NCBI GenBank assembly: GCA_038227875.1
Contig: JBBRPR010000001.1
Span: 1-64,000, forward strand
Length of the DNA: 64,000 bases
From: Planctomycetota bacterium
GTDB taxonomy: Bacteria; Planctomycetota; SZUA-567; H5-PLA8
Direction: 5' to 3'
Under the pieces are notes generated by a model that saw only the letters and a list, made by a program, of their open reading frames with translations, was not told the DNA's origin and did not search any database. Below, one piece after another: positions 1-64,000 of this stretch. Every line of letters begins with the position of its first letter. The first letter of the stretch is position 1. The position numbers and the translations under genes were made by a program.

Positions 1-72
1 CCGCCGCTCCGCCGCTATCGTCGCCGGCCGAGCTGGTGAGTGCGACCGACGCCGATAGCGACGGAGCAGCGG
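1..72 (-). repeat. 30-bp imperfect inverted repeat (long hairpin), possibly extending left of the window
   Basis: Arms 1-30 and 43-72 match at 25/30 with a 12-nt loop. Four of the five mismatches are C/A on +, which are G-U pairs on the - strand. Confidence 0.75.
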
Positions 73-94
73 GGCTCGAGGGGAGCCCTGTTTT
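72..94 (+). terminator. Possible short intrinsic terminator
   Basis: GGGCTC (72-77) / GAGCCC (83-88) stem followed by TGTTTT. The stem is short and the upstream gene is not visible. Confidence 0.3.
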
Positions 95-280
95 AGGAAA
101 AACTCTCATAACGGCTGGTACATAAAACGGGGGCAGGTCACACGGACGCAGGAACTCCGTCTTCCCAGAATAGCGGTGCGTCAAAAACGACAAATGCACT
201 TGTCCGATCCGGTTGCTCAAACCAAAAAGGATGAGGACTTCTAAAACCAGGAGGAAATGGACCCGTGTGTGGTGTGGAAC

Positions 281-688
281 CTAGCTGTTTTGCAGGAAAT
301 GATAATAAGTCCCGGCAACGGTAGAGAACCCCTCCGCATTTGAATTATTGGCGTGCTGGGACAAGGTCGCGGCATCACAATATGAATACGCACAATCATC
401 AATAACCAATACCCCAGGAGTAGATCGAGAAGCGTCAATGTGAGCAACTTGGCCGGCGCCTTTTCCTGAAAATATTCGCACAAATTTCCAGCGCGAAACT
501 TGCGGGGTAGATGCGGCGCCAAATACGAAATCGCTTGAAGTGTAATACAATTGATTAGATTGCGCACCCGAATTAATTGTGCACGTTGAATTCGCAGAAA
601 TTCCTGTATGAAAAAGAAGCTCGTTATACGGTAACATATCTATCTTCGATTTCGCTAGCGTCGTATCTGCAACCGCATCCTCAGACAA
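281..688 (-). CDS. Hypothetical protein or gene remnant in an AT-richer patch
   Basis: 135-aa ORF with TTG start and protein-like composition. Base composition is visibly lower in GC than the flanking genes. No recognisable motif. Confidence 0.3.
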   Translation of the reverse strand: MSEDAVADTTLAKSKIDMLPYNELLFHTGISANSTCTINSGAQSNQLYYTSSDFVFGAASTPQVSRWKFVRIFSGKGAGQVAHIDASRSTPGVLVIDDCAYSYCDAATLSQHANNSNAEGFSTVAGTYYHFLQNS

Positions 689-707
689 GCCATCGCTAAG
701 CCAGGCA

Positions 708-869
708 CTACGGTTTGCCGAGTTCCAGCGTTTTCGTCGGCGGGAGGTTGACGTGTTTGGCGTAGTCGGCGACGGATTCGTGGTTGTCCCAGAGGGGGAA
801 GGCGGGTGCGGGTTCGGCGGCGGCCAGAGAGCTAGTGAGGAAGATGAGGAGAGGCGTCAACACGCGCAT
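708..869 (-). pseudogene. Truncated secreted-protein gene (53 aa) resembling the N-terminus of formylglycine-generating-enzyme (SUMF1/FGE) family proteins
   Basis: Manual translation: MRVLTPLLIFLTSSLAAAEPAPAFPLWDNHESVADYAKHVNLPPTKTLELGKP*. It has a signal peptide and host-like codon usage. FPLWD..ES...YAK..NLPPTKTL.LG recalls the lead-in to FGE domains, but the ORF stops before the domain. It is below the ORF-track size cutoff. Confidence 0.55.
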
Positions 870-1017
870 GAAATCATTCTATCCTGGAAGGACGAACCTG
901 TGACGCCGTTGTGACACTGGCCCTTACGCTATGCCAGTACAAGTAATGACAAGGCGAAGCAGCCACCGATTTTGCGGGAGATTTTGCGAGTGCGACGCAT
1001 GAAAGCAACTGCCGGAA

Positions 1018-1081
1018 AGCCGGCTGAAGCCGGCTGGAAAAGAACGGGTGCAGGAACGGACCACCACCTGAAGGTTGGTGG
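1018..1081. repeat. Pair of REP-like hairpins with CTGAAG cores
   Basis: AGCCGGC-TGAA-GCCGGCT (1018-1035) and CCACCACC-TGAA-GGTTGGTGG (1061-1081). Confidence 0.55.
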
Positions 1082-1095
1082 CAAGCAATGGCTTG

Positions 1096-1149
1096 AACGG
1101 CAAAGGCAACAGCAACGGCGACGGCAACGGCAACAACAACGGCGACGGC
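1096..1149. repeat. Hexamer tandem repeat, consensus AACGGC x9
   Basis: aacggc aaaggc aacagc aacggc gacggc aacggc aacaac aacggc gacggc. Confidence 0.85.
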
Positions 1150-1158
1150 GAGCGTACC

Positions 1159-1336
1159 GTAGTTCGGGCGTCCCGACCGGTCTAACCTTGGCACAGGCGT
1201 GTCGGTGCATTCGTTCGATGGCTGTTGCTCTCTTGCGAAGCAACAGTCGCTTGCTTCGCGGTAGAGCACGCGCCCATCGAAAAGGTCATCACCTCTCCAT
1301 TGGGCATGGTTAGACCGGGCGGGACGCCCGGACTAC
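1159..1336. repeat. REPIN/MITE-like element: inverted pair of GTAG-type REP sequences
   Basis: GTAGTTCGGGCGTCCCGACCGGTCTAACC (1159-1187) matches the reverse complement of 1308-1336 at 27/29. Each arm starts with GTAG followed by a GC-rich palindrome. Internal stems lie at 1214-1221/1274-1281 and 1222-1229/1239-1246. Confidence 0.7.
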
Positions 1337-1573
1337 ATAACGCTCCGGTCGCTCGCGCCGAAAGCATCGGAAATTCGCGCGCTGAGCCGGCCGACCTTTC
1401 AGGTCTCAGGTTATTTAATGCCTGCCGCCCTTGGCTAGTGACGGTCGGCCTCTCAGGCCGAGCAACGGCAGGAGGCTCAGTTGCAGCAACATCGAACGGT
1501 AAAACTACAGCCTTTGGGCCTCGGGCGCGTGGCGCGCGATTTCGAAGAAGGTTAAGAATTCTCCAACAAAGTA

Positions 1574-1616
1574 TTGACTTCCGGAGCGGACGGAGGTTAA
1601 TAGGTTAAACGTTTAA
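1574..1616 (+). promoter_or_regulatory. Putative sigma70 promoter and LacI-family operator upstream of the LacI gene
   Basis: TTGACT at 1574-1579, -10-like GTTAAT at 1596-1601, and the perfect palindrome TTAAACGTTTAA at 1605-1616 with the central AAACGTTT typical of LacI/GalR operators. Confidence 0.65.
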
Positions 1617-1620
1617 TGGA

Positions 1621-2676
1621 ATGAACCGAATGAAGCCACGATCGACCATCAAAGACGTCGCCACTCGCGCGGGGGTTTCCATTGCCACCGTTTCGCTGGT
1701 GCTGAAAGGTCAGACGGAGCGCTATTCCGAAAAGACGGCGGTGCGCGTGCAGGAGGCGATCTCGCGGCTGAAGTACCGGCCCAATCAGACGGCGCGCAAC
1801 CTGCAGCGCCGGCTCTCTCGCACGCTGGGCTTCGTCACGCACAAGGACTACGAGCTGCTGACGCGCAGCCAGTGGTATTCGGGGGTGCTCGACGGAGTAC
1901 TCTCGCTGGCCGTTGAGCGTGACTACGACATCAAACTTTCGCCCATCGCCAGCGACAACTCGGCACCGGAGCGGAAGCTCGAAGATGGATCGACCGATGG
2001 CATTATCCTGGCTGCGCCGGAGGAGAACGGGGCGCTGCTGAAGTGGGCTCGCGAAGAGAACATGCCCTGCGTGGTGGTTGGGCGCGTGGATCTGAATGAT
2101 AAGGTGCCGGCGGTGGGCATCGATGATTTTGAGGCCGAGCTGGCGGCGGCGCGGGCGCTGATCGCTCAGGGCCACCGGCGGATTGCGTTTCTGGGGAGCG
2201 CGTGGATCCAATGGAGCGCCCGGCAGCGCGAGCTGGCGTACGACAAAGCGATGAGTGAGGCGGGGCTGGCGGCGCCGCGCGAGTTGCGCTTTCTGGGGCG
2301 GTATCACGAGCAGAGCGGCGAAGAGGCGGCTCGGGAGATGCTCAAGCTTTCGCCGCGTCCCACGGCCTTTCTGTGCGCCAGCGACGAGATCGCCATCGGC
2401 GCGTTGCGCGTGCTGCAGCAGGCCGGCGTGCGCGTGCCGCAGGACATTGCGATCATGGGCTTCGACGATGAACTGAAAGTGCAGTTGAGCCGTCCGCAAT
2501 TGAGTTCAGTGCGCCAGCCGACGTCGGAGCTGGGGCGGACTGCGGCGGCGCTGCTGCTGGACATCATCGAAGGACGGGGGTTGAAAGAGCGGAAGATCAT
2601 CCTGCCGACCACCGTGATTTTTAGAGAGAGCACCGCCCGGCCGGATCATTCCGATGCGGCTGTGGGCTCCATGTGA
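1621..2676 (+). CDS. LacI/GalR family transcriptional regulator
   Basis: N-terminal HTH TIKDVATRAGVSIATVSLVL, hinge YRPNQTARNL, and sugar-binding domain motifs (GHRRIAFL, VPQDIAIMGFDD, LSSVRQP). Confidence 0.96.
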   Translation: MNRMKPRSTIKDVATRAGVSIATVSLVLKGQTERYSEKTAVRVQEAISRLKYRPNQTARNLQRRLSRTLGFVTHKDYELLTRSQWYSGVLDGVLSLAVERDYDIKLSPIASDNSAPERKLEDGSTDGIILAAPEENGALLKWAREENMPCVVVGRVDLNDKVPAVGIDDFEAELAAARALIAQGHRRIAFLGSAWIQWSARQRELAYDKAMSEAGLAAPRELRFLGRYHEQSGEEAAREMLKLSPRPTAFLCASDEIAIGALRVLQQAGVRVPQDIAIMGFDDELKVQLSRPQLSSVRQPTSELGRTAAALLLDIIEGRGLKERKIILPTTVIFRESTARPDHSDAAVGSM

Positions 2677-2710
2677 TTTGCGGGCAGACACCTTTTAAGG
2701 GGGAAACGCC

Positions 2711-5494
2711 ATGCCTCGGAACTGCTGTCTTTGGATCGCCGGGCTGACGCTGTGGTGCTGGGGTTGGAGCCTGACCAGCCTCACGCAGGCAGCGGATTAT
2801 TATGTCAGCCCGTCGGGGCTGGACGGGAATGCGGGAACGTCAGGCAGTCCGTGGCAGACGATTGCGAAGGTGAATGGGGTGAATTTTAAGGCTGGCGACC
2901 GTATTTTTTTTCAAGGAGGTCAAACGTTTAACGGAAAGCTCTATTTTGACGCCAATGACCTGGGTTCGGCGGCGAATCCGATTCAGATTTCGTCTTATGG
3001 AACCGGACACGCGACGATCAACGGGGGCAGCAGCGACGCATTCTATGCGTACAACACGGCCGGAATCACGATTTCCAATCTCGACTTCACCGGCGCCGGC
3101 GCCACCTGCACCGGCACGGGCATCGTGTTTTACAACGACCTGGCCGGCAACGTGAAGCTGCCTCACATCTACATCGACAACGTCCAAGTCAGTGGCTTCA
3201 AAGGAGGAATCACGATCGGGGCGTGGAATGGCACGTCGGGGTTCAGCGATCTGCGCATCACCCACGCCAGCGTTCATGACAACTGGGGGAACAATATCGT
3301 CACCTTCGGCCAGACCGATTATGCGCTGAGCACGGTGTACATCGGTCACTGCCAGACCTTCAACAGCGCTGGCGATCCGAACAAGATGGACGTCTCCAGC
3401 GGCAACGGCATCGTGATGGGCAGCGTGGATGGCTGCACAATTGAGCGTTGTCTTTCCTATAATAACGGCTGGCTGTGCGCGGCGCCGTCGGGGCCGGCGG
3501 GAATCTGGTGCTACCAGAGCCGCGCGGTCACGATTCAGTACAACGAAGCCTGGCAGAATCACGGCGTCAATGCCGACGGTGACGGCTTTGATCTCGACGG
3601 CGACACGAGCAATTCAATCCTGCAGTACAACTATTCGCACGACAACGACGCCGCGGGTTTTCTGGTGTGTGAATTTTCGGGAGCGCCCGGACCGAATGCG
3701 AACAACGTCGTGCGCTATAACATCAGCCAGAACGATTGCCGCAAGCGGGCGTACGGCGGCATCCATTTCTACAACGCCGGCGTGGGTCTGCAGAACTGCG
3801 AGGTCTACAATAACACCGTCTACCTTTCCAAGCCGGCCTTTGGCGATGTGCCGGCGGTGGATGTGTATTCGCCGACGACCAATGTTCACCTTCGCAACAA
3901 CATCTTCATGACCAGCGGCGGGGCTTCACTGGTCACGGTCGCCGCGGGACAGTCGGGGCTGCTGTTCGATCACAATTGCTATTGGAGCAGCGGGAGCGCG
4001 TTCGGGATTCAATACCTGGGGACGAACTACGCCACGCTGGCCGCGTGGCGCACGGCGTCCGGTCAGGAAGCCAGCGTCGCGCTCAACACCGATCCGCTGC
4101 TGGTCGCGGCCGGAACCGGCGGAACCCTGGGCGACGCGGACAAGCTGGTCAGTCTGGGCGCGTATAAGCTGCAGAGTTCCTCGCCGCTGTTGAATGCCGG
4201 CTTGAATCTCGCGGTGCAGGGCGTGCCGATGGGCGCGACGGATTTTTATGGCTCCGCAATCCCGCAAGGCACCGGCTTTGAAATCGGCGCACATGAATTT
4301 GTGCCGGTCGTCAATACGCCGCCGTCGTCGTTGCTGACGGCGCCGGCGAAGGGAAGTTCGTACATCGCGCCGGCCACCATCATTCTTACCGCCAGCGCTT
4401 CGGATAGTGATGGCAGTGTCAGCGCCGTGGATTTCTACGCGGGGAGTACACGCATCGGATCGGTCACGAGCAGTCCGTACACGTTGACGTGGAGTAACGT
4501 AGCCGCCGGAAATTACACGCTGACGGCGGTGGCCACCGACAATCTGGGCGCGAAGACGACATCGGCTGGAGTCAGCATCACGGTGAGTGCGCCGATCAAT
4601 TCGCCGCCGGTGATCATGTCGGCCGCCTCGGCCTCACCCAGCGTGGCGATCAGTGGAACGGCGATCGCGTTTTCGGTTGGTGCAAGCGATCCTGACGGCG
4701 ATGCGCTCAGTTATTCCTGGACTTTCGGCGACGGTGTAACCGGCAGCGGTGCGAGTGTTTCTCATGTTTACGCGACGGCAGGAATATTTACGGCAACGGT
4801 GACGGTCACCGACGGGCGTGGGGGAACGGTGAGTTCGTCGGTCTCTGTGACGATTCAAGCGCCCGCTCCGCGATCGGTGCATGTTGCTGCGATCGGCCTG
4901 AAGGTGTCGACTTCGCGCAAAGGAACCGCGGCGATGGCAACCGTCACGCTTCAGGATGACCTGGGTAGTCCGGTCAGTGGCGCGACGGTGTACGGAAACT
5001 GGAGCGGACTAACCAGCGCGAGTGTTGCAGGCAACACGGGCTCGGCGGGGACGATCGTCTTTACCTCGGCGCGGACCAAGAGCGTTGGGGCGTTCACGTT
5101 TACCATCAGCAAGGTTAGCGCTGCAGGGTACACCTACGCGGCCAGCCAGAATACGGCGAGCAGCGCGACGATCAGCAGTGCGGGGGCGGTCACGCTATCG
5201 GCCGCGCCCATTGCCATGGCAGAACCCGCTGTGGAGGAAGATGTCTTTCAGGTCGATGCCACGGCGGGCCAGTCCTTCAAGGTCACGCTTCCGCTTCCCG
5301 CGAATCTCGCCGGCGCAAAGAACGTGCGGGCTAGCGCTGAGGAACTGCCGAAGGGTGTCCGTATCAGCCAGACAGTCATCAGTGGACGACCAACAGAAGT
5401 CGGTGCGTTCGCGTTCACGATTCGCATTCAAGGAAAGCTGAAGACGTCGGCGCAGGCGACGTTGCAATGCACGCTGAATGTGAGTGGAAACTGA
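2711..5494 (+). CDS. Secreted right-handed beta-helix (pectin-lyase-like) protein with Ig-like, PKD and C-terminal Ig-like domains
   Basis: Signal peptide; YYVSPSGLDGNAGTSGSPWQTI; DGDGFDLDG and YNYSHDND beta-helix motifs; Ig-like ASASDSDGSVSAVDFY; PKD YSWTFGDG; RBS AAGGGGG. Confidence 0.9.
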   Translation: MPRNCCLWIAGLTLWCWGWSLTSLTQAADYYVSPSGLDGNAGTSGSPWQTIAKVNGVNFKAGDRIFFQGGQTFNGKLYFDANDLGSAANPIQISSYGTGHATINGGSSDAFYAYNTAGITISNLDFTGAGATCTGTGIVFYNDLAGNVKLPHIYIDNVQVSGFKGGITIGAWNGTSGFSDLRITHASVHDNWGNNIVTFGQTDYALSTVYIGHCQTFNSAGDPNKMDVSSGNGIVMGSVDGCTIERCLSYNNGWLCAAPSGPAGIWCYQSRAVTIQYNEAWQNHGVNADGDGFDLDGDTSNSILQYNYSHDNDAAGFLVCEFSGAPGPNANNVVRYNISQNDCRKRAYGGIHFYNAGVGLQNCEVYNNTVYLSKPAFGDVPAVDVYSPTTNVHLRNNIFMTSGGASLVTVAAGQSGLLFDHNCYWSSGSAFGIQYLGTNYATLAAWRTASGQEASVALNTDPLLVAAGTGGTLGDADKLVSLGAYKLQSSSPLLNAGLNLAVQGVPMGATDFYGSAIPQGTGFEIGAHEFVPVVNTPPSSLLTAPAKGSSYIAPATIILTASASDSDGSVSAVDFYAGSTRIGSVTSSPYTLTWSNVAAGNYTLTAVATDNLGAKTTSAGVSITVSAPINSPPVIMSAASASPSVAISGTAIAFSVGASDPDGDALSYSWTFGDGVTGSGASVSHVYATAGIFTATVTVTDGRGGTVSSSVSVTIQAPAPRSVHVAAIGLKVSTSRKGTAAMATVTLQDDLGSPVSGATVYGNWSGLTSASVAGNTGSAGTIVFTSARTKSVGAFTFTISKVSAAGYTYAASQNTASSATISSAGAVTLSAAPIAMAEPAVEEDVFQVDATAGQSFKVTLPLPANLAGAKNVRASAEELPKGVRISQTVISGRPTEVGAFAFTIRIQGKLKTSAQATLQCTLNVSGN

Positions 5495-5539
5495 GCTACT
5501 GTTTCACGCTGGACAGGTTGTTCGGAAATCGCTTAACCG

Positions 5540-5575
5540 CCGGCGCTTCGAGGAAGAAGCGCCGGTTTTATTTAA
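5540..5575 (+). terminator. Rho-independent terminator
   Basis: CCGGCGCTTC-gaggaa-GAAGCGCCGG followed by TTTTATTT, about 45 nt after the stop codon. Confidence 0.85.
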
Positions 5576-5762
5576 TGTCTAGACATATATAAAACCGCCT
5601 CGACTAGCTAATAAAGCTCTAATGCGCACCAGTTTGCACATGTGATATTACATTTGTTGTACTTTTGCTTCTGATTCTGTGAAAAATGTCTCATATTGTC
5701 CAGACAAGTTCACTCGTGAGTAGACGAGTGGAAACAGTTGAGTACAGCACCGGGGTGGGGGA

Positions 5763-8700
5763 GTGATGATGCGAACTGGATGTCGGGTGATTGTCGCGGG
5801 CGGAATGGCGCTGGCCTTTCTTACTGTCGGCTCGAATGCGTTTGCGGCCAACGCGGTCGGCGATCCGGAGATCAAGACCGATCATACCTATTACCAGGGC
5901 GAACTGGCCTACTCGACCATCACTCGCCTCATTGCTTCGGCGCTGGCGACTCCCGGCCGGCCGACGACCGGCGAGACCAACAAGGACCAGGTCTTGAAGC
6001 TCTGGTTCTGGCGCTTGGAACACTACTACCACACGATGAGCCCGCAGGAATACAACCTGCCGGGCGTCGCGCCGTACCCGCCGAACGACAATCCGTTGAT
6101 GACCGATTACGACTGCCTGTCGCAGCAGTTCAGTTTCGGACACGGTGTCTGCGGCACCAATCACGCAATGTTGCGGCCAATATTCGAGCAGGCGGGATTC
6201 CACGCGCGCCGTCGCGGCATCGTCGGTGACACGACGCATGAAGTGTTCTGCAACGGCCGCTGGGTAATGGTCAACACCGACAGCGCCAGCATCATTTCAA
6301 TGACCAACACCACGTCGTCGGAATTCGCGGGTGTCGATGACATCATCGGCAATGTCAATCTGCTGCTGCCCAACCCGCTGGGCATTCCGCAGTACCCGTT
6401 TGGCAGCCAGACGTCGGGTTCGCAGGGGACGCATTCGCAGGATTGGTACGGCTATTACAACGGCGGCTTTAATCTCTCCACGACTGCGGCGACGCATATG
6501 TACGGCGAGGGTTATCAGGCTCGTCCGGTCGCATATGTGTTGAAGAAGGGTGAAACGTTCACGCGTTTTGCCGACCGCGACGGTCTTCCGGCGTATCTGG
6601 GCGAAGCGGCGGGAACGTACCGCTGGTGGGGATTTGTCGGCGCGGGCGGCCCGTTCCGCGACTGGTCGTATGTGGGTCAGGCTCAGGCTCCGGCGCTGCA
6701 GCCGCCGCCGACATCCCGGGCGCTGGCCAATTCTCGCTTCGGCAACGGCATCTTCGAGTGGACGCCGACGATTTCGGCCGGCGACCTGGCCGACGGCGTG
6801 CTGGCCAAAGACGCGAACATTACCTACTCCGGTTCGTCGCCGCACCTGGCGACGAGCAGTGGCTCGGGCACGATTACACTTTCGTTCTTTAGCCCCTACT
6901 GCATCGCCGGCAAGCCCTCCGACGGAACTGATCCGGCGACGTCGGGTTCCACCGGCGGCGCGTGGATTGTGCCCACTGCGATCGGTTCGGTGCCGTGCGA
7001 AATCTCCGTCAACAACGGCGCGTCGTGGACGACGGCCGGCACGCTCACCGGCAGCAGCACGCTCGACTTCACCGACCTGGTCAAGGGTCATCACGCGTAC
7101 CTGATGCGCTTGACCGTGAGCAACACCACGGGGCTCGATGCATTCACCTTGAAGACCTGCGTCGAAGTGGCGACGGCGGTTTTTCCGCAGCTGAAAGCCA
7201 GCGGCAGCACGGTGACCTACAACGCCGGCAGCACGGGCGTGGTCGAACAGAATCCGGATTACAGCAGCCTGGCGGCGGCCAACGCGTTCAAAGTTGCCGA
7301 CAGCGGCAATGTCACGTTCAACCCGCTGACCAGCAGTAATTCGTGGGCGTACCAGACCAGCGCCGGACCGGGGCCGATCTCGCTGACGTACAAGGTCACG
7401 GCGCCTCCCGGCACGACACTGAAGAAGGTCGACGCGGCTGCCGATTGCCAGCTGCACGTGCCGCCGCCGGCGGGTTCCTACACGAAGTTTGAAGTGTCGA
7501 CGGATAATGGCGCGACGTACACGCAGTTCGCGATCAATTCTCCGGACTCCGACGACGAACTGTCGCACAGCTGGGCGTACGGCAGCGGCGATGTTTCGGC
7601 CGCGAACGTCAACCAGGCGCTGGTGCGGATCACGACCTACAACGGCGGGTACACCTGTGGCTTCCGCTATGCGCGGTTGTACGGTGAATACAACGCGGGA
7701 ACGCCCGGCGCGATGACGATCACGCATAAGTGGGACGATTCCGGCGGCACGGGCAAGAGTTTCGTGCAGAACGTTTCAGCGGGAACGACGTCCACCTCGT
7801 ACACCGTGCCGACGTTGACCAGTCCGGTCAGCAAGAGCGTGGCGTTCGCGGTCGCGGCGTCGCCGACGGCTCCGGTGCTGACGACGGTGACCGTGACGCC
7901 ATCGAGCGCGAATGTGATCGCGGGCGGGACGCAGACGTACACGGCGACCGGCTACGATCAGTTCGGCACCGTGCTGGCGTCGCAGCCGACGTTCACGTGG
8001 TCGGTGAGCGGCGGCGGTACGATCAACAGCGCCGGTCTGTTCACGGCGGGAACGACTGCGGGCGGGCCGTTTACGGTGACGGCCAGTTCTGGCGGCAAGA
8101 GCGGCACGGCGAGCGTGACGGTCACGGCGACGACGACGGTTGGGACGATCACGGTCAGTCCGTCGAGCGCCAATGTCGTCGCGCAAGGCACGCAGACATA
8201 CACGGCGACGGCGAAGGATCAGTTTGGCAACACGATGAGCCCTCAGCCGACGATCACGTGGACGGTGAGCGGCGGCGGCACGATCAACAGCGCCGGTCTG
8301 TTCACGGCGGGAACGACCGCGGGCGGGCCGTTCACGGTGACGGCGACGTCGGGCGCGAAGAGCGGTACGGCCAGCGTGACGGTCACGGCGACGACGACGC
8401 TCGGATCAATCGTGGTCAGTCCGTCGAGCGCGAATGTGGTCGCGCAAGGCACGCAGACGTACACGGCTTCCGCGAAGGATCAGTTTGGCAACACGATGAG
8501 TCCTCAGCCGACGATGACGTGGACGGTGAGCGGCGGCGGCACGATCAACAGCGCCGGACTGTTCACAGCGGGTACCACGGCGGGCGGACCGTTCACGGTG
8601 ACGGCGACTTCCGGCGCCAAGAGCGGCACCGCGAGCGTCACGGTCACGGCGACGACGACGCTGGGTTCGATCGTGGTGACGCCCTCAAGCGCGACGGTGC

Positions 8701-10154
8701 TCTTTGCTGGCACGAAACAGTACACGGCGTCGGCCAAAGACCAGTTCGGCAACACGCTGGCGGTGCAGCCGACGTTTACGTGGACGGTCAGCGGTGGCGG
8801 CACGATCAACGCGACGGGCTTGTTTACGGCGGGAAGCGTCGCCGGCGGTCCGTTCGCCGTAACGGCCAGTTCCGGTGGAAAGAATGGGACGGCCTCGGTG
8901 ACGGTGGCGCTGGCGCAGACGCTGACGTCGATCACGGTGACCCCGACGCCGGTCATCGTGATTACGTCGACGACGAAGCAATTCACGGCGGTCGCCAACG
9001 ATCAGTTCGGCAACGCGATGGCCGTTCAGCCCACGTTCACGTGGACGGCAACGGGCGGCACGATCAACGCGGCGGGACTCTATTCCGCGGGCGCGACGGC
9101 TGGAACGTTCGGGGTGACGGCGACGAGCGGCGCGATCAGCGGCAGCGCGGTGGTGACCCTGCAGAACCCGCCGGTGCTGACGGCGATCATTGTCACGCCA
9201 TCGAGTTCCACGCTGGCGCCGGGCGCGACGCAGCAGTTCACGGCCGTGGCCAACGATCAGTACGGCGCGGCGATGGTGCCGCAGCCGGCGTTCACCTGGT
9301 CGACGACGTCGGGCACGATTTCCGCCAGCGGGTTGTTCACCACGCCGGCTCAAGGCAGTGCAGTGGTGACGGCCAGCGCCGGAGCCAAGAGCGGCACGGC
9401 GAGCGTACTGGTGGCGCAGTCGCCGACGATCGGCTCGCCGCCGACGATTCCCGGCACGGTGATCGTGGGAGTGCCGATCACGCTGACCACCGGCGCGACC
9501 GATCCATCCGGCGGCACGCTGACCTACACGTGGAATTTCGGCGACGGCGGCACGGGCAGCGGCAGCACGGTAACCTACACCTACAACGCCCCTGGCACGT
9601 ACACGTTGACGCTGACGGTCACGAGCAGCACGGGCGTGAGCACCACGATGACGATCCCGGTCGTCGTCACCGCGGCGAATGGCGGTGGCGGCGGCGCGCA
9701 GTCGCTGGTGCCGATGACGCTCTCGAAAATTCTGGGCAGCATGAGCTTCACGGCGCAGGGGAAAGATTCGACGTCGTTCTCCGGCGTGATCCCGACCTTG
9801 CCGGCGGGCTTCGTTCCGACGGGCGTGCCGCTGACGCTGAAAGTCGGCGCCGCGACCGTGCAGTTTACGCTCGATGCCAAGGGCCGCGCGAAGAATGCTC
9901 AGGGCTCGATTCAGCTGACGCTGAAGCAGAGCAAGCGCAGCAAGACGGCGAAGACGACCTCGTTCATCGGCGGCACCGCGCCGGTGAAGGGCAAGTTGCA
10001 GCACGGCACGTGGGCGGCGGCGTGGGGCTTCAACCCGCTGGCCGCCGCGCCGGCGACTCTGGCGCTGGAGATCGACATCAACGGCGTGAGCTACGGCGCG
10101 ACGGTCACGATCGCGGCGAAGGTGACGCCGAAGACGGGGAAGTTCAAGCACTGA
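5763..10154 (+). CDS. Large secreted protein: transglutaminase-like N-terminal region, six Ig-like (Big_2-like) repeats, PKD domain and basic C-terminal domain
   Basis: Signal peptide ending AFA-A; HGVCGTNH...HEVFCNGRW; repeated TVTPSSA..QTYTA...DQFGN....QPT.TW.VSGGGTIN; PKD YTWNFGDG. The start is GTG 5763 or ATG 5766/5769. Confidence 0.88.
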   Translation: MMMRTGCRVIVAGGMALAFLTVGSNAFAANAVGDPEIKTDHTYYQGELAYSTITRLIASALATPGRPTTGETNKDQVLKLWFWRLEHYYHTMSPQEYNLPGVAPYPPNDNPLMTDYDCLSQQFSFGHGVCGTNHAMLRPIFEQAGFHARRRGIVGDTTHEVFCNGRWVMVNTDSASIISMTNTTSSEFAGVDDIIGNVNLLLPNPLGIPQYPFGSQTSGSQGTHSQDWYGYYNGGFNLSTTAATHMYGEGYQARPVAYVLKKGETFTRFADRDGLPAYLGEAAGTYRWWGFVGAGGPFRDWSYVGQAQAPALQPPPTSRALANSRFGNGIFEWTPTISAGDLADGVLAKDANITYSGSSPHLATSSGSGTITLSFFSPYCIAGKPSDGTDPATSGSTGGAWIVPTAIGSVPCEISVNNGASWTTAGTLTGSSTLDFTDLVKGHHAYLMRLTVSNTTGLDAFTLKTCVEVATAVFPQLKASGSTVTYNAGSTGVVEQNPDYSSLAAANAFKVADSGNVTFNPLTSSNSWAYQTSAGPGPISLTYKVTAPPGTTLKKVDAAADCQLHVPPPAGSYTKFEVSTDNGATYTQFAINSPDSDDELSHSWAYGSGDVSAANVNQALVRITTYNGGYTCGFRYARLYGEYNAGTPGAMTITHKWDDSGGTGKSFVQNVSAGTTSTSYTVPTLTSPVSKSVAFAVAASPTAPVLTTVTVTPSSANVIAGGTQTYTATGYDQFGTVLASQPTFTWSVSGGGTINSAGLFTAGTTAGGPFTVTASSGGKSGTASVTVTATTTVGTITVSPSSANVVAQGTQTYTATAKDQFGNTMSPQPTITWTVSGGGTINSAGLFTAGTTAGGPFTVTATSGAKSGTASVTVTATTTLGSIVVSPSSANVVAQGTQTYTASAKDQFGNTMSPQPTMTWTVSGGGTINSAGLFTAGTTAGGPFTVTATSGAKSGTASVTVTATTTLGSIVVTPSSATVLFAGTKQYTASAKDQFGNTLAVQPTFTWTVSGGGTINATGLFTAGSVAGGPFAVTASSGGKNGTASVTVALAQTLTSITVTPTPVIVITSTTKQFTAVANDQFGNAMAVQPTFTWTATGGTINAAGLYSAGATAGTFGVTATSGAISGSAVVTLQNPPVLTAIIVTPSSSTLAPGATQQFTAVANDQYGAAMVPQPAFTWSTTSGTISASGLFTTPAQGSAVVTASAGAKSGTASVLVAQSPTIGSPPTIPGTVIVGVPITLTTGATDPSGGTLTYTWNFGDGGTGSGSTVTYTYNAPGTYTLTLTVTSSTGVSTTMTIPVVVTAANGGGGGAQSLVPMTLSKILGSMSFTAQGKDSTSFSGVIPTLPAGFVPTGVPLTLKVGAATVQFTLDAKGRAKNAQGSIQLTLKQSKRSKTAKTTSFIGGTAPVKGKLQHGTWAAAWGFNPLAAAPATLALEIDINGVSYGATVTIAAKVTPKTGKFKH
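7875..9420 (+). repeat. Intragenic tandem repeat, six units of 255-261 bp encoding Ig-like domains
   Basis: The equivalent motif (GATCAAC; GATTTCC in the last copy) recurs at 8021, 8282, 8543, 8804, 9062 and 9317, giving spacings of 261, 261, 261, 258 and 255. Unit boundaries are approximate. Confidence 0.9.
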
Positions 10155-10171
10155 GCCGCGCTTGCGCGCGG

Positions 10172-10205
10172 AGGGGTCAGGGGTCAGGGGCCAGGGGTCA
10201 GAGTC
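10172..10205 (+). repeat. Heptamer tandem repeat AGGGGTC x4 plus a partial copy (G-quadruplex motif)
   Basis: aggggtc aggggtc aggggcc aggggtc agagtc, starting 17 nt after the stop codon of the 1463-aa gene. Confidence 0.85.
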
Positions 10206-10378
10206 GTGTGTGCGCACGGCCGGGCGGAGTTGGTGTTGCCTTTGAGTTTAAGAAGGCAGTGGCAGTCCGCATGTCGCTGGCAGCGGGGATCGATTCGCAA
10301 ATTTAGAATTCTTGATAGTATTCAGTGGTGGCCCTGTCCCGGGCCTTCACGCTGACTACTGTTCAAGGAGTTCCGAAT

Positions 10379-10855
10379 ATGTTGCCGAAGAACATCATCT
10401 GCCTCTGGTTCGTGAAGGATGCGGAGGAGGCGGCGCGCTTTTATGCGGCCACCTTTCCAGACAGTAAAGTGAACGCGGTGCACAAGGCCCCCAGCGATTT
10501 CCCCGGCGGCAAAAAGGGCGATGTGCTGTCGGTGGGTTTCACCGTCGTGGGCATCCCCTGCCTGGGGATCAATGGCGGCGCGGTGTTTAAACACAGCGAG
10601 GCTTTTTCCTTTCAGATTGCGACCGACAACCAGGAAGAGACCGACCGTTACTGGAATGCGATCGTCGGCAACGGCGGCAGCGAGAGCCGGTGCGGTTGGT
10701 GCAAGGACCGCTGGGGCATCTCCTGGCAGATTACGCCGCGCGCGCTGACCGATGCGATGTCCGCTGGCGGCGCTGAGGCCCAACGCGCGTTTCAGGCGAT
10801 GATGACGATGACGAAGATTGACGTCGCCGCCATTGAAAAAGCGCGGCGAGGCTGA
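10379..10855 (+). CDS. VOC family protein (PhnB-like / 3-demethylubiquinone-9 3-methyltransferase family)
   Basis: ICLWF..DAEEAARFY, EAFSFQIATDNQEETDRYWNAI, CGWCKDRWGISWQITP. ATG 10379 follows RBS AAGGAG. Confidence 0.93.
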   Translation: MLPKNIICLWFVKDAEEAARFYAATFPDSKVNAVHKAPSDFPGGKKGDVLSVGFTVVGIPCLGINGGAVFKHSEAFSFQIATDNQEETDRYWNAIVGNGGSESRCGWCKDRWGISWQITPRALTDAMSAGGAEAQRAFQAMMTMTKIDVAAIEKARRG

Positions 10856-10936
10856 CGTTGTTCGAGTTGCTGATGGCTGTAGACTGATTCCTGTTTGTGA
10901 ATCGCAGTTTCATCGCGTCCACGCAGGGATTTTCGC

Positions 10937-12988
10937 ATGCTCATTCAATGGTTGCGCCGGTCGGTCCTGGTTCTCGTTGCGCTGAATTTCTCCGCGGCTG
11001 TGTTCGCGGGCGACGACGGGAAAACGACAGTCCCGGTCCCGGCTCCAGTTCCGGCAGTAGCGCCCGCTCCGTCGATTCCCTCCGGCGTACCCGATCCGAA
11101 GGAAGCGTCGACCAAGCCGGCACCGGAGTACATCGACCGCGAGTATAAGGTGGATGCGCAGCCGCCGGAGTTTTCGAAGAAGTACACGTTCAAGGCGAAG
11201 AAGCTGTTCAAGCACGCGGATTTTCTGGCCTCCGACGAATGCATGGGCCGCCTGGCCGGCAGCCCCGGCGAGGCGAAAGCGCGCGAGTACATCATCAAGA
11301 CGCTCGAGGATGCCGGGTACGATTACGTGCGGCATTTTCCGTTCGAGTTCATCGGCGACGTGAAGCTCGGCAGCGCCAACCGTGTCTCGGCGACCTTTGC
11401 AAAAGCGGACGCGAAGGACTGGTTCAAAAAACCGGCCGAAGACGACAAGCACGTCCTCACGGCCAGCTACAAGCTCGATGAAGACTTCCGGCCGATGCGC
11501 ATCAGCAAGGCCGGTGAGATCGCGGCCGCGCCGCTGGTCTTTGCCGGTTACGGCATCAGCGCGCCGGATAAGAATTACGACGACTACAAGGACCTCGACG
11601 TAAAAGGCAAGATCGTGCTGGTGATGCGGACTGAGCCGGAGACGGCGGAAGGCAAACGCATCGGCATCGCGGCGAACAACCCGCACGCGGCGTTGAGCGT
11701 GTATAGCGATCTGTTCTACAAGGCCGGCGTCGCGCGCGACAAGGGCGCGCTGGCGCTGGTCGTCGTCAACGGCACGCGCGGGATGAGCAACGCCGAACGC
11801 GCGCAGTTGGAGACGTTTGCGCACGGCAGCGGCAAGACCGACTGCGGCATTCCGCTGGTCCAGGTTTTTCCGGAAGTCGCCGACGACTGGCTGCGCGCCG
11901 CGGGCAAGGATATCGCCTCGCTGCAGAAGGAGATCGACACGGCCCTGGCGCCGCACAGCATCGCCATCGACGGGGTGTCTGTGGCGATGAACGTGGACAT
12001 CACGCGCGAACACGCGACGGACGAGAATCTCGCCGTGGTGCTGCCGGGCACGGACGCGGCCTTGCGCGACGAGATCGTGGTGATCGGCGCGCACTACGAT
12101 CACCTCGGCCTGGGCAACGAATTTTCGCTCGCGGGAAAAACCGGCATGGGCCAGATTCATCGCGGCGCGGACGATAACGCCTCGGGCGTGTCATCGGTGC
12201 TGGAACTGGCGGCGGCGCTGCACAAGAACCGCGACAACCTGAAGCGGACGGTCTGGATCATGTTCTTCGGCGCGGAAGAACTGGGCACACTGGGCTCGAA
12301 TGACTTCGTTAAAAATCCGCCGCCGGATCTGCAGATCAAAAACGTCGCGGCAATGCTGAACCTGGACATGGTCGGGCGCTGCCGGCAGAGCAAGGTGATG
12401 GTTTACGGCGTGGGCACGGGCGTGGGCTTTGACGCGGTGCTGAAGAGCGCGGGCGAAAATTCGGGTCTGGAACTCAAACCGACGTCGGATGGATTTGGCG
12501 GATCAGACCAGACGGCGTTCGTGAGCGCTGGGGTGCCGGTGATGTTTTTCTTCACCGGATCGCACGAGGACTACCACAAGCCCAGCGACACGGCCGACAA
12601 GCTCGCCGTCGACAAGCAGGCGAAGATCACCGCGCTGGTGCTCAACGTCGCCGCCAATCAGATCAACGCGCCGGAGCGGCCGAAATTCGTGAAGCTGGAA
12701 GCGCCCAAGATGAGCGGCGGCATGGGCGGCGTGGGTTTGGGCACGCTGCCGGATTACGCGTACGAAGGGAAGGGCCTGCGCATCAACGACGTCCGCGAAA
12801 AATCACCCGCCGATCGGGCGGGGCTGAAGGGCGGCGACATCATCGTCGAACTGGCCGGGCGGAAGATCGAAAATATTTACGACTACATGAACGCGCTGAA
12901 GCAGTGCCAGGCCGGCATTGAGACGAGCACCAAGGTGCTGCGCGGTGGCAAGGAGCTGGAGTTCAAGGTGACGCCGGAAAAGCGCTGA
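10937..12988 (+). CDS. Secreted M28 family aminopeptidase with PA and C-terminal PDZ domains
   Basis: Signal peptide; PA domain LVFAGYGI..DDY.DLDVKGKIV; zinc-ligand motifs GAHYDHLG, GADDNASG, GAEELG, NLDMVG, YHKPSD; PDZ SPADRAGLKGGDII. Confidence 0.95.
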   Translation: MLIQWLRRSVLVLVALNFSAAVFAGDDGKTTVPVPAPVPAVAPAPSIPSGVPDPKEASTKPAPEYIDREYKVDAQPPEFSKKYTFKAKKLFKHADFLASDECMGRLAGSPGEAKAREYIIKTLEDAGYDYVRHFPFEFIGDVKLGSANRVSATFAKADAKDWFKKPAEDDKHVLTASYKLDEDFRPMRISKAGEIAAAPLVFAGYGISAPDKNYDDYKDLDVKGKIVLVMRTEPETAEGKRIGIAANNPHAALSVYSDLFYKAGVARDKGALALVVVNGTRGMSNAERAQLETFAHGSGKTDCGIPLVQVFPEVADDWLRAAGKDIASLQKEIDTALAPHSIAIDGVSVAMNVDITREHATDENLAVVLPGTDAALRDEIVVIGAHYDHLGLGNEFSLAGKTGMGQIHRGADDNASGVSSVLELAAALHKNRDNLKRTVWIMFFGAEELGTLGSNDFVKNPPPDLQIKNVAAMLNLDMVGRCRQSKVMVYGVGTGVGFDAVLKSAGENSGLELKPTSDGFGGSDQTAFVSAGVPVMFFFTGSHEDYHKPSDTADKLAVDKQAKITALVLNVAANQINAPERPKFVKLEAPKMSGGMGGVGLGTLPDYAYEGKGLRINDVREKSPADRAGLKGGDIIVELAGRKIENIYDYMNALKQCQAGIETSTKVLRGGKELEFKVTPEKR

Positions 12989-13024
12989 GGTGAATGTCGA
13001 ATGGCGGCTACCTCCGTGCGGCGT

Positions 13025-14371
13025 TCACTTAGCAGGCGGAGTTGATTCGGGCTGCGGCGTCGGTTGCGGCTGACTGGGCGGCGGTGGTGGCGGGGCGGGC
13101 GGCGGTGCAAGCAGCGCCAACACCCGCGCGACGCTGGCGGTGCGGTAGAAGCGGCCGAGTTTCGCGTCGGTGCCGGCGGCGTCGAAGCCGCCGTCGGGCG
13201 ACTGGTGCGGCACGAGCATGTCGACCACGACTTTCGTCCACGCGCCCCACACCGGCAGGCTCGGGCCGTATACGTAGAAAATCAGCCACGAGCCGTTGTG
13301 GAGACTTGACGCGGAGAACCCGGCGCCCTTCTCGCCCCACGTGACGTGTTCATTGATCCCGGGAAAGACCGACTTCGTCGCTTCGCCGGGATCGTAATGT
13401 GTGCCGAGGACGAAGTCGGTGGCCTCGTCCACTTCCGGTCCCTGCACCACAAACGCGGCGTCGATGAGCAACCCGGCGACCGTGGCATCCCAACTGGTTT
13501 CGAGTTTGTCTGAAGAGAGCGCGAAGCGGCCGTCGGTTTTCGGTTCCGTGTGCAGCGCTTTCAGCGCGTTGCGGATGGAGCGTTCGAGCTTGCGCTGCGC
13601 GTCGTTTTCGAGCTTGGTTTCTTCCTCTTCGCTTTTTCCGGCCGGTTCATGAATGGGAATGCTGGCGGAGCGCGCCTGGCTGAACATCACCGTCGCCAGA
13701 GCGGTGAGATCGGCGCGCGCGGCCTTCGCGCCTTTGGTCGCGCCAAAGCCGCCGGGTTCTGCCTGGAGCGTCGTGACAGCGTAGCGGACGAGCTTCGTCG
13801 CGTTGTCGCGGACGGTCGAGCGCGAGGAGAGATCGCCGGCCTGCAGGAGCGTCAGCGCGGCGTAAAGCTGCGCGGCGACCGGTTCGCCGCTGGCCGCTTC
13901 GTCGGCGATGCCGCCGTCGGCTCGCACGCGCGCGTTGAGCCAGTCGAGGCCCTTCCTGGCGTGCGCGAGCGCTTCGGGATTGGATTTGCTGAACGAACAC
14001 GCGTCGAGCTGCGCGGCGGTGATCAGCGCGGTGAGCGTGATGTCGCCGTTGACGTTGGCGAACTCCGGAGCGGCGCCGGACTTCGCGGCGCTCCAGTGAC
14101 CGTCGCTTTCCTGCATCGCGCTTAAGAAAAGTATGGCCTTGTCGAAGACCTGCATCTCCGGGCTGCGGCCTTCAGGCGGCTTATACGCAGCGACGAGAGC
14201 GGGGATGGCGGGAGCCGCATCGGGCGGCGTTGATTTCTCGGTGGGTTTCGGATCGGCGTTCGGATTGAATACCACTTGGGGCGGCGGCGCGGGACGAGTG
14301 TGAATATAGATGTACGAGACGCCGGCTGAAAGAAAGAACGCGCCGACCATCAGGAAAATCGGTTTGGACAT
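13025..14371 (-). CDS. Membrane-anchored prenyltransferase/squalene-oxidase-repeat (alpha/alpha toroid) protein
   Basis: N-terminal TM helix and Pro-rich linker; QW-like repeats FLSAMQESDGHW, WLNARVRADGGI, TLQAEPGGF, HQSPDGGF; Pro-rich tail. Confidence 0.78.
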   Translation of the reverse strand: MSKPIFLMVGAFFLSAGVSYIYIHTRPAPPPQVVFNPNADPKPTEKSTPPDAAPAIPALVAAYKPPEGRSPEMQVFDKAILFLSAMQESDGHWSAAKSGAAPEFANVNGDITLTALITAAQLDACSFSKSNPEALAHARKGLDWLNARVRADGGIADEAASGEPVAAQLYAALTLLQAGDLSSRSTVRDNATKLVRYAVTTLQAEPGGFGATKGAKAARADLTALATVMFSQARSASIPIHEPAGKSEEEETKLENDAQRKLERSIRNALKALHTEPKTDGRFALSSDKLETSWDATVAGLLIDAAFVVQGPEVDEATDFVLGTHYDPGEATKSVFPGINEHVTWGEKGAGFSASSLHNGSWLIFYVYGPSLPVWGAWTKVVVDMLVPHQSPDGGFDAAGTDAKLGRFYRTASVARVLALLAPPPAPPPPPPSQPQPTPQPESTPPAK

Positions 14372-14410
14372 AATGCTCTTTCGGCGTCACAAAACAGGAT
14401 GAGCAGATGT

Positions 14411-14442
14411 GCGAAGTGGCGCTGAAAGCAGCGCCACTTCGC
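14411..14442. repeat. Perfect 14-bp-stem intergenic hairpin
   Basis: GCGAAGTGGCGCTG-aaag-CAGCGCCACTTCGC between two minus-strand genes. There is no adjacent U-tract, so it may be REP-like or an mRNA-stabilising hairpin. Confidence 0.75.
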
Positions 14443-14492
14443 TCACGTTAATCAATATATCATGCAGGCTCGACGCCTGCACCACAATGGCG

Positions 14493-15506
14493 TTACTTCG
14501 CCTGCTTCTTCTTGTCGAACTGGCCGTCGAAGGCGATGGCGCTGGGCTTGAAGTCGATGTTCTTCACATACGCGGCCGCTTCGCGCGCGCCGTGTTCGCG
14601 GTCCATCTTGCCGTCTTCCCATTCCACCGAGAGCGGGCCCTGGTAGCCGACGTCGTTGAGTGCGCGGATGATTTCCTCAAACTTGACCGAACCGCGGCCG
14701 AGGCTGCGGAAGTCCCAGGCGCGGCGCGGGTCGCCGAAGTTGATGTGGCCGCCGAAGACGCCGGCTTCGGTGGGCGTCGGCGAGAGGTACGCGTCCTTCA
14801 TGTGGACGTGGAAAATGCGGTCGCCGAATTTGCGGATGAACTTCACGTAGTCGACGTTCTGGTAGATGAGATGGCTGGGATCGTAGTTGAAGCCAAATTC
14901 CGCGCGACCGCCGAGGGCATCAACGGCGCGTTCGGCGCTGGCGATGTCGAAGGCGATTTCCGTCGGATGGACTTCGAGCGCAAACTTGACTTCCTGCTTC
15001 TTGAATTCTTCGAGAATCGGATTCCAGCGATTGGCGAAATCCTTGTAGCCGTTATCGATCATTTCCGCGGAGACCGGCGGGAAGCTGTAGAGCAGGTGCC
15101 AGATCGACGAGCCGGTGAAGCCGTTGACGACGTCGACGCCGATGTTCTTCGCGGCGCGGGCGGTCAGCTTCATTTCCTCGGCAGCGCGCTGGCGGACGCC
15201 TTCGGGCTTGCCGTCGCCCCAGATGCGTTCGGAGAGGATCAGCTTGTGGCGTTCATCGATCACGTCGCAGACTGCCTGGCCGGCGAGATGGTTGGAAATG
15301 GCGAAAAGTTTCAGGCCGTGCTTGGCGAGCAATTCCTTGCGCGACTTGGCGTAGGTCTTGTCTTCGGCGGCGCGGGCCACGTCGACGTGGTCGCCCCAGC
15401 AGGCCAGTTCCAGGCCGTCGTAGCCGAACGCCTTGGCCTTTTCGCAAATCTGTTCGAGCTTCAAATCCGCCCACTGCCCCGTAAACAACGTAACCGGTCG
15501 ACCCAT
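14493..15506 (-). CDS. Sugar phosphate isomerase/epimerase (xylose-isomerase-like TIM barrel, AP endonuclease 2 family)
   Basis: [61 protein letters not shown] 15506 follows RBS GGAGG. Confidence 0.93.
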
Positions 15507-15673
15507 TGTAAAAGTCCTCCCCACGAAAATTGCCACGGATTTCAGGATTGGAGCGGCCAGCGCGTCCGCGCGCCCGGCGTCCCCACGCCATAAGTGACGC
15601 GCAAAACGATACGCAGTTGAAAAGTTCCCGTCAACGTATTGCGCGCGATTGTGCCGTACCTGTTATGCGCCAA

Positions 15674-16438
15674 CTAAGCAGGATTATGGGTGGGACGCAG
15701 GATTATTTGGGAGAAATTCGTGATTGTGGGATGCATCACGGGGCTTTCCGGCGCGTTCCCGGGCCGTACCGATAGCCCCGTCGCCATCCCCGCCTCGCGG
15801 GCGGCGTGGAGTTCCGCCTGGATGTCACTGAGGAAGAGAATCTCCGCTGGCGGCAGTTGCATCGCTGCGGCGATGGCGCGGTAGCTCCCGGCGGATTTCT
15901 TCGGGCCGGTCGTCGTGTCGAAATGGCCGCGGAAATGGTGGAGCAGATCGCCGGCTTCCGTATGAGCGAAGAATAACTTCTGCGCCGCGATACTGCCCGA
16001 CGAATAGATGCGCACGTCGATGCCCGCCGCGTTCCAGGCCGCGATCGCCGGAGGGACATCCGGGTAAACGTGCGCGCGCAGTTCGCCGGAGCGGAAGCCG
16101 TGTTCCCAGATCTGCCCCTGCAGATCCTTCAAGCCGGTGGCTTTGACGTCGCCGTCCATCAGGCGCGCGACTTCCGCCTTGATCTTCGCGCGCGGATCGT
16201 GGCCGGCGGCGAAAGCGTCCAGCGATGCCGCACCCGCGTCCATTGCCATGCGTTCGCACGCTTGGACGACAGCGGCGTCCGTCCAATGCGCGGCGAGAAA
16301 GCCGTCGAGTTCACGGCGCACGAACGGAAACAGCACGTCGTGGACGTAGCGGACCGACGACGTCGTCCCTTCTATATCCAGCAGAATGCCGCGGCCGGAA
16401 AATGTCAGCGCAGCGGATTCTGAAATGCCGGAAGTCAT
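15674..16438 (-). CDS. mtnC: Enolase-phosphatase E1 (acireductone synthase), HAD superfamily
   Basis: LLDIEGTT, DVLFPF, D.KATGLKDLQGQIW..G, IYSSGSIAAQKLFF, FDTTTGPK, ILFLSD. Confidence 0.93.
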   Translation of the reverse strand: MTSGISESAALTFSGRGILLDIEGTTSSVRYVHDVLFPFVRRELDGFLAAHWTDAAVVQACERMAMDAGAASLDAFAAGHDPRAKIKAEVARLMDGDVKATGLKDLQGQIWEHGFRSGELRAHVYPDVPPAIAAWNAAGIDVRIYSSGSIAAQKLFFAHTEAGDLLHHFRGHFDTTTGPKKSAGSYRAIAAAMQLPPAEILFLSDIQAELHAAREAGMATGLSVRPGNAPESPVMHPTITNFSQIILRPTHNPA

Positions 16439-17643
16439 GGCTTCAACGCTACCAGACTGATCTGGATGATGTTGGGATTTTCCTGCGGCAGCTTCTCGAG
16501 GACCTCGGCCGGCGGCGCTTTATCGAGATGGATGCGTGCGATGGCGGCTTCCGCGCCTTCGAAGACGACGTTTTCCATTTCCTGAACGTTGATCTCCGCC
16601 GCGCGGATCGCGTTGAGTATGTGGGCGAGCACGCCGGGCCGGTCGCGGTGGCGCGCGACGAGCATGTGCGTCGCCGGCGTGTGCTGCGCGAGGTTGACGA
16701 CGTTGGGGACCTTCCCGGTTTCGGCGAAGGTCTGGATGATCCGCACGCTCTCCGCGGCGATCGCTTCCTGCGCCTGTTCAGTCGACGCGCCGATGTGGTG
16801 CGTGCCGTAGACGTTGGGCTCCTGCGCGATCTCGTCCTTGAATTCCGCGGTGCCGCCGGACGGTTCGTTGGCGAAAACATCGAGGCCAGCGCGCAGTTTC
16901 TTGGCGCGAATCGCGGCCAGCAGCGCCGGCTGATCGACCACTTCGCCGCGCGACGTGTTGATGAAGTACGCGCCATCGCGCATCGCCGCGAAGAAATTCG
17001 CGCCGAGGAAATTCTTCGTCTCCGGCGTCAACGCGACGTGGACGCTGACGACGCTGGCGGCGCGCGCCACATCCTCCGGGCTGGCCTTGAAGACGACGCC
17101 CAGTTCCTCCGCCTTCTCGGGCGTAAGACTGCGGCTCCATGCGACCACGGGCATGCCGAAGGCTTTTGCGCGTCCGATCATTTCGCTGCCGATCTGGCCG
17201 ACACCAATCAGTCCCAGCGTGCGCCCAAAGAGGCCCGGCGCTTTGGAGTACTCATCCTTTTTCCATTCACCTTTGCGCAGGCTGATCACGTTGTCGGCGA
17301 CGCGGCGGTCGAGCGCGAGGATCAGCGCAAACGCAAGCTCGGCGACGGCGATCGAATTTTTGCCGGGGCAGTTCGAGACGTAGATGCCGCGTTTCGATGC
17401 GGTGGCGACGTCGATGGTGTTGTATCCCGCGCCGGCGCGGACAACGAGCTTCAGGTCGCCAGCGTCGAGCATCGCGGCGTTGACTTTCGTGGAGCGCACG
17501 ACGAGGACATCGGGACGATGCGTCTTGATCGCTTCGACCAGCGCGGCGTCCTTGGTGCCGGGCAGATAGAGTACCTCGCAGCCGATCTGTTTCAGCTTCT
17601 CGCATCCACTCGTTTCGAACTTGTCGGCAATGAGCACGCGCAT
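16435..17643 (-). CDS. serA: D-3-phosphoglycerate dehydrogenase family protein with C-terminal ACT domain
   Basis: MRVLIADKF, RAGAGYNTIDV, NSIAVAEL, GLIGVGQIG, INTSRG, LDVFANEP, HIGASTEQAQ, ACT motif HRDRPGVLA. The start is placed at ATG 17643, not the ORF-track start. Substrate specificity is inferred. Confidence 0.85.
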   Translation of the reverse strand: MRVLIADKFETSGCEKLKQIGCEVLYLPGTKDAALVEAIKTHRPDVLVVRSTKVNAAMLDAGDLKLVVRAGAGYNTIDVATASKRGIYVSNCPGKNSIAVAELAFALILALDRRVADNVISLRKGEWKKDEYSKAPGLFGRTLGLIGVGQIGSEMIGRAKAFGMPVVAWSRSLTPEKAEELGVVFKASPEDVARAASVVSVHVALTPETKNFLGANFFAAMRDGAYFINTSRGEVVDQPALLAAIRAKKLRAGLDVFANEPSGGTAEFKDEIAQEPNVYGTHHIGASTEQAQEAIAAESVRIIQTFAETGKVPNVVNLAQHTPATHMLVARHRDRPGVLAHILNAIRAAEINVQEMENVVFEGAEAAIARIHLDKAPPAEVLEKLPQENPNIIQISLVALKP

Positions 17644-17781
17644 CGCGGGAGGTCTCCGTATTATGTACGACTTAAATTTAGCGCGAAACGCGGTGTGTTG
17701 CCAGTTCAATCGTGCCGGCCGGAAGCTGGGCGGTACAAACGGCGCTACCGTAGCGCAGTGATTTCGATACAGTGGCAAGTC

Positions 17782-19098
17782 ATGGCTGAAAGCGGTCCGT
17801 TTCACGATCTGACTCACGAAAAATTGCCGCGCGCGGCGCTCGAAGCTTTGCAGACCCAGAAGCTGCAGGCGATGCTCGGTGCCGTTGCCGCCTCGAATAA
17901 ATTCTACAAGGCAAAGTTCAAAGTTGCCGGCCTGAAGCCGGGCGATCTGGCCAAGGTGGGCGTCGCCGATCTGCCGTTTACGTCGAAAGCGGAGATCATC
18001 AAGGACCAGCAGGCGGTGCCGCCGTTTGGTTCGAATCACACCTTTCCGATCAACGATTACTGCCGCTACCACCAGACGTCCGGCAGCACCGGCAACGCGG
18101 TGCGCTGGCTGGACACGCGCGAGAGCTGGGAATGGATTCTGCGCAGCTGGTCGTATGTGTTCAGCGCCGCCGGCGTGAAACCGAAAGACCGCGTCTGCTT
18201 CGCGTTTTCGTTCGGTCCGTTTCTGGGATTCTGGTCGGCGTACGATGCGGCGGCCAAATTCGGCGCGCTCTGCATGCCGGCCGGCGGCATGAGCACCACC
18301 GCGCGGCTACGCTTCATGCTCGACAACGGCATCACCGTTGTCTGCTGCACGCCCACCTATGCGCTGCGCATGGCTGAAACGGCGGCGGCGGAGAACATCA
18401 ACATTGCGCTCTCGCCCGTGCGGTTGCTGATCGTCGCCGGCGAACCCGGCGGAAGCATTCCGCACACGCGTTCGCGCATTGAGGAACTGTGGGGCGCGCG
18501 CTGCATCGACCATTATGGGATGACGGAGATCGGACCCGCGGCGTTCGAATGCGAGAAAGTGCGCGGCCGCCTCCATATCATCGAAAGTGAATTCATCGCC
18601 GAAGCGCTCAAACCCGGCACCAGCGAGCCCGCCGCGCAAGGCGAATCTGGCGAACTGGTGCTGACCAGCCTGGGCCGCACCGCCAGCCCGCTGCTGCGCT
18701 ACCGCACCGGCGATCTGGTGAAGATGACGCGCCAGAGTCCCTGCGCGTGCGGCCGCTCGTTCGTTTCGCTGGATGAGGGAATTCTGGGGCGCGTCGACGA
18801 CATGCTGGTGGTGCGCGGCGTCAATGTGTATCCCAGCGCGATTGAAGAAGTGCTGCGCCGTTTTCCGGAAGTGACGGAATTCCGCGTCGAGATCGGCCGC
18901 GTGCGCGCGATGACGGAATTGAAGATCGCCATCGAAGCCGGACCCGACGAGCGCGATGCGGCCGCGACGGCGAAGAAAGTATCGACGGATCTCGACCGCT
19001 CGCTGGGCCTGCGCATCGCCGTCGAAGCCGTTGCGGTGGGCACGCTGCCGCGTTTTGAAATGAAAGCTGCGCGCTGGGTGAAAACGAAGGACGAGTAG
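17782..19098 (+). CDS. Phenylacetate-CoA ligase (PaaK) family adenylate-forming enzyme
   Basis: LPFTSK, HQTSGSTG, CTPTYAL, AGEPG, DHYGMTEIG, GELVLTSL, LRYRTGD, GRVDDMLVVRGVNVYPS. The start is placed at ATG 17782. Confidence 0.92.
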   Translation: MAESGPFHDLTHEKLPRAALEALQTQKLQAMLGAVAASNKFYKAKFKVAGLKPGDLAKVGVADLPFTSKAEIIKDQQAVPPFGSNHTFPINDYCRYHQTSGSTGNAVRWLDTRESWEWILRSWSYVFSAAGVKPKDRVCFAFSFGPFLGFWSAYDAAAKFGALCMPAGGMSTTARLRFMLDNGITVVCCTPTYALRMAETAAAENINIALSPVRLLIVAGEPGGSIPHTRSRIEELWGARCIDHYGMTEIGPAAFECEKVRGRLHIIESEFIAEALKPGTSEPAAQGESGELVLTSLGRTASPLLRYRTGDLVKMTRQSPCACGRSFVSLDEGILGRVDDMLVVRGVNVYPSAIEEVLRRFPEVTEFRVEIGRVRAMTELKIAIEAGPDERDAAATAKKVSTDLDRSLGLRIAVEAVAVGTLPRFEMKAARWVKTKDE

Positions 19099-19119
19099 AC
19101 GAGTAAAGGTAACCGTGAA

Positions 19120-19800
19120 ATGAGCGATCGCGTCAGCGTCACGAAACTCTGCAAGCAGTACGAAGCCGGCGGCGAAGCGCGTCGGATTCTAGCCGACGTC
19201 TCGTTCGATGTCGCGGCCGGGCAGTCGCTGGCGATCATGGGGCCTTCCGGGACGGGCAAAAGCACGTTGCTGAACATCATCGGCACGCTGGACACGCCGA
19301 CGTCGGGCACGGTCGATGTTTTCGGCGTCAATCCTTTCTCGCTGCCGGAAAAACAGCTCGCCAGTTTCCGCAACGGGACGATCGGGTTCATTTTTCAGGC
19401 GCACCATCTCTTGCCGCAGTGCAGCATCCTCGAGAACGTGCTGATTCCGTCGCTGATAGCACCGCCCGCACCGAACGCCAAGGAGACGCCGCACGCCCGG
19501 GCCGTCCGATTGATCGAGCGCGTGGGTCTGACTTCGCGGATGAACGCGCGGCCGGGGCAACTGTCCGGCGGCGAATGCCAGCGCGCGGCGGTGGTGCGCT
19601 CGCTGATTAACGCGCCACGCGTGGTGCTGGCAGACGAACCGACGGGAAGTTTGGATCGCAGTTCGGCGGAAACGATCGGCACGCTGCTCTCCGATTTGCG
19701 ACGCGAAGAAAACGTTGCGCTGATTGTCGTCACGCACGCCGAGACGCTCGCGGCGCGCATGGACCGCACGATGACGTTGCGCGATGGCGCGCTGGTATAG
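19120..19800 (+). CDS. ABC transporter ATP-binding protein (LolD/MacB-like)
   Basis: Walker A GPSGTGKS, GFIFQAHHLL, signature LSGGECQR, Walker B VLADEPTG, VTH. Confidence 0.95.
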   Translation: MSDRVSVTKLCKQYEAGGEARRILADVSFDVAAGQSLAIMGPSGTGKSTLLNIIGTLDTPTSGTVDVFGVNPFSLPEKQLASFRNGTIGFIFQAHHLLPQCSILENVLIPSLIAPPAPNAKETPHARAVRLIERVGLTSRMNARPGQLSGGECQRAAVVRSLINAPRVVLADEPTGSLDRSSAETIGTLLSDLRREENVALIVVTHAETLAARMDRTMTLRDGALV

Positions 19801-19804
19801 CACA

Positions 19805-22800
19805 ATGACTTTCACGCGCTTATTGCTTCGCAGTCTCACCTATCACTGGCGCGCGCACGCCGGAGCGGCGCTGGCGGCGGCGGTGGGCACGGCGGTGCTC
19901 TGCGGCGCGCTGATCGTCGGCGATTCGGTGCGGCACAGTCTGCTCGCGATTACCAGCGACCGGCTCGGCGATACGCAATTTGCGTTGATCGGTGGCGACC
20001 GGTTTTTTGGCGATGATTTGGCCAAACGCGTCGCGGCTCAGCCGGACTTTACTAAAAGCTTTTCCGGCGCGCACGCGGTGCTGCTGATTCAAGGCATTGC
20101 CATTCATGAAGCCGACGACGTTCGCGCGTATCAGGTTCAGATCATCGGGACGAAGCCGGATTTCTGGACCATCGGCACGGACGGGCCGGCGGAAGCGCTG
20201 AAGAGCGGCGAAATCGCGATCAACGCGTCGTTAGCGCACAAACTCGGGGCGGCTGTCGGCGACGCGGTGCGCGTTCGTGTCAGCAAGCCGGGTGTGTTGC
20301 CGCTTGATGCGCCGCTGGGTTCGAAGGCCGACAGCGCGGTGATTCTGCGCGCGAAAGTGAAAGCGATTCTGCCGGATAAAGGGCTGGGCCGCTTCAGCCT
20401 CAATGCCAATCAAGTCGCGCCGTACAATTTGTTTCTGCCGATCGAAGATCTGCAGACCAAACTGACGCAGAAGGGCCGCGCCAACCTGCTGCTCGTGGCT
20501 GGCAAAGGTGCCGGCTCGCTGGAGGTCGCTCAGCACGCGCTGCAGGCGGCGTGGACGCTCGACGACGCGCAGATTCGCGTGCGCAAGGAAGAGGCGCTGG
20601 GCTTTACGGAACTGTCGACGCCACGCGTATTTCTCGACGACAATTTTGTGAGTACGCAGATCGGGTCGGGCATTTCGACATATTTCGTCAACGCGATCCG
20701 CGCCAATGGCAAAGAGACGCCGTACTCGATGGTGACGGCCGCCGGCGCACCGCTGACGGATGCGGATCTGAAAGAAGACGAAATTGAACTGAACGCGTGG
20801 ACCGCCGAAGACCTCGGTGCGAAAGTCGGTGACGCCGTCGAGATTGAATATTGGGTCGTCGGCCTGCAGCGCAAGTTGGAGACGCGGACGGCGAGCTTCA
20901 AACTCAAACGCATCGTCCCGATAGAAGGGCTGCACGCGGACCGGAATCTGATGCCCGATTTTCCCGGCATCGCCGACGTCGATTCCACGCACGATTGGGA
21001 CGCCAGCGTACCGATCGACATGAAAAAGATCCGCCCGAAAGACGAAGACTACTGGAAAAAATACCGCGGCACGCCGAAGGCTTTCATTGCGTTAAAAAGG
21101 GGCGAACAGCTCTGGCGCAATCGGTTCGGGATGTACACGGCGCTGAGGTATCCATTAAGTAATCCGCCGAAGCTTTTGGGGACTGCTTTGCCGCCAGAGA
21201 TGCTGGGCATCAAATTCGCCGATGTGAAAAACGCGGGCGTGAAGTCGGCGGGCGAAGGCACGGACTTTGGCGGCTTGTTTCTCGGCTTCAGTTTCTTCCT
21301 GATCATCGCAGCCCTGCTGCTGATGGCGCTGGTCTTCCAGTTCGGCGTCGAATCGCGTTCCGGCGAGACTGGACTGCTGCTGGCGGTTGGCTTCTCCACA
21401 CGCCGCGTGCGCACGCTGCTCCTTATAGAGGGTGTGCTGGTCGCTACGGTTGGCTCGGCACTGGGGATGTTCGGCGCGACGGCGTACGCGCAGGCGCTGC
21501 TGTCGGTGCTGGCCACGCGCTGGGTCGCGGCAGTGGGGACCTCGTCGTTGGAATATCACGCCGAACCCATGTCGCTCTACATTGGCTTCGCCTCGGGAAT
21601 TTTCATGGCGGCGATCGCGATTTTCTTCGCCGTGCGCAAGCAGGCCTCGCGCAGCGCGCGGGAGTTGCTGGCCGCGTCCGGCCGCCATGCCGAACCGTTT
21701 TCACCCATGGGAAAAATTGCGAAGATCGTCGGCGTCGTCTCGTTTGTCTCCGCGCTCGGTGCGGTCGGCTGGGCGCTGGCGACGGGCAACCGCGCGTCGG
21801 CGGAAGTGTTTTTCTCAGCCGGAGCGCTGCTGCTGATCGCTGCGTTGATCCTGGTGCGGCGCTTGTTCTCGCCAAAATCGGAAGCTGCGCTGGTCCACAC
21901 AGCGCAAGGGCAATCGGCATTCCAGGCGCTGCTGGGGCTGGGCGTGCGCGGAGCTTCGCGGCGCGCGGGACGCAGCACGGCCACCGCGGCGCTGCTGGCC
22001 TGCGGCACGTTTCTGGTCGTCGCTGTTGGTGCGAACAAGCAAGACGCGACAGTCAACGCGCAGGACCGCTCGTCGGGCACCGGCGGTTTCGCGCTGTACG
22101 CGCAGTCGACCAATCCGGTGTACGAGGATCTCAATACCAAGAAGGGGCGCGAAGTCGTTGGCGTTCCGGACGCGCTGCTTTCCGGTGTTACTGTTTTTCC
22201 CCTGCGCGTAAAGGGCGGCGACGAAGCCAGTTGCCTGAACCTGAACCGCGCGAGCAATCCGCGGATCGTCGGCGTGCCGAAGTCGCTCACGGAGCGCGGC
22301 GGATTCAGTTTCGCCAGCATTCTCGACGAGAAAATCAAAAAGGAGCACGGTTGGGAGGCGCTCCACGATTCCAATTCGGAAATCGTTCCGGCGATCTGCG
22401 ACGACCAGGCGCTGACGTACATTTTGAATTTGAAGCTTGGCGACACGCTGACCATCGCCGACGAACACGGTGCGCCGCGCAAACTGAAATTCGTCGCGAC
22501 GCTCAACAGCAGCATCCTGCAGGGCAGTGTGCTGATCTCCGAAGAATCGTTCCTGAGTCTCTATCCGTCGCAGAGCGGTTATCTCGCGTTCCTGATCGAC
22601 GCGCCGTTTGAAAAATCGGCGGAGACTTCAAAAGGTCTCGCGAGCGCGCTGGCCGACGAGGGCTTTGATCCGATTCCCGCCGCGGAGCGGCTGGCGAGTT
22701 TCAACGCGGTGGAAAATACGTACCTTTCCACGTTCCAGGCGCTGGGCGGACTGGGTATGCTGCTGGGTAGCCTGGGGCTGGGCGTCGTGGTGCTGCGCAA

Positions 22801-23098
22801 CATGCTCGAGCGGCGCGGCGAGTTGGCTCTGCTGCGCGCGGTCGGTTATTCACGCGCGGCGATTGGCTGGCTGGTGTTGAGCGAACATCTGTGGCTGCTG
22901 GTGCTCGGGCTGGCTTCGGGGATGATCGCGGCGCTCGTGGCCGTTGCTCCGGCGCTGCAGTCGACGGCGGTGCCGGTGCCGTGGCTGAGCATCCTGGCGA
23001 CGCTGGGCGCGGTGTTTGTATTCGGATTGCTTGCGGCGCTGGCCGCCACGGGATGGATGCTGCGCCAGCCGTTGTTGCCGGCGCTCAGGAGTGAGTGA
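19805..23098 (+). CDS. Large FtsX/MacB-like ABC transporter permease
   Basis: Multiple TM bundles with two FtsX-type motifs (RSGETGLLLAVGF; ERRGELALLRAVGY) and large periplasmic loops; adjacent to the ATPase gene. Confidence 0.92.
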   Translation: MTFTRLLLRSLTYHWRAHAGAALAAAVGTAVLCGALIVGDSVRHSLLAITSDRLGDTQFALIGGDRFFGDDLAKRVAAQPDFTKSFSGAHAVLLIQGIAIHEADDVRAYQVQIIGTKPDFWTIGTDGPAEALKSGEIAINASLAHKLGAAVGDAVRVRVSKPGVLPLDAPLGSKADSAVILRAKVKAILPDKGLGRFSLNANQVAPYNLFLPIEDLQTKLTQKGRANLLLVAGKGAGSLEVAQHALQAAWTLDDAQIRVRKEEALGFTELSTPRVFLDDNFVSTQIGSGISTYFVNAIRANGKETPYSMVTAAGAPLTDADLKEDEIELNAWTAEDLGAKVGDAVEIEYWVVGLQRKLETRTASFKLKRIVPIEGLHADRNLMPDFPGIADVDSTHDWDASVPIDMKKIRPKDEDYWKKYRGTPKAFIALKRGEQLWRNRFGMYTALRYPLSNPPKLLGTALPPEMLGIKFADVKNAGVKSAGEGTDFGGLFLGFSFFLIIAALLLMALVFQFGVESRSGETGLLLAVGFSTRRVRTLLLIEGVLVATVGSALGMFGATAYAQALLSVLATRWVAAVGTSSLEYHAEPMSLYIGFASGIFMAAIAIFFAVRKQASRSARELLAASGRHAEPFSPMGKIAKIVGVVSFVSALGAVGWALATGNRASAEVFFSAGALLLIAALILVRRLFSPKSEAALVHTAQGQSAFQALLGLGVRGASRRAGRSTATAALLACGTFLVVAVGANKQDATVNAQDRSSGTGGFALYAQSTNPVYEDLNTKKGREVVGVPDALLSGVTVFPLRVKGGDEASCLNLNRASNPRIVGVPKSLTERGGFSFASILDEKIKKEHGWEALHDSNSEIVPAICDDQALTYILNLKLGDTLTIADEHGAPRKLKFVATLNSSILQGSVLISEESFLSLYPSQSGYLAFLIDAPFEKSAETSKGLASALADEGFDPIPAAERLASFNAVENTYLSTFQALGGLGMLLGSLGLGVVVLRNMLERRGELALLRAVGYSRAAIGWLVLSEHLWLLVLGLASGMIAALVAVAPALQSTAVPVPWLSILATLGAVFVFGLLAALAATGWMLRQPLLPALRSE

Positions 23099-24888
23099 TG
23101 CGCGCGCTTGCGGTCCTCGCCATGATGACATTTGCCGCGTTTGCCTACGCCGGCGAAGCGGATGCGGAAAAAGTCGACGCCGTAAAGGGCCGTGAAATTT
23201 TGCTCACGGTTACCGTGCCGCCGCGGCCGTTCTACGTGATCGGCGAATCGATTCCGATCGAATGGAAATTCACCAATACGACTTCCGAGCCAATGGGGAT
23301 GCTCTGGGAGCGCTGCTGCCTGACGTATGGCGGCGTGAGCATGGTGGACGAAAAAGGCGAGCGGCTGGAGCGCAAGGTTCCACCGCCGCCGCCCGACGCG
23401 CCGCCGGGCTGGACGCCGGATCCGAAAGCGCTCCAGGCGTTTCACGCCTTCCCTCCCATCTCGCAGATTGCGCCGCACGACAGCGTCACCTTCACCACGG
23501 TGCTCGACAATTGGGTGGAACTGGCGCACGGCGGAAAATTCAAAGTCACCGCGCGCTACGCGGGCGCGCCGGCCAGTGCGCTGCAGCAGGGCGAGAAGGT
23601 GAAGATGTGGAATGGCTCCGCCGAAGCGCCGTCGTTTGAGCTGGAGTTGCTGACGCCGCGGGAGTACGTAGAGAAGCGGGGCGGTCTGGGAGAGATCGGC
23701 GCGCAAGTCACTCCTGATTCTCAAGTGCTGAAGCCTGGGGAGCCACTTAAGTTTACGCTGGTCGCCAGTTCCATCCGCCAGAAATATTCGAAGCTGAGTT
23801 TCGGTGTCTGGATACTCGATCCAAGCGGCAAGCGCGTGACGTCCGAGCGCGCCGTCGTGGAGAACGAAATCGAGCTAGGGACGCATGAGGCCAAGCCAGT
23901 TGAAACTTCAGTCTCTCCCGAAGCAATGCTGGGTCAGTCACTGGCTCCGGGATACAGCGCGTTCGTGGACCTGATCGATCTGGACGAGCCCAGCCAGCGT
24001 TTTCCCAGCAAACCTGTAACGTTCTCCTTTGAACTCAACCGCGACAGCGTGCTCGCGCTGATTCGCGATGCGGTGAAACATCCGGGCGTGCGCGGGGAGC
24101 GCAGCCTTTCGATGCGGTCGCTGCGCGCGTATTTGAAGCAGGCTGAGCCGTTCCTGCGCGCCGATGGTTTTGCCTCGGCGCTGACGGAAGACGCGGAGAA
24201 AAAGTTGTGTGCGGATCTGCGGCTCGCGGCCGCCGTGGCCCATCTTGCTGACAAACAACAGGTTTACCGCGTGGGTGTGGCCGAAGCGGAGCCGGGGATG
24301 TGGAAGCTCGCCGACGCGGGTCTTGCAACGGAGCTCAATTGGGATGTGCCGAAGATCAAGGAGGTCACTGCAAACAACCTCGCGGCGATCCAGGCGATTC
24401 ACAATCATCTCGGCGGCCGAATCGCGTTTGAAATTCTGGCCAACCCGAAAACGCGCGTGCTGGATATCCGGAATTTGTGCGACCAGTTGGTCCGCACGAA
24501 AGTCATGGCTCAAACGACGCTGCGCCTGGTTGTTCCCGATGAGAAAGCGCCGGGCGTAACCATCCGACTGACGGATCAGCCGCGAGCAAATGTGATGGTG
24601 ACTGAGGGAGTGGTCTCGTCGGAATTTGCAGTGGGCTACGCGATCAAGTTGCCAGACCCAAAATTTCCGGAGTCGTTGACGACCTTTTCCACAGAGGAGA
24701 TAGATTCTGGGCCTGGGCGTAAAGGATATTATAGGTACGTTGACGCCGCAAAATTCCGCGAAGCGATATTAAAGGTTTATTCGGCCGATTCTGTTCGCGT
24801 ACTTCTCGATGTCCATAAGGATTCGCCGTTGAATCCGTTGCTCATTTCCCCTTTGGCTGGCTTCGGCGTCGTGGAATTGCAGCGATGA
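23098..24888 (+). CDS. Secreted hypothetical protein
   Basis: Signal peptide MRALAVLAMMTFAAFAYA. Coupled to its neighbours by TGATG (upstream) and ATGA (downstream) overlaps. No family recognised. Confidence 0.8.
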   Translation: MRALAVLAMMTFAAFAYAGEADAEKVDAVKGREILLTVTVPPRPFYVIGESIPIEWKFTNTTSEPMGMLWERCCLTYGGVSMVDEKGERLERKVPPPPPDAPPGWTPDPKALQAFHAFPPISQIAPHDSVTFTTVLDNWVELAHGGKFKVTARYAGAPASALQQGEKVKMWNGSAEAPSFELELLTPREYVEKRGGLGEIGAQVTPDSQVLKPGEPLKFTLVASSIRQKYSKLSFGVWILDPSGKRVTSERAVVENEIELGTHEAKPVETSVSPEAMLGQSLAPGYSAFVDLIDLDEPSQRFPSKPVTFSFELNRDSVLALIRDAVKHPGVRGERSLSMRSLRAYLKQAEPFLRADGFASALTEDAEKKLCADLRLAAAVAHLADKQQVYRVGVAEAEPGMWKLADAGLATELNWDVPKIKEVTANNLAAIQAIHNHLGGRIAFEILANPKTRVLDIRNLCDQLVRTKVMAQTTLRLVVPDEKAPGVTIRLTDQPRANVMVTEGVVSSEFAVGYAIKLPDPKFPESLTTFSTEEIDSGPGRKGYYRYVDAAKFREAILKVYSADSVRVLLDVHKDSPLNPLLISPLAGFGVVELQR

Positions 24889-26291
24889 AGTTGCGCGCGA
24901 CCGTACTCGCGTTGGTGCTCGCGATTTCGTACGCACACGCCGCCGACGAGCCGCAGCCGAATCCCGACGTCACGTTCCACGCCAAGCCCAAGGCGCTTCC
25001 GGCCGGCGCGGTCACGGAGAACTGGGAGCCGTTTCTCGGGGCGCGGCACGATGGGACGTCGCTTGAGACGCACACGCTGAAGAAATTCCCGGAGGCGGGG
25101 CTTTCCATCGTCTGGGAGATGAAGCGCGGGGCGGGGTATGCCTCGCCGGCGATCTCGGGCGACCGGCTGGTCTACATTCATCGCATCGAGAACGATGAAG
25201 TCGTCGAGTGCCTCCACCCGGAGACCGGGGCGCGCTACTGGCAATTCAAGTACGCCACGCAGTACCGCGACCGCTACGGGTACAACAACGGTCCGCGCTG
25301 CTCGCCGGTGATTGACGGCGAACGCGTCTACACGTTCGGCGCCGAAGGGCTGCTGCACTGCCTGAATCTGAATACGGGCGCGGTTGTCTGGAAGCTCGAC
25401 GTCAACACCGACTACGCCGTCGCGCAGAACTTTTTTGGCGTCGGCGCAACGCCGTTGATCGAAGGCGAACTGCTGATCGTCAATGCGGGCGGGTCCGAAC
25501 ATCGCGGCGTTGTGGCATTGGATAAACTGACCGGCAAGCAGCGCTGGGCCTGCGGCGATTGGGGCGCGAGTTACGCTTCGCCGGTCGCTGCCGATATTCA
25601 CGGCAAGCGCCGCGTGCTGGTCTTTGCGGGAGGCGACAGCAATCCGCCGACCGGCGGGCTGCTCTGCATCGATCCGGCCAACGGCGCGGTCGATTTTACG
25701 TTTCCGTGGCGCAGCAAGAGCTACGAATCGGTCAACGCGGTCCAGCCGTGCGTGGTAGGTGACCAGGTGTTCGTCACGGCGTCGTACGGAGCGGGCGGAG
25801 CGCTGGTCAATATCACGCCGGAGATGAAAGCCGAGCAGGCGTGGAGCAACGGTCTTTTCGGCGTGCATTTCAGCACGGTGATGCAGCGCGATGGATTTCT
25901 CTATGGCTTCGACGGCCGCCACACGCAGAACGCGTTTCTGACGTGCTTCGAGATCAAGTCCGGCAAGAACCCATGGCGCAAGCAGCTCATCTGGCAGGAG
26001 CCGGTGGAACTGGCCGGCGAAAAACGGCTGCGCCAATTTGGCGTCGGCCGCGGTTCGCTGTTGCCGGTCGAGGGCCAATACCTGTGCCTCGGCGAAACGG
26101 GAGAATTGCTGCGGTTGGAGCTATCCGAGAAAGGCTGCGTCGAAGTCGAACGCTCGCGCCTGTTCGAAGCCTCGGAAACGTGGAGCCCCATGGTGCTGAG
26201 CCACGGGTTGCTTTACGTCGCTCAGAATTTTCGCGACGCACACGCGCAGACGGGTTTGCGGCTGATCTGCTACGACTTTCGCGGCGAGTAA
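24885..26291 (+). CDS. Secreted PQQ-like (BamB-like) beta-propeller protein
   Basis: Signal peptide; WEPFLGARHDG, GAGYASPAI, ECLHPETGARYW, HCLNLNTGAVVW, ALDKLTGKQRW repeats. Confidence 0.9.
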   Translation: MKLRATVLALVLAISYAHAADEPQPNPDVTFHAKPKALPAGAVTENWEPFLGARHDGTSLETHTLKKFPEAGLSIVWEMKRGAGYASPAISGDRLVYIHRIENDEVVECLHPETGARYWQFKYATQYRDRYGYNNGPRCSPVIDGERVYTFGAEGLLHCLNLNTGAVVWKLDVNTDYAVAQNFFGVGATPLIEGELLIVNAGGSEHRGVVALDKLTGKQRWACGDWGASYASPVAADIHGKRRVLVFAGGDSNPPTGGLLCIDPANGAVDFTFPWRSKSYESVNAVQPCVVGDQVFVTASYGAGGALVNITPEMKAEQAWSNGLFGVHFSTVMQRDGFLYGFDGRHTQNAFLTCFEIKSGKNPWRKQLIWQEPVELAGEKRLRQFGVGRGSLLPVEGQYLCLGETGELLRLELSEKGCVEVERSRLFEASETWSPMVLSHGLLYVAQNFRDAHAQTGLRLICYDFRGE

Positions 26292-26300
26292 AATCGGCAT

Positions 26301-26582
26301 TCAAAAGTTGATGATGTCATCCAGCGCGGAGACAGAGATCACGCGGGCGAGGCGGACGTACGTCAGCTTGCGGTTGGTGCGTGTGCCGAGCTTCTTGGTT
26401 TCGTGCGCGTAGGATTCTTTCGTGCTTTTGCTGTCGCCGGTGTCGTGAACGTCAACGTCGGCGACGACCAGGAAGTCGTGGCCAACCTTTTCCAGCAGTC
26501 CGATGTAGATCAGCGATGAATCGGTATCGACGACGATCTGGCGGCCGATCAGCGCGTCGAGTTCCGAGGGTTTTGCATCCAT
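26301..26582 (-). CDS. Small conserved protein with probable Sm/LSm-like fold
   Basis: LDALIGRQIVVDTDSSLIYIGLLEKVGHDFLVVADV resembles Sm1 and LTYVRLARVISVS resembles Sm2. RBS AGGAG. Confidence 0.7.
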   Translation of the reverse strand: MDAKPSELDALIGRQIVVDTDSSLIYIGLLEKVGHDFLVVADVDVHDTGDSKSTKESYAHETKKLGTRTNRKLTYVRLARVISVSALDDIINF

Positions 26583-26609
26583 GATGTCGACTCCTGACGG
26601 CGCTGAATG

Positions 26610-26740
26610 GGTGTCCCTTAGTGACAGCTGTCACTAAGGGACACCTCTGGGCCACGTGGCCCACAGGTTAATATGACTCTGGTGCAAATTTGCGGCAAGG
26701 TCCGAACTGCTCGTTTGGGGCGGGAACCAATTGGTCCCCG
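26610..26740. repeat. Cluster of four spacer-less palindromes
   Basis: 26610-26645 is a perfect 36-bp palindrome; 26643-26668 pairs 12/13; 26675-26702 pairs 10/14; 26721-26740 pairs 9/10. Confidence 0.85.
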
Positions 26741-26972
26741 GGGAAAACACGACTCGATGCGTGGCGCAGCGTTATGTCCGACAAAAAAGCTACGTGATGC
26801 TCTATTTAGATAATCGAATAAAAATAAACTAACATTATTTCGCGCTTTCGAGGTTTGGAGTGTATAACGTGGTGCGAGCACACTGGGGTTTGGAGGCCTT
26901 TTTAGAGCAATAAGATGGTGTTCCAGATGCACATTGTGTAAATTGCGAGGCTGGCCGCTGGGGGTATTTTCA

Positions 26973-28700
26973 ATGCGCTTTTCAAAAAGCTCCTTCGCTT
27001 TCCTCGTGCTCTGTTTGTCTGTGCTGGTTGCTCGGCCGTTGTGCGCTGAGCAGGAAGTAATCCTCTCGCAGGGTGAGTTGCAGACGCTCGACAATTTTGA
27101 AGCGGCCAATCTGCTCCGCGCGGAGAAGGCCTTCAATGCCAAGCAGTACAAGCAGGCGGCGATTGAATACGACGCCTTCGCGACCGATTTTCCCAGCTCT
27201 CCGTTGATCGCCTACGCGTACCTCAAAAAAGGGCGCAGCCTGCAGTACGACCACAAGCCGGGCAACGCAATCAAGGCATACACGGACGTGGTCGACAACT
27301 ACAAAGACGCCACGCAGCACGTCGCGGCAGCGATTTTCTACATTGGCGAATGCCATTTCGAAAGCGGTGAGACCGAGCAGGCGATGAAGGCCTGGCGCCG
27401 GATGATCGACGACCCGGCGTTCAGCAAGTCGTTCCTCGCGGCGACGGCGACCAACAAGCTTGCGGACTATTACCTCAAGCAGAAGCAATTCGATCAGGCG
27501 AGCACGTGCTTTGAACTGGCGGCGATCAATTTTCGGGACTCGAATCCGGAATCGGCGCGTGAAGCGATTCGCAAGGTGATCGACTACCGCGTCCGTACGC
27601 AGCCGGACGAAGCAAAGCTGCGCGAATTCTACGCGAAGGCGCGCGGCTTCGACAACGATCCGATCAAGGTGGCTGAAGACACGGCCACTGACAAGCGCTA
27701 CTGGACGCACCTGCTGAAAGCGATCAAGGAGCACGGCACTTTCGCGGAAAACGAAGCAGAAGCGAAGACGGCGTACTACTCGTACTGGGCCACAGCGTTG
27801 AATGGGAAGTTTGCCGACTGGGACGAATACCAGCTGGACGCGGCACGGTTCCGGCTCACGGCCGACCAGAATGTCCAGGCGTGGACCGAGCGCCTGGACG
27901 CGCTCTACACGGCCGGCAAGACCGACAACCCCGTGCGCACGATCCATTTCATTCGTGCGCTGGCGGCCAACAAGCAGAAGGTGGCCGAGTACTTCGGCAA
28001 GCTCAATCTCGACGCGCTCGACAACGACAAGCTGCAGGACCTGATGCGGATTTGCTACCACGAAGCGAAGATGCCGGAGCTGGGCCGCAAGGCCTTCGAA
28101 AAGCTGAAACTGGACAAATGGAACGACGAGCAGAAGCAGAATTGCGCGTGGAACGTGTTGTTGTTTCAGGACGAAGCCAGCTACACGCAGCTGTGCGAAT
28201 CGATCTCCGACAAGGAACTCGGACAGGTGCTGGTGCTGCGCTACTTTCACGGCAAGCACGACACGCCGACAATGTACGTCAAGGCGTTCAGCCTGTGCAA
28301 TGACCTGAAGACCTCAACGCGATTTGCCTCGGAAGCATTCTGGAAGAAGGCGGAGATGCTGCATTGGCAGGGCAAATTCGCGGAAGCGATCCAGGCTTAC
28401 ATGGCGTCGGACAATAAACCCGACAACTTCTTCCGCATCGGCGATTGCTATGTGCAGCTCGGCAAGAAGGAACAGGCCGTCGAGGCGTACACAGAAGTCG
28501 AGCGCACGGACAAAGGCCGCGCGTCGGACGCAGCGTGGCGCATCGCCTGCCTCTACAAGGACAATTCCAAGTTATACATTCCGAAACTGCGGTCAATTTT
28601 AGACAAGTATCCGACCAGCAGCGAATCGAGTAACGCCCACCGGGAACTCGAAAAACTTCATGTCGACATTGGCGGCGGAGTAATCGACGAACAGCGCTGA
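26973..28700 (+). CDS. Secreted tetratricopeptide-repeat protein
   Basis: Signal peptide MRFSKSSFAFLVLCLSVLVARPLCA; BamD/YbgF-like TPR motifs (YKQAAIEYDAFATDFPSSP; AIFYIGECHFESG; FRIGDCYVQLG; ILDKYPTSSES). Confidence 0.9.
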   Translation: MRFSKSSFAFLVLCLSVLVARPLCAEQEVILSQGELQTLDNFEAANLLRAEKAFNAKQYKQAAIEYDAFATDFPSSPLIAYAYLKKGRSLQYDHKPGNAIKAYTDVVDNYKDATQHVAAAIFYIGECHFESGETEQAMKAWRRMIDDPAFSKSFLAATATNKLADYYLKQKQFDQASTCFELAAINFRDSNPESAREAIRKVIDYRVRTQPDEAKLREFYAKARGFDNDPIKVAEDTATDKRYWTHLLKAIKEHGTFAENEAEAKTAYYSYWATALNGKFADWDEYQLDAARFRLTADQNVQAWTERLDALYTAGKTDNPVRTIHFIRALAANKQKVAEYFGKLNLDALDNDKLQDLMRICYHEAKMPELGRKAFEKLKLDKWNDEQKQNCAWNVLLFQDEASYTQLCESISDKELGQVLVLRYFHGKHDTPTMYVKAFSLCNDLKTSTRFASEAFWKKAEMLHWQGKFAEAIQAYMASDNKPDNFFRIGDCYVQLGKKEQAVEAYTEVERTDKGRASDAAWRIACLYKDNSKLYIPKLRSILDKYPTSSESSNAHRELEKLHVDIGGGVIDEQR

Positions 28701-28756
28701 CGGTTTTGCGCGTGCGCTTTCTGCGCGCTGCGCGTTGCATTTTTGAGGTGCAAAAC

Positions 28757-31000
28757 GTGAATCGAAATCCAGTCCTCCACACGTTGCTGTTGGTCCTGGC
28801 CTGCGCGACTGGCGCGTCATCCCCGCTCGTTTGCGGCGGCGACGAAGCGCCGGCCAAGAAGCCCAGCGCCACGGATTCGGACCTGGCGGCACGCAAGCAG
28901 CTTTCCAACGCGAAGGAACTGCTGGACGCGCAGCAGACCGACCGCGGCGTGAAGCTGCTGGAAAATATCCTGGTGCAGTACCCGGCGGCACGCGCGCGGT
29001 TTGAAGTTTATCTAATGCTGGGCCGCCATTACGCGCAGGCCAAGCAGGGGACGCAGGCCAACCATTATTTGTCGCTGCTCCGCAAGGAACTCGAAAAAGA
29101 AGAAGACAAACTGTCGCACGACGAAAAGGACCTGCTGGTGGAAGGCCTGTATTGGGCCGGGGTGGGGTACTACCAATCCGACGAACGGCGCCAGGCGCTG
29201 CCGATCTTCCGCAAGCTGACGGTGGAATATCCGAACACGGTCTGGGCCAACCAGGCCTACCACTACATTGGCATGTGTCATTTCAAGGATCACAACTGGA
29301 GCAAAGCCATCGAAGCGCTGAACCTGGTCGGCACGTCGATCGATCCGGACAGCCCGTCGGTGGAGTACGTCGAGGCGGGCTGGCGCTTTTATGTGAAAGT
29401 GCAGGACGGCGATCTGCCGGTGCTGCGGCGCCTGGGCAAGCAGATCAAGGTCGAGCTGGAAACCAAATCCGGCGACAAGGAGAGCATCATCTGCTCGCCG
29501 CTTTCCGCGCAGGGCGAAATTTACATTGGTTCGATCGCGACACAGGTCGGTGTGGCCAAGCCGGGCGACAACATTCTGCAGGTGACCGGCGGCGACACGA
29601 TCACGGTGCGCTACGTCGATTCCAACACGCAGGACGGCAAACGCGACGTGCTGCGGGAATCGAAAGTGCAGGTGGTCTCATCGGCGACGCTGAACTTCAC
29701 GATGGGCACCTACGAATCGGTGGCGGCGGCCGCGTACCTCGGGCAGCCGGTCTTCGTGCTGCTCAACGATCTCGACAAGGACGTCTCGGAGCAGGCGGAC
29801 ACGGCGCAGGTCAAGCTGGTCTCGCGCTACAAAGTGACCGAGGAAGACCAGCCGCGCATCTCTGGCGCAGCCAAAACAGAAGGCGGCGCCGCGACGTCCG
29901 TGCTCGACGACGACACCCACGAAGTTCAGTGGAAGACCCGTGACGAAGTGCTGCTCACGGTCAAGGAATTGGGAACGCAGGCGCCGATTCATAATTCGCG
30001 ATTTGGCGGCAGCGTGAAGGTCGAGCGCTTCGAAGAAGGCCGGGCAATCGACAAGAACGACGACGTCCTGACCTGTGCGGTCGGCGATGAAATCGTCGCG
30101 ACGTACACCGACGAATTGCACGTCAACGGCAAGACGCCGCGCGAAGTGCGGGTGACGCTGCCGGTCGTCGGCGAGATCGAAAACCGGCCGCACGCCACGC
30201 AGTACGTTTCGTTCGACGCGGTGATCCGGGCGCAGAAGGACCTGACCGAGGGCAAAGCGTACCTGGAACTGGCCAAGATTTTCAAAAACCTGGGATTGAC
30301 GCCCGGCGCGCTGGCCAAGGCCGACCAGGGACTGAGCGAAGTGGAGGGCGTGATCCGCATGCAGGATCCGATTCCCACGGCGCTGAAGGAAGAGGCGTAT
30401 AGCATCAAGTGGAACCTGCTTCTGCTCAAAGAAAACTTTAAAGCAGCGATGGATACGTGCCGGCTGTTCAACCAGCTGTATCCCAATTCGCCGCTGGTCG
30501 ACCAGGCGTTGATGAGTATCGGGAAGATCAAGATTGAGTCTCATTCGTACGACGAGGCGGCGCAGATCTTCACCGAGATCCTGGCGATGCCCAACTCGCA
30601 GGTGAAACCGGAGGCGCAATTCAATCTCGCGCAGGCATTTGAGAACAGCAAGTTTCACAGCAAGGAGCAGGCGATCGCGCAGTACAAGCTCTGCGCGGAA
30701 AAGTACCGCGAAAGCCCGTTCGCCGGCGAATCGCTGGGCAAGATGGTCGACTATTACATCGTCGCCAAGGATTACGCCCAGGCCAACGAACTGCTGGAGC
30801 AGATTTTCACCGACTATCCCGACGCTGAGTTCCTCGACGAGATGCTCTACAAGTCGATCATCGCTTCATACAACACGTCGGAGTTCAAGCGCGCCTACGA
30901 TCGCGCGCAGCAATTGATCTCCGAATACCCATCCAGCAAACGCGCGCAGAAGGCCAAAGACCTGATGCCCAATCTTGAAAAGAAACTGGGGAAGAAATAA
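28757..31000 (+). CDS. Secreted TPR protein with two central beta-sandwich repeats
   Basis: GTG start after GAGGTG; signal peptide; N- and C-terminal TPR arrays (EYPNTVWANQAY, LYPNSPLVDQA); central VKVQDGD...GDTITVRYVD and VLLNDLDKD...GDEIVATYTD repeats. Confidence 0.88.
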   Translation: MNRNPVLHTLLLVLACATGASSPLVCGGDEAPAKKPSATDSDLAARKQLSNAKELLDAQQTDRGVKLLENILVQYPAARARFEVYLMLGRHYAQAKQGTQANHYLSLLRKELEKEEDKLSHDEKDLLVEGLYWAGVGYYQSDERRQALPIFRKLTVEYPNTVWANQAYHYIGMCHFKDHNWSKAIEALNLVGTSIDPDSPSVEYVEAGWRFYVKVQDGDLPVLRRLGKQIKVELETKSGDKESIICSPLSAQGEIYIGSIATQVGVAKPGDNILQVTGGDTITVRYVDSNTQDGKRDVLRESKVQVVSSATLNFTMGTYESVAAAAYLGQPVFVLLNDLDKDVSEQADTAQVKLVSRYKVTEEDQPRISGAAKTEGGAATSVLDDDTHEVQWKTRDEVLLTVKELGTQAPIHNSRFGGSVKVERFEEGRAIDKNDDVLTCAVGDEIVATYTDELHVNGKTPREVRVTLPVVGEIENRPHATQYVSFDAVIRAQKDLTEGKAYLELAKIFKNLGLTPGALAKADQGLSEVEGVIRMQDPIPTALKEEAYSIKWNLLLLKENFKAAMDTCRLFNQLYPNSPLVDQALMSIGKIKIESHSYDEAAQIFTEILAMPNSQVKPEAQFNLAQAFENSKFHSKEQAIAQYKLCAEKYRESPFAGESLGKMVDYYIVAKDYAQANELLEQIFTDYPDAEFLDEMLYKSIIASYNTSEFKRAYDRAQQLISEYPSSKRAQKAKDLMPNLEKKLGKK

Positions 31001-34000
31001 TGCGAAAGTCACTGCTTTCGTGGGGTGCTCTGGGAGTGCTGGCGCTGGGGGTGGCAGTTCCGCATGCCCACGCTGAAAGTGCGCCGCCCAAGACCGCTCC
31101 CGCTCCTGCTGCCGCGACTGCTCCCGATCCGCTCGCGCTGTTGTGCGAGAAGATCCAGAAGAATCCTGAAGCGGCGGACGAGAATGATGTCCGGAGCATG
31201 CTGGAACTGGCGCACACTTCGGCGCACCCGCTCTCGGCGTCGCTGGCGGTGAAGCAGTACCTGGCCAAGCACACCAGCCCTTCGGCGCAGTTGCTTTACG
31301 CCGCGGCGGAGAATGCGGAGCTGGCCGGCGACTACCGCGTGGCGGTCACGCGCTACAAAAGCTACCTGGCGTCACCCGAGAATGCGGAGAGGGCGTCCAC
31401 AGCGGCCAGCCGCATGTACGTATTGCTGATCGATTTCCTCCATTCAGAAAAAGAAGCGTACGAATTCATGCGCAGCGCCGACGAGAAACTGGTGCGCCAG
31501 ACACCATTCGCCAGGCGCTTCGACGTCTGGTTCCTGGAACAGGCGCGCGCCAGCGGCGACGCGCCGTCGGCGGCCAAACGGCTGGTGTCGATTTTCTCCG
31601 AAAAGATGCCGCTGGAAAAAGAGCGGATGCTTTACTGGGACTACCTGGCATGGGTCGAAAACGACGTGCTGCGCCCCAACCCCGACAAGTTTGCCGCCGC
31701 GCCGCATCTCACCGCGCTGGCGCCGCTGATCCGCGAAAACAAAACGCACGCGCTGCGCTGCGCGCTCTCGGCGGCACTGCTGACGTTCTATGTACAGACG
31801 CAAGGGAAGGAGAAAGAGGCGCAGAAGCCATTCTTCGGGCCGGTGGCCAAAGCCGCGCAGGAATACTTCGACAACAATCCCGTCGCGGCCACGTTCAGGG
31901 ACATCGTCAACTGCTTCACCGCTGGCGATGGGAACATCTGGAACATGCAGCTGGAGACCAAGCAGGCGCTGGTGATCGGCATGATCGAGAAACTCAGCGA
32001 CGCCGACCGCGCGGAAGTGATCGCGCCGTACTCCGGACATTCGACGCCCGAACAGTGGACGGCGCTGATCGTCAAAAATCCCGCGCCGTTCAAGGCAACG
32101 CCGCAGATCCGCGCGCTGAACCTGCTGGTGCAAGCGCCGACGCCGGAGCTCTACAAGAAGCTTGGTGAAGTGCTGCAGGGCGTGCCGTCGTACTCCGCGG
32201 CGATCATCAACACCATCAACGCCGGCAATCTGGACATGGACGCAGCCAGCGCCTACATCCTCAAGAATGAAACGTGGCACGCGAACAATCCCAACGAAAT
32301 CATGAGCTGGCTGCGCAACAATGTCTGGGGAACGATCAATTCGTTCGCGCAGGTGGCGAAAAAGCCCTTCGCTGGCGATTACAACGACCGGTTCTATTCG
32401 CGGGTCGGCGCGGAACTGGTTGCGTCGACGCCCGTGGCGTATTCGGACCTGGGACAGACCGGCGAATACCTGCGCGTTTCGTGGTATTACTCCGGCAAGG
32501 ACGCCAACGATCATTCCAAATTCGCGGAGGTGATTCGCAGCCTCGATTGGGTGCCGTATTCCGCGCAGCAGCGGCAGCAGGTCTTCACGCCGGCGCTGAA
32601 CGAATTCCGGCGCTGGTCGGAAGAAGTGAAGAAGGACGCCAAGCGCCTGGCCGAAAATAAGGCCGTGATGGATGAGATCGAAAAAGCGCTGACGCTGGCG
32701 ATGTCGGATCACAAAGGCGATCCGAAAAAGGCGCCCAATGCGCTGTGCAAGGCGCTCAGCGGCTTGGGGCTGGCGATTCAGGCCAAGGACAAGGAAGCGT
32801 ACACGGTTGCGGCGCGCGAACTGTACGCGCAGGTCAAGGAGTACAACGCGGCGCACACGCCGTGGGGCAAGTACATCTACGACACCATTCTCGAGAACCG
32901 CCTGGAGCAATTCGACACGTGGGATTTTCAGTGCGAAGTGCTCGCCGATCAACTCACGCGCTCCGACACGCCCGCGGCTCAGGAACGGATTGTCGAGTGG
33001 AGCCACCGCGTCACCCACCGCCCGAACTGGCAGTGGTGGAACTGGAACTGGTGGCAGGCGACGCAGGTGGACGCCGACAAGGCGCGCAAGCTGCGGGGCA
33101 TCGTGGAGAAGACGATTCTCGAGCAGGCCGACAAGGGGACTCTCTGGACGGAGCTCGTGACGCTCTATCGCTCGACGCGCCAGGGACCCGGCTGGAACGA
33201 CGCCGACAGCGGACACACGGTGCTGGAAAAACTGATCACGACGAAGACGTTCTTCAAATCGCATTACCGCGAAGAGCCGTGGGTGAAATCGGACACCTCG
33301 TCGTATCCATGGCTGATCCAGCGCGAGTTTCAGAAGCAGGACGCGAAGTTTCCGGTCGGCACGTACTTCGACGACATGTACGTGGAGGAAGAGACCGCCG
33401 CGAAGTACATGGATTTTTCGTACTTCAATTTCGGCCGCGACGAGAAGAAGCGCATCCGCAACATGGCGGCGGGATTCTTCAAGGATTTCGAACGACTGCC
33501 ATTCGGGTATTCAGACAAGGCGCCCCAGTACACGCAGGATGAATTCTGGCGCTGGCACTACCAGATCCTGGAAGCCGAGCCGGCGTTGCGCGACGCGTTT
33601 ATTGCTCAAGAGGAAACGTACTACGGAAAGTCGCGCTACGACGACTTCGCCGCGGGACGCGGTTATTTCAGCCACCAGTGGCGCATCGAAAACCCCGAGA
33701 CGCGGAAGAAGTTCTTCGAACGGCTGGGGCAGTTCGTGGAACACATCAAGGATTCCGGAGACCGCGGCGGATTCTCGCCGGAGCGCACAATGGCCGGTCA
33801 ACTTCCGCCCATGCACGCGCTCTCACAGATGGGCGGGAAATTTTCCAAGGAAGAGCTGGATGCGCTGACGGGCCTCTTTCCGCAGTGCGTGCCGCTTCAC
33901 TGGTACGGCGGCTACAGCTACGAATGGTTGCTCACCGCCACGATTGAAGGACTGCTCGAGAAAAAGCGCGAAAACGAATTGATGCCGATCGCCGGGCATC

Positions 34001-37000
34001 TCTGGAAGATCTCGCTGGACACCGGCAACACCGACTACCAGCGCAAGATGGCGCAGTATACGGTGAAATTCTCAGAAGAGAAACATACTGAGTTGGCGAC
34101 GGTGTTCGCGATCGCGGGGCTGGAAGTGATGGGCGAAAAACTTCCTGAAGACGCGCGCGCGTCGCTGCAGGCGATCCGCAGCAAGGGGCTCGGTGCGCTG
34201 GGACACGAGATTCCCGTCGCGGCCAACGACCCACGCTACCCGATCTTTTTCGCGCAGAGCGAATTCCAGAATGGCAAGCAACCCAGCGCGTGGGAGACGT
34301 ACCAGGCCAATCCGGCGCTGGTGACCTCGTCGTACAAGGAACTGGATATTGGCTTCCTGCTCTGGCTGCTGGCGCGCAACACCGATGCCGGGCAGTTCGA
34401 CCGCGCCGATGCACTGGCTCACGCTTTAATTCCGTGGGTGGAAGGCAGTCCCGCCGCGTTTGAACCCGATGCGCGCGGCCGGTTGATGCTCTATTACGGC
34501 GACATTTCCTACGCACGAAAAAATTTCCCACGCGCGCGCAAGGATTACGAACGCGTCACGGCAAGCAAGGAATATGAAGGCACGCTGGCGCAGCGCGAAG
34601 CGGAACTGCGCATCGCGGAAGTGGATCGCGCCGTGAAGGACTACGATGCGGCGCTGCAGCGCCTGGACCGCCTGGCCAAGCGCCACGACGTGTACCTCGA
34701 GACGGAAGCCAACTACCAGATGGCACTGGTGAAGTTCGACCAGGCCGACTACGAGGGCGCACAGCGCTACCTGGAAGAAGTTTTCGCGCACACGCCCGAA
34801 CATGAAAAGGGCCGCCTGCTCGAAGCCGATGTGAATTTGAAGCGCGAGCAGCCTGACAAAGCGACAAACATCAAGGGCGGTATGACGCAGGAACAGAAGC
34901 TGCTGATTCCCGGCACGCCGCTACGCGTCAACTTGAAGGATACGAATCTTTCGGTGGTCGGAAATTCATCGCGCATCGAAGTGCGCGTCTGGACGGATTC
35001 CGGCGACAGCGAAACCATCAATCTGCTGCCGACAGACACGAAAACACAATTCGAAGGCGAAATCACCACCACGATGGGTCCGGTGAAGAAAGACGACCAC
35101 CAGCTGCAGGTGCTGGGCGGCGACAAAGTTCACTACGATTACTCGGAAAAGTTCAAAGAGGAACACAAGATCGCGCGCAACGAACCAGTAACATTGGAAG
35201 TGGCCTCGAACTCGCAGTTGATCGTCTCGTCGGGAAAAATTCTGACCAAGGAAGAGCAGCAGGACCTGGAGGCCGAGCGCCAGATCCGGCAGAGCCTGAA
35301 AGGTGACGACGCGCAGACGACGCTGAGCACCACGCGCGCCGAGGACCAGATCAAGCCGGGCAATAAGATCAACGTGCGTGTGATCGACTTCGACCGCAAC
35401 ATCAGCGCGGAAAAAGACACTGTGATGGTACGCGCGACGGCTTCCAGCGGCGACGTGATCGAAGCGTTCCCTCTGGTGGAGACCGATACGCACTCTGGAA
35501 TTTTTGAGGGTGAAATACCAACGGCGCCCGGCCATCCAATGGCGACAGCCTCGGATTCAGGAGAAGGCCGCGAACCGAACAACGTGATCTCCAGCGTGGA
35601 CCGTCCGGCGTGGATCGCGCAGTCCGACGGCCGCCGCCCGAAGATCTTCACCGTGAATTTAAACGACAACGTGAAGATGCAGAGCTTGAATATTCTTGCC
35701 GACGTTCCCGACCGCAAACTGAAGGCGTTTGCCGTCGAGACGTCGATGAACGGCACCGACTATTCGGCAGTCGGTATCTGGCCCGATCAACTCGCGCCGT
35801 GGGACGGCGCGCTGACGTGCGAGCTGATGAAGTGTCCGGAGGGTCCGGCGCGGTTGCAGGACGCGGTCTCGTACGCCGATGGCGGGTACCAGCGGACCGG
35901 CGCGCCGAAAGTGACACTGCCGATGAAGACCTTCGGCATCAGCCTCGACAATCAGCTCAACGGCAACGCCGACAAGATCAAACTGACGTGGCAGGAATCA
36001 ACTGCGTGGTACCTGCTGCACATGCACGGCGCGTTCTATCTTCCCAAGCGTGAACTGAAAACGTTCACGCTCGACAACAAGAAAAAGTTCAACGAGATGC
36101 GCTACTTCTTCGCTGTCGACGGTGTGGCCGCGCCGGCGAACAACGCACTGGAGATCAAGCGCGAACTGGCGAAGGGCGTGCACCGCGTTGACGTGTATGT
36201 CTGGTCGCACCGCCACACAGGCGTGACGTTCGACGTGCAGACGACGTCCTCGGAGGACGGGACGCCGGCGGTCTGCAGCGCCGAAATGTTTGACCCGGTC
36301 AAGCAGCCGGCGATCAAGGAAGCCTGCTGGGTCGAACCGGCGCAGGTGAAAGCCGGCGCGGAGAACACATCGTTCGACGTCAGCTTCGCCAAGGGCGCGC
36401 ACGCGCGGTTTTTGCGGCTGGTCATCGCCGACTACGAAAAGGACGCGCCGGGCCTCCATAAGCTCAAGCTGGTCGACACTGAAAATCAGACCGTGCTGCC
36501 GACGAAGGACGACTTCATGGCGCTGCGCGAAAACAAGACGCTGGAAATTCTACCCGGCGACAAGATCACCGTGACGTACCGAGATCCTGTTGTGGTGACG
36601 AAGGGACAGGAAGTGCAGGAACGCTTCATGACCGCGACGTTCTACAATGCGAAGCTCAGCGCTTGCTTGGTGGAATATGTGCCGACTGCGCGCGGAGACA
36701 AACTTCCGAAGTACATCCCGCTGCGCCGCTTCATTCCCGGCGACCCGGGCGATCCCAATCACACCGGCGTCAACAATGTCTTCGTCTTCATCAACGATCC
36801 CGACGAAGACACAACTGATGCGCCCGACAAGATCAAGTTCAGGGCCGTGGCCGGAAAATCGACGCTGGAATTGGAAGCGACGGAGACCGAACCGCATTCG
36901 GGCGTGTTCGTCGGCAACATTTATCCCGTTACCGGCGCGCCCAAGCGGCCCAACGAGATCACCGTCGGTCCCGATGACGACATCACCATTCATTACATGG

Positions 37001-39033
37001 ATAAAGAAAACACCGATCCGGGTGTGCCGTGGGACCGGATGTTCGTGGTCGAGCAGTCGTTCTCGCAGGCTCCGAAGCTCGCAATATTCGATGTCGACCC
37101 TCAGGCGTTGACGCCGGAAGAACTGAAAGTCGCCAAAGCTGCCGACGAGATGAATCGCCGCGTGACGGAATACGTGCCGATAACCTCGAAGCTCGTCGCC
37201 CACCGACCCACGCAGAAGGCCGACGACAAAACTCCGCTGCCGCCCTCGAACTTGATCTCCGATGGTCCGCTGGTGGTGGAACTCACGTATCCAGCGCTGG
37301 CGCGGTCGCCGATCAGCGAAGCGACGATTTACGTTCAATCCGCCTCGGGCCGCGAGAAGGCAGGCAAGCCGATTGAGCCCGGCAGCTTCGACGAGACCGT
37401 TCCAGGCACGTTGAAACTCACCCGGCGCCCGGAGGCTATCCACTGGCGCATCGAGCCGCCCGCGGGCTACCAGGAAGTTTTTATCCGCGATCAGCGCAGC
37501 AACGACGAACTGCTCAGCGACGGCAAGTTCATCTTTCACATCCCGCTGGAACTGGCGGAAGTCCCGGCCGAATCGCTGGTGGGCTACGTTCAGCCCGACA
37601 ACATCAATGCCAAACCGCTGACGCTCTCGGTGCGCGGCAATGACTCCGTGTTCGTCGGCTTCAAATACACGGAGGCCGGAGCCACGAAGTGGTCCGTGCA
37701 GGAAGCGCACCTCAAGAGCGAGCCGCGCTTCCACGTGATGAACAACCGCTACCAGGAAGTGCTCAGCGGAGCCCACGTCGGCGACAACCTGTACCTTCGC
37801 GTCATTCACAAAACGATGGACACCTCCAACGCACGCAACTCCGTGACGGTGCAGTTCGAAACCAGGACCGGGAAGAAGCAGAGCGTGACCCTGGCCGAGA
37901 CGCTCAATCACAGCGGCGTGTTCAAAGGCACGATCAAGCTGGCGTACGTGGGCGATAAGGAAGGCGCGCAGGAGGCCGGTACGTTGCCGGTCGATTACGG
38001 CGACAGCATCACCGCGACGTACGTCGTTGAAGGCGCGAAGGAACCGCTGACCAGCGTGCTGGAAGTGTACAAAGGTTCCGACGGCAAAGTCATTCCGTTC
38101 ACGCGTCGCTTTAAGGACATGAGCCTGGCGGTGCAGACTCAGTTCACGATTGCCGAATCGTACTTTGAACTGGCCAAGCAGCACCGGGGACTCAACCAGC
38201 CGGAGCAGGCGCGGCTGGAAATGGCGGAAGGCAAGAAGTTGCTCGAAGAAGCGATTCGCGATTTCCCGCGCGACGATTCAAAAGTCGAAGCCGAATACCT
38301 GCTGGCGGAATTGTCGCTCGAAGTCGCCGACGACGCGGCCGACGAGGACGCGAAGAAAAAGAGTTACACCGAGGCGCAGATACGCTTCAGTGAAATTGTG
38401 TCCGCGTACCCCACCAGCACGCGCGCGCCGCTGGCGCAGTTCAAGAAGGCGCTGATTTACGAAAAGCTGGGGATGATGGACCAAGCCTGCGAAGAGTATG
38501 TGAAACTTTCCTGCCGTTACCCGCACGACGACCTGGTCTGCGACACCATTGCGCGCCTGGGTGAGTACTTCCGCAAGAAGGCTGAAGATTTCGAAAAGCA
38601 GTCGACTGCCGAGCAGGATGCGGTGAAGGCCGAGAAGCTCCACCGGCAGGCTAAGGACACGTACGTCACTGCCGGCGAAGTGTTTTCCCGTCTGAGCGTG
38701 CGCAACCCGGCGCATCGCCTGGCGCTGAAGACCATGCTGCTCTCCGGGCATTGCTACCGGTTGTCGGAACACTGGGACAAGGCGATCGCGCAGTACAAGC
38801 TGGTGATCGACAACACCAATAAGGACCGTGAGTTGATTCCGGCGGCGATGTATTACACCGGCACTTGCTACATGGCGAAGCGCGATGAAAAGTCGGACGA
38901 ATCCGCGTACCACGCTTTCCACAATCTGATCTACGAGTACGCCGGCACCGATTGGGTCAAGAAGGCCAAGGGCCTGATGTACGAAGAGCGAATGATAGAA
39001 GCGGAAAAGAGAGACCAGAAGAACAGTCACTAG
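31000..39033 (+). CDS. Giant (2677 aa) secreted TPR/alpha-solenoid protein with beta-sandwich repeats and discoidin/PA14-like modules
   Basis: TAATG coupling; signal peptide ending AHA-E; TPR arrays; ET..HSG.F.G motif three times; TPR C-terminus. Confidence 0.9.
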   Translation: MRKSLLSWGALGVLALGVAVPHAHAESAPPKTAPAPAAATAPDPLALLCEKIQKNPEAADENDVRSMLELAHTSAHPLSASLAVKQYLAKHTSPSAQLLYAAAENAELAGDYRVAVTRYKSYLASPENAERASTAASRMYVLLIDFLHSEKEAYEFMRSADEKLVRQTPFARRFDVWFLEQARASGDAPSAAKRLVSIFSEKMPLEKERMLYWDYLAWVENDVLRPNPDKFAAAPHLTALAPLIRENKTHALRCALSAALLTFYVQTQGKEKEAQKPFFGPVAKAAQEYFDNNPVAATFRDIVNCFTAGDGNIWNMQLETKQALVIGMIEKLSDADRAEVIAPYSGHSTPEQWTALIVKNPAPFKATPQIRALNLLVQAPTPELYKKLGEVLQGVPSYSAAIINTINAGNLDMDAASAYILKNETWHANNPNEIMSWLRNNVWGTINSFAQVAKKPFAGDYNDRFYSRVGAELVASTPVAYSDLGQTGEYLRVSWYYSGKDANDHSKFAEVIRSLDWVPYSAQQRQQVFTPALNEFRRWSEEVKKDAKRLAENKAVMDEIEKALTLAMSDHKGDPKKAPNALCKALSGLGLAIQAKDKEAYTVAARELYAQVKEYNAAHTPWGKYIYDTILENRLEQFDTWDFQCEVLADQLTRSDTPAAQERIVEWSHRVTHRPNWQWWNWNWWQATQVDADKARKLRGIVEKTILEQADKGTLWTELVTLYRSTRQGPGWNDADSGHTVLEKLITTKTFFKSHYREEPWVKSDTSSYPWLIQREFQKQDAKFPVGTYFDDMYVEEETAAKYMDFSYFNFGRDEKKRIRNMAAGFFKDFERLPFGYSDKAPQYTQDEFWRWHYQILEAEPALRDAFIAQEETYYGKSRYDDFAAGRGYFSHQWRIENPETRKKFFERLGQFVEHIKDSGDRGGFSPERTMAGQLPPMHALSQMGGKFSKEELDALTGLFPQCVPLHWYGGYSYEWLLTATIEGLLEKKRENELMPIAGHLWKISLDTGNTDYQRKMAQYTVKFSEEKHTELATVFAIAGLEVMGEKLPEDARASLQAIRSKGLGALGHEIPVAANDPRYPIFFAQSEFQNGKQPSAWETYQANPALVTSSYKELDIGFLLWLLARNTDAGQFDRADALAHALIPWVEGSPAAFEPDARGRLMLYYGDISYARKNFPRARKDYERVTASKEYEGTLAQREAELRIAEVDRAVKDYDAALQRLDRLAKRHDVYLETEANYQMALVKFDQADYEGAQRYLEEVFAHTPEHEKGRLLEADVNLKREQPDKATNIKGGMTQEQKLLIPGTPLRVNLKDTNLSVVGNSSRIEVRVWTDSGDSETINLLPTDTKTQFEGEITTTMGPVKKDDHQLQVLGGDKVHYDYSEKFKEEHKIARNEPVTLEVASNSQLIVSSGKILTKEEQQDLEAERQIRQSLKGDDAQTTLSTTRAEDQIKPGNKINVRVIDFDRNISAEKDTVMVRATASSGDVIEAFPLVETDTHSGIFEGEIPTAPGHPMATASDSGEGREPNNVISSVDRPAWIAQSDGRRPKIFTVNLNDNVKMQSLNILADVPDRKLKAFAVETSMNGTDYSAVGIWPDQLAPWDGALTCELMKCPEGPARLQDAVSYADGGYQRTGAPKVTLPMKTFGISLDNQLNGNADKIKLTWQESTAWYLLHMHGAFYLPKRELKTFTLDNKKKFNEMRYFFAVDGVAAPANNALEIKRELAKGVHRVDVYVWSHRHTGVTFDVQTTSSEDGTPAVCSAEMFDPVKQPAIKEACWVEPAQVKAGAENTSFDVSFAKGAHARFLRLVIADYEKDAPGLHKLKLVDTENQTVLPTKDDFMALRENKTLEILPGDKITVTYRDPVVVTKGQEVQERFMTATFYNAKLSACLVEYVPTARGDKLPKYIPLRRFIPGDPGDPNHTGVNNVFVFINDPDEDTTDAPDKIKFRAVAGKSTLELEATETEPHSGVFVGNIYPVTGAPKRPNEITVGPDDDITIHYMDKENTDPGVPWDRMFVVEQSFSQAPKLAIFDVDPQALTPEELKVAKAADEMNRRVTEYVPITSKLVAHRPTQKADDKTPLPPSNLISDGPLVVELTYPALARSPISEATIYVQSASGREKAGKPIEPGSFDETVPGTLKLTRRPEAIHWRIEPPAGYQEVFIRDQRSNDELLSDGKFIFHIPLELAEVPAESLVGYVQPDNINAKPLTLSVRGNDSVFVGFKYTEAGATKWSVQEAHLKSEPRFHVMNNRYQEVLSGAHVGDNLYLRVIHKTMDTSNARNSVTVQFETRTGKKQSVTLAETLNHSGVFKGTIKLAYVGDKEGAQEAGTLPVDYGDSITATYVVEGAKEPLTSVLEVYKGSDGKVIPFTRRFKDMSLAVQTQFTIAESYFELAKQHRGLNQPEQARLEMAEGKKLLEEAIRDFPRDDSKVEAEYLLAELSLEVADDAADEDAKKKSYTEAQIRFSEIVSAYPTSTRAPLAQFKKALIYEKLGMMDQACEEYVKLSCRYPHDDLVCDTIARLGEYFRKKAEDFEKQSTAEQDAVKAEKLHRQAKDTYVTAGEVFSRLSVRNPAHRLALKTMLLSGHCYRLSEHWDKAIAQYKLVIDNTNKDRELIPAAMYYTGTCYMAKRDEKSDESAYHAFHNLIYEYAGTDWVKKAKGLMYEERMIEAEKRDQKNSH

Positions 39034-39056
39034 AGCAGGGATTTGAGGAGGACGGC

Positions 39057-40034
39057 ATGGACACACTGTGGCCCATGGTTGTGGGTGCGGGAACTGTCGA
39101 GAAAATCATTCTCGTGCTGCTGGGCGTGCTCTCGGTGGTGCTGTGGAGCACGGTGATTCTGAAAGTTCCAGAGATCCTCGCCGCGAAGCGCAACGGCGCA
39201 CGCTTTCTCGAGAAATTCCGCGAAGCCAGCGACTTTGGCGAAGTGAAGGCGCTGGAATTTCAGGGCGACTGCATCCACCACGAAGTCTTCAAGTCGGCGC
39301 TCGCGGCGTTGAACGGCAAGCCGCCGTCGAAGCAGCCGGTCGGAACAAGCGACCCGGAGCGCTTCAGGATCGCGCCCGACAGTTCCACCGAAGAGATCGT
39401 GTTGCTGAGCATGCAGCACACCAGCGCGGCGTATCTGCTTCACCTTCAGCGCGGGATCAGCATGCTGGCGACGATCGGCAGCACGACGCCGTTCATCGGG
39501 TTGTTCGGCACGGTGATCGGCATCATGAGCACCTTCCACGCGCTCGGCGCGGTGAAATCGCCGAGCATGCAGGTCGTGGCGCCGGGCATCTCCGGCGCGC
39601 TGATCGCCACGGCGGCCGGACTGGCCGTCGCGATTCCTGCGGTGATCGTGTGCAACTGGTTCTCGTCGCAGATCGGAATGATTCAGGAAAGCGTCGACGC
39701 GTTCATTGAAAAGATGATGGCACTGGTCCGCGCCAACTGCGAAGCAAAGGCGGAAGCCGCGGAGGCAAAAGCTCCCGCGGTCCGCGAAACGCCGGCCGCG
39801 CCGAAGGTACTCAAGCCGCACAGTGATGTCGCCGCGCCGAAAGTGCGCACCGACGTTCCGGTGGCGGTTCCACGGCGCGTCACCGCGCCACGGCCCGACG
39901 CGGCACTGGCGGTGGAGAAGGACGTCAGCGACACGCCGAGCACCAAACGCCCGGGCGCAAAAATGTCAGACGATCTGTTGAGCGAAAAATCGCACGTGGA
40001 ATTGGCTGTCGGTAAAAGGATGCCCAAAACATGA
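39057..40034 (+). CDS. MotA/TolQ/ExbB proton channel family protein with long Pro/Ala/Lys-rich C-terminal tail
   Basis: LATIGSTTPFIGLFGTVIGIM and VAPGISGALIATAAGLAVAIPA; three TM segments. ATG 39057 follows GAGGAGG. Confidence 0.95.
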   Translation: MDTLWPMVVGAGTVEKIILVLLGVLSVVLWSTVILKVPEILAAKRNGARFLEKFREASDFGEVKALEFQGDCIHHEVFKSALAALNGKPPSKQPVGTSDPERFRIAPDSSTEEIVLLSMQHTSAAYLLHLQRGISMLATIGSTTPFIGLFGTVIGIMSTFHALGAVKSPSMQVVAPGISGALIATAAGLAVAIPAVIVCNWFSSQIGMIQESVDAFIEKMMALVRANCEAKAEAAEAKAPAVRETPAAPKVLKPHSDVAAPKVRTDVPVAVPRRVTAPRPDAALAVEKDVSDTPSTKRPGAKMSDDLLSEKSHVELAVGKRMPKT

Positions 40035-40462
40035 GCATGAGCGTCAGCGCAGGCCCGGCGAAAAAGGGCAAGAAGAAATTCCACGCACCCACGCCTGAAA
40101 TCAACGTGACGCCGCTGGTCGACGTCATGCTCGTGCTGCTGATCATCTTCATGATCACCGTTCAAGCAGCGAAGGATTCGATTCCTGTCGAACTTCCCGA
40201 TGCGGTGGGAACTCCGGAGGCGGGCGATAAGACGCCGCTGGAAGTCACGCTCGATGCGCGCGGCGATATTCATATCGGGAACCAGACGTTCGGCCTGGAA
40301 GTCGTCGAACAGGAATTGCCACGCCTGCTGAAAGGCCACGAAAAACAGGGCGTGACGCTCAGCGCCCACAAGAAGATGCCGTACGAATCAGTGGTAAAAG
40401 TGGTCTCGGCCATTCGCGAAGCTGGTGTGGAGACGGTCAACCTGGCGGTGGAAGGTCAGTGA
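40031..40462 (+). CDS. ExbD/TolR family protein
   Basis: EINVTPLVDVMLVLLIIFMIT with the conserved Asp; VELP; C-terminal LSAHKKMPYESVVKVVSAIREAG; ATGA overlap. Confidence 0.95.
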   Translation: MSMSVSAGPAKKGKKKFHAPTPEINVTPLVDVMLVLLIIFMITVQAAKDSIPVELPDAVGTPEAGDKTPLEVTLDARGDIHIGNQTFGLEVVEQELPRLLKGHEKQGVTLSAHKKMPYESVVKVVSAIREAGVETVNLAVEGQ

Positions 40463-40854
40463 AATCCAAGGAGCTGGACATGATCGATTCGGCAGATTCC
40501 AAAACGCGTCCGATTTCGCATGGGTATCCGCTGCCGCGTGTGCTGCTGGCGGTGGGCATCGCCGTGGTTGTTCACGGTGCCCTGGTCGGTGCGTCGGTGA
40601 TGAGCGCGTCGGGCAAAGCGCCAGAAACTCCGGCGGCGAACGTGAAGCCCGGCCCTGCAGACGCGAAATCCAAACCCGCTGCCGATTCCACGGGACCGGC
40701 CACAACCTCGGAAGAAAAGCCGCCCGCGACGGCCGATAAGCTCTCCGTGGATGGACCGGCAGACCCGAAACCTCCGGCGACGGAGAACGAACCCAAGAAG
40801 ACTCCCGAAAAATCCAACGATTCGCTGGATGAACTGAAACTGGACACGAAGTAA
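40459..40854 (+). CDS. Small single-TM protein with Pro/Lys/Ala-rich tail (TonB/TolA N-terminus-like)
   Basis: TM segment VLLAVGIAVVVHGALVGA contains a His; the tail is low complexity; GTGA overlap with the ExbD gene. Confidence 0.75.
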   Translation: MKSKELDMIDSADSKTRPISHGYPLPRVLLAVGIAVVVHGALVGASVMSASGKAPETPAANVKPGPADAKSKPAADSTGPATTSEEKPPATADKLSVDGPADPKPPATENEPKKTPEKSNDSLDELKLDTK

Positions 40855-40864
40855 GGGCGTCACT

Positions 40865-42499
40865 GTGATACGACGACTAATCTCACGAATTCCCTGGCCG
40901 GCCATTCTCGCGCTGCCGTTTGTTCTGACGGCGGCCGTGATGCTGGCGGGCGCATTTTTGGGCTCGGGAGCGCTCACGGAATTCATCGACGACAATCCCG
41001 GCGCGCCGGCCGCCTTCGCGAACTCGCTGTTGGAGCATCCCGCTCAAATCCGCCTGATTCTTCTGGCGCTTGGCGCAGTCCTGACCTTGCTGGGCGTCGC
41101 CGCGTTGATTCGAAAACCGGGCACGCTGAAGATCGTTCGCGGCGGATTCTTCGCACTCTACGCACTGATGCTGGTCTACACCTTCTTTGTAGTGCAGGTG
41201 ACGCTGCGTGTGCAGGGCGCGCACATCAAAGTCGATGGCGAAGATTTGCAGGGCGTAAACCTGGTCAGCTGGCTGGTGAGCTTCTACTGGTTCGTCTTTC
41301 CGCTGGCGATGATCGCGGGGATCACGCAGTTGTACTCGCTCCGCAGCGTAATCGACCAGGCCTACGGGCGCGACAGCGAAGAACTTCCGACGAAGGGCGA
41401 CCGCATCTTCGAAACAATCTGGTCCCGTCGCGTGCGCAGTTACGTGTACAGCGCCACTGTACATGGCTTGTTCTTGCTGTTGCCGTTTCTGCTTGCGCTG
41501 ATCAATCAAAAAGTGGAAGCGTACTCCGTGCCCTTCGGCAAAGGCCTGGCCGACGCGGGCGGTGGAGGGAAGAAAGCGCCACCGCCGAAACCTCCGGCCG
41601 CAAAGAAGCCGGCGGGACGCAAGACCGTGAAGGTCAGCACGCGCGATCCGAAAAAGCTGAAAGGCGTAATCTTCAGCCCCAGCGCCGGCCGCGAGAATTC
41701 GACGGAAATGAAAGACGCCGCGCTGGCCGCGGATATTTTGAAAGAGACCACGCAGCAGTACAGCGCCGCGTCGCGATTGGGCGAAGGCACGGGCGTCGGC
41801 CCCTGCACGAAGGCCGGTAAGATTGGCGCCGGCGGGGTGGGCGAGGGCGGGTACCCGTGGGGCAAGAAGGGCGCGATCATTCGTTTCATCCGGCTGCAAT
41901 ACGACGGCGAAGGCTGGGATGATGGCATGGACGACAGCCGCGCGGACCTGAATTTCCTCGACTTCTTCCACGAGGTCGTTGGCTTCAAAGTCTCAACGAA
42001 GACCGAAGCGATCGGCATGCATACGCTCAAGGCGTTCCGCAAGGGTGAGGCGCCGCCGTTCGTGTTCATGAAGGGCGAAAGCCACATCGGCACGGCTCCG
42101 CCTGGGGATATCGCGACGCTGCGCGCGTACCTTCTGTCGGGCGGAATGGTCTTCGCCGACGCCGGGTGTCTCTCGTGGGGGCAGGACTTCGAACGCTTCA
42201 TTGCGCGCGTGCTGCCGGACGTGCCGCTGATTGAAATTCCCGACGACGATCCGATTTTCAAAGTTCCATACACTTTCCCCAACGGCGCGCCGCAGATGTG
42301 GCATCACGCCGGCACGCGCGCGAAGGGCTGCAAATACCAGGGCCGCTGGTGCGTCTTCTACCATCCCGGCGATGTCAGCGACGCCTGGAAAAACGGCCAT
42401 GACGGGCTGACGCAGGACAAGGCCGACGTCGCCTTCCAGATCGGGTTGAACGTCGTGTTGTATTCGTTCAATCATTACTACGAATTGAACAAGCCGTGA
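40865..42499 (+). CDS. Polytopic membrane protein with TonB-like SxxxH helix, Pro/Lys linker and C-terminal DUF4159 domain
   Basis: About four N-terminal TM helices, then YSATVHGLFLLLPFLL, KKAPPPKPPAAKKPA, and DUF4159-like RLQYDGEGW, PPFVFMKG, LRAYLLSGGMVFAD, IPDDDPIF, GRWCVFYHPGDVSDAW, AFQIGLNVVLY. Confidence 0.85.
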   Translation: MIRRLISRIPWPAILALPFVLTAAVMLAGAFLGSGALTEFIDDNPGAPAAFANSLLEHPAQIRLILLALGAVLTLLGVAALIRKPGTLKIVRGGFFALYALMLVYTFFVVQVTLRVQGAHIKVDGEDLQGVNLVSWLVSFYWFVFPLAMIAGITQLYSLRSVIDQAYGRDSEELPTKGDRIFETIWSRRVRSYVYSATVHGLFLLLPFLLALINQKVEAYSVPFGKGLADAGGGGKKAPPPKPPAAKKPAGRKTVKVSTRDPKKLKGVIFSPSAGRENSTEMKDAALAADILKETTQQYSAASRLGEGTGVGPCTKAGKIGAGGVGEGGYPWGKKGAIIRFIRLQYDGEGWDDGMDDSRADLNFLDFFHEVVGFKVSTKTEAIGMHTLKAFRKGEAPPFVFMKGESHIGTAPPGDIATLRAYLLSGGMVFADAGCLSWGQDFERFIARVLPDVPLIEIPDDDPIFKVPYTFPNGAPQMWHHAGTRAKGCKYQGRWCVFYHPGDVSDAWKNGHDGLTQDKADVAFQIGLNVVLYSFNHYYELNKP

Positions 42500-42528
42500 T
42501 GAACGCCGCATTTCCCGAGGGCAGTGCC

Positions 42529-45500
42529 ATGCCACGAACGTGGGTGTTGACCGTCGCGTGTTTGATTCTGGGATTCGCACGCGCTGGACTTTCCGAGGAA
42601 CTGGAGCTCGATCCGCAGCCGACGAGCACAGCCGCCGCCGAAGAGATCAAGGGCGGGATGCTTTTCCGCTTCGTACCGTTGAACAAGCCGACGGAAAATC
42701 TGGAGGAGCATCTCTTCTGGCGCACGTTCGAGGGCGCGGTGGCGGCAGAGGCCGCTCCGATCAAGCTGCTGATCGACAATCAACCCGTGATCGCGCCGAA
42801 AGAGATTACGATCAAGGACCGCGGCCAGGCGCTGCAGTACCCGCTGGAAGGGCACAAGGATCTGTCCAACGGCAAGCACGTCATCGTGCCCGGCGACATT
42901 GCCATCGTGATGACCAGCGGAAAAATCACGTCGGCTCATCCCGCAATCAAGTCCGACGAAAATGAAGTGCGCGTGCTCTGCGCGCCGGTGCGGTTGGAGG
43001 CGCTCGACGCCAACGGCGTCGCGGTGCCGACCTCGATCAATCTGTCCTTCGGCAAGGAACGGCTGCTGCGCAGCGTGGAGAAGTTTTCCGTACTGACGGT
43101 CTGGCTGCCAATTGGCGTGAAGTACGCCTCGACGCTCGGTAGCTTTTCGGTGGGCGCCGACGGCAAGGTGTCCGCACTTCCAGCGGAACTGGCCAAAGAT
43201 GTAACCGTAACACCCGAAGGATTGCGCCTGCTGGTCAGCACGCCGCCTGCGGCTCCGCCCCGGACGCAGACCTTGTCGCGGGTCTTCGCGCATCCGCTGC
43301 CCGGCGGCAAGGGCACCCTGAATTGCTACTTCAATCCGGTGGTGAAGCCCGGTGAGGCCGCGCGCGTCACGTTCTCAAAGAAGCAATTTGAGAGCGGCAC
43401 GGGCTCCGCTTTTGTCGCGAACGAATTTACCTATGCATTTCCCAACGGCTCGGGCGGCGCGTGTGGGGTGGAGAAAGCCGTCGCGGATGCAGCGTTGATT
43501 GCCTCCGAGCTGCAGATGGAGGCGGCCGAGCTGGTACAGTTGAAAATTCCCAGCCCGGCATGGACTGCGACCGGCGTGATGCCGTTCAAGATCGAAAACA
43601 AAAAGCTGGGCACGATTTCCCAGACGCTGGTCTACGCGGATCCCGCCGCTTCGCTGTACGTCATACCGCATCGATTGCGCTCGGTCTTCACGGATGCGGA
43701 AAATGCCGGCTTCACCGTGCTGCTCAAGCCGAACTTTCCCGGCGGGTCGGCGAACGTCATCTGCAAGAGCGACGCCGCCGACGCCAAGCCGCTGACTCTC
43801 GGTACGTTGCAGCTTCCCGCGGTGGCCGGGAAGCAATTCGATTCGCGGTTGTTCGCGATCAAAACGAGCGCGTTGCCGGCGGGCAATTACCAGCTCTGGG
43901 TGGAAGCCGGCGGGGTGGCGAGCAGCCGCGTGCCGCTCTCGATTGTCTCGTGGTACTTCCGCAGCCCGTTTCTCGTGCATGAAATGCCCGGTTGCGCGGG
44001 TGCCTGGCCCACGGACGACGAGGGCTTGAAAGTGCTTCAGGATGCCGGCGTCGAAATGATTTCCAGCGGCGGCTTTGGCAGCATCTTTAAGGCGAGCGAC
44101 ATGCCGGGAGTCGATCAGGCACTGGCCGCAGCGCTGCGTGACGAACTGGGAATGCCCGTGGAGACGGCGCAGCAGCGCTGCCCGGCGGACTTCGCGCTCC
44201 AGGACATGCTCAAGCACCACATCCGCATCATCGACTTCTATCCGCGCGGGGAGAATTTTTATCTCGAAGGGTTGTCGTACCATCACAGTTTCAAACCCAG
44301 CGTCGATCGCATGATCCGCCGCCTGCAGATCTTTACGCAACAGACGATGGATTACCCCTCGCTGTGGGGCATGAATTATTCGTGGTTCCCGGCGCTCTTT
44401 GGTTATTCGGAAGGCGGACTGGACACGGACATCCACAAGCGCGATCGCAACGCGGCGCTGGCGGCGAACCTGAAGCAGGCGGGCCTCGAAAATCTGACCG
44501 CCGACGAACGGAATTTTTATCTCGCCAACGCGTTCTCCGATGACGAAGCAAAGCGCGCAAAGTCGCTTGAGCTGATGCAGAAAGCCACGCGCTACTGGAA
44601 GGCGCAGATGGATTTCGGTTTCGGCCGGCACAACAAATTGTACAACGACGCCGTGCGTGACGTTCAGCCGGGCGCGGCCTGCGTGCTGTTTGAAAACGCG
44701 GGACACGACGAACTCAAGCGCACCCGCTCGCTGTTCAACGACATGACGGCGATGACATACGAAAGCTACAGCGACTATCCTGAGTGGCCGATGTCGTCCT
44801 CGTTCACGACCGACTGGGGTCGCGGTAACTTTCCCGGCCGGCCGCTGTGGGTCACGATGGATCCGGGTAACAGTTCCGAAGGCCAGATGAAAAGCTTGTT
44901 CCACGCCTTTGGCCGTGGCGCGGCCGGTGCGGGCACGGTGATCGTCGAGCCGCTGAACCTGCAGGAGATCAAACGCCGCACAAAGGGCCACCAGTTTGTC
45001 GCGCAGTACGGAGCGATCGCAACTAGAGGCACGCCCGATCACCGCTTCGCCATTCTCTCCACCGCCGCGCAGCAGGTTTTCGTGGGCCGCACGCAGTATG
45101 CCTATCATGCCATGTACTACCATCTCACGCGGCTGGGCTGCGCGCCGGTCATCGTCGACGATGAAGACGTTGGCAACGCCGGCATTCCCGCCGGCACGCA
45201 GGTCCTGTTCCTCGTCCGGCAGCAGCAACCGCTGGAACCCAAGGTCTTGAGCGCAATCAAGGCATTCACAGACAAGGGTGGCAAGGTCATCGTCACCGGC
45301 GATACGAAAGTGAAGATCGACGGCTCAATCGTCGCGGGCAACACCGTGAAAAATATTTGGGACCTGGGCGGCTTCGTTTCGCACCCGCAATTGTGGGAGG
45401 AGTTCGAAAAGAATTGGGAGAAGCCCTTGACCGAAGCGCTGGCGAAGGCTGGCGTTCCTCCCGCGGCGAAAACCGATCCGCACCGCGGCGTTGTGGTTTC

Positions 45501-48500
45501 AGTCGACAGCGGCTCGGTGCGCTATGTAGTCGTGATCTCGGATGAAGAAAATCAGTCGTGGGCGGTCTTCAAACCCAATCCAGCGCTCCCGGTTTCTCTG
45601 GAAGGGACCGGCTGGACCGTGCGCGATCTGGTGAAGCAACAGCTGCTGAAAGGCGCGGAGAAGGATGGCCGGACGGATGTCTCCGTCGATCTGATCACCG
45701 AGCCGGTGACCGTGCTGGCGCTCTACAAAGAAGCACCGTCGGCCGTGACCATCAAAGTCCAAGGCGATGTTCACGCTGGCGGCGATCTGGTGCTTAACAC
45801 GGAGGTGCTGGCCGGCGCAAAACCGCTGGGCGCGGTACCAATTCAGGTCGACATCACCGATGCCGCGGGCGTGGTCCGTTTCTCGGCGTACCGCGGCGCG
45901 GGCGACGAAATCCGCTGCGCCGTTCCCGGATTGGATGTGGCCGGAAATTGGACGATCAAGGTTCAGGAGCAAATCACCGGCGTCACCGCAACTGCGGCCG
46001 TCGCGGTCGGGGCGGCAGTGAAAGCCGAAGCCGCGCTGACGTCGGTGGGTGATGTTCATGTCGTCAACGCCGATCACCTCCATAAATTCATGAAGCGCAC
46101 CAGCGAAAAGCGAATTGTCGTGGAGCCGGGCCAGGAAAAGTTTCTGCCGGTCGCCAGGAAACTCGCCGATGACCTTACCGCTGCCGGAGTGAAGACGACG
46201 GTCTGGCAGACGAAGGCCGACGACTACGACACGCTGCCGATCCGCTGGTACCCGCGCGAAGACGAAGACGTGCCGCGCTGGAACCTGCTCAACGCCGGCA
46301 AGATGATCGCCGTCCGCGAGAACATGAAGCCGTACGTCGACACGGTCAACCGCGCACACATTCCGGAAAAAGGCGGCTACGGCGAAGTCAATCCGCCCTA
46401 CATGGTCGGCTTCGATTGCATTCTTTTCTCCGGTGGGCGACTCGCGGAAAGTCTTCGCGCGCAGACGCCATGGATGGAAACGCCGAACGTTCCGGGCAAG
46501 GGGCAGGGCCGCCTGGTCGTCTGCTTCAGTCCGTTTCTCGCCAATTTTAATGCGCTGGCGCTGGTGGCCAACGATGAGGCCGGGACGAGCAAGGCCGCTG
46601 CGGAATTGCTGAACTTTGCCAAACCCGCTGCTGCTGCAGTTGTGAATGCGCCGGGCGGAGAATGGAAGTCACTGACGCCAACGGTGGCGACGGCTCCCGT
46701 CGTCGAAACGTTCGCACCCTATTCGCCGCTGCGCCACGTTCGCAATCTCTGGGCGACGCGAGACGGCAAGACCGTGGTCTGCCTGGACAGCAAGAACGAT
46801 ACACTCGCGTTCGTCGATCCGGCCGGAAAAGTCGTCGCCTCGGTCGCTACGGAAGTTCAGGACCTGAAACATTCTCACATCGATGACGGTGGACGATTCT
46901 GGACCTGCACGTCCAAACACACGAGCGGCGAATGGTACATGCAGGAGTTGACGTTCCACTGCATCGGTCCTGACGGCACGCAGCACAGCGACTCGCCCGT
47001 TTACAATGGCAGCGTGTACTTCGACACGCTGCCCACGGATTACCCGGGCGGCTTCAATGTCGCGCCCAACGGCACGACAATGCTCCTGGGTCTGCGCGGC
47101 GGTTTTCAACTCGGTGATGTCGGCACGGCAAAATGGAACCGCTTCGCCGACGAACCTTTCGTGCCGGTGCGCGATGCGATCCGGCATCCGCGCTTCCCTG
47201 TCGGGTCGGCGTTCTCGCCGGATTCCAAATACGTGTTGCTGACGATGGACACACGGCCGCCCGGTTGGGGCGGCATGAATATGCCGGCCGAACATCCGTG
47301 CGCCAGTGCCACCTTTCTTTTCGATACGGTAAGCGAAAAAGTGCTCTGGCAACTTCGCGACGATGAGATCCGCAAGTCCACGTATGCGGTGCATACCGGT
47401 TTCGGCGCCGTCTCCCGCGACGGAAGCGTCGCGGCGATTGCCGACTACCGCGGCTCGGTTTACGTCGTCGATAAGACCGGCGCGATCCAACTACAGGAAG
47501 TAATCAACACGAAAATTCCCGAGCGCTTTGCTTCCGGCCCGATCGACGGCGTGGGAGTGTGGATGAGCGAATCGGGAAATCTGACGGCGGCCGCGTTTAA
47601 GAATCTGCTTCTGGTCATCAACGGCAAACACGTGGAACGCGTGAAGTTGCCGGCGATCGCCACCGGCTGCGTCAGTCGCGATGGCACGCTGGCGGTTGCG
47701 GCGCTGGAAAGCGGTGAGGTCGAGGCGTTTGATGCAGAAGGAAAGCCCAAATGGGTGTTCAATTCCAACGGCGTCGCCCCTTTCCTCGCTCCGGTGAACG
47801 ACAACAGCACTCTCGTGGCGACCAGTGAAGGCGATCTGGTGCTGCTCGACGCCGGCGGCAAGGAAGTGCGCCGCACGCACCTGCTCGAAACTACGGAGCA
47901 GGCGCGACATGAAGTGAAGAACGCGGCGGATTTCAAACCGGCAATCATGCCGCAGGCCTACCGCGAACCGGACACGCTGGACGTGGCGAAAAAATTGCTC
48001 GGCGCCAAGGCGATTGCCGCGTGGAAGCCCGCCGGGGCTGCCGTGGCGGCGTTCAATCGCACATTCTATCCCGCCACGGAGAAAATCACGCTGACCGGCG
48101 ATTCGCCGCGCGGCGAGGCTTTCCTGCATCTGGTCTACCGCCGCTTGCCGACAAATAAATCGCTAACCGTCGTCGTGCCGCTGGGCAAGGAAGGCACCGA
48201 AGTCTTCGATCTGGATCTGGAGACGCCCGAATACCGCGTGATCGATATTCCCGTGCAGGGCGTCAAGCCGGTGGTGAACGTGATTCCGACCGGCCCGACG
48301 GAAATCGCCGAATGCACGCTCTACAGCATGCAATGGCCCAGCCCCAATCTGGCGCTGGTCAAGCAAACGAAGACGATGGAGACCTCGCTGGAGCCCGACA
48401 AACTGGACGACACCGCCGATTCCGAGTCGAAGGCCGATGCCGCGCTGATGGAGCTTAAGGGTGAGGACGGCATCATTGGAAAAATGAAGAACTGCGCGAT

Positions 48501-48915
48501 CTTCGTGCCCAATCCGGACGTCGACAAAATCAGCGGGGCATTTCTACGGGCGGGCGTGGATGCATTGAAGATGGTCGACGGCAAACGTTTTGGAAACGCG
48601 CACGTTCCAGCGTGGAAGCCGGGCCTGCTCTTCATGGGCTCGTGGATGACGATTGATTTCGCCAAGCCGGTAACGATCAGCCTGGTGGCGACCTACGATC
48701 GCGCGCAAAAGCAATCGCTGGTGAATCAGAACATTGCCGTCTTTTCCATCGATGGAACGCGTGAAAAAGTGCTCAACGGCATCACGATCAATGACCAGTA
48801 TTGGTGCGTGTTCCCCACGCCCGCGCGCGAGGTAAAAACGCTCGGCGTGCACATTATTGCGCCGAAGGACGAAGGGCTGAGCGAGATTGAGGCGTATCAG
48901 AGTCTCGAGAAGTAG
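42529..48915 (+). CDS. Very large secreted multidomain protein: glycoside-hydrolase-like barrel and trimerisation-like region, beta-propeller, C-terminal discoidin-like domain
   Basis: Signal peptide MPRTWVLTVACLILGFARA (alternative start 42499). Propeller blades AFSPDSKYVL, AVSRDGSVAA, VSRDGTLAV, FDAEGKPKW. C-terminal WMTIDFAKPVTIS...LSEIEAY. The GH-like assignment is tentative. Confidence 0.8.
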   Translation: MPRTWVLTVACLILGFARAGLSEELELDPQPTSTAAAEEIKGGMLFRFVPLNKPTENLEEHLFWRTFEGAVAAEAAPIKLLIDNQPVIAPKEITIKDRGQALQYPLEGHKDLSNGKHVIVPGDIAIVMTSGKITSAHPAIKSDENEVRVLCAPVRLEALDANGVAVPTSINLSFGKERLLRSVEKFSVLTVWLPIGVKYASTLGSFSVGADGKVSALPAELAKDVTVTPEGLRLLVSTPPAAPPRTQTLSRVFAHPLPGGKGTLNCYFNPVVKPGEAARVTFSKKQFESGTGSAFVANEFTYAFPNGSGGACGVEKAVADAALIASELQMEAAELVQLKIPSPAWTATGVMPFKIENKKLGTISQTLVYADPAASLYVIPHRLRSVFTDAENAGFTVLLKPNFPGGSANVICKSDAADAKPLTLGTLQLPAVAGKQFDSRLFAIKTSALPAGNYQLWVEAGGVASSRVPLSIVSWYFRSPFLVHEMPGCAGAWPTDDEGLKVLQDAGVEMISSGGFGSIFKASDMPGVDQALAAALRDELGMPVETAQQRCPADFALQDMLKHHIRIIDFYPRGENFYLEGLSYHHSFKPSVDRMIRRLQIFTQQTMDYPSLWGMNYSWFPALFGYSEGGLDTDIHKRDRNAALAANLKQAGLENLTADERNFYLANAFSDDEAKRAKSLELMQKATRYWKAQMDFGFGRHNKLYNDAVRDVQPGAACVLFENAGHDELKRTRSLFNDMTAMTYESYSDYPEWPMSSSFTTDWGRGNFPGRPLWVTMDPGNSSEGQMKSLFHAFGRGAAGAGTVIVEPLNLQEIKRRTKGHQFVAQYGAIATRGTPDHRFAILSTAAQQVFVGRTQYAYHAMYYHLTRLGCAPVIVDDEDVGNAGIPAGTQVLFLVRQQQPLEPKVLSAIKAFTDKGGKVIVTGDTKVKIDGSIVAGNTVKNIWDLGGFVSHPQLWEEFEKNWEKPLTEALAKAGVPPAAKTDPHRGVVVSVDSGSVRYVVVISDEENQSWAVFKPNPALPVSLEGTGWTVRDLVKQQLLKGAEKDGRTDVSVDLITEPVTVLALYKEAPSAVTIKVQGDVHAGGDLVLNTEVLAGAKPLGAVPIQVDITDAAGVVRFSAYRGAGDEIRCAVPGLDVAGNWTIKVQEQITGVTATAAVAVGAAVKAEAALTSVGDVHVVNADHLHKFMKRTSEKRIVVEPGQEKFLPVARKLADDLTAAGVKTTVWQTKADDYDTLPIRWYPREDEDVPRWNLLNAGKMIAVRENMKPYVDTVNRAHIPEKGGYGEVNPPYMVGFDCILFSGGRLAESLRAQTPWMETPNVPGKGQGRLVVCFSPFLANFNALALVANDEAGTSKAAAELLNFAKPAAAAVVNAPGGEWKSLTPTVATAPVVETFAPYSPLRHVRNLWATRDGKTVVCLDSKNDTLAFVDPAGKVVASVATEVQDLKHSHIDDGGRFWTCTSKHTSGEWYMQELTFHCIGPDGTQHSDSPVYNGSVYFDTLPTDYPGGFNVAPNGTTMLLGLRGGFQLGDVGTAKWNRFADEPFVPVRDAIRHPRFPVGSAFSPDSKYVLLTMDTRPPGWGGMNMPAEHPCASATFLFDTVSEKVLWQLRDDEIRKSTYAVHTGFGAVSRDGSVAAIADYRGSVYVVDKTGAIQLQEVINTKIPERFASGPIDGVGVWMSESGNLTAAAFKNLLLVINGKHVERVKLPAIATGCVSRDGTLAVAALESGEVEAFDAEGKPKWVFNSNGVAPFLAPVNDNSTLVATSEGDLVLLDAGGKEVRRTHLLETTEQARHEVKNAADFKPAIMPQAYREPDTLDVAKKLLGAKAIAAWKPAGAAVAAFNRTFYPATEKITLTGDSPRGEAFLHLVYRRLPTNKSLTVVVPLGKEGTEVFDLDLETPEYRVIDIPVQGVKPVVNVIPTGPTEIAECTLYSMQWPSPNLALVKQTKTMETSLEPDKLDDTADSESKADAALMELKGEDGIIGKMKNCAIFVPNPDVDKISGAFLRAGVDALKMVDGKRFGNAHVPAWKPGLLFMGSWMTIDFAKPVTISLVATYDRAQKQSLVNQNIAVFSIDGTREKVLNGITINDQYWCVFPTPAREVKTLGVHIIAPKDEGLSEIEAYQSLEK

Positions 48916-48942
48916 ACCCTGGTTCAAATTTGTACCAGATTC
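48915..48942. repeat. AAATTT-centred imperfect palindrome
   Basis: GACCCTGGTTCAAA|TTTGTACCAGATTC, 11/14 pairs, starting at the last base of the TAG stop. Confidence 0.7.
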
Positions 48943-48955
48943 GGGGAGCGTGGCA

Positions 48956-50059
48956 GTGAATGTACGAATGATCATCTTTCTCGGGCTGGGCTGGATCACC
49001 ATGACGATGCACGTTTCAGCGCTGGAAACAATCACTGCGACCGACCGGATTGTCTTTGTCGGCGATTCAATCACCGATGGCTTTACCTGTCCCTTGCTGG
49101 TCCAGCAGGCCCTGTCCGAGGCCGGAAAACCCGTACCGAAGCTGATCAACGCTGGCGTCGGCAGCGACACCGCGGAGATGATGGCCAAGCGCATCGAGCG
49201 CGATGTGCTGCCGCAACGCCCAACGCTCGTTTTCCTGAGCGCCGGTGTTAACGACGCGATTCGCAACGTTTCCGTGGAAGCGTATCAGAAGAGCATTAAA
49301 TCGATTACCGCGCAGCTGCAGAAGGAAAACATCCCGATCGTCATTTTCACAGCGACAATCCTGGGTGAGCCAAACGCGGACAAGGAAAAACGCATCGATG
49401 AATTCAACGTTTTCCTACGCGCGTTTGCCGCGGAATCCGGTTACCGCGTCGCCGATGTCAACGCGTTGATGCAGGCGGCACGAAAGTCCGGCGACCAGGG
49501 CATGATCATGACCGATCACGTGCACCTGACGTTCCACGGTTACGAATTCATGGCGCGCGCCGCACTGAATTCGCTGGGGCTAGGCGACCTGAGCGTGCCG
49601 ACGGAACTTAAACCGCCGCCATACTCCGGGTTGATCAAGTCCTGGAAATTCCGCACGGCCAAAGACGCGTTGACCGACCAGACGATCCGCGACGTCACCG
49701 TCGACGGCACCTGGAAGTCGTACGAACTGCCAGAAAAGCAACCCGTAACGGAGAGCTGGTGGACCGAGCACGAACGGCAGCGCGGCACGGCCGTCTCGGT
49801 CGAACGCGAATTCGGAAAGTCGCCGCGGTACATTGGCGTGACGGAACTTGAGGAGAAAGCGCCACGCAGCGTGACGTTCCACGTCGGCGCGGCGCTCGAC
49901 GCCATCTGGCTTAATGGTCAGCGCATCTACAAAGCCTCTGACTGGCGCGGCTGGCATCTGGACCGCGAACGCGCGTCGGCGGAACTGAAAGCCGGACGCA
50001 ATCAGCTCGTGATCGAGACCTGCGGACAGTTCATTTTAACGATGGATGATGGAAAATGA
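48956..50059 (+). CDS. SGNH/GDSL hydrolase family protein with C-terminal beta domain
   Basis: VFVGDSITDG, INAGVGSDT, SAGVND, DHVH. GTG start follows GGGGAG (alternative ATG 48968). Confidence 0.92.
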   Translation: MNVRMIIFLGLGWITMTMHVSALETITATDRIVFVGDSITDGFTCPLLVQQALSEAGKPVPKLINAGVGSDTAEMMAKRIERDVLPQRPTLVFLSAGVNDAIRNVSVEAYQKSIKSITAQLQKENIPIVIFTATILGEPNADKEKRIDEFNVFLRAFAAESGYRVADVNALMQAARKSGDQGMIMTDHVHLTFHGYEFMARAALNSLGLGDLSVPTELKPPPYSGLIKSWKFRTAKDALTDQTIRDVTVDGTWKSYELPEKQPVTESWWTEHERQRGTAVSVEREFGKSPRYIGVTELEEKAPRSVTFHVGAALDAIWLNGQRIYKASDWRGWHLDRERASAELKAGRNQLVIETCGQFILTMDDGK

Positions 50060-50087
50060 CCTTCTGGCAAATTTGCCAGAAGGTCAT
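50056..50087. repeat. Perfect 32-bp palindrome between convergent genes
   Basis: ATGACCTTCTGGCAAA|TTTGCCAGAAGGTCAT, overlapping the TGA stop of the SGNH gene. Confidence 0.9.
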
Positions 50088-50113
50088 CATCGATAAATCG
50101 AATTGCGTCCGAA

Positions 50114-52168
50114 CTACTTCGTGATCGCCGCGGGCAGGTCGGTCTCGGTGATCGCATAGGTGTGGCACGCTTTCAGCTTATAGGACTTCGCCTGTGGCAG
50201 GTCGGTGCCGGTGGAGAGGTCCGTCACCTTGCCGGGCAGCGCAACCTCCCGGTCGGCGAAGTTCCAGACCGTCGCGCGCGTACGTTCCTTGTTATGCCAG
50301 ACCACCGCGTTGCCATCTTCCTGCAGGAAGCGGCGATGCATCTGGGCGCGATTTTTGGAGTAGTCGCGGATCGCGCGTTTGTGCTCGTCGCCCCACGCGT
50401 CGTCGATGCGGATTTGCTTGCCGTCCCGTTCAACGTGCAGCGGCAGGCCGGGGTCGGTCATGTGCGCCAGGCAGCGGTAGACGACCGCCGATTCCTCAAT
50501 CTGCTCCATTTTCATGCCGGGATGTGGAACGGTGACGTAGCCGAGTGAAACCTTGAGCTTGTAGGCGGCGAACATCTGGTCGGGCTTGCCGTAATCGGCG
50601 GGACAGCCGTGCATCGGTAGTCCCCACGGGCCGAAGGATTCGATGCGGAAGTGGTAGCCGAAATCCTGCAGATCCTTGAACGCGAGCAGCAGTTCGCGCC
50701 ACTGGGTGGTCGGCTTCATGTTCGTGTAGCTGACGGGGAAGAAGCCGAGGTTGTAGAAGCTGTCGAAGAAGATGCCTTTCAGTCCGGTCAATTCGGCATT
50801 TTTCTTCAGCCCGTTGACCCAGAAGTTCCGCGCGTCCGGCGTTTTAAAATTCAGGACGCTCATGCAGCCCATGTACGCGCCGCCCCATTTCTGGCGCGTG
50901 TCTTCCAGCAGCACGTACCAGTTTTTGCCATCCGCACGTTCGTTTCTGTTATACGGGCTGGAGAGCGCCTGATCGTTGTTGGTCCATGGATAGACTTCGA
51001 TGCCATGCTCGCGACAATCGTTGACGATCTTCTTGAGTGCTTCGGGACCGCCGAGCTTCGGCGAGACTTCGTACTCGTGGCCGCAGCACATATTCCAATT
51101 CCATACGCCGGGCATTGGTCCCTGCTCGGTCATGGCGGACTTGTTGACGTTGTCGATGAAGATCGCCTCGACGCCCATGTTGATCGCGGCGGGGACGAGG
51201 TCCTTGTAGTAACTCTCGATCGTGAACTTCTGCCAGAAATTCTGGGCCAGCATCAGCGTCAGCGGCTCTTCCTGGATGCCGTATTCGGCGCGCGCGCGAT
51301 CGTGGATTTCATCGAAGGCCCACGTCCAGAGATTGCGTTGATCAATGTCGCTCTTGCGGTCGCTGTTGAGCAGGATCGACTTGGCCGACGTCTTGTAGTT
51401 CAACGCGTGATCGAAGATGTGCTTGTCGAACGTTTTCAGCTCCGGCTTGCCGGGTTCGCGCATCACCAATGAACGGATCAGATCGACGCGCTCGAAAACG
51501 CCCATCAATGTTTCGTTGCCGCGGTACTGGAAGTCGAAGGAACCATGCGACGCCCAGCGCGGCAGATTGTGGGTCATCACCGGATTGTCATTCGGGTCGC
51601 CGAAGTAGAAACGGCCTTCGGTGCTCCATTGTGTCGTCGCGTCGAAGGTTGCCGACGGTGCGGAGCAGGACGATTGCGAAATCGCCGTCGCGCCGAGGAT
51701 ATCGCCGTTGAGTTCCCACGTGGCCTGATCGAGCAGGTAAAAGAGCGGCACGTTTTCGCTGGAGTAATCGTAGTGGTACGAGAAGCCGTCGAAGCTGTGT
51801 CTGAAGAACTGGTCCTTGGCGGGCTTGATCACCAGATCGAGTTTGCCGGTGCCCTCGACGCGTGGAGCGTCCCAGTCGCCGGTTTCGTGAATCGGGTCGA
51901 AGCTGTGATCGCGCATCAACTTCACCGGCAGCGGGCGGAAGATCGCCTCGGTGCGGATGCGGATTTCCGCGGGGCTCTGGTCGATGGCCAGCAGCCGCAG
52001 TTCGCTCGGTTCGGAACCTTGGAAACTCTGCGTGAACGGTCGCAGCGGCAAGCGGCCGGATCGGACTTCCGTTCTGCCGATCGCGATTTTTCCCAGCCCG
52101 ATAAAATTCTGGCCTTCGGTGAGCACTTCGAAACTGCAGGCGCCCAGCTTGATCGTTTCCCGTTTCAC
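50114..52168 (-). CDS. Hypothetical glycoside-hydrolase-like protein (beta-sandwich plus TIM-barrel-like), paralogue 1
   Basis: GTG start after AGGAG; no signal peptide; PKLGGPEALKKIVNDCREHGIEVYPW, LNFKTPDARNFW, LKGIFFDSFYN and IESFG resemble retaining alpha-glycosidase barrels. Confidence 0.75.
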   Translation of the reverse strand: MKRETIKLGACSFEVLTEGQNFIGLGKIAIGRTEVRSGRLPLRPFTQSFQGSEPSELRLLAIDQSPAEIRIRTEAIFRPLPVKLMRDHSFDPIHETGDWDAPRVEGTGKLDLVIKPAKDQFFRHSFDGFSYHYDYSSENVPLFYLLDQATWELNGDILGATAISQSSCSAPSATFDATTQWSTEGRFYFGDPNDNPVMTHNLPRWASHGSFDFQYRGNETLMGVFERVDLIRSLVMREPGKPELKTFDKHIFDHALNYKTSAKSILLNSDRKSDIDQRNLWTWAFDEIHDRARAEYGIQEEPLTLMLAQNFWQKFTIESYYKDLVPAAINMGVEAIFIDNVNKSAMTEQGPMPGVWNWNMCCGHEYEVSPKLGGPEALKKIVNDCREHGIEVYPWTNNDQALSSPYNRNERADGKNWYVLLEDTRQKWGGAYMGCMSVLNFKTPDARNFWVNGLKKNAELTGLKGIFFDSFYNLGFFPVSYTNMKPTTQWRELLLAFKDLQDFGYHFRIESFGPWGLPMHGCPADYGKPDQMFAAYKLKVSLGYVTVPHPGMKMEQIEESAVVYRCLAHMTDPGLPLHVERDGKQIRIDDAWGDEHKRAIRDYSKNRAQMHRRFLQEDGNAVVWHNKERTRATVWNFADREVALPGKVTDLSTGTDLPQAKSYKLKACHTYAITETDLPAAITK

Positions 52169-52212
52169 AGCGGTCTCCTGTTCGCATTGACTTGAGTTTG
52201 GGTTGGTGGCCC

Positions 52213-52238
52213 ACCCCGTCGTAAATTTACCACAGGGT
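52213..52238. repeat. AAATTT-centred imperfect palindrome
   Basis: ACCCCGTCGTAAA|TTTACCACAGGGT, 11/13 pairs, with outer TGGTGG (52204-52209) / CCACCA (52245-52250). Confidence 0.7.
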
Positions 52239-52256
52239 TAGAAACCACCACTCGGT

Positions 52257-54296
52257 TCAGATCTTCGCCGGAAGATCCGTTTCGGTGATCGTGTACGTGT
52301 GGCACGCTTTCAGTGCGTACGTTTTCGACGCCGGCAATTCCTGGCCGGCGGTCTGGTCGATGATTTTTCCCGGCAGCGCCGCGGTGCGATCGACGAAATT
52401 CCAGAGCGTTGCGCGCGTGCGATCGGTGTTGTGCCAGATGACGCCGTTGTCGTCTTCCTGCAGAATGCGGCGCCGCATCTCGGTATGATTGGCGTTGTAG
52501 TCGGCCAGAGCCTGTTTGTGCGCGGTCGTCCAGACTTCATCGACCCGCGTTTTGCCGATGAACAACGGAATGCCCGGATCGGTCATGTGGGCGAGCACAT
52601 AGTAAAGAACGTGCGCCTCGCTGGCGTGCTTGGGCGCACAGTCGTTACCTGTGGGAATGGTGGTGTAACCGGTTCCAAGCCCGACTTTGTAACAGGCGAA
52701 AAGATTGTCGATGTTGTACGACTTCGGGCAACCGTGCTGAACCTGGCCGAAAGGCCCGAAGGATTCGATGAGAAATTTCACGCCCGCGTCTTGAAGTTCT
52801 TTGAACGATTCAAGAATTTGTTTCCACTGCGTCGCCGGCTCGAGATTGGCGTAGTTCACCGGCATGAAGCCGAGATTGTAGAAACTGTCGAAGAGATAGC
52901 CGTCGAGCCCGGTCTGCGCTTTAATTTTCTTCAGTGAATCGGCCCAGTACCTTCGCGCGCCTTCCTGCTTGAAGCTCCAGATGCTGAACGCATTCGTGTA
53001 CGCGCCGCCGTACTTGATGCGCGTGCATTCCATGCGCACGTACCACGGCTGGGTTTCGGGCTTGTACCAATGGTTCATCGGGCTGGAGAGCGCCTGACCG
53101 TTGTTGGTCCACGCGTAGATTTGAATTCCGGCGTCCTTGCAATCGGCGACGAATTTTGAAAGCATCTCCGGTCCGCCGAGTTTCGGTGCGACCTCGTATT
53201 CGTGGCCGCAACACATGTTCCATTTGTTTTCAGGATGCGGGCTGTTCTCCGTCGCCGCGGATTTGTTCATGTTGTCGATGAACAAGCTCTTCGCGCCGAT
53301 GTTCAGCGCCGCCGGCAGCAGATCCTTGCGGTACGTGTCGATGGTGAAGTTATCCCAGTAATTCTGCGAGACGCGGGGGAGGGGCAATTCCTCCCGCAGA
53401 CCGTATTCGCCGCGCGCGCGATCGTGGATCTCCTGAATCGCCCACGTCCAGATGTTCTTCTGATCGACCAGCGACTTGGGACGGGTGTTAAGCAGAATGG
53501 CTTTGGCGGACGTCTTGTATTCGAGAGTCTGGTCGAAAATGAATTTGTCGAAGGTTTTCAACTCGCGCTTGCCCGGCTCGCGCTGCTGGATCGAACGGAT
53601 CAGATCCACGCGCGCAAAAACACCCAGCAAGGTCTTGTCGCCTTTGAATTGAAAATCGAAAGCCTGATGCGATGCCCAGCGTGGAAGGTTGTGAGTCATC
53701 ACCGGGTTGCTTTTCGAATTCGAATCGTCCCAGTGAATCAGGCCTTCCGTTGACCACCGTGTGTCCTTTTCAAACGTGGTCACGGGCGCGGAACAGGACG
53801 ACTGCGAAACCACCGTTGCACCGGTAATGTCGCCGTCGAGTTCCCAGCTCGCTTTATCGAGCAGGTAAAAGAGCGGCACGTCGGTGCTGGAGTATTCGTA
53901 GCGGTAGCTGAAGCCGGAGAAATCGACGCCGCCAAATGCGTCGCGGGCGGGTTCGATTACAAGGTCGAGCGTGCCAGCCCCTCCCGAGCAGGGCACGTCC
54001 CAATCTTGGGTGTCGTGAATGGGGTCGAAGCTGTGATCGCGCATTAACTTCACGTCCAAAGGTGTGAAGTACGCTTTGCAGCGCACGCGAATCGAAGTGG
54101 CGTCCGTTTTTACCCCTTCTAACAGAAGTTTGGACAGCGCGACGCCGGTGAAGCTTTGGGTTTGAACGTGGATCGGAAGCCGCCCGGACCGCACGCGGGT
54201 GTCGCCAATCCGTATCTCTCCAATTCCCAAGTACTTATCTGAATCAGAGAGCAGTTCGAACGAACAGTTTCCCAAGCTCAGAGACTTTCGATTCAC
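52257..54296 (-). CDS. Hypothetical glycoside-hydrolase-like protein, paralogue 2
   Basis: Colinear with 50114-52168 along its whole length (VKLMRDHSFDPIH, NPVMTHNLPRWASH, WNMCCGHEYEV, FDSFYNLGF, LKACHTY). Confidence 0.78.
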   Translation of the reverse strand: MNRKSLSLGNCSFELLSDSDKYLGIGEIRIGDTRVRSGRLPIHVQTQSFTGVALSKLLLEGVKTDATSIRVRCKAYFTPLDVKLMRDHSFDPIHDTQDWDVPCSGGAGTLDLVIEPARDAFGGVDFSGFSYRYEYSSTDVPLFYLLDKASWELDGDITGATVVSQSSCSAPVTTFEKDTRWSTEGLIHWDDSNSKSNPVMTHNLPRWASHQAFDFQFKGDKTLLGVFARVDLIRSIQQREPGKRELKTFDKFIFDQTLEYKTSAKAILLNTRPKSLVDQKNIWTWAIQEIHDRARGEYGLREELPLPRVSQNYWDNFTIDTYRKDLLPAALNIGAKSLFIDNMNKSAATENSPHPENKWNMCCGHEYEVAPKLGGPEMLSKFVADCKDAGIQIYAWTNNGQALSSPMNHWYKPETQPWYVRMECTRIKYGGAYTNAFSIWSFKQEGARRYWADSLKKIKAQTGLDGYLFDSFYNLGFMPVNYANLEPATQWKQILESFKELQDAGVKFLIESFGPFGQVQHGCPKSYNIDNLFACYKVGLGTGYTTIPTGNDCAPKHASEAHVLYYVLAHMTDPGIPLFIGKTRVDEVWTTAHKQALADYNANHTEMRRRILQEDDNGVIWHNTDRTRATLWNFVDRTAALPGKIIDQTAGQELPASKTYALKACHTYTITETDLPAKI

Positions 54297-54440
54297 AGGT
54301 GACCCCTTTGCGCACGTTGTGATGGCTAACGCTCTCGTTCATTATTAATATACCACAGATTTAATAATGTTATGCTTTTTAATGGAAATTATTAAAAACA
54401 TAGCGTATTCTTTTAAAGGCTCGACAAGGGGAGGTGACCT

Positions 54441-54674
54441 ATGGTTGCAGCGATTGGCCAGGAAACGGTTCACACTCACAAGCGGGAAGGCGATGATCAC
54501 GCCTTCGAACTCTGCAAATGCAACCGCTGCGGAGTCGTCCGCCGATGCACGCCAGCGACAGACTTTCTCGTACGGATCGAAGATTTGGAAGACGCCGCAT
54601 TTAACGATGATGGCGCGCCGTATTTTTGTGAGCCGTGCTTTCTGGATGTGATCGCACCAGCCGTCGTCGCTTGA
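54441..54674 (+). CDS. Small Cys-rich putative zinc-binding protein (77 aa)
   Basis: Strong RBS GGGGAGGTGA; CKCNRC...C...CEPC. Confidence 0.65.
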   Translation: MVAAIGQETVHTHKREGDDHAFELCKCNRCGVVRRCTPATDFLVRIEDLEDAAFNDDGAPYFCEPCFLDVIAPAVVA

Positions 54675-54746
54675 GTTCGCTCAACATCAATGGTGGCCTT
54701 TTGGCCACCATGCTTGTTTCACTTCAACGCTGCCGGGAGCTGACCG

Positions 54747-55469
54747 ATGCAAGCCGTTCTCGAAACGCCGAAAGCGGCCCCAAAGGTTTCGCCGCTGACG
54801 TACGAGCAGGTGTACCACTTCATGGAAGAGGGCTATGTCAAAGTTTCAGGACTGATTTCGCCGGAAGTGGCGGCGCGCGCAGACAACGCGGCGTGGCGCG
54901 TGGTGGGCATCGACCCGCACGAACCCGATGGCTGGAAGACGCTCACGCACGGCGTATTTACGATCGATCCGGCCGTGATGAGCATGTACACGCCGGAATT
55001 GCGCATTGCCGCGGCGCAACTGGCCTCGCAGGACCCGCATCTGTTCAACATGTCGCGCGTGCCGGAGAACGCGTTCATTCTCACGATCAAACCTGAGCCG
55101 GATGTGCCGTGGACGGTTCACGGACCGCACATCGACGGGCTGGGAAACTGGCAGTGCATCATGCAGAGTTTCCCGCGGCCGTGGACGATGTTTGCGATGA
55201 TCTATCTCCACGACGTGCCCCGTCACTGCGGCACGACGGTCGTGTATCCCAAATCGCACCGCAAGTACCAGGCGCTGATGCGCAGCGAACCGGAGCGTTA
55301 TCGCTTCCTGGCGCAGGTGCAAGACGATCTGAAACGCGTCGACGTCGGTGAGCCCGTCGATGTCCCCGTAAAGGCTGGCGACGTAGTCTTCCTCGACCAG
55401 ATGACGATGCACGCCGGCAGCACCAACAAGGGAAAGCGGCCGCGGTTTGCCTTGAATATGAAGTGGTAA
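54747..55469 (+). CDS. Phytanoyl-CoA dioxygenase (PhyH) family Fe(II)/2-oxoglutarate dioxygenase
   Basis: LTYEQVYHFMEEGYVKV, PHIDG (HxD), IYLHDV, GTTVVYPKSH, KAGDVVFL...HAGSTN...R. Confidence 0.9.
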   Translation: MQAVLETPKAAPKVSPLTYEQVYHFMEEGYVKVSGLISPEVAARADNAAWRVVGIDPHEPDGWKTLTHGVFTIDPAVMSMYTPELRIAAAQLASQDPHLFNMSRVPENAFILTIKPEPDVPWTVHGPHIDGLGNWQCIMQSFPRPWTMFAMIYLHDVPRHCGTTVVYPKSHRKYQALMRSEPERYRFLAQVQDDLKRVDVGEPVDVPVKAGDVVFLDQMTMHAGSTNKGKRPRFALNMKW

Positions 55470-55601
55470 CATGGAAGTCGGGCCGAATGGGTAGATGTTC
55501 CAATTTGAGCAAGTTCCAAAATGCTATTAAATTTGCCAATCGAGGGGTGGTATTCCCAAGGAATTTGACGAAAATGGGAATCCCACGCATCGAGGCGTCC
55601 G

Positions 55602-57311
55602 ATGGAATTTTGGTTTTGTGAAAAGTGCGGTGTCCGAGTCGCTGAAGCCGAGCTGACCAAGGGAGCGACACGCAATCCCGATTCGGGCGTGGTGTTCTGC
55701 GTTAAATGTTCGACCGCCGTTGCCCCGCCACCCGTTGTACACGCTACGCCAAAAGTTCGCACCACGCCGGCGACGGGGAACTCGGTGCCGGCGCAGGCGT
55801 CGTCCGTCCGCATGGTACCCGCGCGCGGCGTCTCGGCGCGGACGCGCGAGACGACCATTCTGCGCGCGCCATCCAGCAGCAAACGCGACACGATGCCCGC
55901 CCGCCCAGAACGCGGACAGGAGCGTGTCGATCGCGCGCCCGAGTCGGCGATGAAGAAGAACATGCCGCTGCTGATCGGCGTCGGTAGCGCGGTGGTGCTG
56001 ATTGCCGGCGCGGCCGTCTTCTCGATGACCGGCTCGCCGCCCAAGGACAAGATTGCCGACGTGACGCCGAAAACATCCGGCGGCGAAAGTTCCCAGCGGA
56101 ACGACCCCACTCCCGCGCCCGTGCATACGCCCGCGCCGCAGGCTCCGCCGCTGGCGCAGGCGAAAGACGATTCCGCAAAAGAGGAGTCGGCCGCTCAGGA
56201 CGCCTTTGCGTCGCTGGAGCGCAAAGTCAAATCGCTCTCCGAGCTCTCCAGCCAGAATGAAGCCATCGATGAGTACCTGGAGAAGTACGGCAAGAGCATT
56301 GTGGCCGCGCGCGCGCGGACGCTGAAGTCGAAACTGAAAGAAGACGCGCAACCGAAAAAGACCACGCCGCCGGTGAAACAGGTGGTCGTTGAAGACCCGA
56401 GCTCCGTCATTGCCCGCGCTCAGGAGATCCTGTCTAAACAGGATATCGCCGGCGCCATCGCCATCTACGACAAGGCGATCGCGGCGGATAAGACGGTCTA
56501 TCAATACTACCAGAACCGCGCGAATATGAGGCTGCTGGCCGGAGACTTCGACGGCGTCCGGGCCGATGCCGACAAGGCCCTTTCCATGCAGCCGGAGTGG
56601 GCCAGCTATGCCATGAAAGCCATCGCCGCGTTCGCCGAGAAGCACGATGATGACTTCCGCACGAACCTGGAGAAGGCGGCGTCGATGAACAACATCACCG
56701 CCACCGAGCTGGCGCAGAAACTGGCCGGCGATCTTCAGCGCTCGCGCTGGGTCGCGGAGGGCAAGGCCTTCGAAACCAAAGCGCCGTCCACGGGAATTGA
56801 ATACATCTTGCGCGGGCACTTCAAACTGGCGCGGGGCAAGGTCGACGACGGCATATCCGATCTGCGTGAAGGCATCAAGCGCGACGAGACACTCGGCCCC
56901 AAGGGCATCTTTGTGGAACTCGCCGACCTGGCGCGCGGTCAGAAGGATTTCAAGGCGGTGCTTGGCTACTTCAAACAATGGTCTGAAGTAAAGCCCGAGA
57001 CCGCGGTGGCACTGAATTCGTACGCCTGGGAACTGCTGACGACTCAGGACACCTCCCTGCGCGACGCGAAGACCGCGCTGCCACTGGCGGAAAGAGCCGC
57101 GGAACTGACCCAGAAGAACGACGCCGCGATTCTCGATACGCTCGCGCTGGCTTACTTCAACAACAACCGCGTTAAAGCCGCGATCACCACGGAACAGAAA
57201 GCGATTGAGCTGCTGCCCGCCGGAACGACAGCGGCAGCGCGACAAGACTACGAAAAACATCTCGCCGATTTTCAGGCAATGGAAGGCAAGGACGCGCCCG
57301 AGACGCATTGA
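55602..57311 (+). CDS. Bitopic membrane protein: N-terminal zinc ribbon, disordered linker, TM helix, C-terminal TPR array
   Basis: FCEKCG...FCVKC; TM LLIGVGSAVVLIAGAAVFSM; TPR AIAIYDKAI, ALNSYAWELLT, AILDTLALAYF. Confidence 0.88.
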   Translation: MEFWFCEKCGVRVAEAELTKGATRNPDSGVVFCVKCSTAVAPPPVVHATPKVRTTPATGNSVPAQASSVRMVPARGVSARTRETTILRAPSSSKRDTMPARPERGQERVDRAPESAMKKNMPLLIGVGSAVVLIAGAAVFSMTGSPPKDKIADVTPKTSGGESSQRNDPTPAPVHTPAPQAPPLAQAKDDSAKEESAAQDAFASLERKVKSLSELSSQNEAIDEYLEKYGKSIVAARARTLKSKLKEDAQPKKTTPPVKQVVVEDPSSVIARAQEILSKQDIAGAIAIYDKAIAADKTVYQYYQNRANMRLLAGDFDGVRADADKALSMQPEWASYAMKAIAAFAEKHDDDFRTNLEKAASMNNITATELAQKLAGDLQRSRWVAEGKAFETKAPSTGIEYILRGHFKLARGKVDDGISDLREGIKRDETLGPKGIFVELADLARGQKDFKAVLGYFKQWSEVKPETAVALNSYAWELLTTQDTSLRDAKTALPLAERAAELTQKNDAAILDTLALAYFNNNRVKAAITTEQKAIELLPAGTTAAARQDYEKHLADFQAMEGKDAPETH

Positions 57312-57385
57312 CTTCAGCCAAGAAAACGCGCCGCACATAAAAAAGTTAGCATTATTTAGCACTCCGCGTTGTATCCTTATTTAGC

Positions 57386-58114
57386 ATGGATCGCAGCAAC
57401 CCGCTCACCCTCAACGGTCTCCGCTTCCGCTATGAAACGGCGGAGTCCAAAGCCTCTGGCTGGACCGTCGACGTGGCGAATCTCTCGCTGGGCGCGAGTG
57501 AACAACTGCTGCTGACTGGATCCTCCGGCGGTGGTAAAAGCACGCTGCTCTACCTGATCGCAGGTCTTCTCGATCCGGTGGAGGGTCGCGTGCTCGTTGG
57601 CGGCACGGACCTGCATTCGATGCGCGGCGGCGCGCGCGATCTTTATCGCGGCCGCAACATCGGGATGATTTTTCAGACGTTCAATCTGCTCCACGGCTTC
57701 AGTGCAGTGGAAAACGTGATGGCGGCGCTGATGTTCTCGTCGCTGCCCGGCCGCGAGCACCGCGGGTACGCGGTCGACTTGCTGGCGAAACTGGGCCTGT
57801 CGAATCCCGACGCCGATCCCGACACGCTGAGCGTGGGGCAGCAGCAGCGCGTGGCCGTTGCGCGCGCGGTGGCCTGCGAGCCGATACTCGTTCTCGCCGA
57901 TGAACCCACGGCGAGCCTGGATCCGGAATTGGCTGTGACCGCAATGGATCTGATTCAGGACACCTGCCGCCAGCGCGGCGCGGCGCTGCTCTGTACCAGC
58001 CACGACCCGGCGATGGCGCAGCGCTTCGATCGGCGCATTGCGTTAAGCGAATTGGGCGCACGCGGCGCATCCACACCGAATTCCGCCCCGAGCAGATCGG
58101 AGGTGGCGCGATGA
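57386..58114 (+). CDS. ABC transporter ATP-binding protein
   Basis: GSSGGGKS, GMIFQTFNLL, LSVGQQQRVAVARA, LADEPTASLD, SHD. Confidence 0.95.
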   Translation: MDRSNPLTLNGLRFRYETAESKASGWTVDVANLSLGASEQLLLTGSSGGGKSTLLYLIAGLLDPVEGRVLVGGTDLHSMRGGARDLYRGRNIGMIFQTFNLLHGFSAVENVMAALMFSSLPGREHRGYAVDLLAKLGLSNPDADPDTLSVGQQQRVAVARAVACEPILVLADEPTASLDPELAVTAMDLIQDTCRQRGAALLCTSHDPAMAQRFDRRIALSELGARGASTPNSAPSRSEVAR

Positions 58115-59442
58115 TGACGGATTTTACGATCATCAAGCGCAGCCTGCGCCTGCGTCTGTTCTCGACGCTGATCACCGCGCTGACGGTGGCCGTCGCCGTC
58201 TGCCTGATGCTGGTGCTGCTGAGCCTGCGCGACGCCAGCCGCAGCGCGTTCAACCGGGGCAGCGGCAACATTCAGTTGTTGCTCAGCGCTGATTCCAGCC
58301 CGATGGTCTCGGTGCTCAACGCGATCTTCTACGCCAACCCTCCCGCCCGCGCGGTGAAATGGCCGGCGTGCCAGGAGTTGCTCGCGAAATACCCGGTCGA
58401 CTTCGCGATTCCGATTCAGCAGGGCGATTCGTACCGCAGCTTCCCGATTCTCGCGACGACGACGCAATTCTTCAGCGCGTTTCAGCCCAACGGCGACGAG
58501 AAGTGGAAACTGGCCGACGGCGAATTTTTCAAAGCCGAATTCCAAATCGTCGCGGGCGCGTCGGTGGCGAAAGTGCTCGGACTGAAAACCGGCGACAGCT
58601 TTTTCATTACACATGGAATCAGCGGCATCAACGATACGAATGAAGAGGAGCGTGCGAGCGGCGGCGACTTCCCCACCATGAAGGCCGCGCTGGCGCAGAT
58701 GCACCGCTATTCGAAGTACAAAATCGTTGGCGTGCTGCAGCCGACCGGGACCAGCCACGATCGCGCGCTCTTCACGGATCTCAATAGCGCGTGGATCGTT
58801 CACGCGCACGAAAAGCGCAAACTGAAAGACCCAACGGTAACGCAGACGACAGCCGCCGATCTCGCCGCGTCGGATCAATTGATCACCGGAGTCTACGTGC
58901 GCTTCAAAACCGCACCGGGCAGCAGCGAATCTCCGGCGCTGTACACCGCTTACGACGATTTGAAGCGCCACCATCCGGAGTTGACCGTTGCGCTGCCGGG
59001 CAATGAGATCGACAAGCTCTTCACGATCGTCTCGAATATCGACGAAGTCTTCGTCGCGATGGCGGCGGTGGTGATGCTCTCCAGCGGCATTGCGATTCTG
59101 CTGGCGCTCTACAATTCCATGGAACAGCGCCGCCGGCAAGTCGCCGTGCTGCGTGTGCTCGGCTGCAGCCAGGTGCGCATTTTCGGGCTCGTGATCACAG
59201 AGGCCGCGCTGATTGGCGTCTTCGGCGCGCTGGGCGGCTTGGTGCTCTCGGTCATGGTCAATCAAATCGCGGCGCGGATCCTTGATGCGAAATTGGGGCT
59301 GGCATTGCAACCGGCGCTCCTGGGTACGCCCACCGTGCTCATTCTTTTTGCCGCGGTAGTACTGGCGAGTTTCGCCGGAATCATTCCAGCGGTGCTCGCG
59401 TACCGCACCACAATCACGCGCAGTTTGCGGCCTTTGGGTTGA
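58111..59442 (+). CDS. FtsX/MacB-like ABC permease (DUF3299-associated type)
   Basis: N-terminal TM; AIPIQQGDSYR; THG...H...IVGVLQPTGTSHDRALF; EQRRRQVAVLRVLG; C-terminal TMs. Confidence 0.92.
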   Translation: MMTDFTIIKRSLRLRLFSTLITALTVAVAVCLMLVLLSLRDASRSAFNRGSGNIQLLLSADSSPMVSVLNAIFYANPPARAVKWPACQELLAKYPVDFAIPIQQGDSYRSFPILATTTQFFSAFQPNGDEKWKLADGEFFKAEFQIVAGASVAKVLGLKTGDSFFITHGISGINDTNEEERASGGDFPTMKAALAQMHRYSKYKIVGVLQPTGTSHDRALFTDLNSAWIVHAHEKRKLKDPTVTQTTAADLAASDQLITGVYVRFKTAPGSSESPALYTAYDDLKRHHPELTVALPGNEIDKLFTIVSNIDEVFVAMAAVVMLSSGIAILLALYNSMEQRRRQVAVLRVLGCSQVRIFGLVITEAALIGVFGALGGLVLSVMVNQIAARILDAKLGLALQPALLGTPTVLILFAAVVLASFAGIIPAVLAYRTTITRSLRPLG

Positions 59443-59450
59443 GGAACGGC

Positions 59451-60185
59451 ATGGGTCTTCGTACGTTCTGGATTCTCCTTGCTGTCTCCGCACTCGGTGC
59501 TGCCGCGCTGCTCTATCCGCGCACGAAAGCCAACACGCGAGGCCTGGCCGATACCGGAACGGAATTCACTGTCGTCGACATCGTTAAAGATCCCGTGCCA
59601 GAAGTCGCGCCGACGCCGGCCGTGCTGCCGGCTCAACATCAGCAGGCACTGGCGCCCAAGCCGGTGCAGCTCAAGCCGGACAACGGCGGCATGGTGGAGC
59701 AGGAGCGCGATCCGCGACTGGTGCGCATGCCGGACGGTTCACTGATCGTCGATCATTACTTCCGCATCGCCGGCGGAAAAGGGACCGCCGACGAACCGTA
59801 TCAACTGCTGTGGGAACTGCTGCTCTCGGCGCAGCGCAATTTTGAAGGATCCAACGCGGAGAATACGCTGCCGCGGCACGTTCAGTTTCTCGATGGAAAG
59901 TTCGTGGTGCTCAACGGCGTCACGGTGCGTTCGGCGGAGACCGGACCGGCCATGGAATTCGTTCTGACAGATATGCAGATGGATAATTGCCCCGTCTGCA
60001 GAGCGCGTTCGATTTTTGCCACGGTCGCGGTGAAGCTGAAGGCGGCGGAGCGAATGGAGCGCGGTGCGCTGAACACGTACACGATCCGCGGTCAATTCCG
60101 AGCCGCGCCGGCCCGCGACAATGGCTTTCTACTGGGCGTCTATTTTCTCGACGACGGAGAGATAATTTCGCGCACGAGGCAGTGA
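59451..60185 (+). CDS. Membrane-anchored DUF3299-like protein
   Basis: ATG follows GAGGA; N-terminal hydrophobic anchor; LLWELL, FLDGKFVVLNG, EFVL...NCPVC; position downstream of the permease. Confidence 0.7.
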   Translation: MGLRTFWILLAVSALGAAALLYPRTKANTRGLADTGTEFTVVDIVKDPVPEVAPTPAVLPAQHQQALAPKPVQLKPDNGGMVEQERDPRLVRMPDGSLIVDHYFRIAGGKGTADEPYQLLWELLLSAQRNFEGSNAENTLPRHVQFLDGKFVVLNGVTVRSAETGPAMEFVLTDMQMDNCPVCRARSIFATVAVKLKAAERMERGALNTYTIRGQFRAAPARDNGFLLGVYFLDDGEIISRTRQ

Positions 60186-60237
60186 TCGGGAATTCGAATT
60201 TCCTGAACGCACGCGGTTGGATTCGCGCTTGAGATTC

Positions 60238-63069
60238 TCACGGCTTTACCTTCTCCGGAATGTATTGCATCTGCAACCATTCCATCGGCGCGCCGATGCC
60301 ATTTTTGTTCCGGGTCGGTGCGAGGAGTTGCGTGCCCGGCTTCCCCGTGTTGCGGATGACGTTGACGCGCCAGTTCGTTCCGTGTTGTGGTGGCGGGGCG
60401 ATTTGTTTCTCGAGGACGTCAAAGGGGATGACGAGTTCTGCCGTCCAGCCGCCCTCACTCCCCGTTGAGGATTTCGCCAGCCACTGGGGTTTCCAGTCGG
60501 CCCCGGTGACGGTGAGCTTCAACGCATCGAGCACCGCCTTGATTTTCGGATCGGATGGGTCGCCGCCGGGCGCCGTCAGCAGCGCGGTGCTCGCGACACC
60601 AGCGCGCGTAAGGGAAAATTGGTACGCCACCGCGCCGTCGCCGCGCGGATCGATCACGACCGTGATGTTGTCCTCGTCGGCCGCATCCCGGCAGCTCACG
60701 CCGACGTACAGGTGTTTGGCATCCCAGAGAAACCTGGCTTCGCTGCGCGCCGCAGGCTCGAAGCCATTGGGCTTGAGCAGCGGCAGAGTCAGCGCCGCGT
60801 TCCATGACGGTTCATCGAGCAGGCCGTCGGGTGAGAGTTCCGCGACCGGCTGGCGGACCTGCTGCCCGCGAAGGCCGGGTTGATACGTGACCAGTGCGGG
60901 TTGTCCGGTGGGCCGTGAAAAGAGGCCGCGCATCTTGCTGGTAAAGCAGAGTTTGCCGTCGGCAAAAATCGGCGAACGTGAGATCTCGCCCTCTGCCGGA
61001 AGAGTATCGTGCCAGCCGACTTCGCCGGAGCCGGCATCGATCCCGAAGACTTTTCCATCGGCTGTTCCGCCGTAGATGACGGACCCGAGTAGAATCGGCG
61101 ACGCCGTCACCGGACCGCCGGCGGTGGCCGGTGCTTTCCAGAGGGACTGCCCGGTGGCGTGGTCGACGCAGTGAATGTGCCCGGCCTTGTCCCCGAAGAC
61201 GACGCGCTTTTTGTCGACGCACGATCCGCCTTCAATGGAGGCTCCGGCGGCGTAGTGCCACGCCTCTTTGCCGGTGGCCGAATCGACGGCGTAAAAAGTA
61301 CCAGTGCGCGTTCCGACGTAGACATTCTTTCCATCAGTCGTGGGGGGCGCGGAGATCGGACCATCGAGCGGCGTCTCCCAGCGTTGGATGCCCAGCGCCG
61401 CGTCGATGGCGTAAAGACTTTTATCGAGCGAGCCGAAATAAACGCGGCCATCCGCGGCACAGGGGCCACCTTCGATCCAGCCGCGTGCGGGAAAATTCCA
61501 GAGCATGCGCCCGCGGGCGATGTCGATCGCGTAGAGCCTCCGATCGAGCGTGCCGTAGTAAAGCACCCCGCAGTAGACCAACGGAGAACCGACGCATTCG
61601 CCTTCGCTGGTGAAGTTCCAGCGTTCGCTGCCATTCGCCAGTTCGACGGCGTGCATGGCGCCATTTTTGGTGCCGACGAAAAGCAGATTGTCTTCCACCG
61701 CGATGCTGCTGGTCACGCCCCACGGCGCGTCCTGGACATTAAAGGGAAGACCGTAGATCAGTTTTCCTTCCCCCCAGACGCAACTGCTGCAGTGGGTGCG
61801 ATCGTCCTGCGACAGGCTGATCGGCTGAGGGACGGCGATGAACGGCGGGAAGAAGTCGACGTCGGGCATCGTGCCGGCGCGGGTGGCGTATTTTCCTTCC
61901 GTGAGCCAGTTGCGTTCGTACGACTCGGTGTTGACGCGTTCGTACGCAGCGCTGAATTCCTTCAACGTTTGCGGATTGGCGGCGAAGCGCTGTTTCACAA
62001 ACCGGCAGACGGCGCGGGCGCTGGGGAAGCGGTTCTGTGCCAGCCACGCCGCGATGGTGGTGTGGCACGCGGCGACGAAATCTCCGCCAGCCGCCTCCAT
62101 TTCGCCGGGGGCGACTTTCTTCGCCTCATAACTGGCGAACTGGCCGCCGAGATATTCGGGGACCTTCGACGTTCCCCCGGCCAGACCCATGCGGATTTCC
62201 GGATTGCGGCGGTTGGTGTACATCTCGAGGACATGCTTGCCCGCTTTCAGTTCCACCTGACCTGTAAAGCTGGAGCAGAATGGCGACCCGCCGTAGCCCA
62301 ACACGTACCAGCCCTGCACCGCGGCGGTTTTGCGGTCCCCGTCCACGAAGATCACCCCGATGCGGTCGGAGGAGAGCGCGTTGGCGATGAGCAGATCGTA
62401 TTTCCCGGGCGTTTCAATTTCGATTTCCGCGCGAAAAATGTGAAAGTATTGATCCGGTGCGCTGATGGGTTGCGCCGCGTTGACGTAAATTCCGCTGATC
62501 ACATTTTTCGGGGCCTTCTCGTCGAGCGGCGGCGTGGCCTTCGCCTGCTCCATGACGCGCTCGTAGTAGCTCAGTAACTTTTCCTGACTGACCAGTTGCT
62601 TGCCATCCAGCGGGCTGAGCGGATTGTAGCTGACGCAGGTAAAGCCGCCCTTGGGGGCCCAATCCGCGCGGCCTGGAACCGGTACCGAAACGCCGGCGGG
62701 CGGCGGCGGAAGTTTTGGCGACGGGTTTCCAAAGTAGAGAAAATATTTCCCCGCGCCGGGAGCGCCCTCGAAAATCACGCGCACATGAGTGGCGTCGAGC
62801 GCACTGATCAGCGCGCTGACGGCTTCGCCCTGCGGGCCGACGACGCGAACGTCGCGCCCGTCGAACTGGCCAAGACCGCCGTGATCGAGCGTGATGTCGC
62901 CGGCTTCGACCGCTTCGGTCAACGTGACGGGAACCCGAAATAGCCAGCCCGCGGGCCACTCGCCGGCCTTGGGCTTTTCGTCGGCGGCTCGGCACTGCCA
63001 CGGCGTCAGTGACGCGAGGAAAGTCAACAACGCGGCGCTGAGCAGCAAATCAGGGGTGCTTTTCGGCAT
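60238..63069 (-). CDS. Secreted multidomain protein: DUF2341-like N-terminus, PA14-like, PQQ/BamB-like propeller, CBM9-like C-terminus
   Basis: Signal peptide; WLFRVPVTL...DGRDVRVV...LYFGNP; ELKAGKHVLE; about seven A(V/I)D..TG...W-type blades; DGLLDEPSW, LWDAKHLYVG, WTAELVIPF, WRVNVIR. Confidence 0.88.
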   Translation of the reverse strand: MPKSTPDLLLSAALLTFLASLTPWQCRAADEKPKAGEWPAGWLFRVPVTLTEAVEAGDITLDHGGLGQFDGRDVRVVGPQGEAVSALISALDATHVRVIFEGAPGAGKYFLYFGNPSPKLPPPPAGVSVPVPGRADWAPKGGFTCVSYNPLSPLDGKQLVSQEKLLSYYERVMEQAKATPPLDEKAPKNVISGIYVNAAQPISAPDQYFHIFRAEIEIETPGKYDLLIANALSSDRIGVIFVDGDRKTAAVQGWYVLGYGGSPFCSSFTGQVELKAGKHVLEMYTNRRNPEIRMGLAGGTSKVPEYLGGQFASYEAKKVAPGEMEAAGGDFVAACHTTIAAWLAQNRFPSARAVCRFVKQRFAANPQTLKEFSAAYERVNTESYERNWLTEGKYATRAGTMPDVDFFPPFIAVPQPISLSQDDRTHCSSCVWGEGKLIYGLPFNVQDAPWGVTSSIAVEDNLLFVGTKNGAMHAVELANGSERWNFTSEGECVGSPLVYCGVLYYGTLDRRLYAIDIARGRMLWNFPARGWIEGGPCAADGRVYFGSLDKSLYAIDAALGIQRWETPLDGPISAPPTTDGKNVYVGTRTGTFYAVDSATGKEAWHYAAGASIEGGSCVDKKRVVFGDKAGHIHCVDHATGQSLWKAPATAGGPVTASPILLGSVIYGGTADGKVFGIDAGSGEVGWHDTLPAEGEISRSPIFADGKLCFTSKMRGLFSRPTGQPALVTYQPGLRGQQVRQPVAELSPDGLLDEPSWNAALTLPLLKPNGFEPAARSEARFLWDAKHLYVGVSCRDAADEDNITVVIDPRGDGAVAYQFSLTRAGVASTALLTAPGGDPSDPKIKAVLDALKLTVTGADWKPQWLAKSSTGSEGGWTAELVIPFDVLEKQIAPPPQHGTNWRVNVIRNTGKPGTQLLAPTRNKNGIGAPMEWLQMQYIPEKVKP

Positions 63070-64000
63070 CGGCCTTCTCTTCTTTGCTGGGGTTCACGGA
63101 TTTTGCAGCACGCTTCAATTCTTCCGGAATCGTTTCGTAAACTTCAATTTCATCGATCGACGAGTAACCGTTGAGCAGGTAGACGCGCAGTTTGTTCGTG
63201 TAGACGGTCTTCGGTAATTTGTAAACGTTGTAGCAACTCTGGTTGCCCTTGCGTTTGACCGCGTTCTGCCAATATCCCTTCTTCGCCTGCCGCGCTTCGG
63301 CTTCCGTGACGCCGCTGCGCGTCTCACGGCTCTCAATGAAAGTGTCGATCGTCAGCGTCTCGACGCGTGCGAGATCGGGATCCTCGGCGATGGCCACGTG
63401 CGTGATGAAATGCTTTTTCGGCAGCGTGATTTCGACATAGCAGGGAACGTGCGCGCTGTTGCTTGAAACTTGCGCCGTATTGTTGCCGCCAAACCATTTT
63501 CCGCCGAGCAGCCCCGGTTCGCGTTCCAGCATGCGGCCGTTGATCAGGCACATCGGTTCGCACCACCAACCGGTCCACTGGTCGGCCGGGACCGGATACA
63601 TTTCCACGCGCGCCGGCGGATTGGTATAGGCGGCATCGCTGTTCATGTTGCGGTAGAGCGCCGGGATGCGGATCAGGTCGTCCGACGGAAATTGAATCGG
63701 CCGCACGACAACCTGCGAGAAGACGTCCTTGTCGCCGAACGATTTCACACTGACATCCACCGTCTCCGCGCGGTCACCGAGTCGCAGGACCGCGCGCTCG
63801 ATGTATTCCTTCTCCTGTGCCTGCCCCGAACGCGCGAGTCGCGAAATTTTCGCCGCCGGCTTGCCATCTGCGGATCTCTCTGTCTCCGTGAATTCCAGCG
63901 ACAGTGAGCAGGCCGGCACGGCGCGGCCATAGTGCCATTCGACGAGGTATGTGCCGAAGGGCGCACCTTGGAATTGCGCGGTCAGAGGCTTGCCGGCGTT
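63050..64000 (-). CDS. C-terminal part of a large protein ending in a discoidin (F5/8 type C)-like domain; 5' end outside the window
   Basis: The frame stays open from 63919 to the window edge (NAGKPLTAQFQGAPFGTYLVEWHYGRA). YVEITLPKKHFITHVAI...TNKLRVYL...SIDEIEVY. Confidence 0.8.
   Translation of the reverse strand, partial: NAGKPLTAQFQGAPFGTYLVEWHYGRAVPACSLSLEFTETERSADGKPAAKISRLARSGQAQEKEYIERAVLRLGDRAETVDVSVKSFGDKDVFSQVVVRPIQFPSDDLIRIPALYRNMNSDAAYTNPPARVEMYPVPADQWTGWWCEPMCLINGRMLEREPGLLGGKWFGGNNTAQVSSNSAHVPCYVEITLPKKHFITHVAIAEDPDLARVETLTIDTFIESRETRSGVTEAEARQAKKGYWQNAVKRKGNQSCYNVYKLPKTVYTNKLRVYLLNGYSSIDEIEVYETIPEELKRAAKSVNPSKEEKADAEKHP

Follow-up and report, generated by a model that had tools for sequence, protein, structure and literature searches.

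A motor-swapped variant of a conserved PVC operon, probably for a proton-driven envelope machine with a DUF4159-headed transducer

Ton and Tol are the two textbook routes by which double-membraned bacteria bring energy to their outer envelope. Other loci of PVC bacteria come closer to the one reported here. Computational work published in 2025 (Williams-Jones et al., PMC12204202, section 8) describes a combination of a gene for a TPR protein, a motor of the tolQ-like type, tolR-like genes and a transducer with an SHLS helix and a non-TonB head; the transducer helix is modelled there on the motor's edge, by way of a His that is conserved, and the published locus comes from a species without a recognisable TolA or TonB. 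The other parallel is the MUL1 locus of Akkermansia. According to secondary sources, its gene Amuc_0544 (mul1A), termed a 'mucin transport gene', encodes a TPR protein and adjoins ExbD and ExbB genes, and the mul1A mutant makes no use of mucus-derived host glycans and colonises mice about 100-fold more poorly. The supplement rows list Amuc_0544 as a large secreted TPR protein of 120.8 kDa (COG1729/YbgF-type) and the gene order as 0543, 0544, a small gene, ExbD, a hypothetical gene and ExbB. In an ISME J paper, aquatic Akkermansiaceae are reported to be without MUL1 synteny and MUL1 to be confined to gut Akkermansia.

We analysed a window of 64,000 nucleotides from a Planctomycetota genome. Nine co-directional open reading frames occupy positions 26934-50059 of its + strand, and two further genes follow on the - strand:

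26973..28700 (ORF from TTG 26934), +, TPR588, a secreted TPR protein of 588 aa, first in the conserved block (Pfam TPR matches, signal-peptide-like N-terminus)
28706..31000, +, TPR764, a secreted protein of TPR, two beta-sandwiches and TPR, with a CpoB- and BamD-like C-terminal TPR part (NCBIfam, AF2)
31000..39033, +, the giant TPR protein, 2677 aa, with a signal peptide (Pfam TPR matches, tblastn)
39057..40034, +, an ExbB/TolQ-type proton channel, 325 aa from its ATG (PF01618)
40031..40462, +, ExbD/TolR, 143 aa, single copy (PF02472)
40459..40854, +, Stub131, a bitopic protein of 131 aa, divergent member of the small c3 family (c3 HMM)
40865..42499, +, the transducer: five membrane helices, a disordered linker and a DUF4159 head (PF13709, AF2)
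42496..48915, +, a secreted 2139-aa protein, a family-level neighbour outside the conserved core (sub-threshold Pfam matches)
48887..50059, +, an SGNH/GDSL hydrolase extended at its C-terminus, probably starting at ATG 48968, a family-level neighbour (PF13472, GDS motif)
50114..54296, -, two tandem paralogues of about 680 aa with a likeness to GHL15/GH31 TIM barrels (sub-threshold Pfam matches)

The tight packing given in the original prediction is confirmed by the ORF coordinates and junctions. The first ATG of TPR588, at 26973, begins the signal peptide. Taking the longest ORFs, TPR764 and the giant TPR gene meet in a TAATG with one nucleotide (31000) in common; a 23-nt gap separates the giant TPR gene from the ATG of ExbB at 39057; ExbB and ExbD are joined by an ATGA overlap (40031-40034), ExbD and the stub by a GTGA overlap (40459-40462), and the transducer and the 2139-aa gene by another GTGA (42496-42499), with 10 nt between the stub and the transducer. 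The SGNH gene overlaps the 2139-aa gene by 29 nt, or follows it after 52 nt if it begins at ATG 48968. Promoter and terminator scans of 26250-27000 and 38900-50300 gave nothing better than chance.

A genome scan returned 369 candidate stretches, 286 of them encoding a relative, and the best 80 loci were kept. ORF calling in high-GC loci was strand-restricted, since greedy calling gave antisense ORFs; 9 of the 80 loci, in which the transducer ORF was not clustered at the thresholds used, were left out of the flank and c2 counts. Upstream sequence of 9 kb or more is available for the DUF4159 gene in 48 loci. Its most constant neighbour, the giant TPR gene, precedes it in 47 of these; ExbB/ExbD family proteins are present in 45 (three members in 33), c3 in 37 and a further family, c5, in 30. 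Homologues of the giant TPR protein were found by tblastn in 56 of the 80 loci, at 33-42% identity and mostly across more than 2000 residues. In 53 of 61 loci a membrane protein, c2, comes after the transducer. Six of seven further regions repeat the order TPR588, TPR764, giant TPR; there, homologues of TPR764 (40-51% identity) are directly preceded by homologues of TPR588 (33-41%); the latter are likewise placed in two related genomes, G059, a member of the window's family, and G125. The operon of genes 1-7 is conserved across Planctomycetota, Verrucomicrobiota, Lentisphaerota and Kiritimatiellota, and because the same order recurs in loci of four phyla, chance cannot account for the arrangement. 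The neighbourhood search suggested as a check in the original prediction, once run, finds the core genes syntenic in many other PVC genomes. We consider it probable that genes 1-7 (26973-42499) represent this lineage's own version of an operon conserved in PVC bacteria, for an envelope machine driven by the proton motive force on the Ton/Tol principle.

Of 201 genomes sampled from the window's phylum, 13 were found to carry the system, as were 12 of 201 from a second phylum; both counts may be low, since only seven first-look candidates were scored per genome. Among the five other genomes of the window's family it is present in two. Such a patchy system is therefore not a housekeeping machine.

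The idea of a single nine-gene unit stands for genes 1-7, which are widely conserved, but not for the 2139-aa and SGNH genes. These are family-level neighbours: sequence searches located them in the window's own family, where they are rearranged, and otherwise in one close relative only. Homologues of the 2139-aa protein were seen in L032 (50%) and G059 (40%), and weakly in L076; of the 80 loci, 2 have such a homologue and 1 has an SGNH homologue. An SGNH homologue of 42% identity lies near the cluster on the other strand in G059 and G125, and a homologue of one of the 680-aa paralogues (58-65% identity) lies downstream of the cluster in both genomes. Are these genes mere bystanders, co-directional here by happenstance, with only genes 1-7 forming the unit? 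Their rarity would be in keeping with this, as would the usual succession of transducer, c2 and then variable genes, and the arrangement in G059, where the homologue of the 2139-aa protein precedes the TPR genes in inverted orientation and that of the SGNH hydrolase is found 11 kb downstream, also on the opposite strand. However, in this second genus homologues of the 2139-aa, SGNH and GH-like proteins have all stayed no more than about 15 kb away from the core despite the rearrangement, and the 4-nt overlap between the 2139-aa and transducer genes of the window suggests co-transcription. We lean against the bystander reading, while regarding it as a serious possibility, and would see these genes as possible family-specific accessories.

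The 'GH-like' label first given to the 2139-aa protein found no support: its matches (DUF4350, ABC_transp_aux, DUF7402 and a BamB-like propeller) are all sub-threshold, PDB sequences gave no match, and its best score in the ESM Atlas (0.88, under 0.9) is a lead only. The SGNH call is well founded, with 80.3 bits against Lipase_GDSL_2 (PF13472), over the Pfam cut-off, and a visible GDS motif. The two 680-aa paralogues match GHL15/GH31 at E values of 0.0017-0.0077, under the Pfam cut-offs. Large secreted proteins are common downstream of the core, among them the 2139-aa protein of the window and, in L079 and L076, giants of the PA14 or propeller type.

All three TPR proteins have Pfam TPR matches, as had been predicted. 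In an AF2 model of TPR764 (pLDDT 75.8), TPR helices at 55-206 and 505-762 enclose beta-sandwich strands at 220-490. For the giant TPR protein the predicted Ig part is unconfirmed, with a single sub-threshold S-layer match (2276-2341). Foldseek with the TPR764 model returned only generic TPR, BamD, PilF and S-layer Ig matches. TPR764 exceeds the NCBIfam cut-offs for tol_pal_ybgF (93.7 bits against 90.1) and OM_YfiO (81.9 against 81.4), yet with 764 residues and a TPR/beta-sandwich/TPR build it does not have the size of CpoB.

The transducer had been read as an SxxxH protein of TonB-like topology with a Pro-rich stretch and a DUF4159 tip, and each of these traits was recovered. Its AF2 model (pLDDT 84.2) has helices at 11-43, 59-80, 85-118, 130-158 and 188-213; by helix order the fifth, with RRVR just before it, runs from inside to outside. 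It carries S196 and H200, the SxxxH pair; 24 sequences show no variation at either residue, and across 101 their conservation is at least 90%. In all, 190 full-length-type homologues were found. The linker has a K/P-rich stretch, residues 228-318 are mostly under pLDDT 50, and the head scores 107.4 bits against DUF4159 (PF13709), over the Pfam cut-off. This head is an alpha/beta sandwich whose top Foldseek match is 4i66 (E 1.9e-9, TM 0.80 on the target; profile match E 2e-6, 17% identity), followed by GATase and ThuA folds; among the matches listed, to rank 50, there was no vWA chain. A metagenome scan with the window transducer gave four loci, the only close one (83% identity) on a 1.2-kb contig. 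Stub131, the other His-helix protein, bears His39 within the membrane helix; its tail is rich in Pro, and its C-terminal peptide is SLDELKLDTK. Among 22 window ORFs it is matched by an HMM of 59 c3 proteins (E 1.4e-6), a family with a His within the hydrophobic stretch in 62 of 62 proteins and an H40 invariant in 55 sequences.

The motor sets the window apart. ExbB (107.5 bits against MotA_ExbB, PF01618) and ExbD (106.3 bits against PF02472) are both over the Pfam cut-offs; ExbB ends in a tail of about 100 aa rich in Pro, Ala and Lys, and Asp31 of ExbD sits within the membrane helix. Elsewhere the operon's usual motor consists of ExbB, a pair of differing ExbDs and a small partner in the cytoplasm, and the second ExbD, besides ExbB and ExbD, was found by Pfam in the sampled loci. 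The window has a single ExbD gene, as have L032 and L051. Its ExbB shares 46% identity over the full length (blastp) with an ExbB on contig C42 of its own genome, against some 30-39% across only about 100 aa with the operon's usual ExbB, and in the ExbB tree the window, L032 and L051 cluster with the genome's own C42 and C91 proteins (support 100). HMM searches of the window for c5 and c2 gave no match (E above 0.002), so these partners are absent rather than diverged, and the cluster is without three usual partners. G059, of the same family, carries c5, two ExbDs, c3 and c2. In the transducer tree the window copy belongs to a separate 12-row clade (support 100), and the G059 copy to the main clade. 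The window carries a variant in which an ordinary ExbB-ExbD pair stands in place of the operon's usual motor. An ordinary pair can replace the motor while transducers and TPR proteins persist, which points to the His-bearing helices, rather than the motor, as the specific part of the system, and makes the swap a natural experiment for mapping the motor-transducer interface.

A distinct apparatus powered by ExbB/ExbD had been predicted, with no TonB-dependent receptor, TolB, Pal or beta-barrel noticed in the window; Pfam and NCBIfam scans detected no TonB_C, TonB-dependent receptor, TolB or Pal among the window ORFs scanned, and the claim of distinctness is supported. TonB_C (PF03544) matched no cluster protein in Pfam and has its only genomic match at C5:205508-205732; the three receptor matches of the genome are on contigs C41, C139 and C70. 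In this 88%-complete genome the best NCBIfam scores for TolB (83.5 bits, cut-off 343) and Pal (73.7 bits, cut-off 125) fall short and do not lie near a motor gene, and the conserved block encodes no outer-membrane component. The operon might itself be the PVC stand-in for Tol-Pal, in which the motor and both His-helix proteins, together with the CpoB/BamD-like TPR proteins, would keep the outer membrane tethered and aid its constriction at division. The lack of TolB and Pal over the cut-offs throughout the genome would fit, as would the absence of recognisable TolA or TonB from the species of the published locus (PMC12204202, section 8), the TPR764 score for CpoB/YbgF, a weak match of Stub131 to the TolA N-terminal model (18.1 bits) and the NCBIfam scores of the motor, higher for tolQ (147.6 bits) than for exbB (125.4) and for tolR (98.6) than for ExbD (78.3). 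These tolQ and tolR scores are nonetheless under the equivalog cut-offs (221 and 127.3), as is that for exbB; the motor shares its lineage with the genome's ordinary ExbB-ExbD pairs, the block has no peptidoglycan-binding partner, and so scattered an occurrence, in few genomes of two phyla and in 2 of the 5 others from the window's family, is not what a housekeeping division system would show. We hold a Tol-Pal role to be quite unlikely.

We give still less credence to surface movement or adhesin transport, by analogy with Agl-Glt of Myxococcus or gliding motors, in which a surface adhesin would be coupled to the motor through the DUF4159 head and the TPR proteins. A gliding-type role is what the authors of the published loci suggest for their transducers (PMC12204202, section 8), and large secreted proteins are often encoded downstream; these giants, however, lack conservation (that of 2139 aa occurs in 2 of 80 loci), neither the window nor the sampled loci yielded a gliding component of the Glt type or any other (Pfam; NCBIfam for the window), and the genome has its own flagellar MotA/MotB set.

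Returning to the envelope machine on the Ton/Tol principle, from the observed parts list, conserved order, topology, motifs and motor swap we infer that the parts bind one another. An ExbB pentamer and an ExbD dimer in the inner membrane would convert proton flow into movement; the 131-aa stub and the five-helix SxxxH protein would dock on this motor via His-bearing helices of the TonB/TolA kind; and the SxxxH protein would pass force along its disordered K/P-rich linker to the periplasmic DUF4159 head, which would occupy the place of the C-terminal domain of TonB or TolA. The three secreted TPR proteins, about 4000 residues in all, may be a periplasmic or outer-envelope scaffold, or the target.

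To our knowledge, the routes by which PVC bacteria take up large glycans are not understood. As to the job of the machine, we infer, with considerable doubt, that it spends energy on handling large glycans or bringing them into the periplasm, with no TonB-dependent barrel involved; possible family-specific accessories would be the 2139-aa protein, the two GH-like proteins and the SGNH esterase. The hint lies in the GH-like, SGNH and 2139-aa genes that stay near the cluster in G059 and G125 despite rearrangement, that is, in the neighbourhood of one family, and in the Akkermansia locus, likened by annotation. One might speculate further, and here the chances are rather poor, that this is a third proton-driven trans-envelope machine besides Ton and Tol, with an exchangeable ExbB-ExbD motor, two cooperating His-helix transducers (one tail-only with a conserved strand-like end peptide, one DUF4159-headed) and a TPR/beta-sandwich scaffold of about 4000 residues, and that through it polysaccharides or glycoproteins enter the enlarged periplasm of PVC bacteria whole, with no TonB-dependent barrel. 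If so, it would supply the engine so far lacking for 'selfish' uptake of glycans by Planctomycetota and Verrucomicrobiota, and would be distantly related to the mucin-uptake locus of Akkermansia. With 286 relatives in the scanned species genomes, a spread over at least four PVC phyla and its scaffold of that size, the operon does look like a third output of the Ton/Tol motor family.

Compared with Ton, the locus shares an ExbB/ExbD-family motor, an SxxxH membrane helix and a Pro/Lys-rich periplasmic linker; it differs in having neither a TonB_C domain nor a nearby receptor barrel, those of the genome lying elsewhere. With Tol-Pal it shares a motor that scores best against the tolQ/tolR models and, in TPR764, a CpoB/YbgF-like TPR part; it departs from it in lacking the TolA C-terminal domain, TolB and Pal, in its sub-equivalog tolQ/tolR scores and in its patchy distribution. 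The head agrees in fold with 4i66, the DUF4159 structure of Hoch_4089 from Haliangium ochraceum, which unlike the transducer is a free-standing protein of 209 aa without membrane anchor or linker.

MUL1 likewise belongs to a PVC bacterium, and in it ExbD and MotA/TolQ/ExbB genes adjoin the gene of a large secreted TPR protein. In the supplement rows, compared by annotation, the gene order is different and no 2400-aa TPR or DUF4159 gene is evident. We rejected an identity of the cluster with MUL1, given the 120.8 kDa of Amuc_0544, the differing gene order and the reported gut specificity; since its synteny is reported absent from aquatic Akkermansiaceae, MUL1 is not the widespread operon. Two MAGs labelled Akkermansia (L006 and L008) belong to a seven-genome family. 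In the sources consulted, MUL1 is the only studied locus with a similar parts list and the only such locus with a phenotype, being needed for mucin use by Akkermansia; for members of the present operon those sources describe no experiment.

The nearest relatives are the loci of PMC12204202 (section 8), where the core arrangement already appears as a computational finding, so that the system cannot be called undescribed, as the original prediction had it. Matched by description rather than by sequences, the window system likely belongs to this family. Both have a TPR gene, a TolQ/ExbB-type motor and a transducer in the same order; in both transducers a membrane helix bears a Ser/His motif, the linker, published as a disordered or proline-rich stretch of about 100 residues, is disordered, and the alpha/beta head has no relation to TonB_C; and the taxa are the same, PVC including Kiritimatiellota. 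The differences are (i) the head, a vWA fold as described there and DUF4159 (GATase1-like, 4i66) here by Pfam and Foldseek; (ii) the motif helix, with His35 there and His200 here, in the fifth of five helices, after four extra ones; (iii) the defining pair of different tolR-like genes, against one ExbD in the window; and (iv) the single TPR gene mentioned in that section, against three conserved here together with c3 and, in most loci, c5 and c2. The vWA label may have its source in proteins like P0118, a YfbK-like vWA protein with a closely similar DUF4159 end. What is new here is the motor-swapped variant, with one ExbD and three usual partners missing.

Within 26934-50059 (+), ORF calling in the window gave nine ORFs, overlapping or at most about 50 nt apart, so that the nine co-directional genes of the original prediction are real. 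Signal-peptide-like N-termini can be read in the sequence of every non-membrane protein of the cluster. The AlphaFold2 model of TPR764 (pLDDT 75.8) consists of TPR, two beta-sandwich regions and TPR again, as the earlier description "TPR-Ig-TPR" had it. The "GH-like" label given to the 2139-aa protein found no support in Pfam, NCBIfam, PDB or ESM Atlas searches.

Genes of the cluster at 26934-50059 (+), in order, with Pfam/NCBIfam matches, and features in and around it
TPR588: TPR matches
TPR764: TPR matches
Giant TPR (2677 aa): TPR matches
ExbB: MotA_ExbB, 107.5 bits
39750-40034: Pro-, Ala- and Lys-rich C-terminal tail of ExbB, ~100 aa
ExbD: ExbD family, 106.3 bits
131-aa protein: no Pfam family, weak TolA N-terminal match
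544-aa protein (the transducer): DUF4159, 107.4 bits
2139-aa protein: sub-threshold matches only
390-aa protein: GDSL/SGNH hydrolase, 80.3 bits
19120-26291: ABC ATPase and FtsX/MacB-type permease (1104 aa, then a 597-aa protein without family), adjoining a PQQ/BamB-like beta-propeller protein
50114-54296 (-): two tandem paralogues of ~680 aa, GHL15/GH31 likeness sub-threshold only
57386-63069: a second, separate ABC ATPase and FtsX/MacB-type permease module, also adjoining a PQQ/BamB-like beta-propeller protein

A pattern scan of species genomes yielded 369 candidates, 286 of them encoding a relative; from these the 80 best loci were retained for comparison. With the window proteins as tblastn queries, the giant TPR protein was recovered in 56 of these 80 (33-42% identity, mostly over >2000 residues), ExbB in 3, ExbD in 2, the 2139-aa protein in 2 and the SGNH hydrolase in 1. 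Clustering of the + strand ORFs, with a Pfam check on 38 proteins, gave a common order, which we call type A: giant TPR, c5 (small, without membrane helix), ExbB, ExbD, a second ExbD, c3 (bitopic, ~155 aa), the transducer (family c1) and c2 (a membrane protein of 330-940 aa). Omitting 9 of the 80 loci, whose transducer ORF was unclustered, the giant TPR is present in 47 of the 48 loci with at least 9 kb upstream, the motor family in 45 (three motor-family genes in 33), c3 in 37 and c5 in 30, and c2 follows c1 in 53 of the 61 loci with at least 1.5 kb downstream. The core of the operon is a conserved machine, and the gene neighbourhood holds across genomes.

Since most loci stopped within the giant TPR gene, seven extra upstream regions were taken. 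The succession TPR588, TPR764, giant TPR recurs in six of them (TPR588 33-41% and TPR764 40-51% identity); the exception is L005, in whose genome the giant TPR is non-adjacent too. The ABC/FtsX, 597-aa and PQQ genes that lie 5' of the block in the window are absent from all seven regions, so the conserved unit begins at TPR588. Two loci, L070 and L072, carry a variant in which a TPR764-like protein (754 aa, or 1098 aa also containing a TPR588-like part) stands immediately 5' of ExbB in place of the giant TPR, and their ExbBs form a clade of their own.

The window departs from type A in its motor, as do two other loci, L032 and L051. In these three (type B), ORF clustering and HMMs found c5, the second ExbD and c2 to be missing. 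In an IQ-TREE tree, to be taken with caution since the search was quick and the branches are long, their ExbBs stand apart from those of the other loci and group, at support 100, with two ordinary ExbB paralogues that the window's genome encodes on contigs C42 and C91. By blastp, the window ExbB has 46% full-length identity with the C42 paralogue, against ~30-39% over ~100 residues with type A ExbBs. The transducers of the type B group likewise form a separate 12-row clade (FastTree, support 100). Genome G059, a member of the window's own family, carries every gene of type A and a transducer of the main clade. In our reading of these relationships, the motor was probably replaced in the lineage that led to the window; alternatively, ancient paralogy followed by differential loss may account for them.

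The window's genome holds seven MotA/ExbB-family matches, including the flagellar MotAB, an ExbB with four ExbDs (L083, G000:C15:29038-41379, the ExbD-family genes following in tandem on the same strand) and two ExbB-ExbD pairs adjoining ECF sigma genes. These pairs (L081 on C91, L082 on C42) are the nearest to the window's motor, and each is preceded by a long ECF-sigma fusion protein (600 and 862 aa); on C91 a 1291-aa CBM9 protein follows the pair. There are eleven DUF4159 matches in the genome, several being tandem double domains, and another DUF4159 protein, with a 305-aa frame, is encoded ~12 kb past the window on its contig (G000:C1:75694-76308, -). The sole TonB_C gene of the genome and its three receptor barrels are all away from the cluster, and neither TolB nor Pal reaches the cut-off in this genome. 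Among the candidate roles of the operon, glycan handling ranks first, as a tentative assignment; a Tol-like envelope role comes second and seems unlikely, and a motility role, third, is less likely again.

The predicted Ton/Tol-like force-transducer mechanism is well supported by the anatomy of the proteins. That the Ser and His of the TonB or TolA helix touch the motor is established. For the transducer, 190 homologues of comparable length were found, typically sharing 35-38% identity across 85-100% of the query. An alignment of 24 sequences shows no variation at S196 and H200, and in one of 101 sequences both are at least 90% conserved. Its AlphaFold2 model (pLDDT 84.2) contains five long helices, the fifth (188-213) holding S196xxxH200, then a stretch mostly below pLDDT 50 (228-318) and a confident alpha/beta domain. 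The charge pattern (RR at the N-terminus, RKPGTLK past helix 2, RRVR ahead of helix 5) would place this head in the periplasm. With Foldseek, the head matches a DUF4159 protein, PDB 4i66 (E 1.9e-9, TM 0.80), which a profile search with the transducer also recovered; next come glutamine-amidotransferase and ThuA-like folds, and the Foldseek matches listed for the transducer, down to rank 50, include no vWA chain.

The 131-aa protein is matched by an HMM of 59 c3 proteins (E 1.4e-6). A His lies within the hydrophobic helix in all 62 proteins examined, and H40 is the sole invariant column across 55 aligned sequences; the family also conserves YIRDxWIDPEGA after the helix and ends in EIPxxPxDLGISIxDTN. 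The window protein has His39 and ends in SLDELKLDTK, a weaker form of this terminal motif. Its c3 membership and His39 bring to two the number of His-helix proteins in the operon: one bears a head, the other a tail alone.

Of the 201 genomes sampled from the window's phylum, 13 carry the transducer family at E 1e-60 or better (10 of 188 of good quality), as do 12 of 201 from the phylum of genome G002, which makes the system patchy and accessory. The MAGs of L006, L008, L017, L029 and L045 carry Akkermansia or Anaerolineales labels, L006 and L008 nonetheless belonging to a seven-genome family, and in the trees of both ExbB and the transducer the phylum labels are interleaved, which points to horizontal transfer of the operon or to MAGs that are mislabelled.

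The peripheral genes behave differently from the core. In G059 and G125, which carry related clusters, a homologue of the 2139-aa protein (40%) is found upstream in inverted orientation, and a GH-like homologue (58-65%) and an SGNH homologue (42%) lie downstream; these genes are thus kept close within the family, outside the wider operon. Both ~680-aa paralogues match one gene in G059 and G125 (58-65% identity), so the duplication is confined to the lineage of the window.

In the literature searched, no experimental study of the operon was found, and a search on DUF4159 returned the Pfam database paper only. The nearest studied case is MUL1 of Akkermansia, said to resemble Sus. Its mul1A (Amuc_0544), termed a "mucin transport gene", encodes a TPR protein (COG1729, 120.8 kDa), and Amuc_0546 and Amuc_0548 are annotated as ExbD/TolR and MotA/TolQ/ExbB. 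Given the 120.8 kDa of Amuc_0544 and the reported absence of MUL1 synteny in aquatic Akkermansiaceae, we rejected identity with our cluster; by the annotation rows available, MUL1 is thus an analogue at a different locus.

The system had been put forward as undescribed and is already in print. Williams-Jones et al. (2025; PMC12204202) describe transducers in which a disordered linker joins an SHLS helix to a "vWA" head, state the Ser/His-motor contact in TonB/TolA, and model the transducer helix at the motor edge via the His; they also note the lack of any known deletion phenotype. In its supplement, Victivallis TolQ has a long cytoplasmic tail similar to that of the window ExbB, and the Tichowtungia locus has two transducers, with a stator box near residues 55-60. 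Two transducer genes per cluster also occur in L046, L025 and G017:C3:92405-95619. Compared by description, the published loci and type A have the same architecture, whereas the head is labelled differently there and the helix sits at another position than here. To this published system the window adds a new variant.
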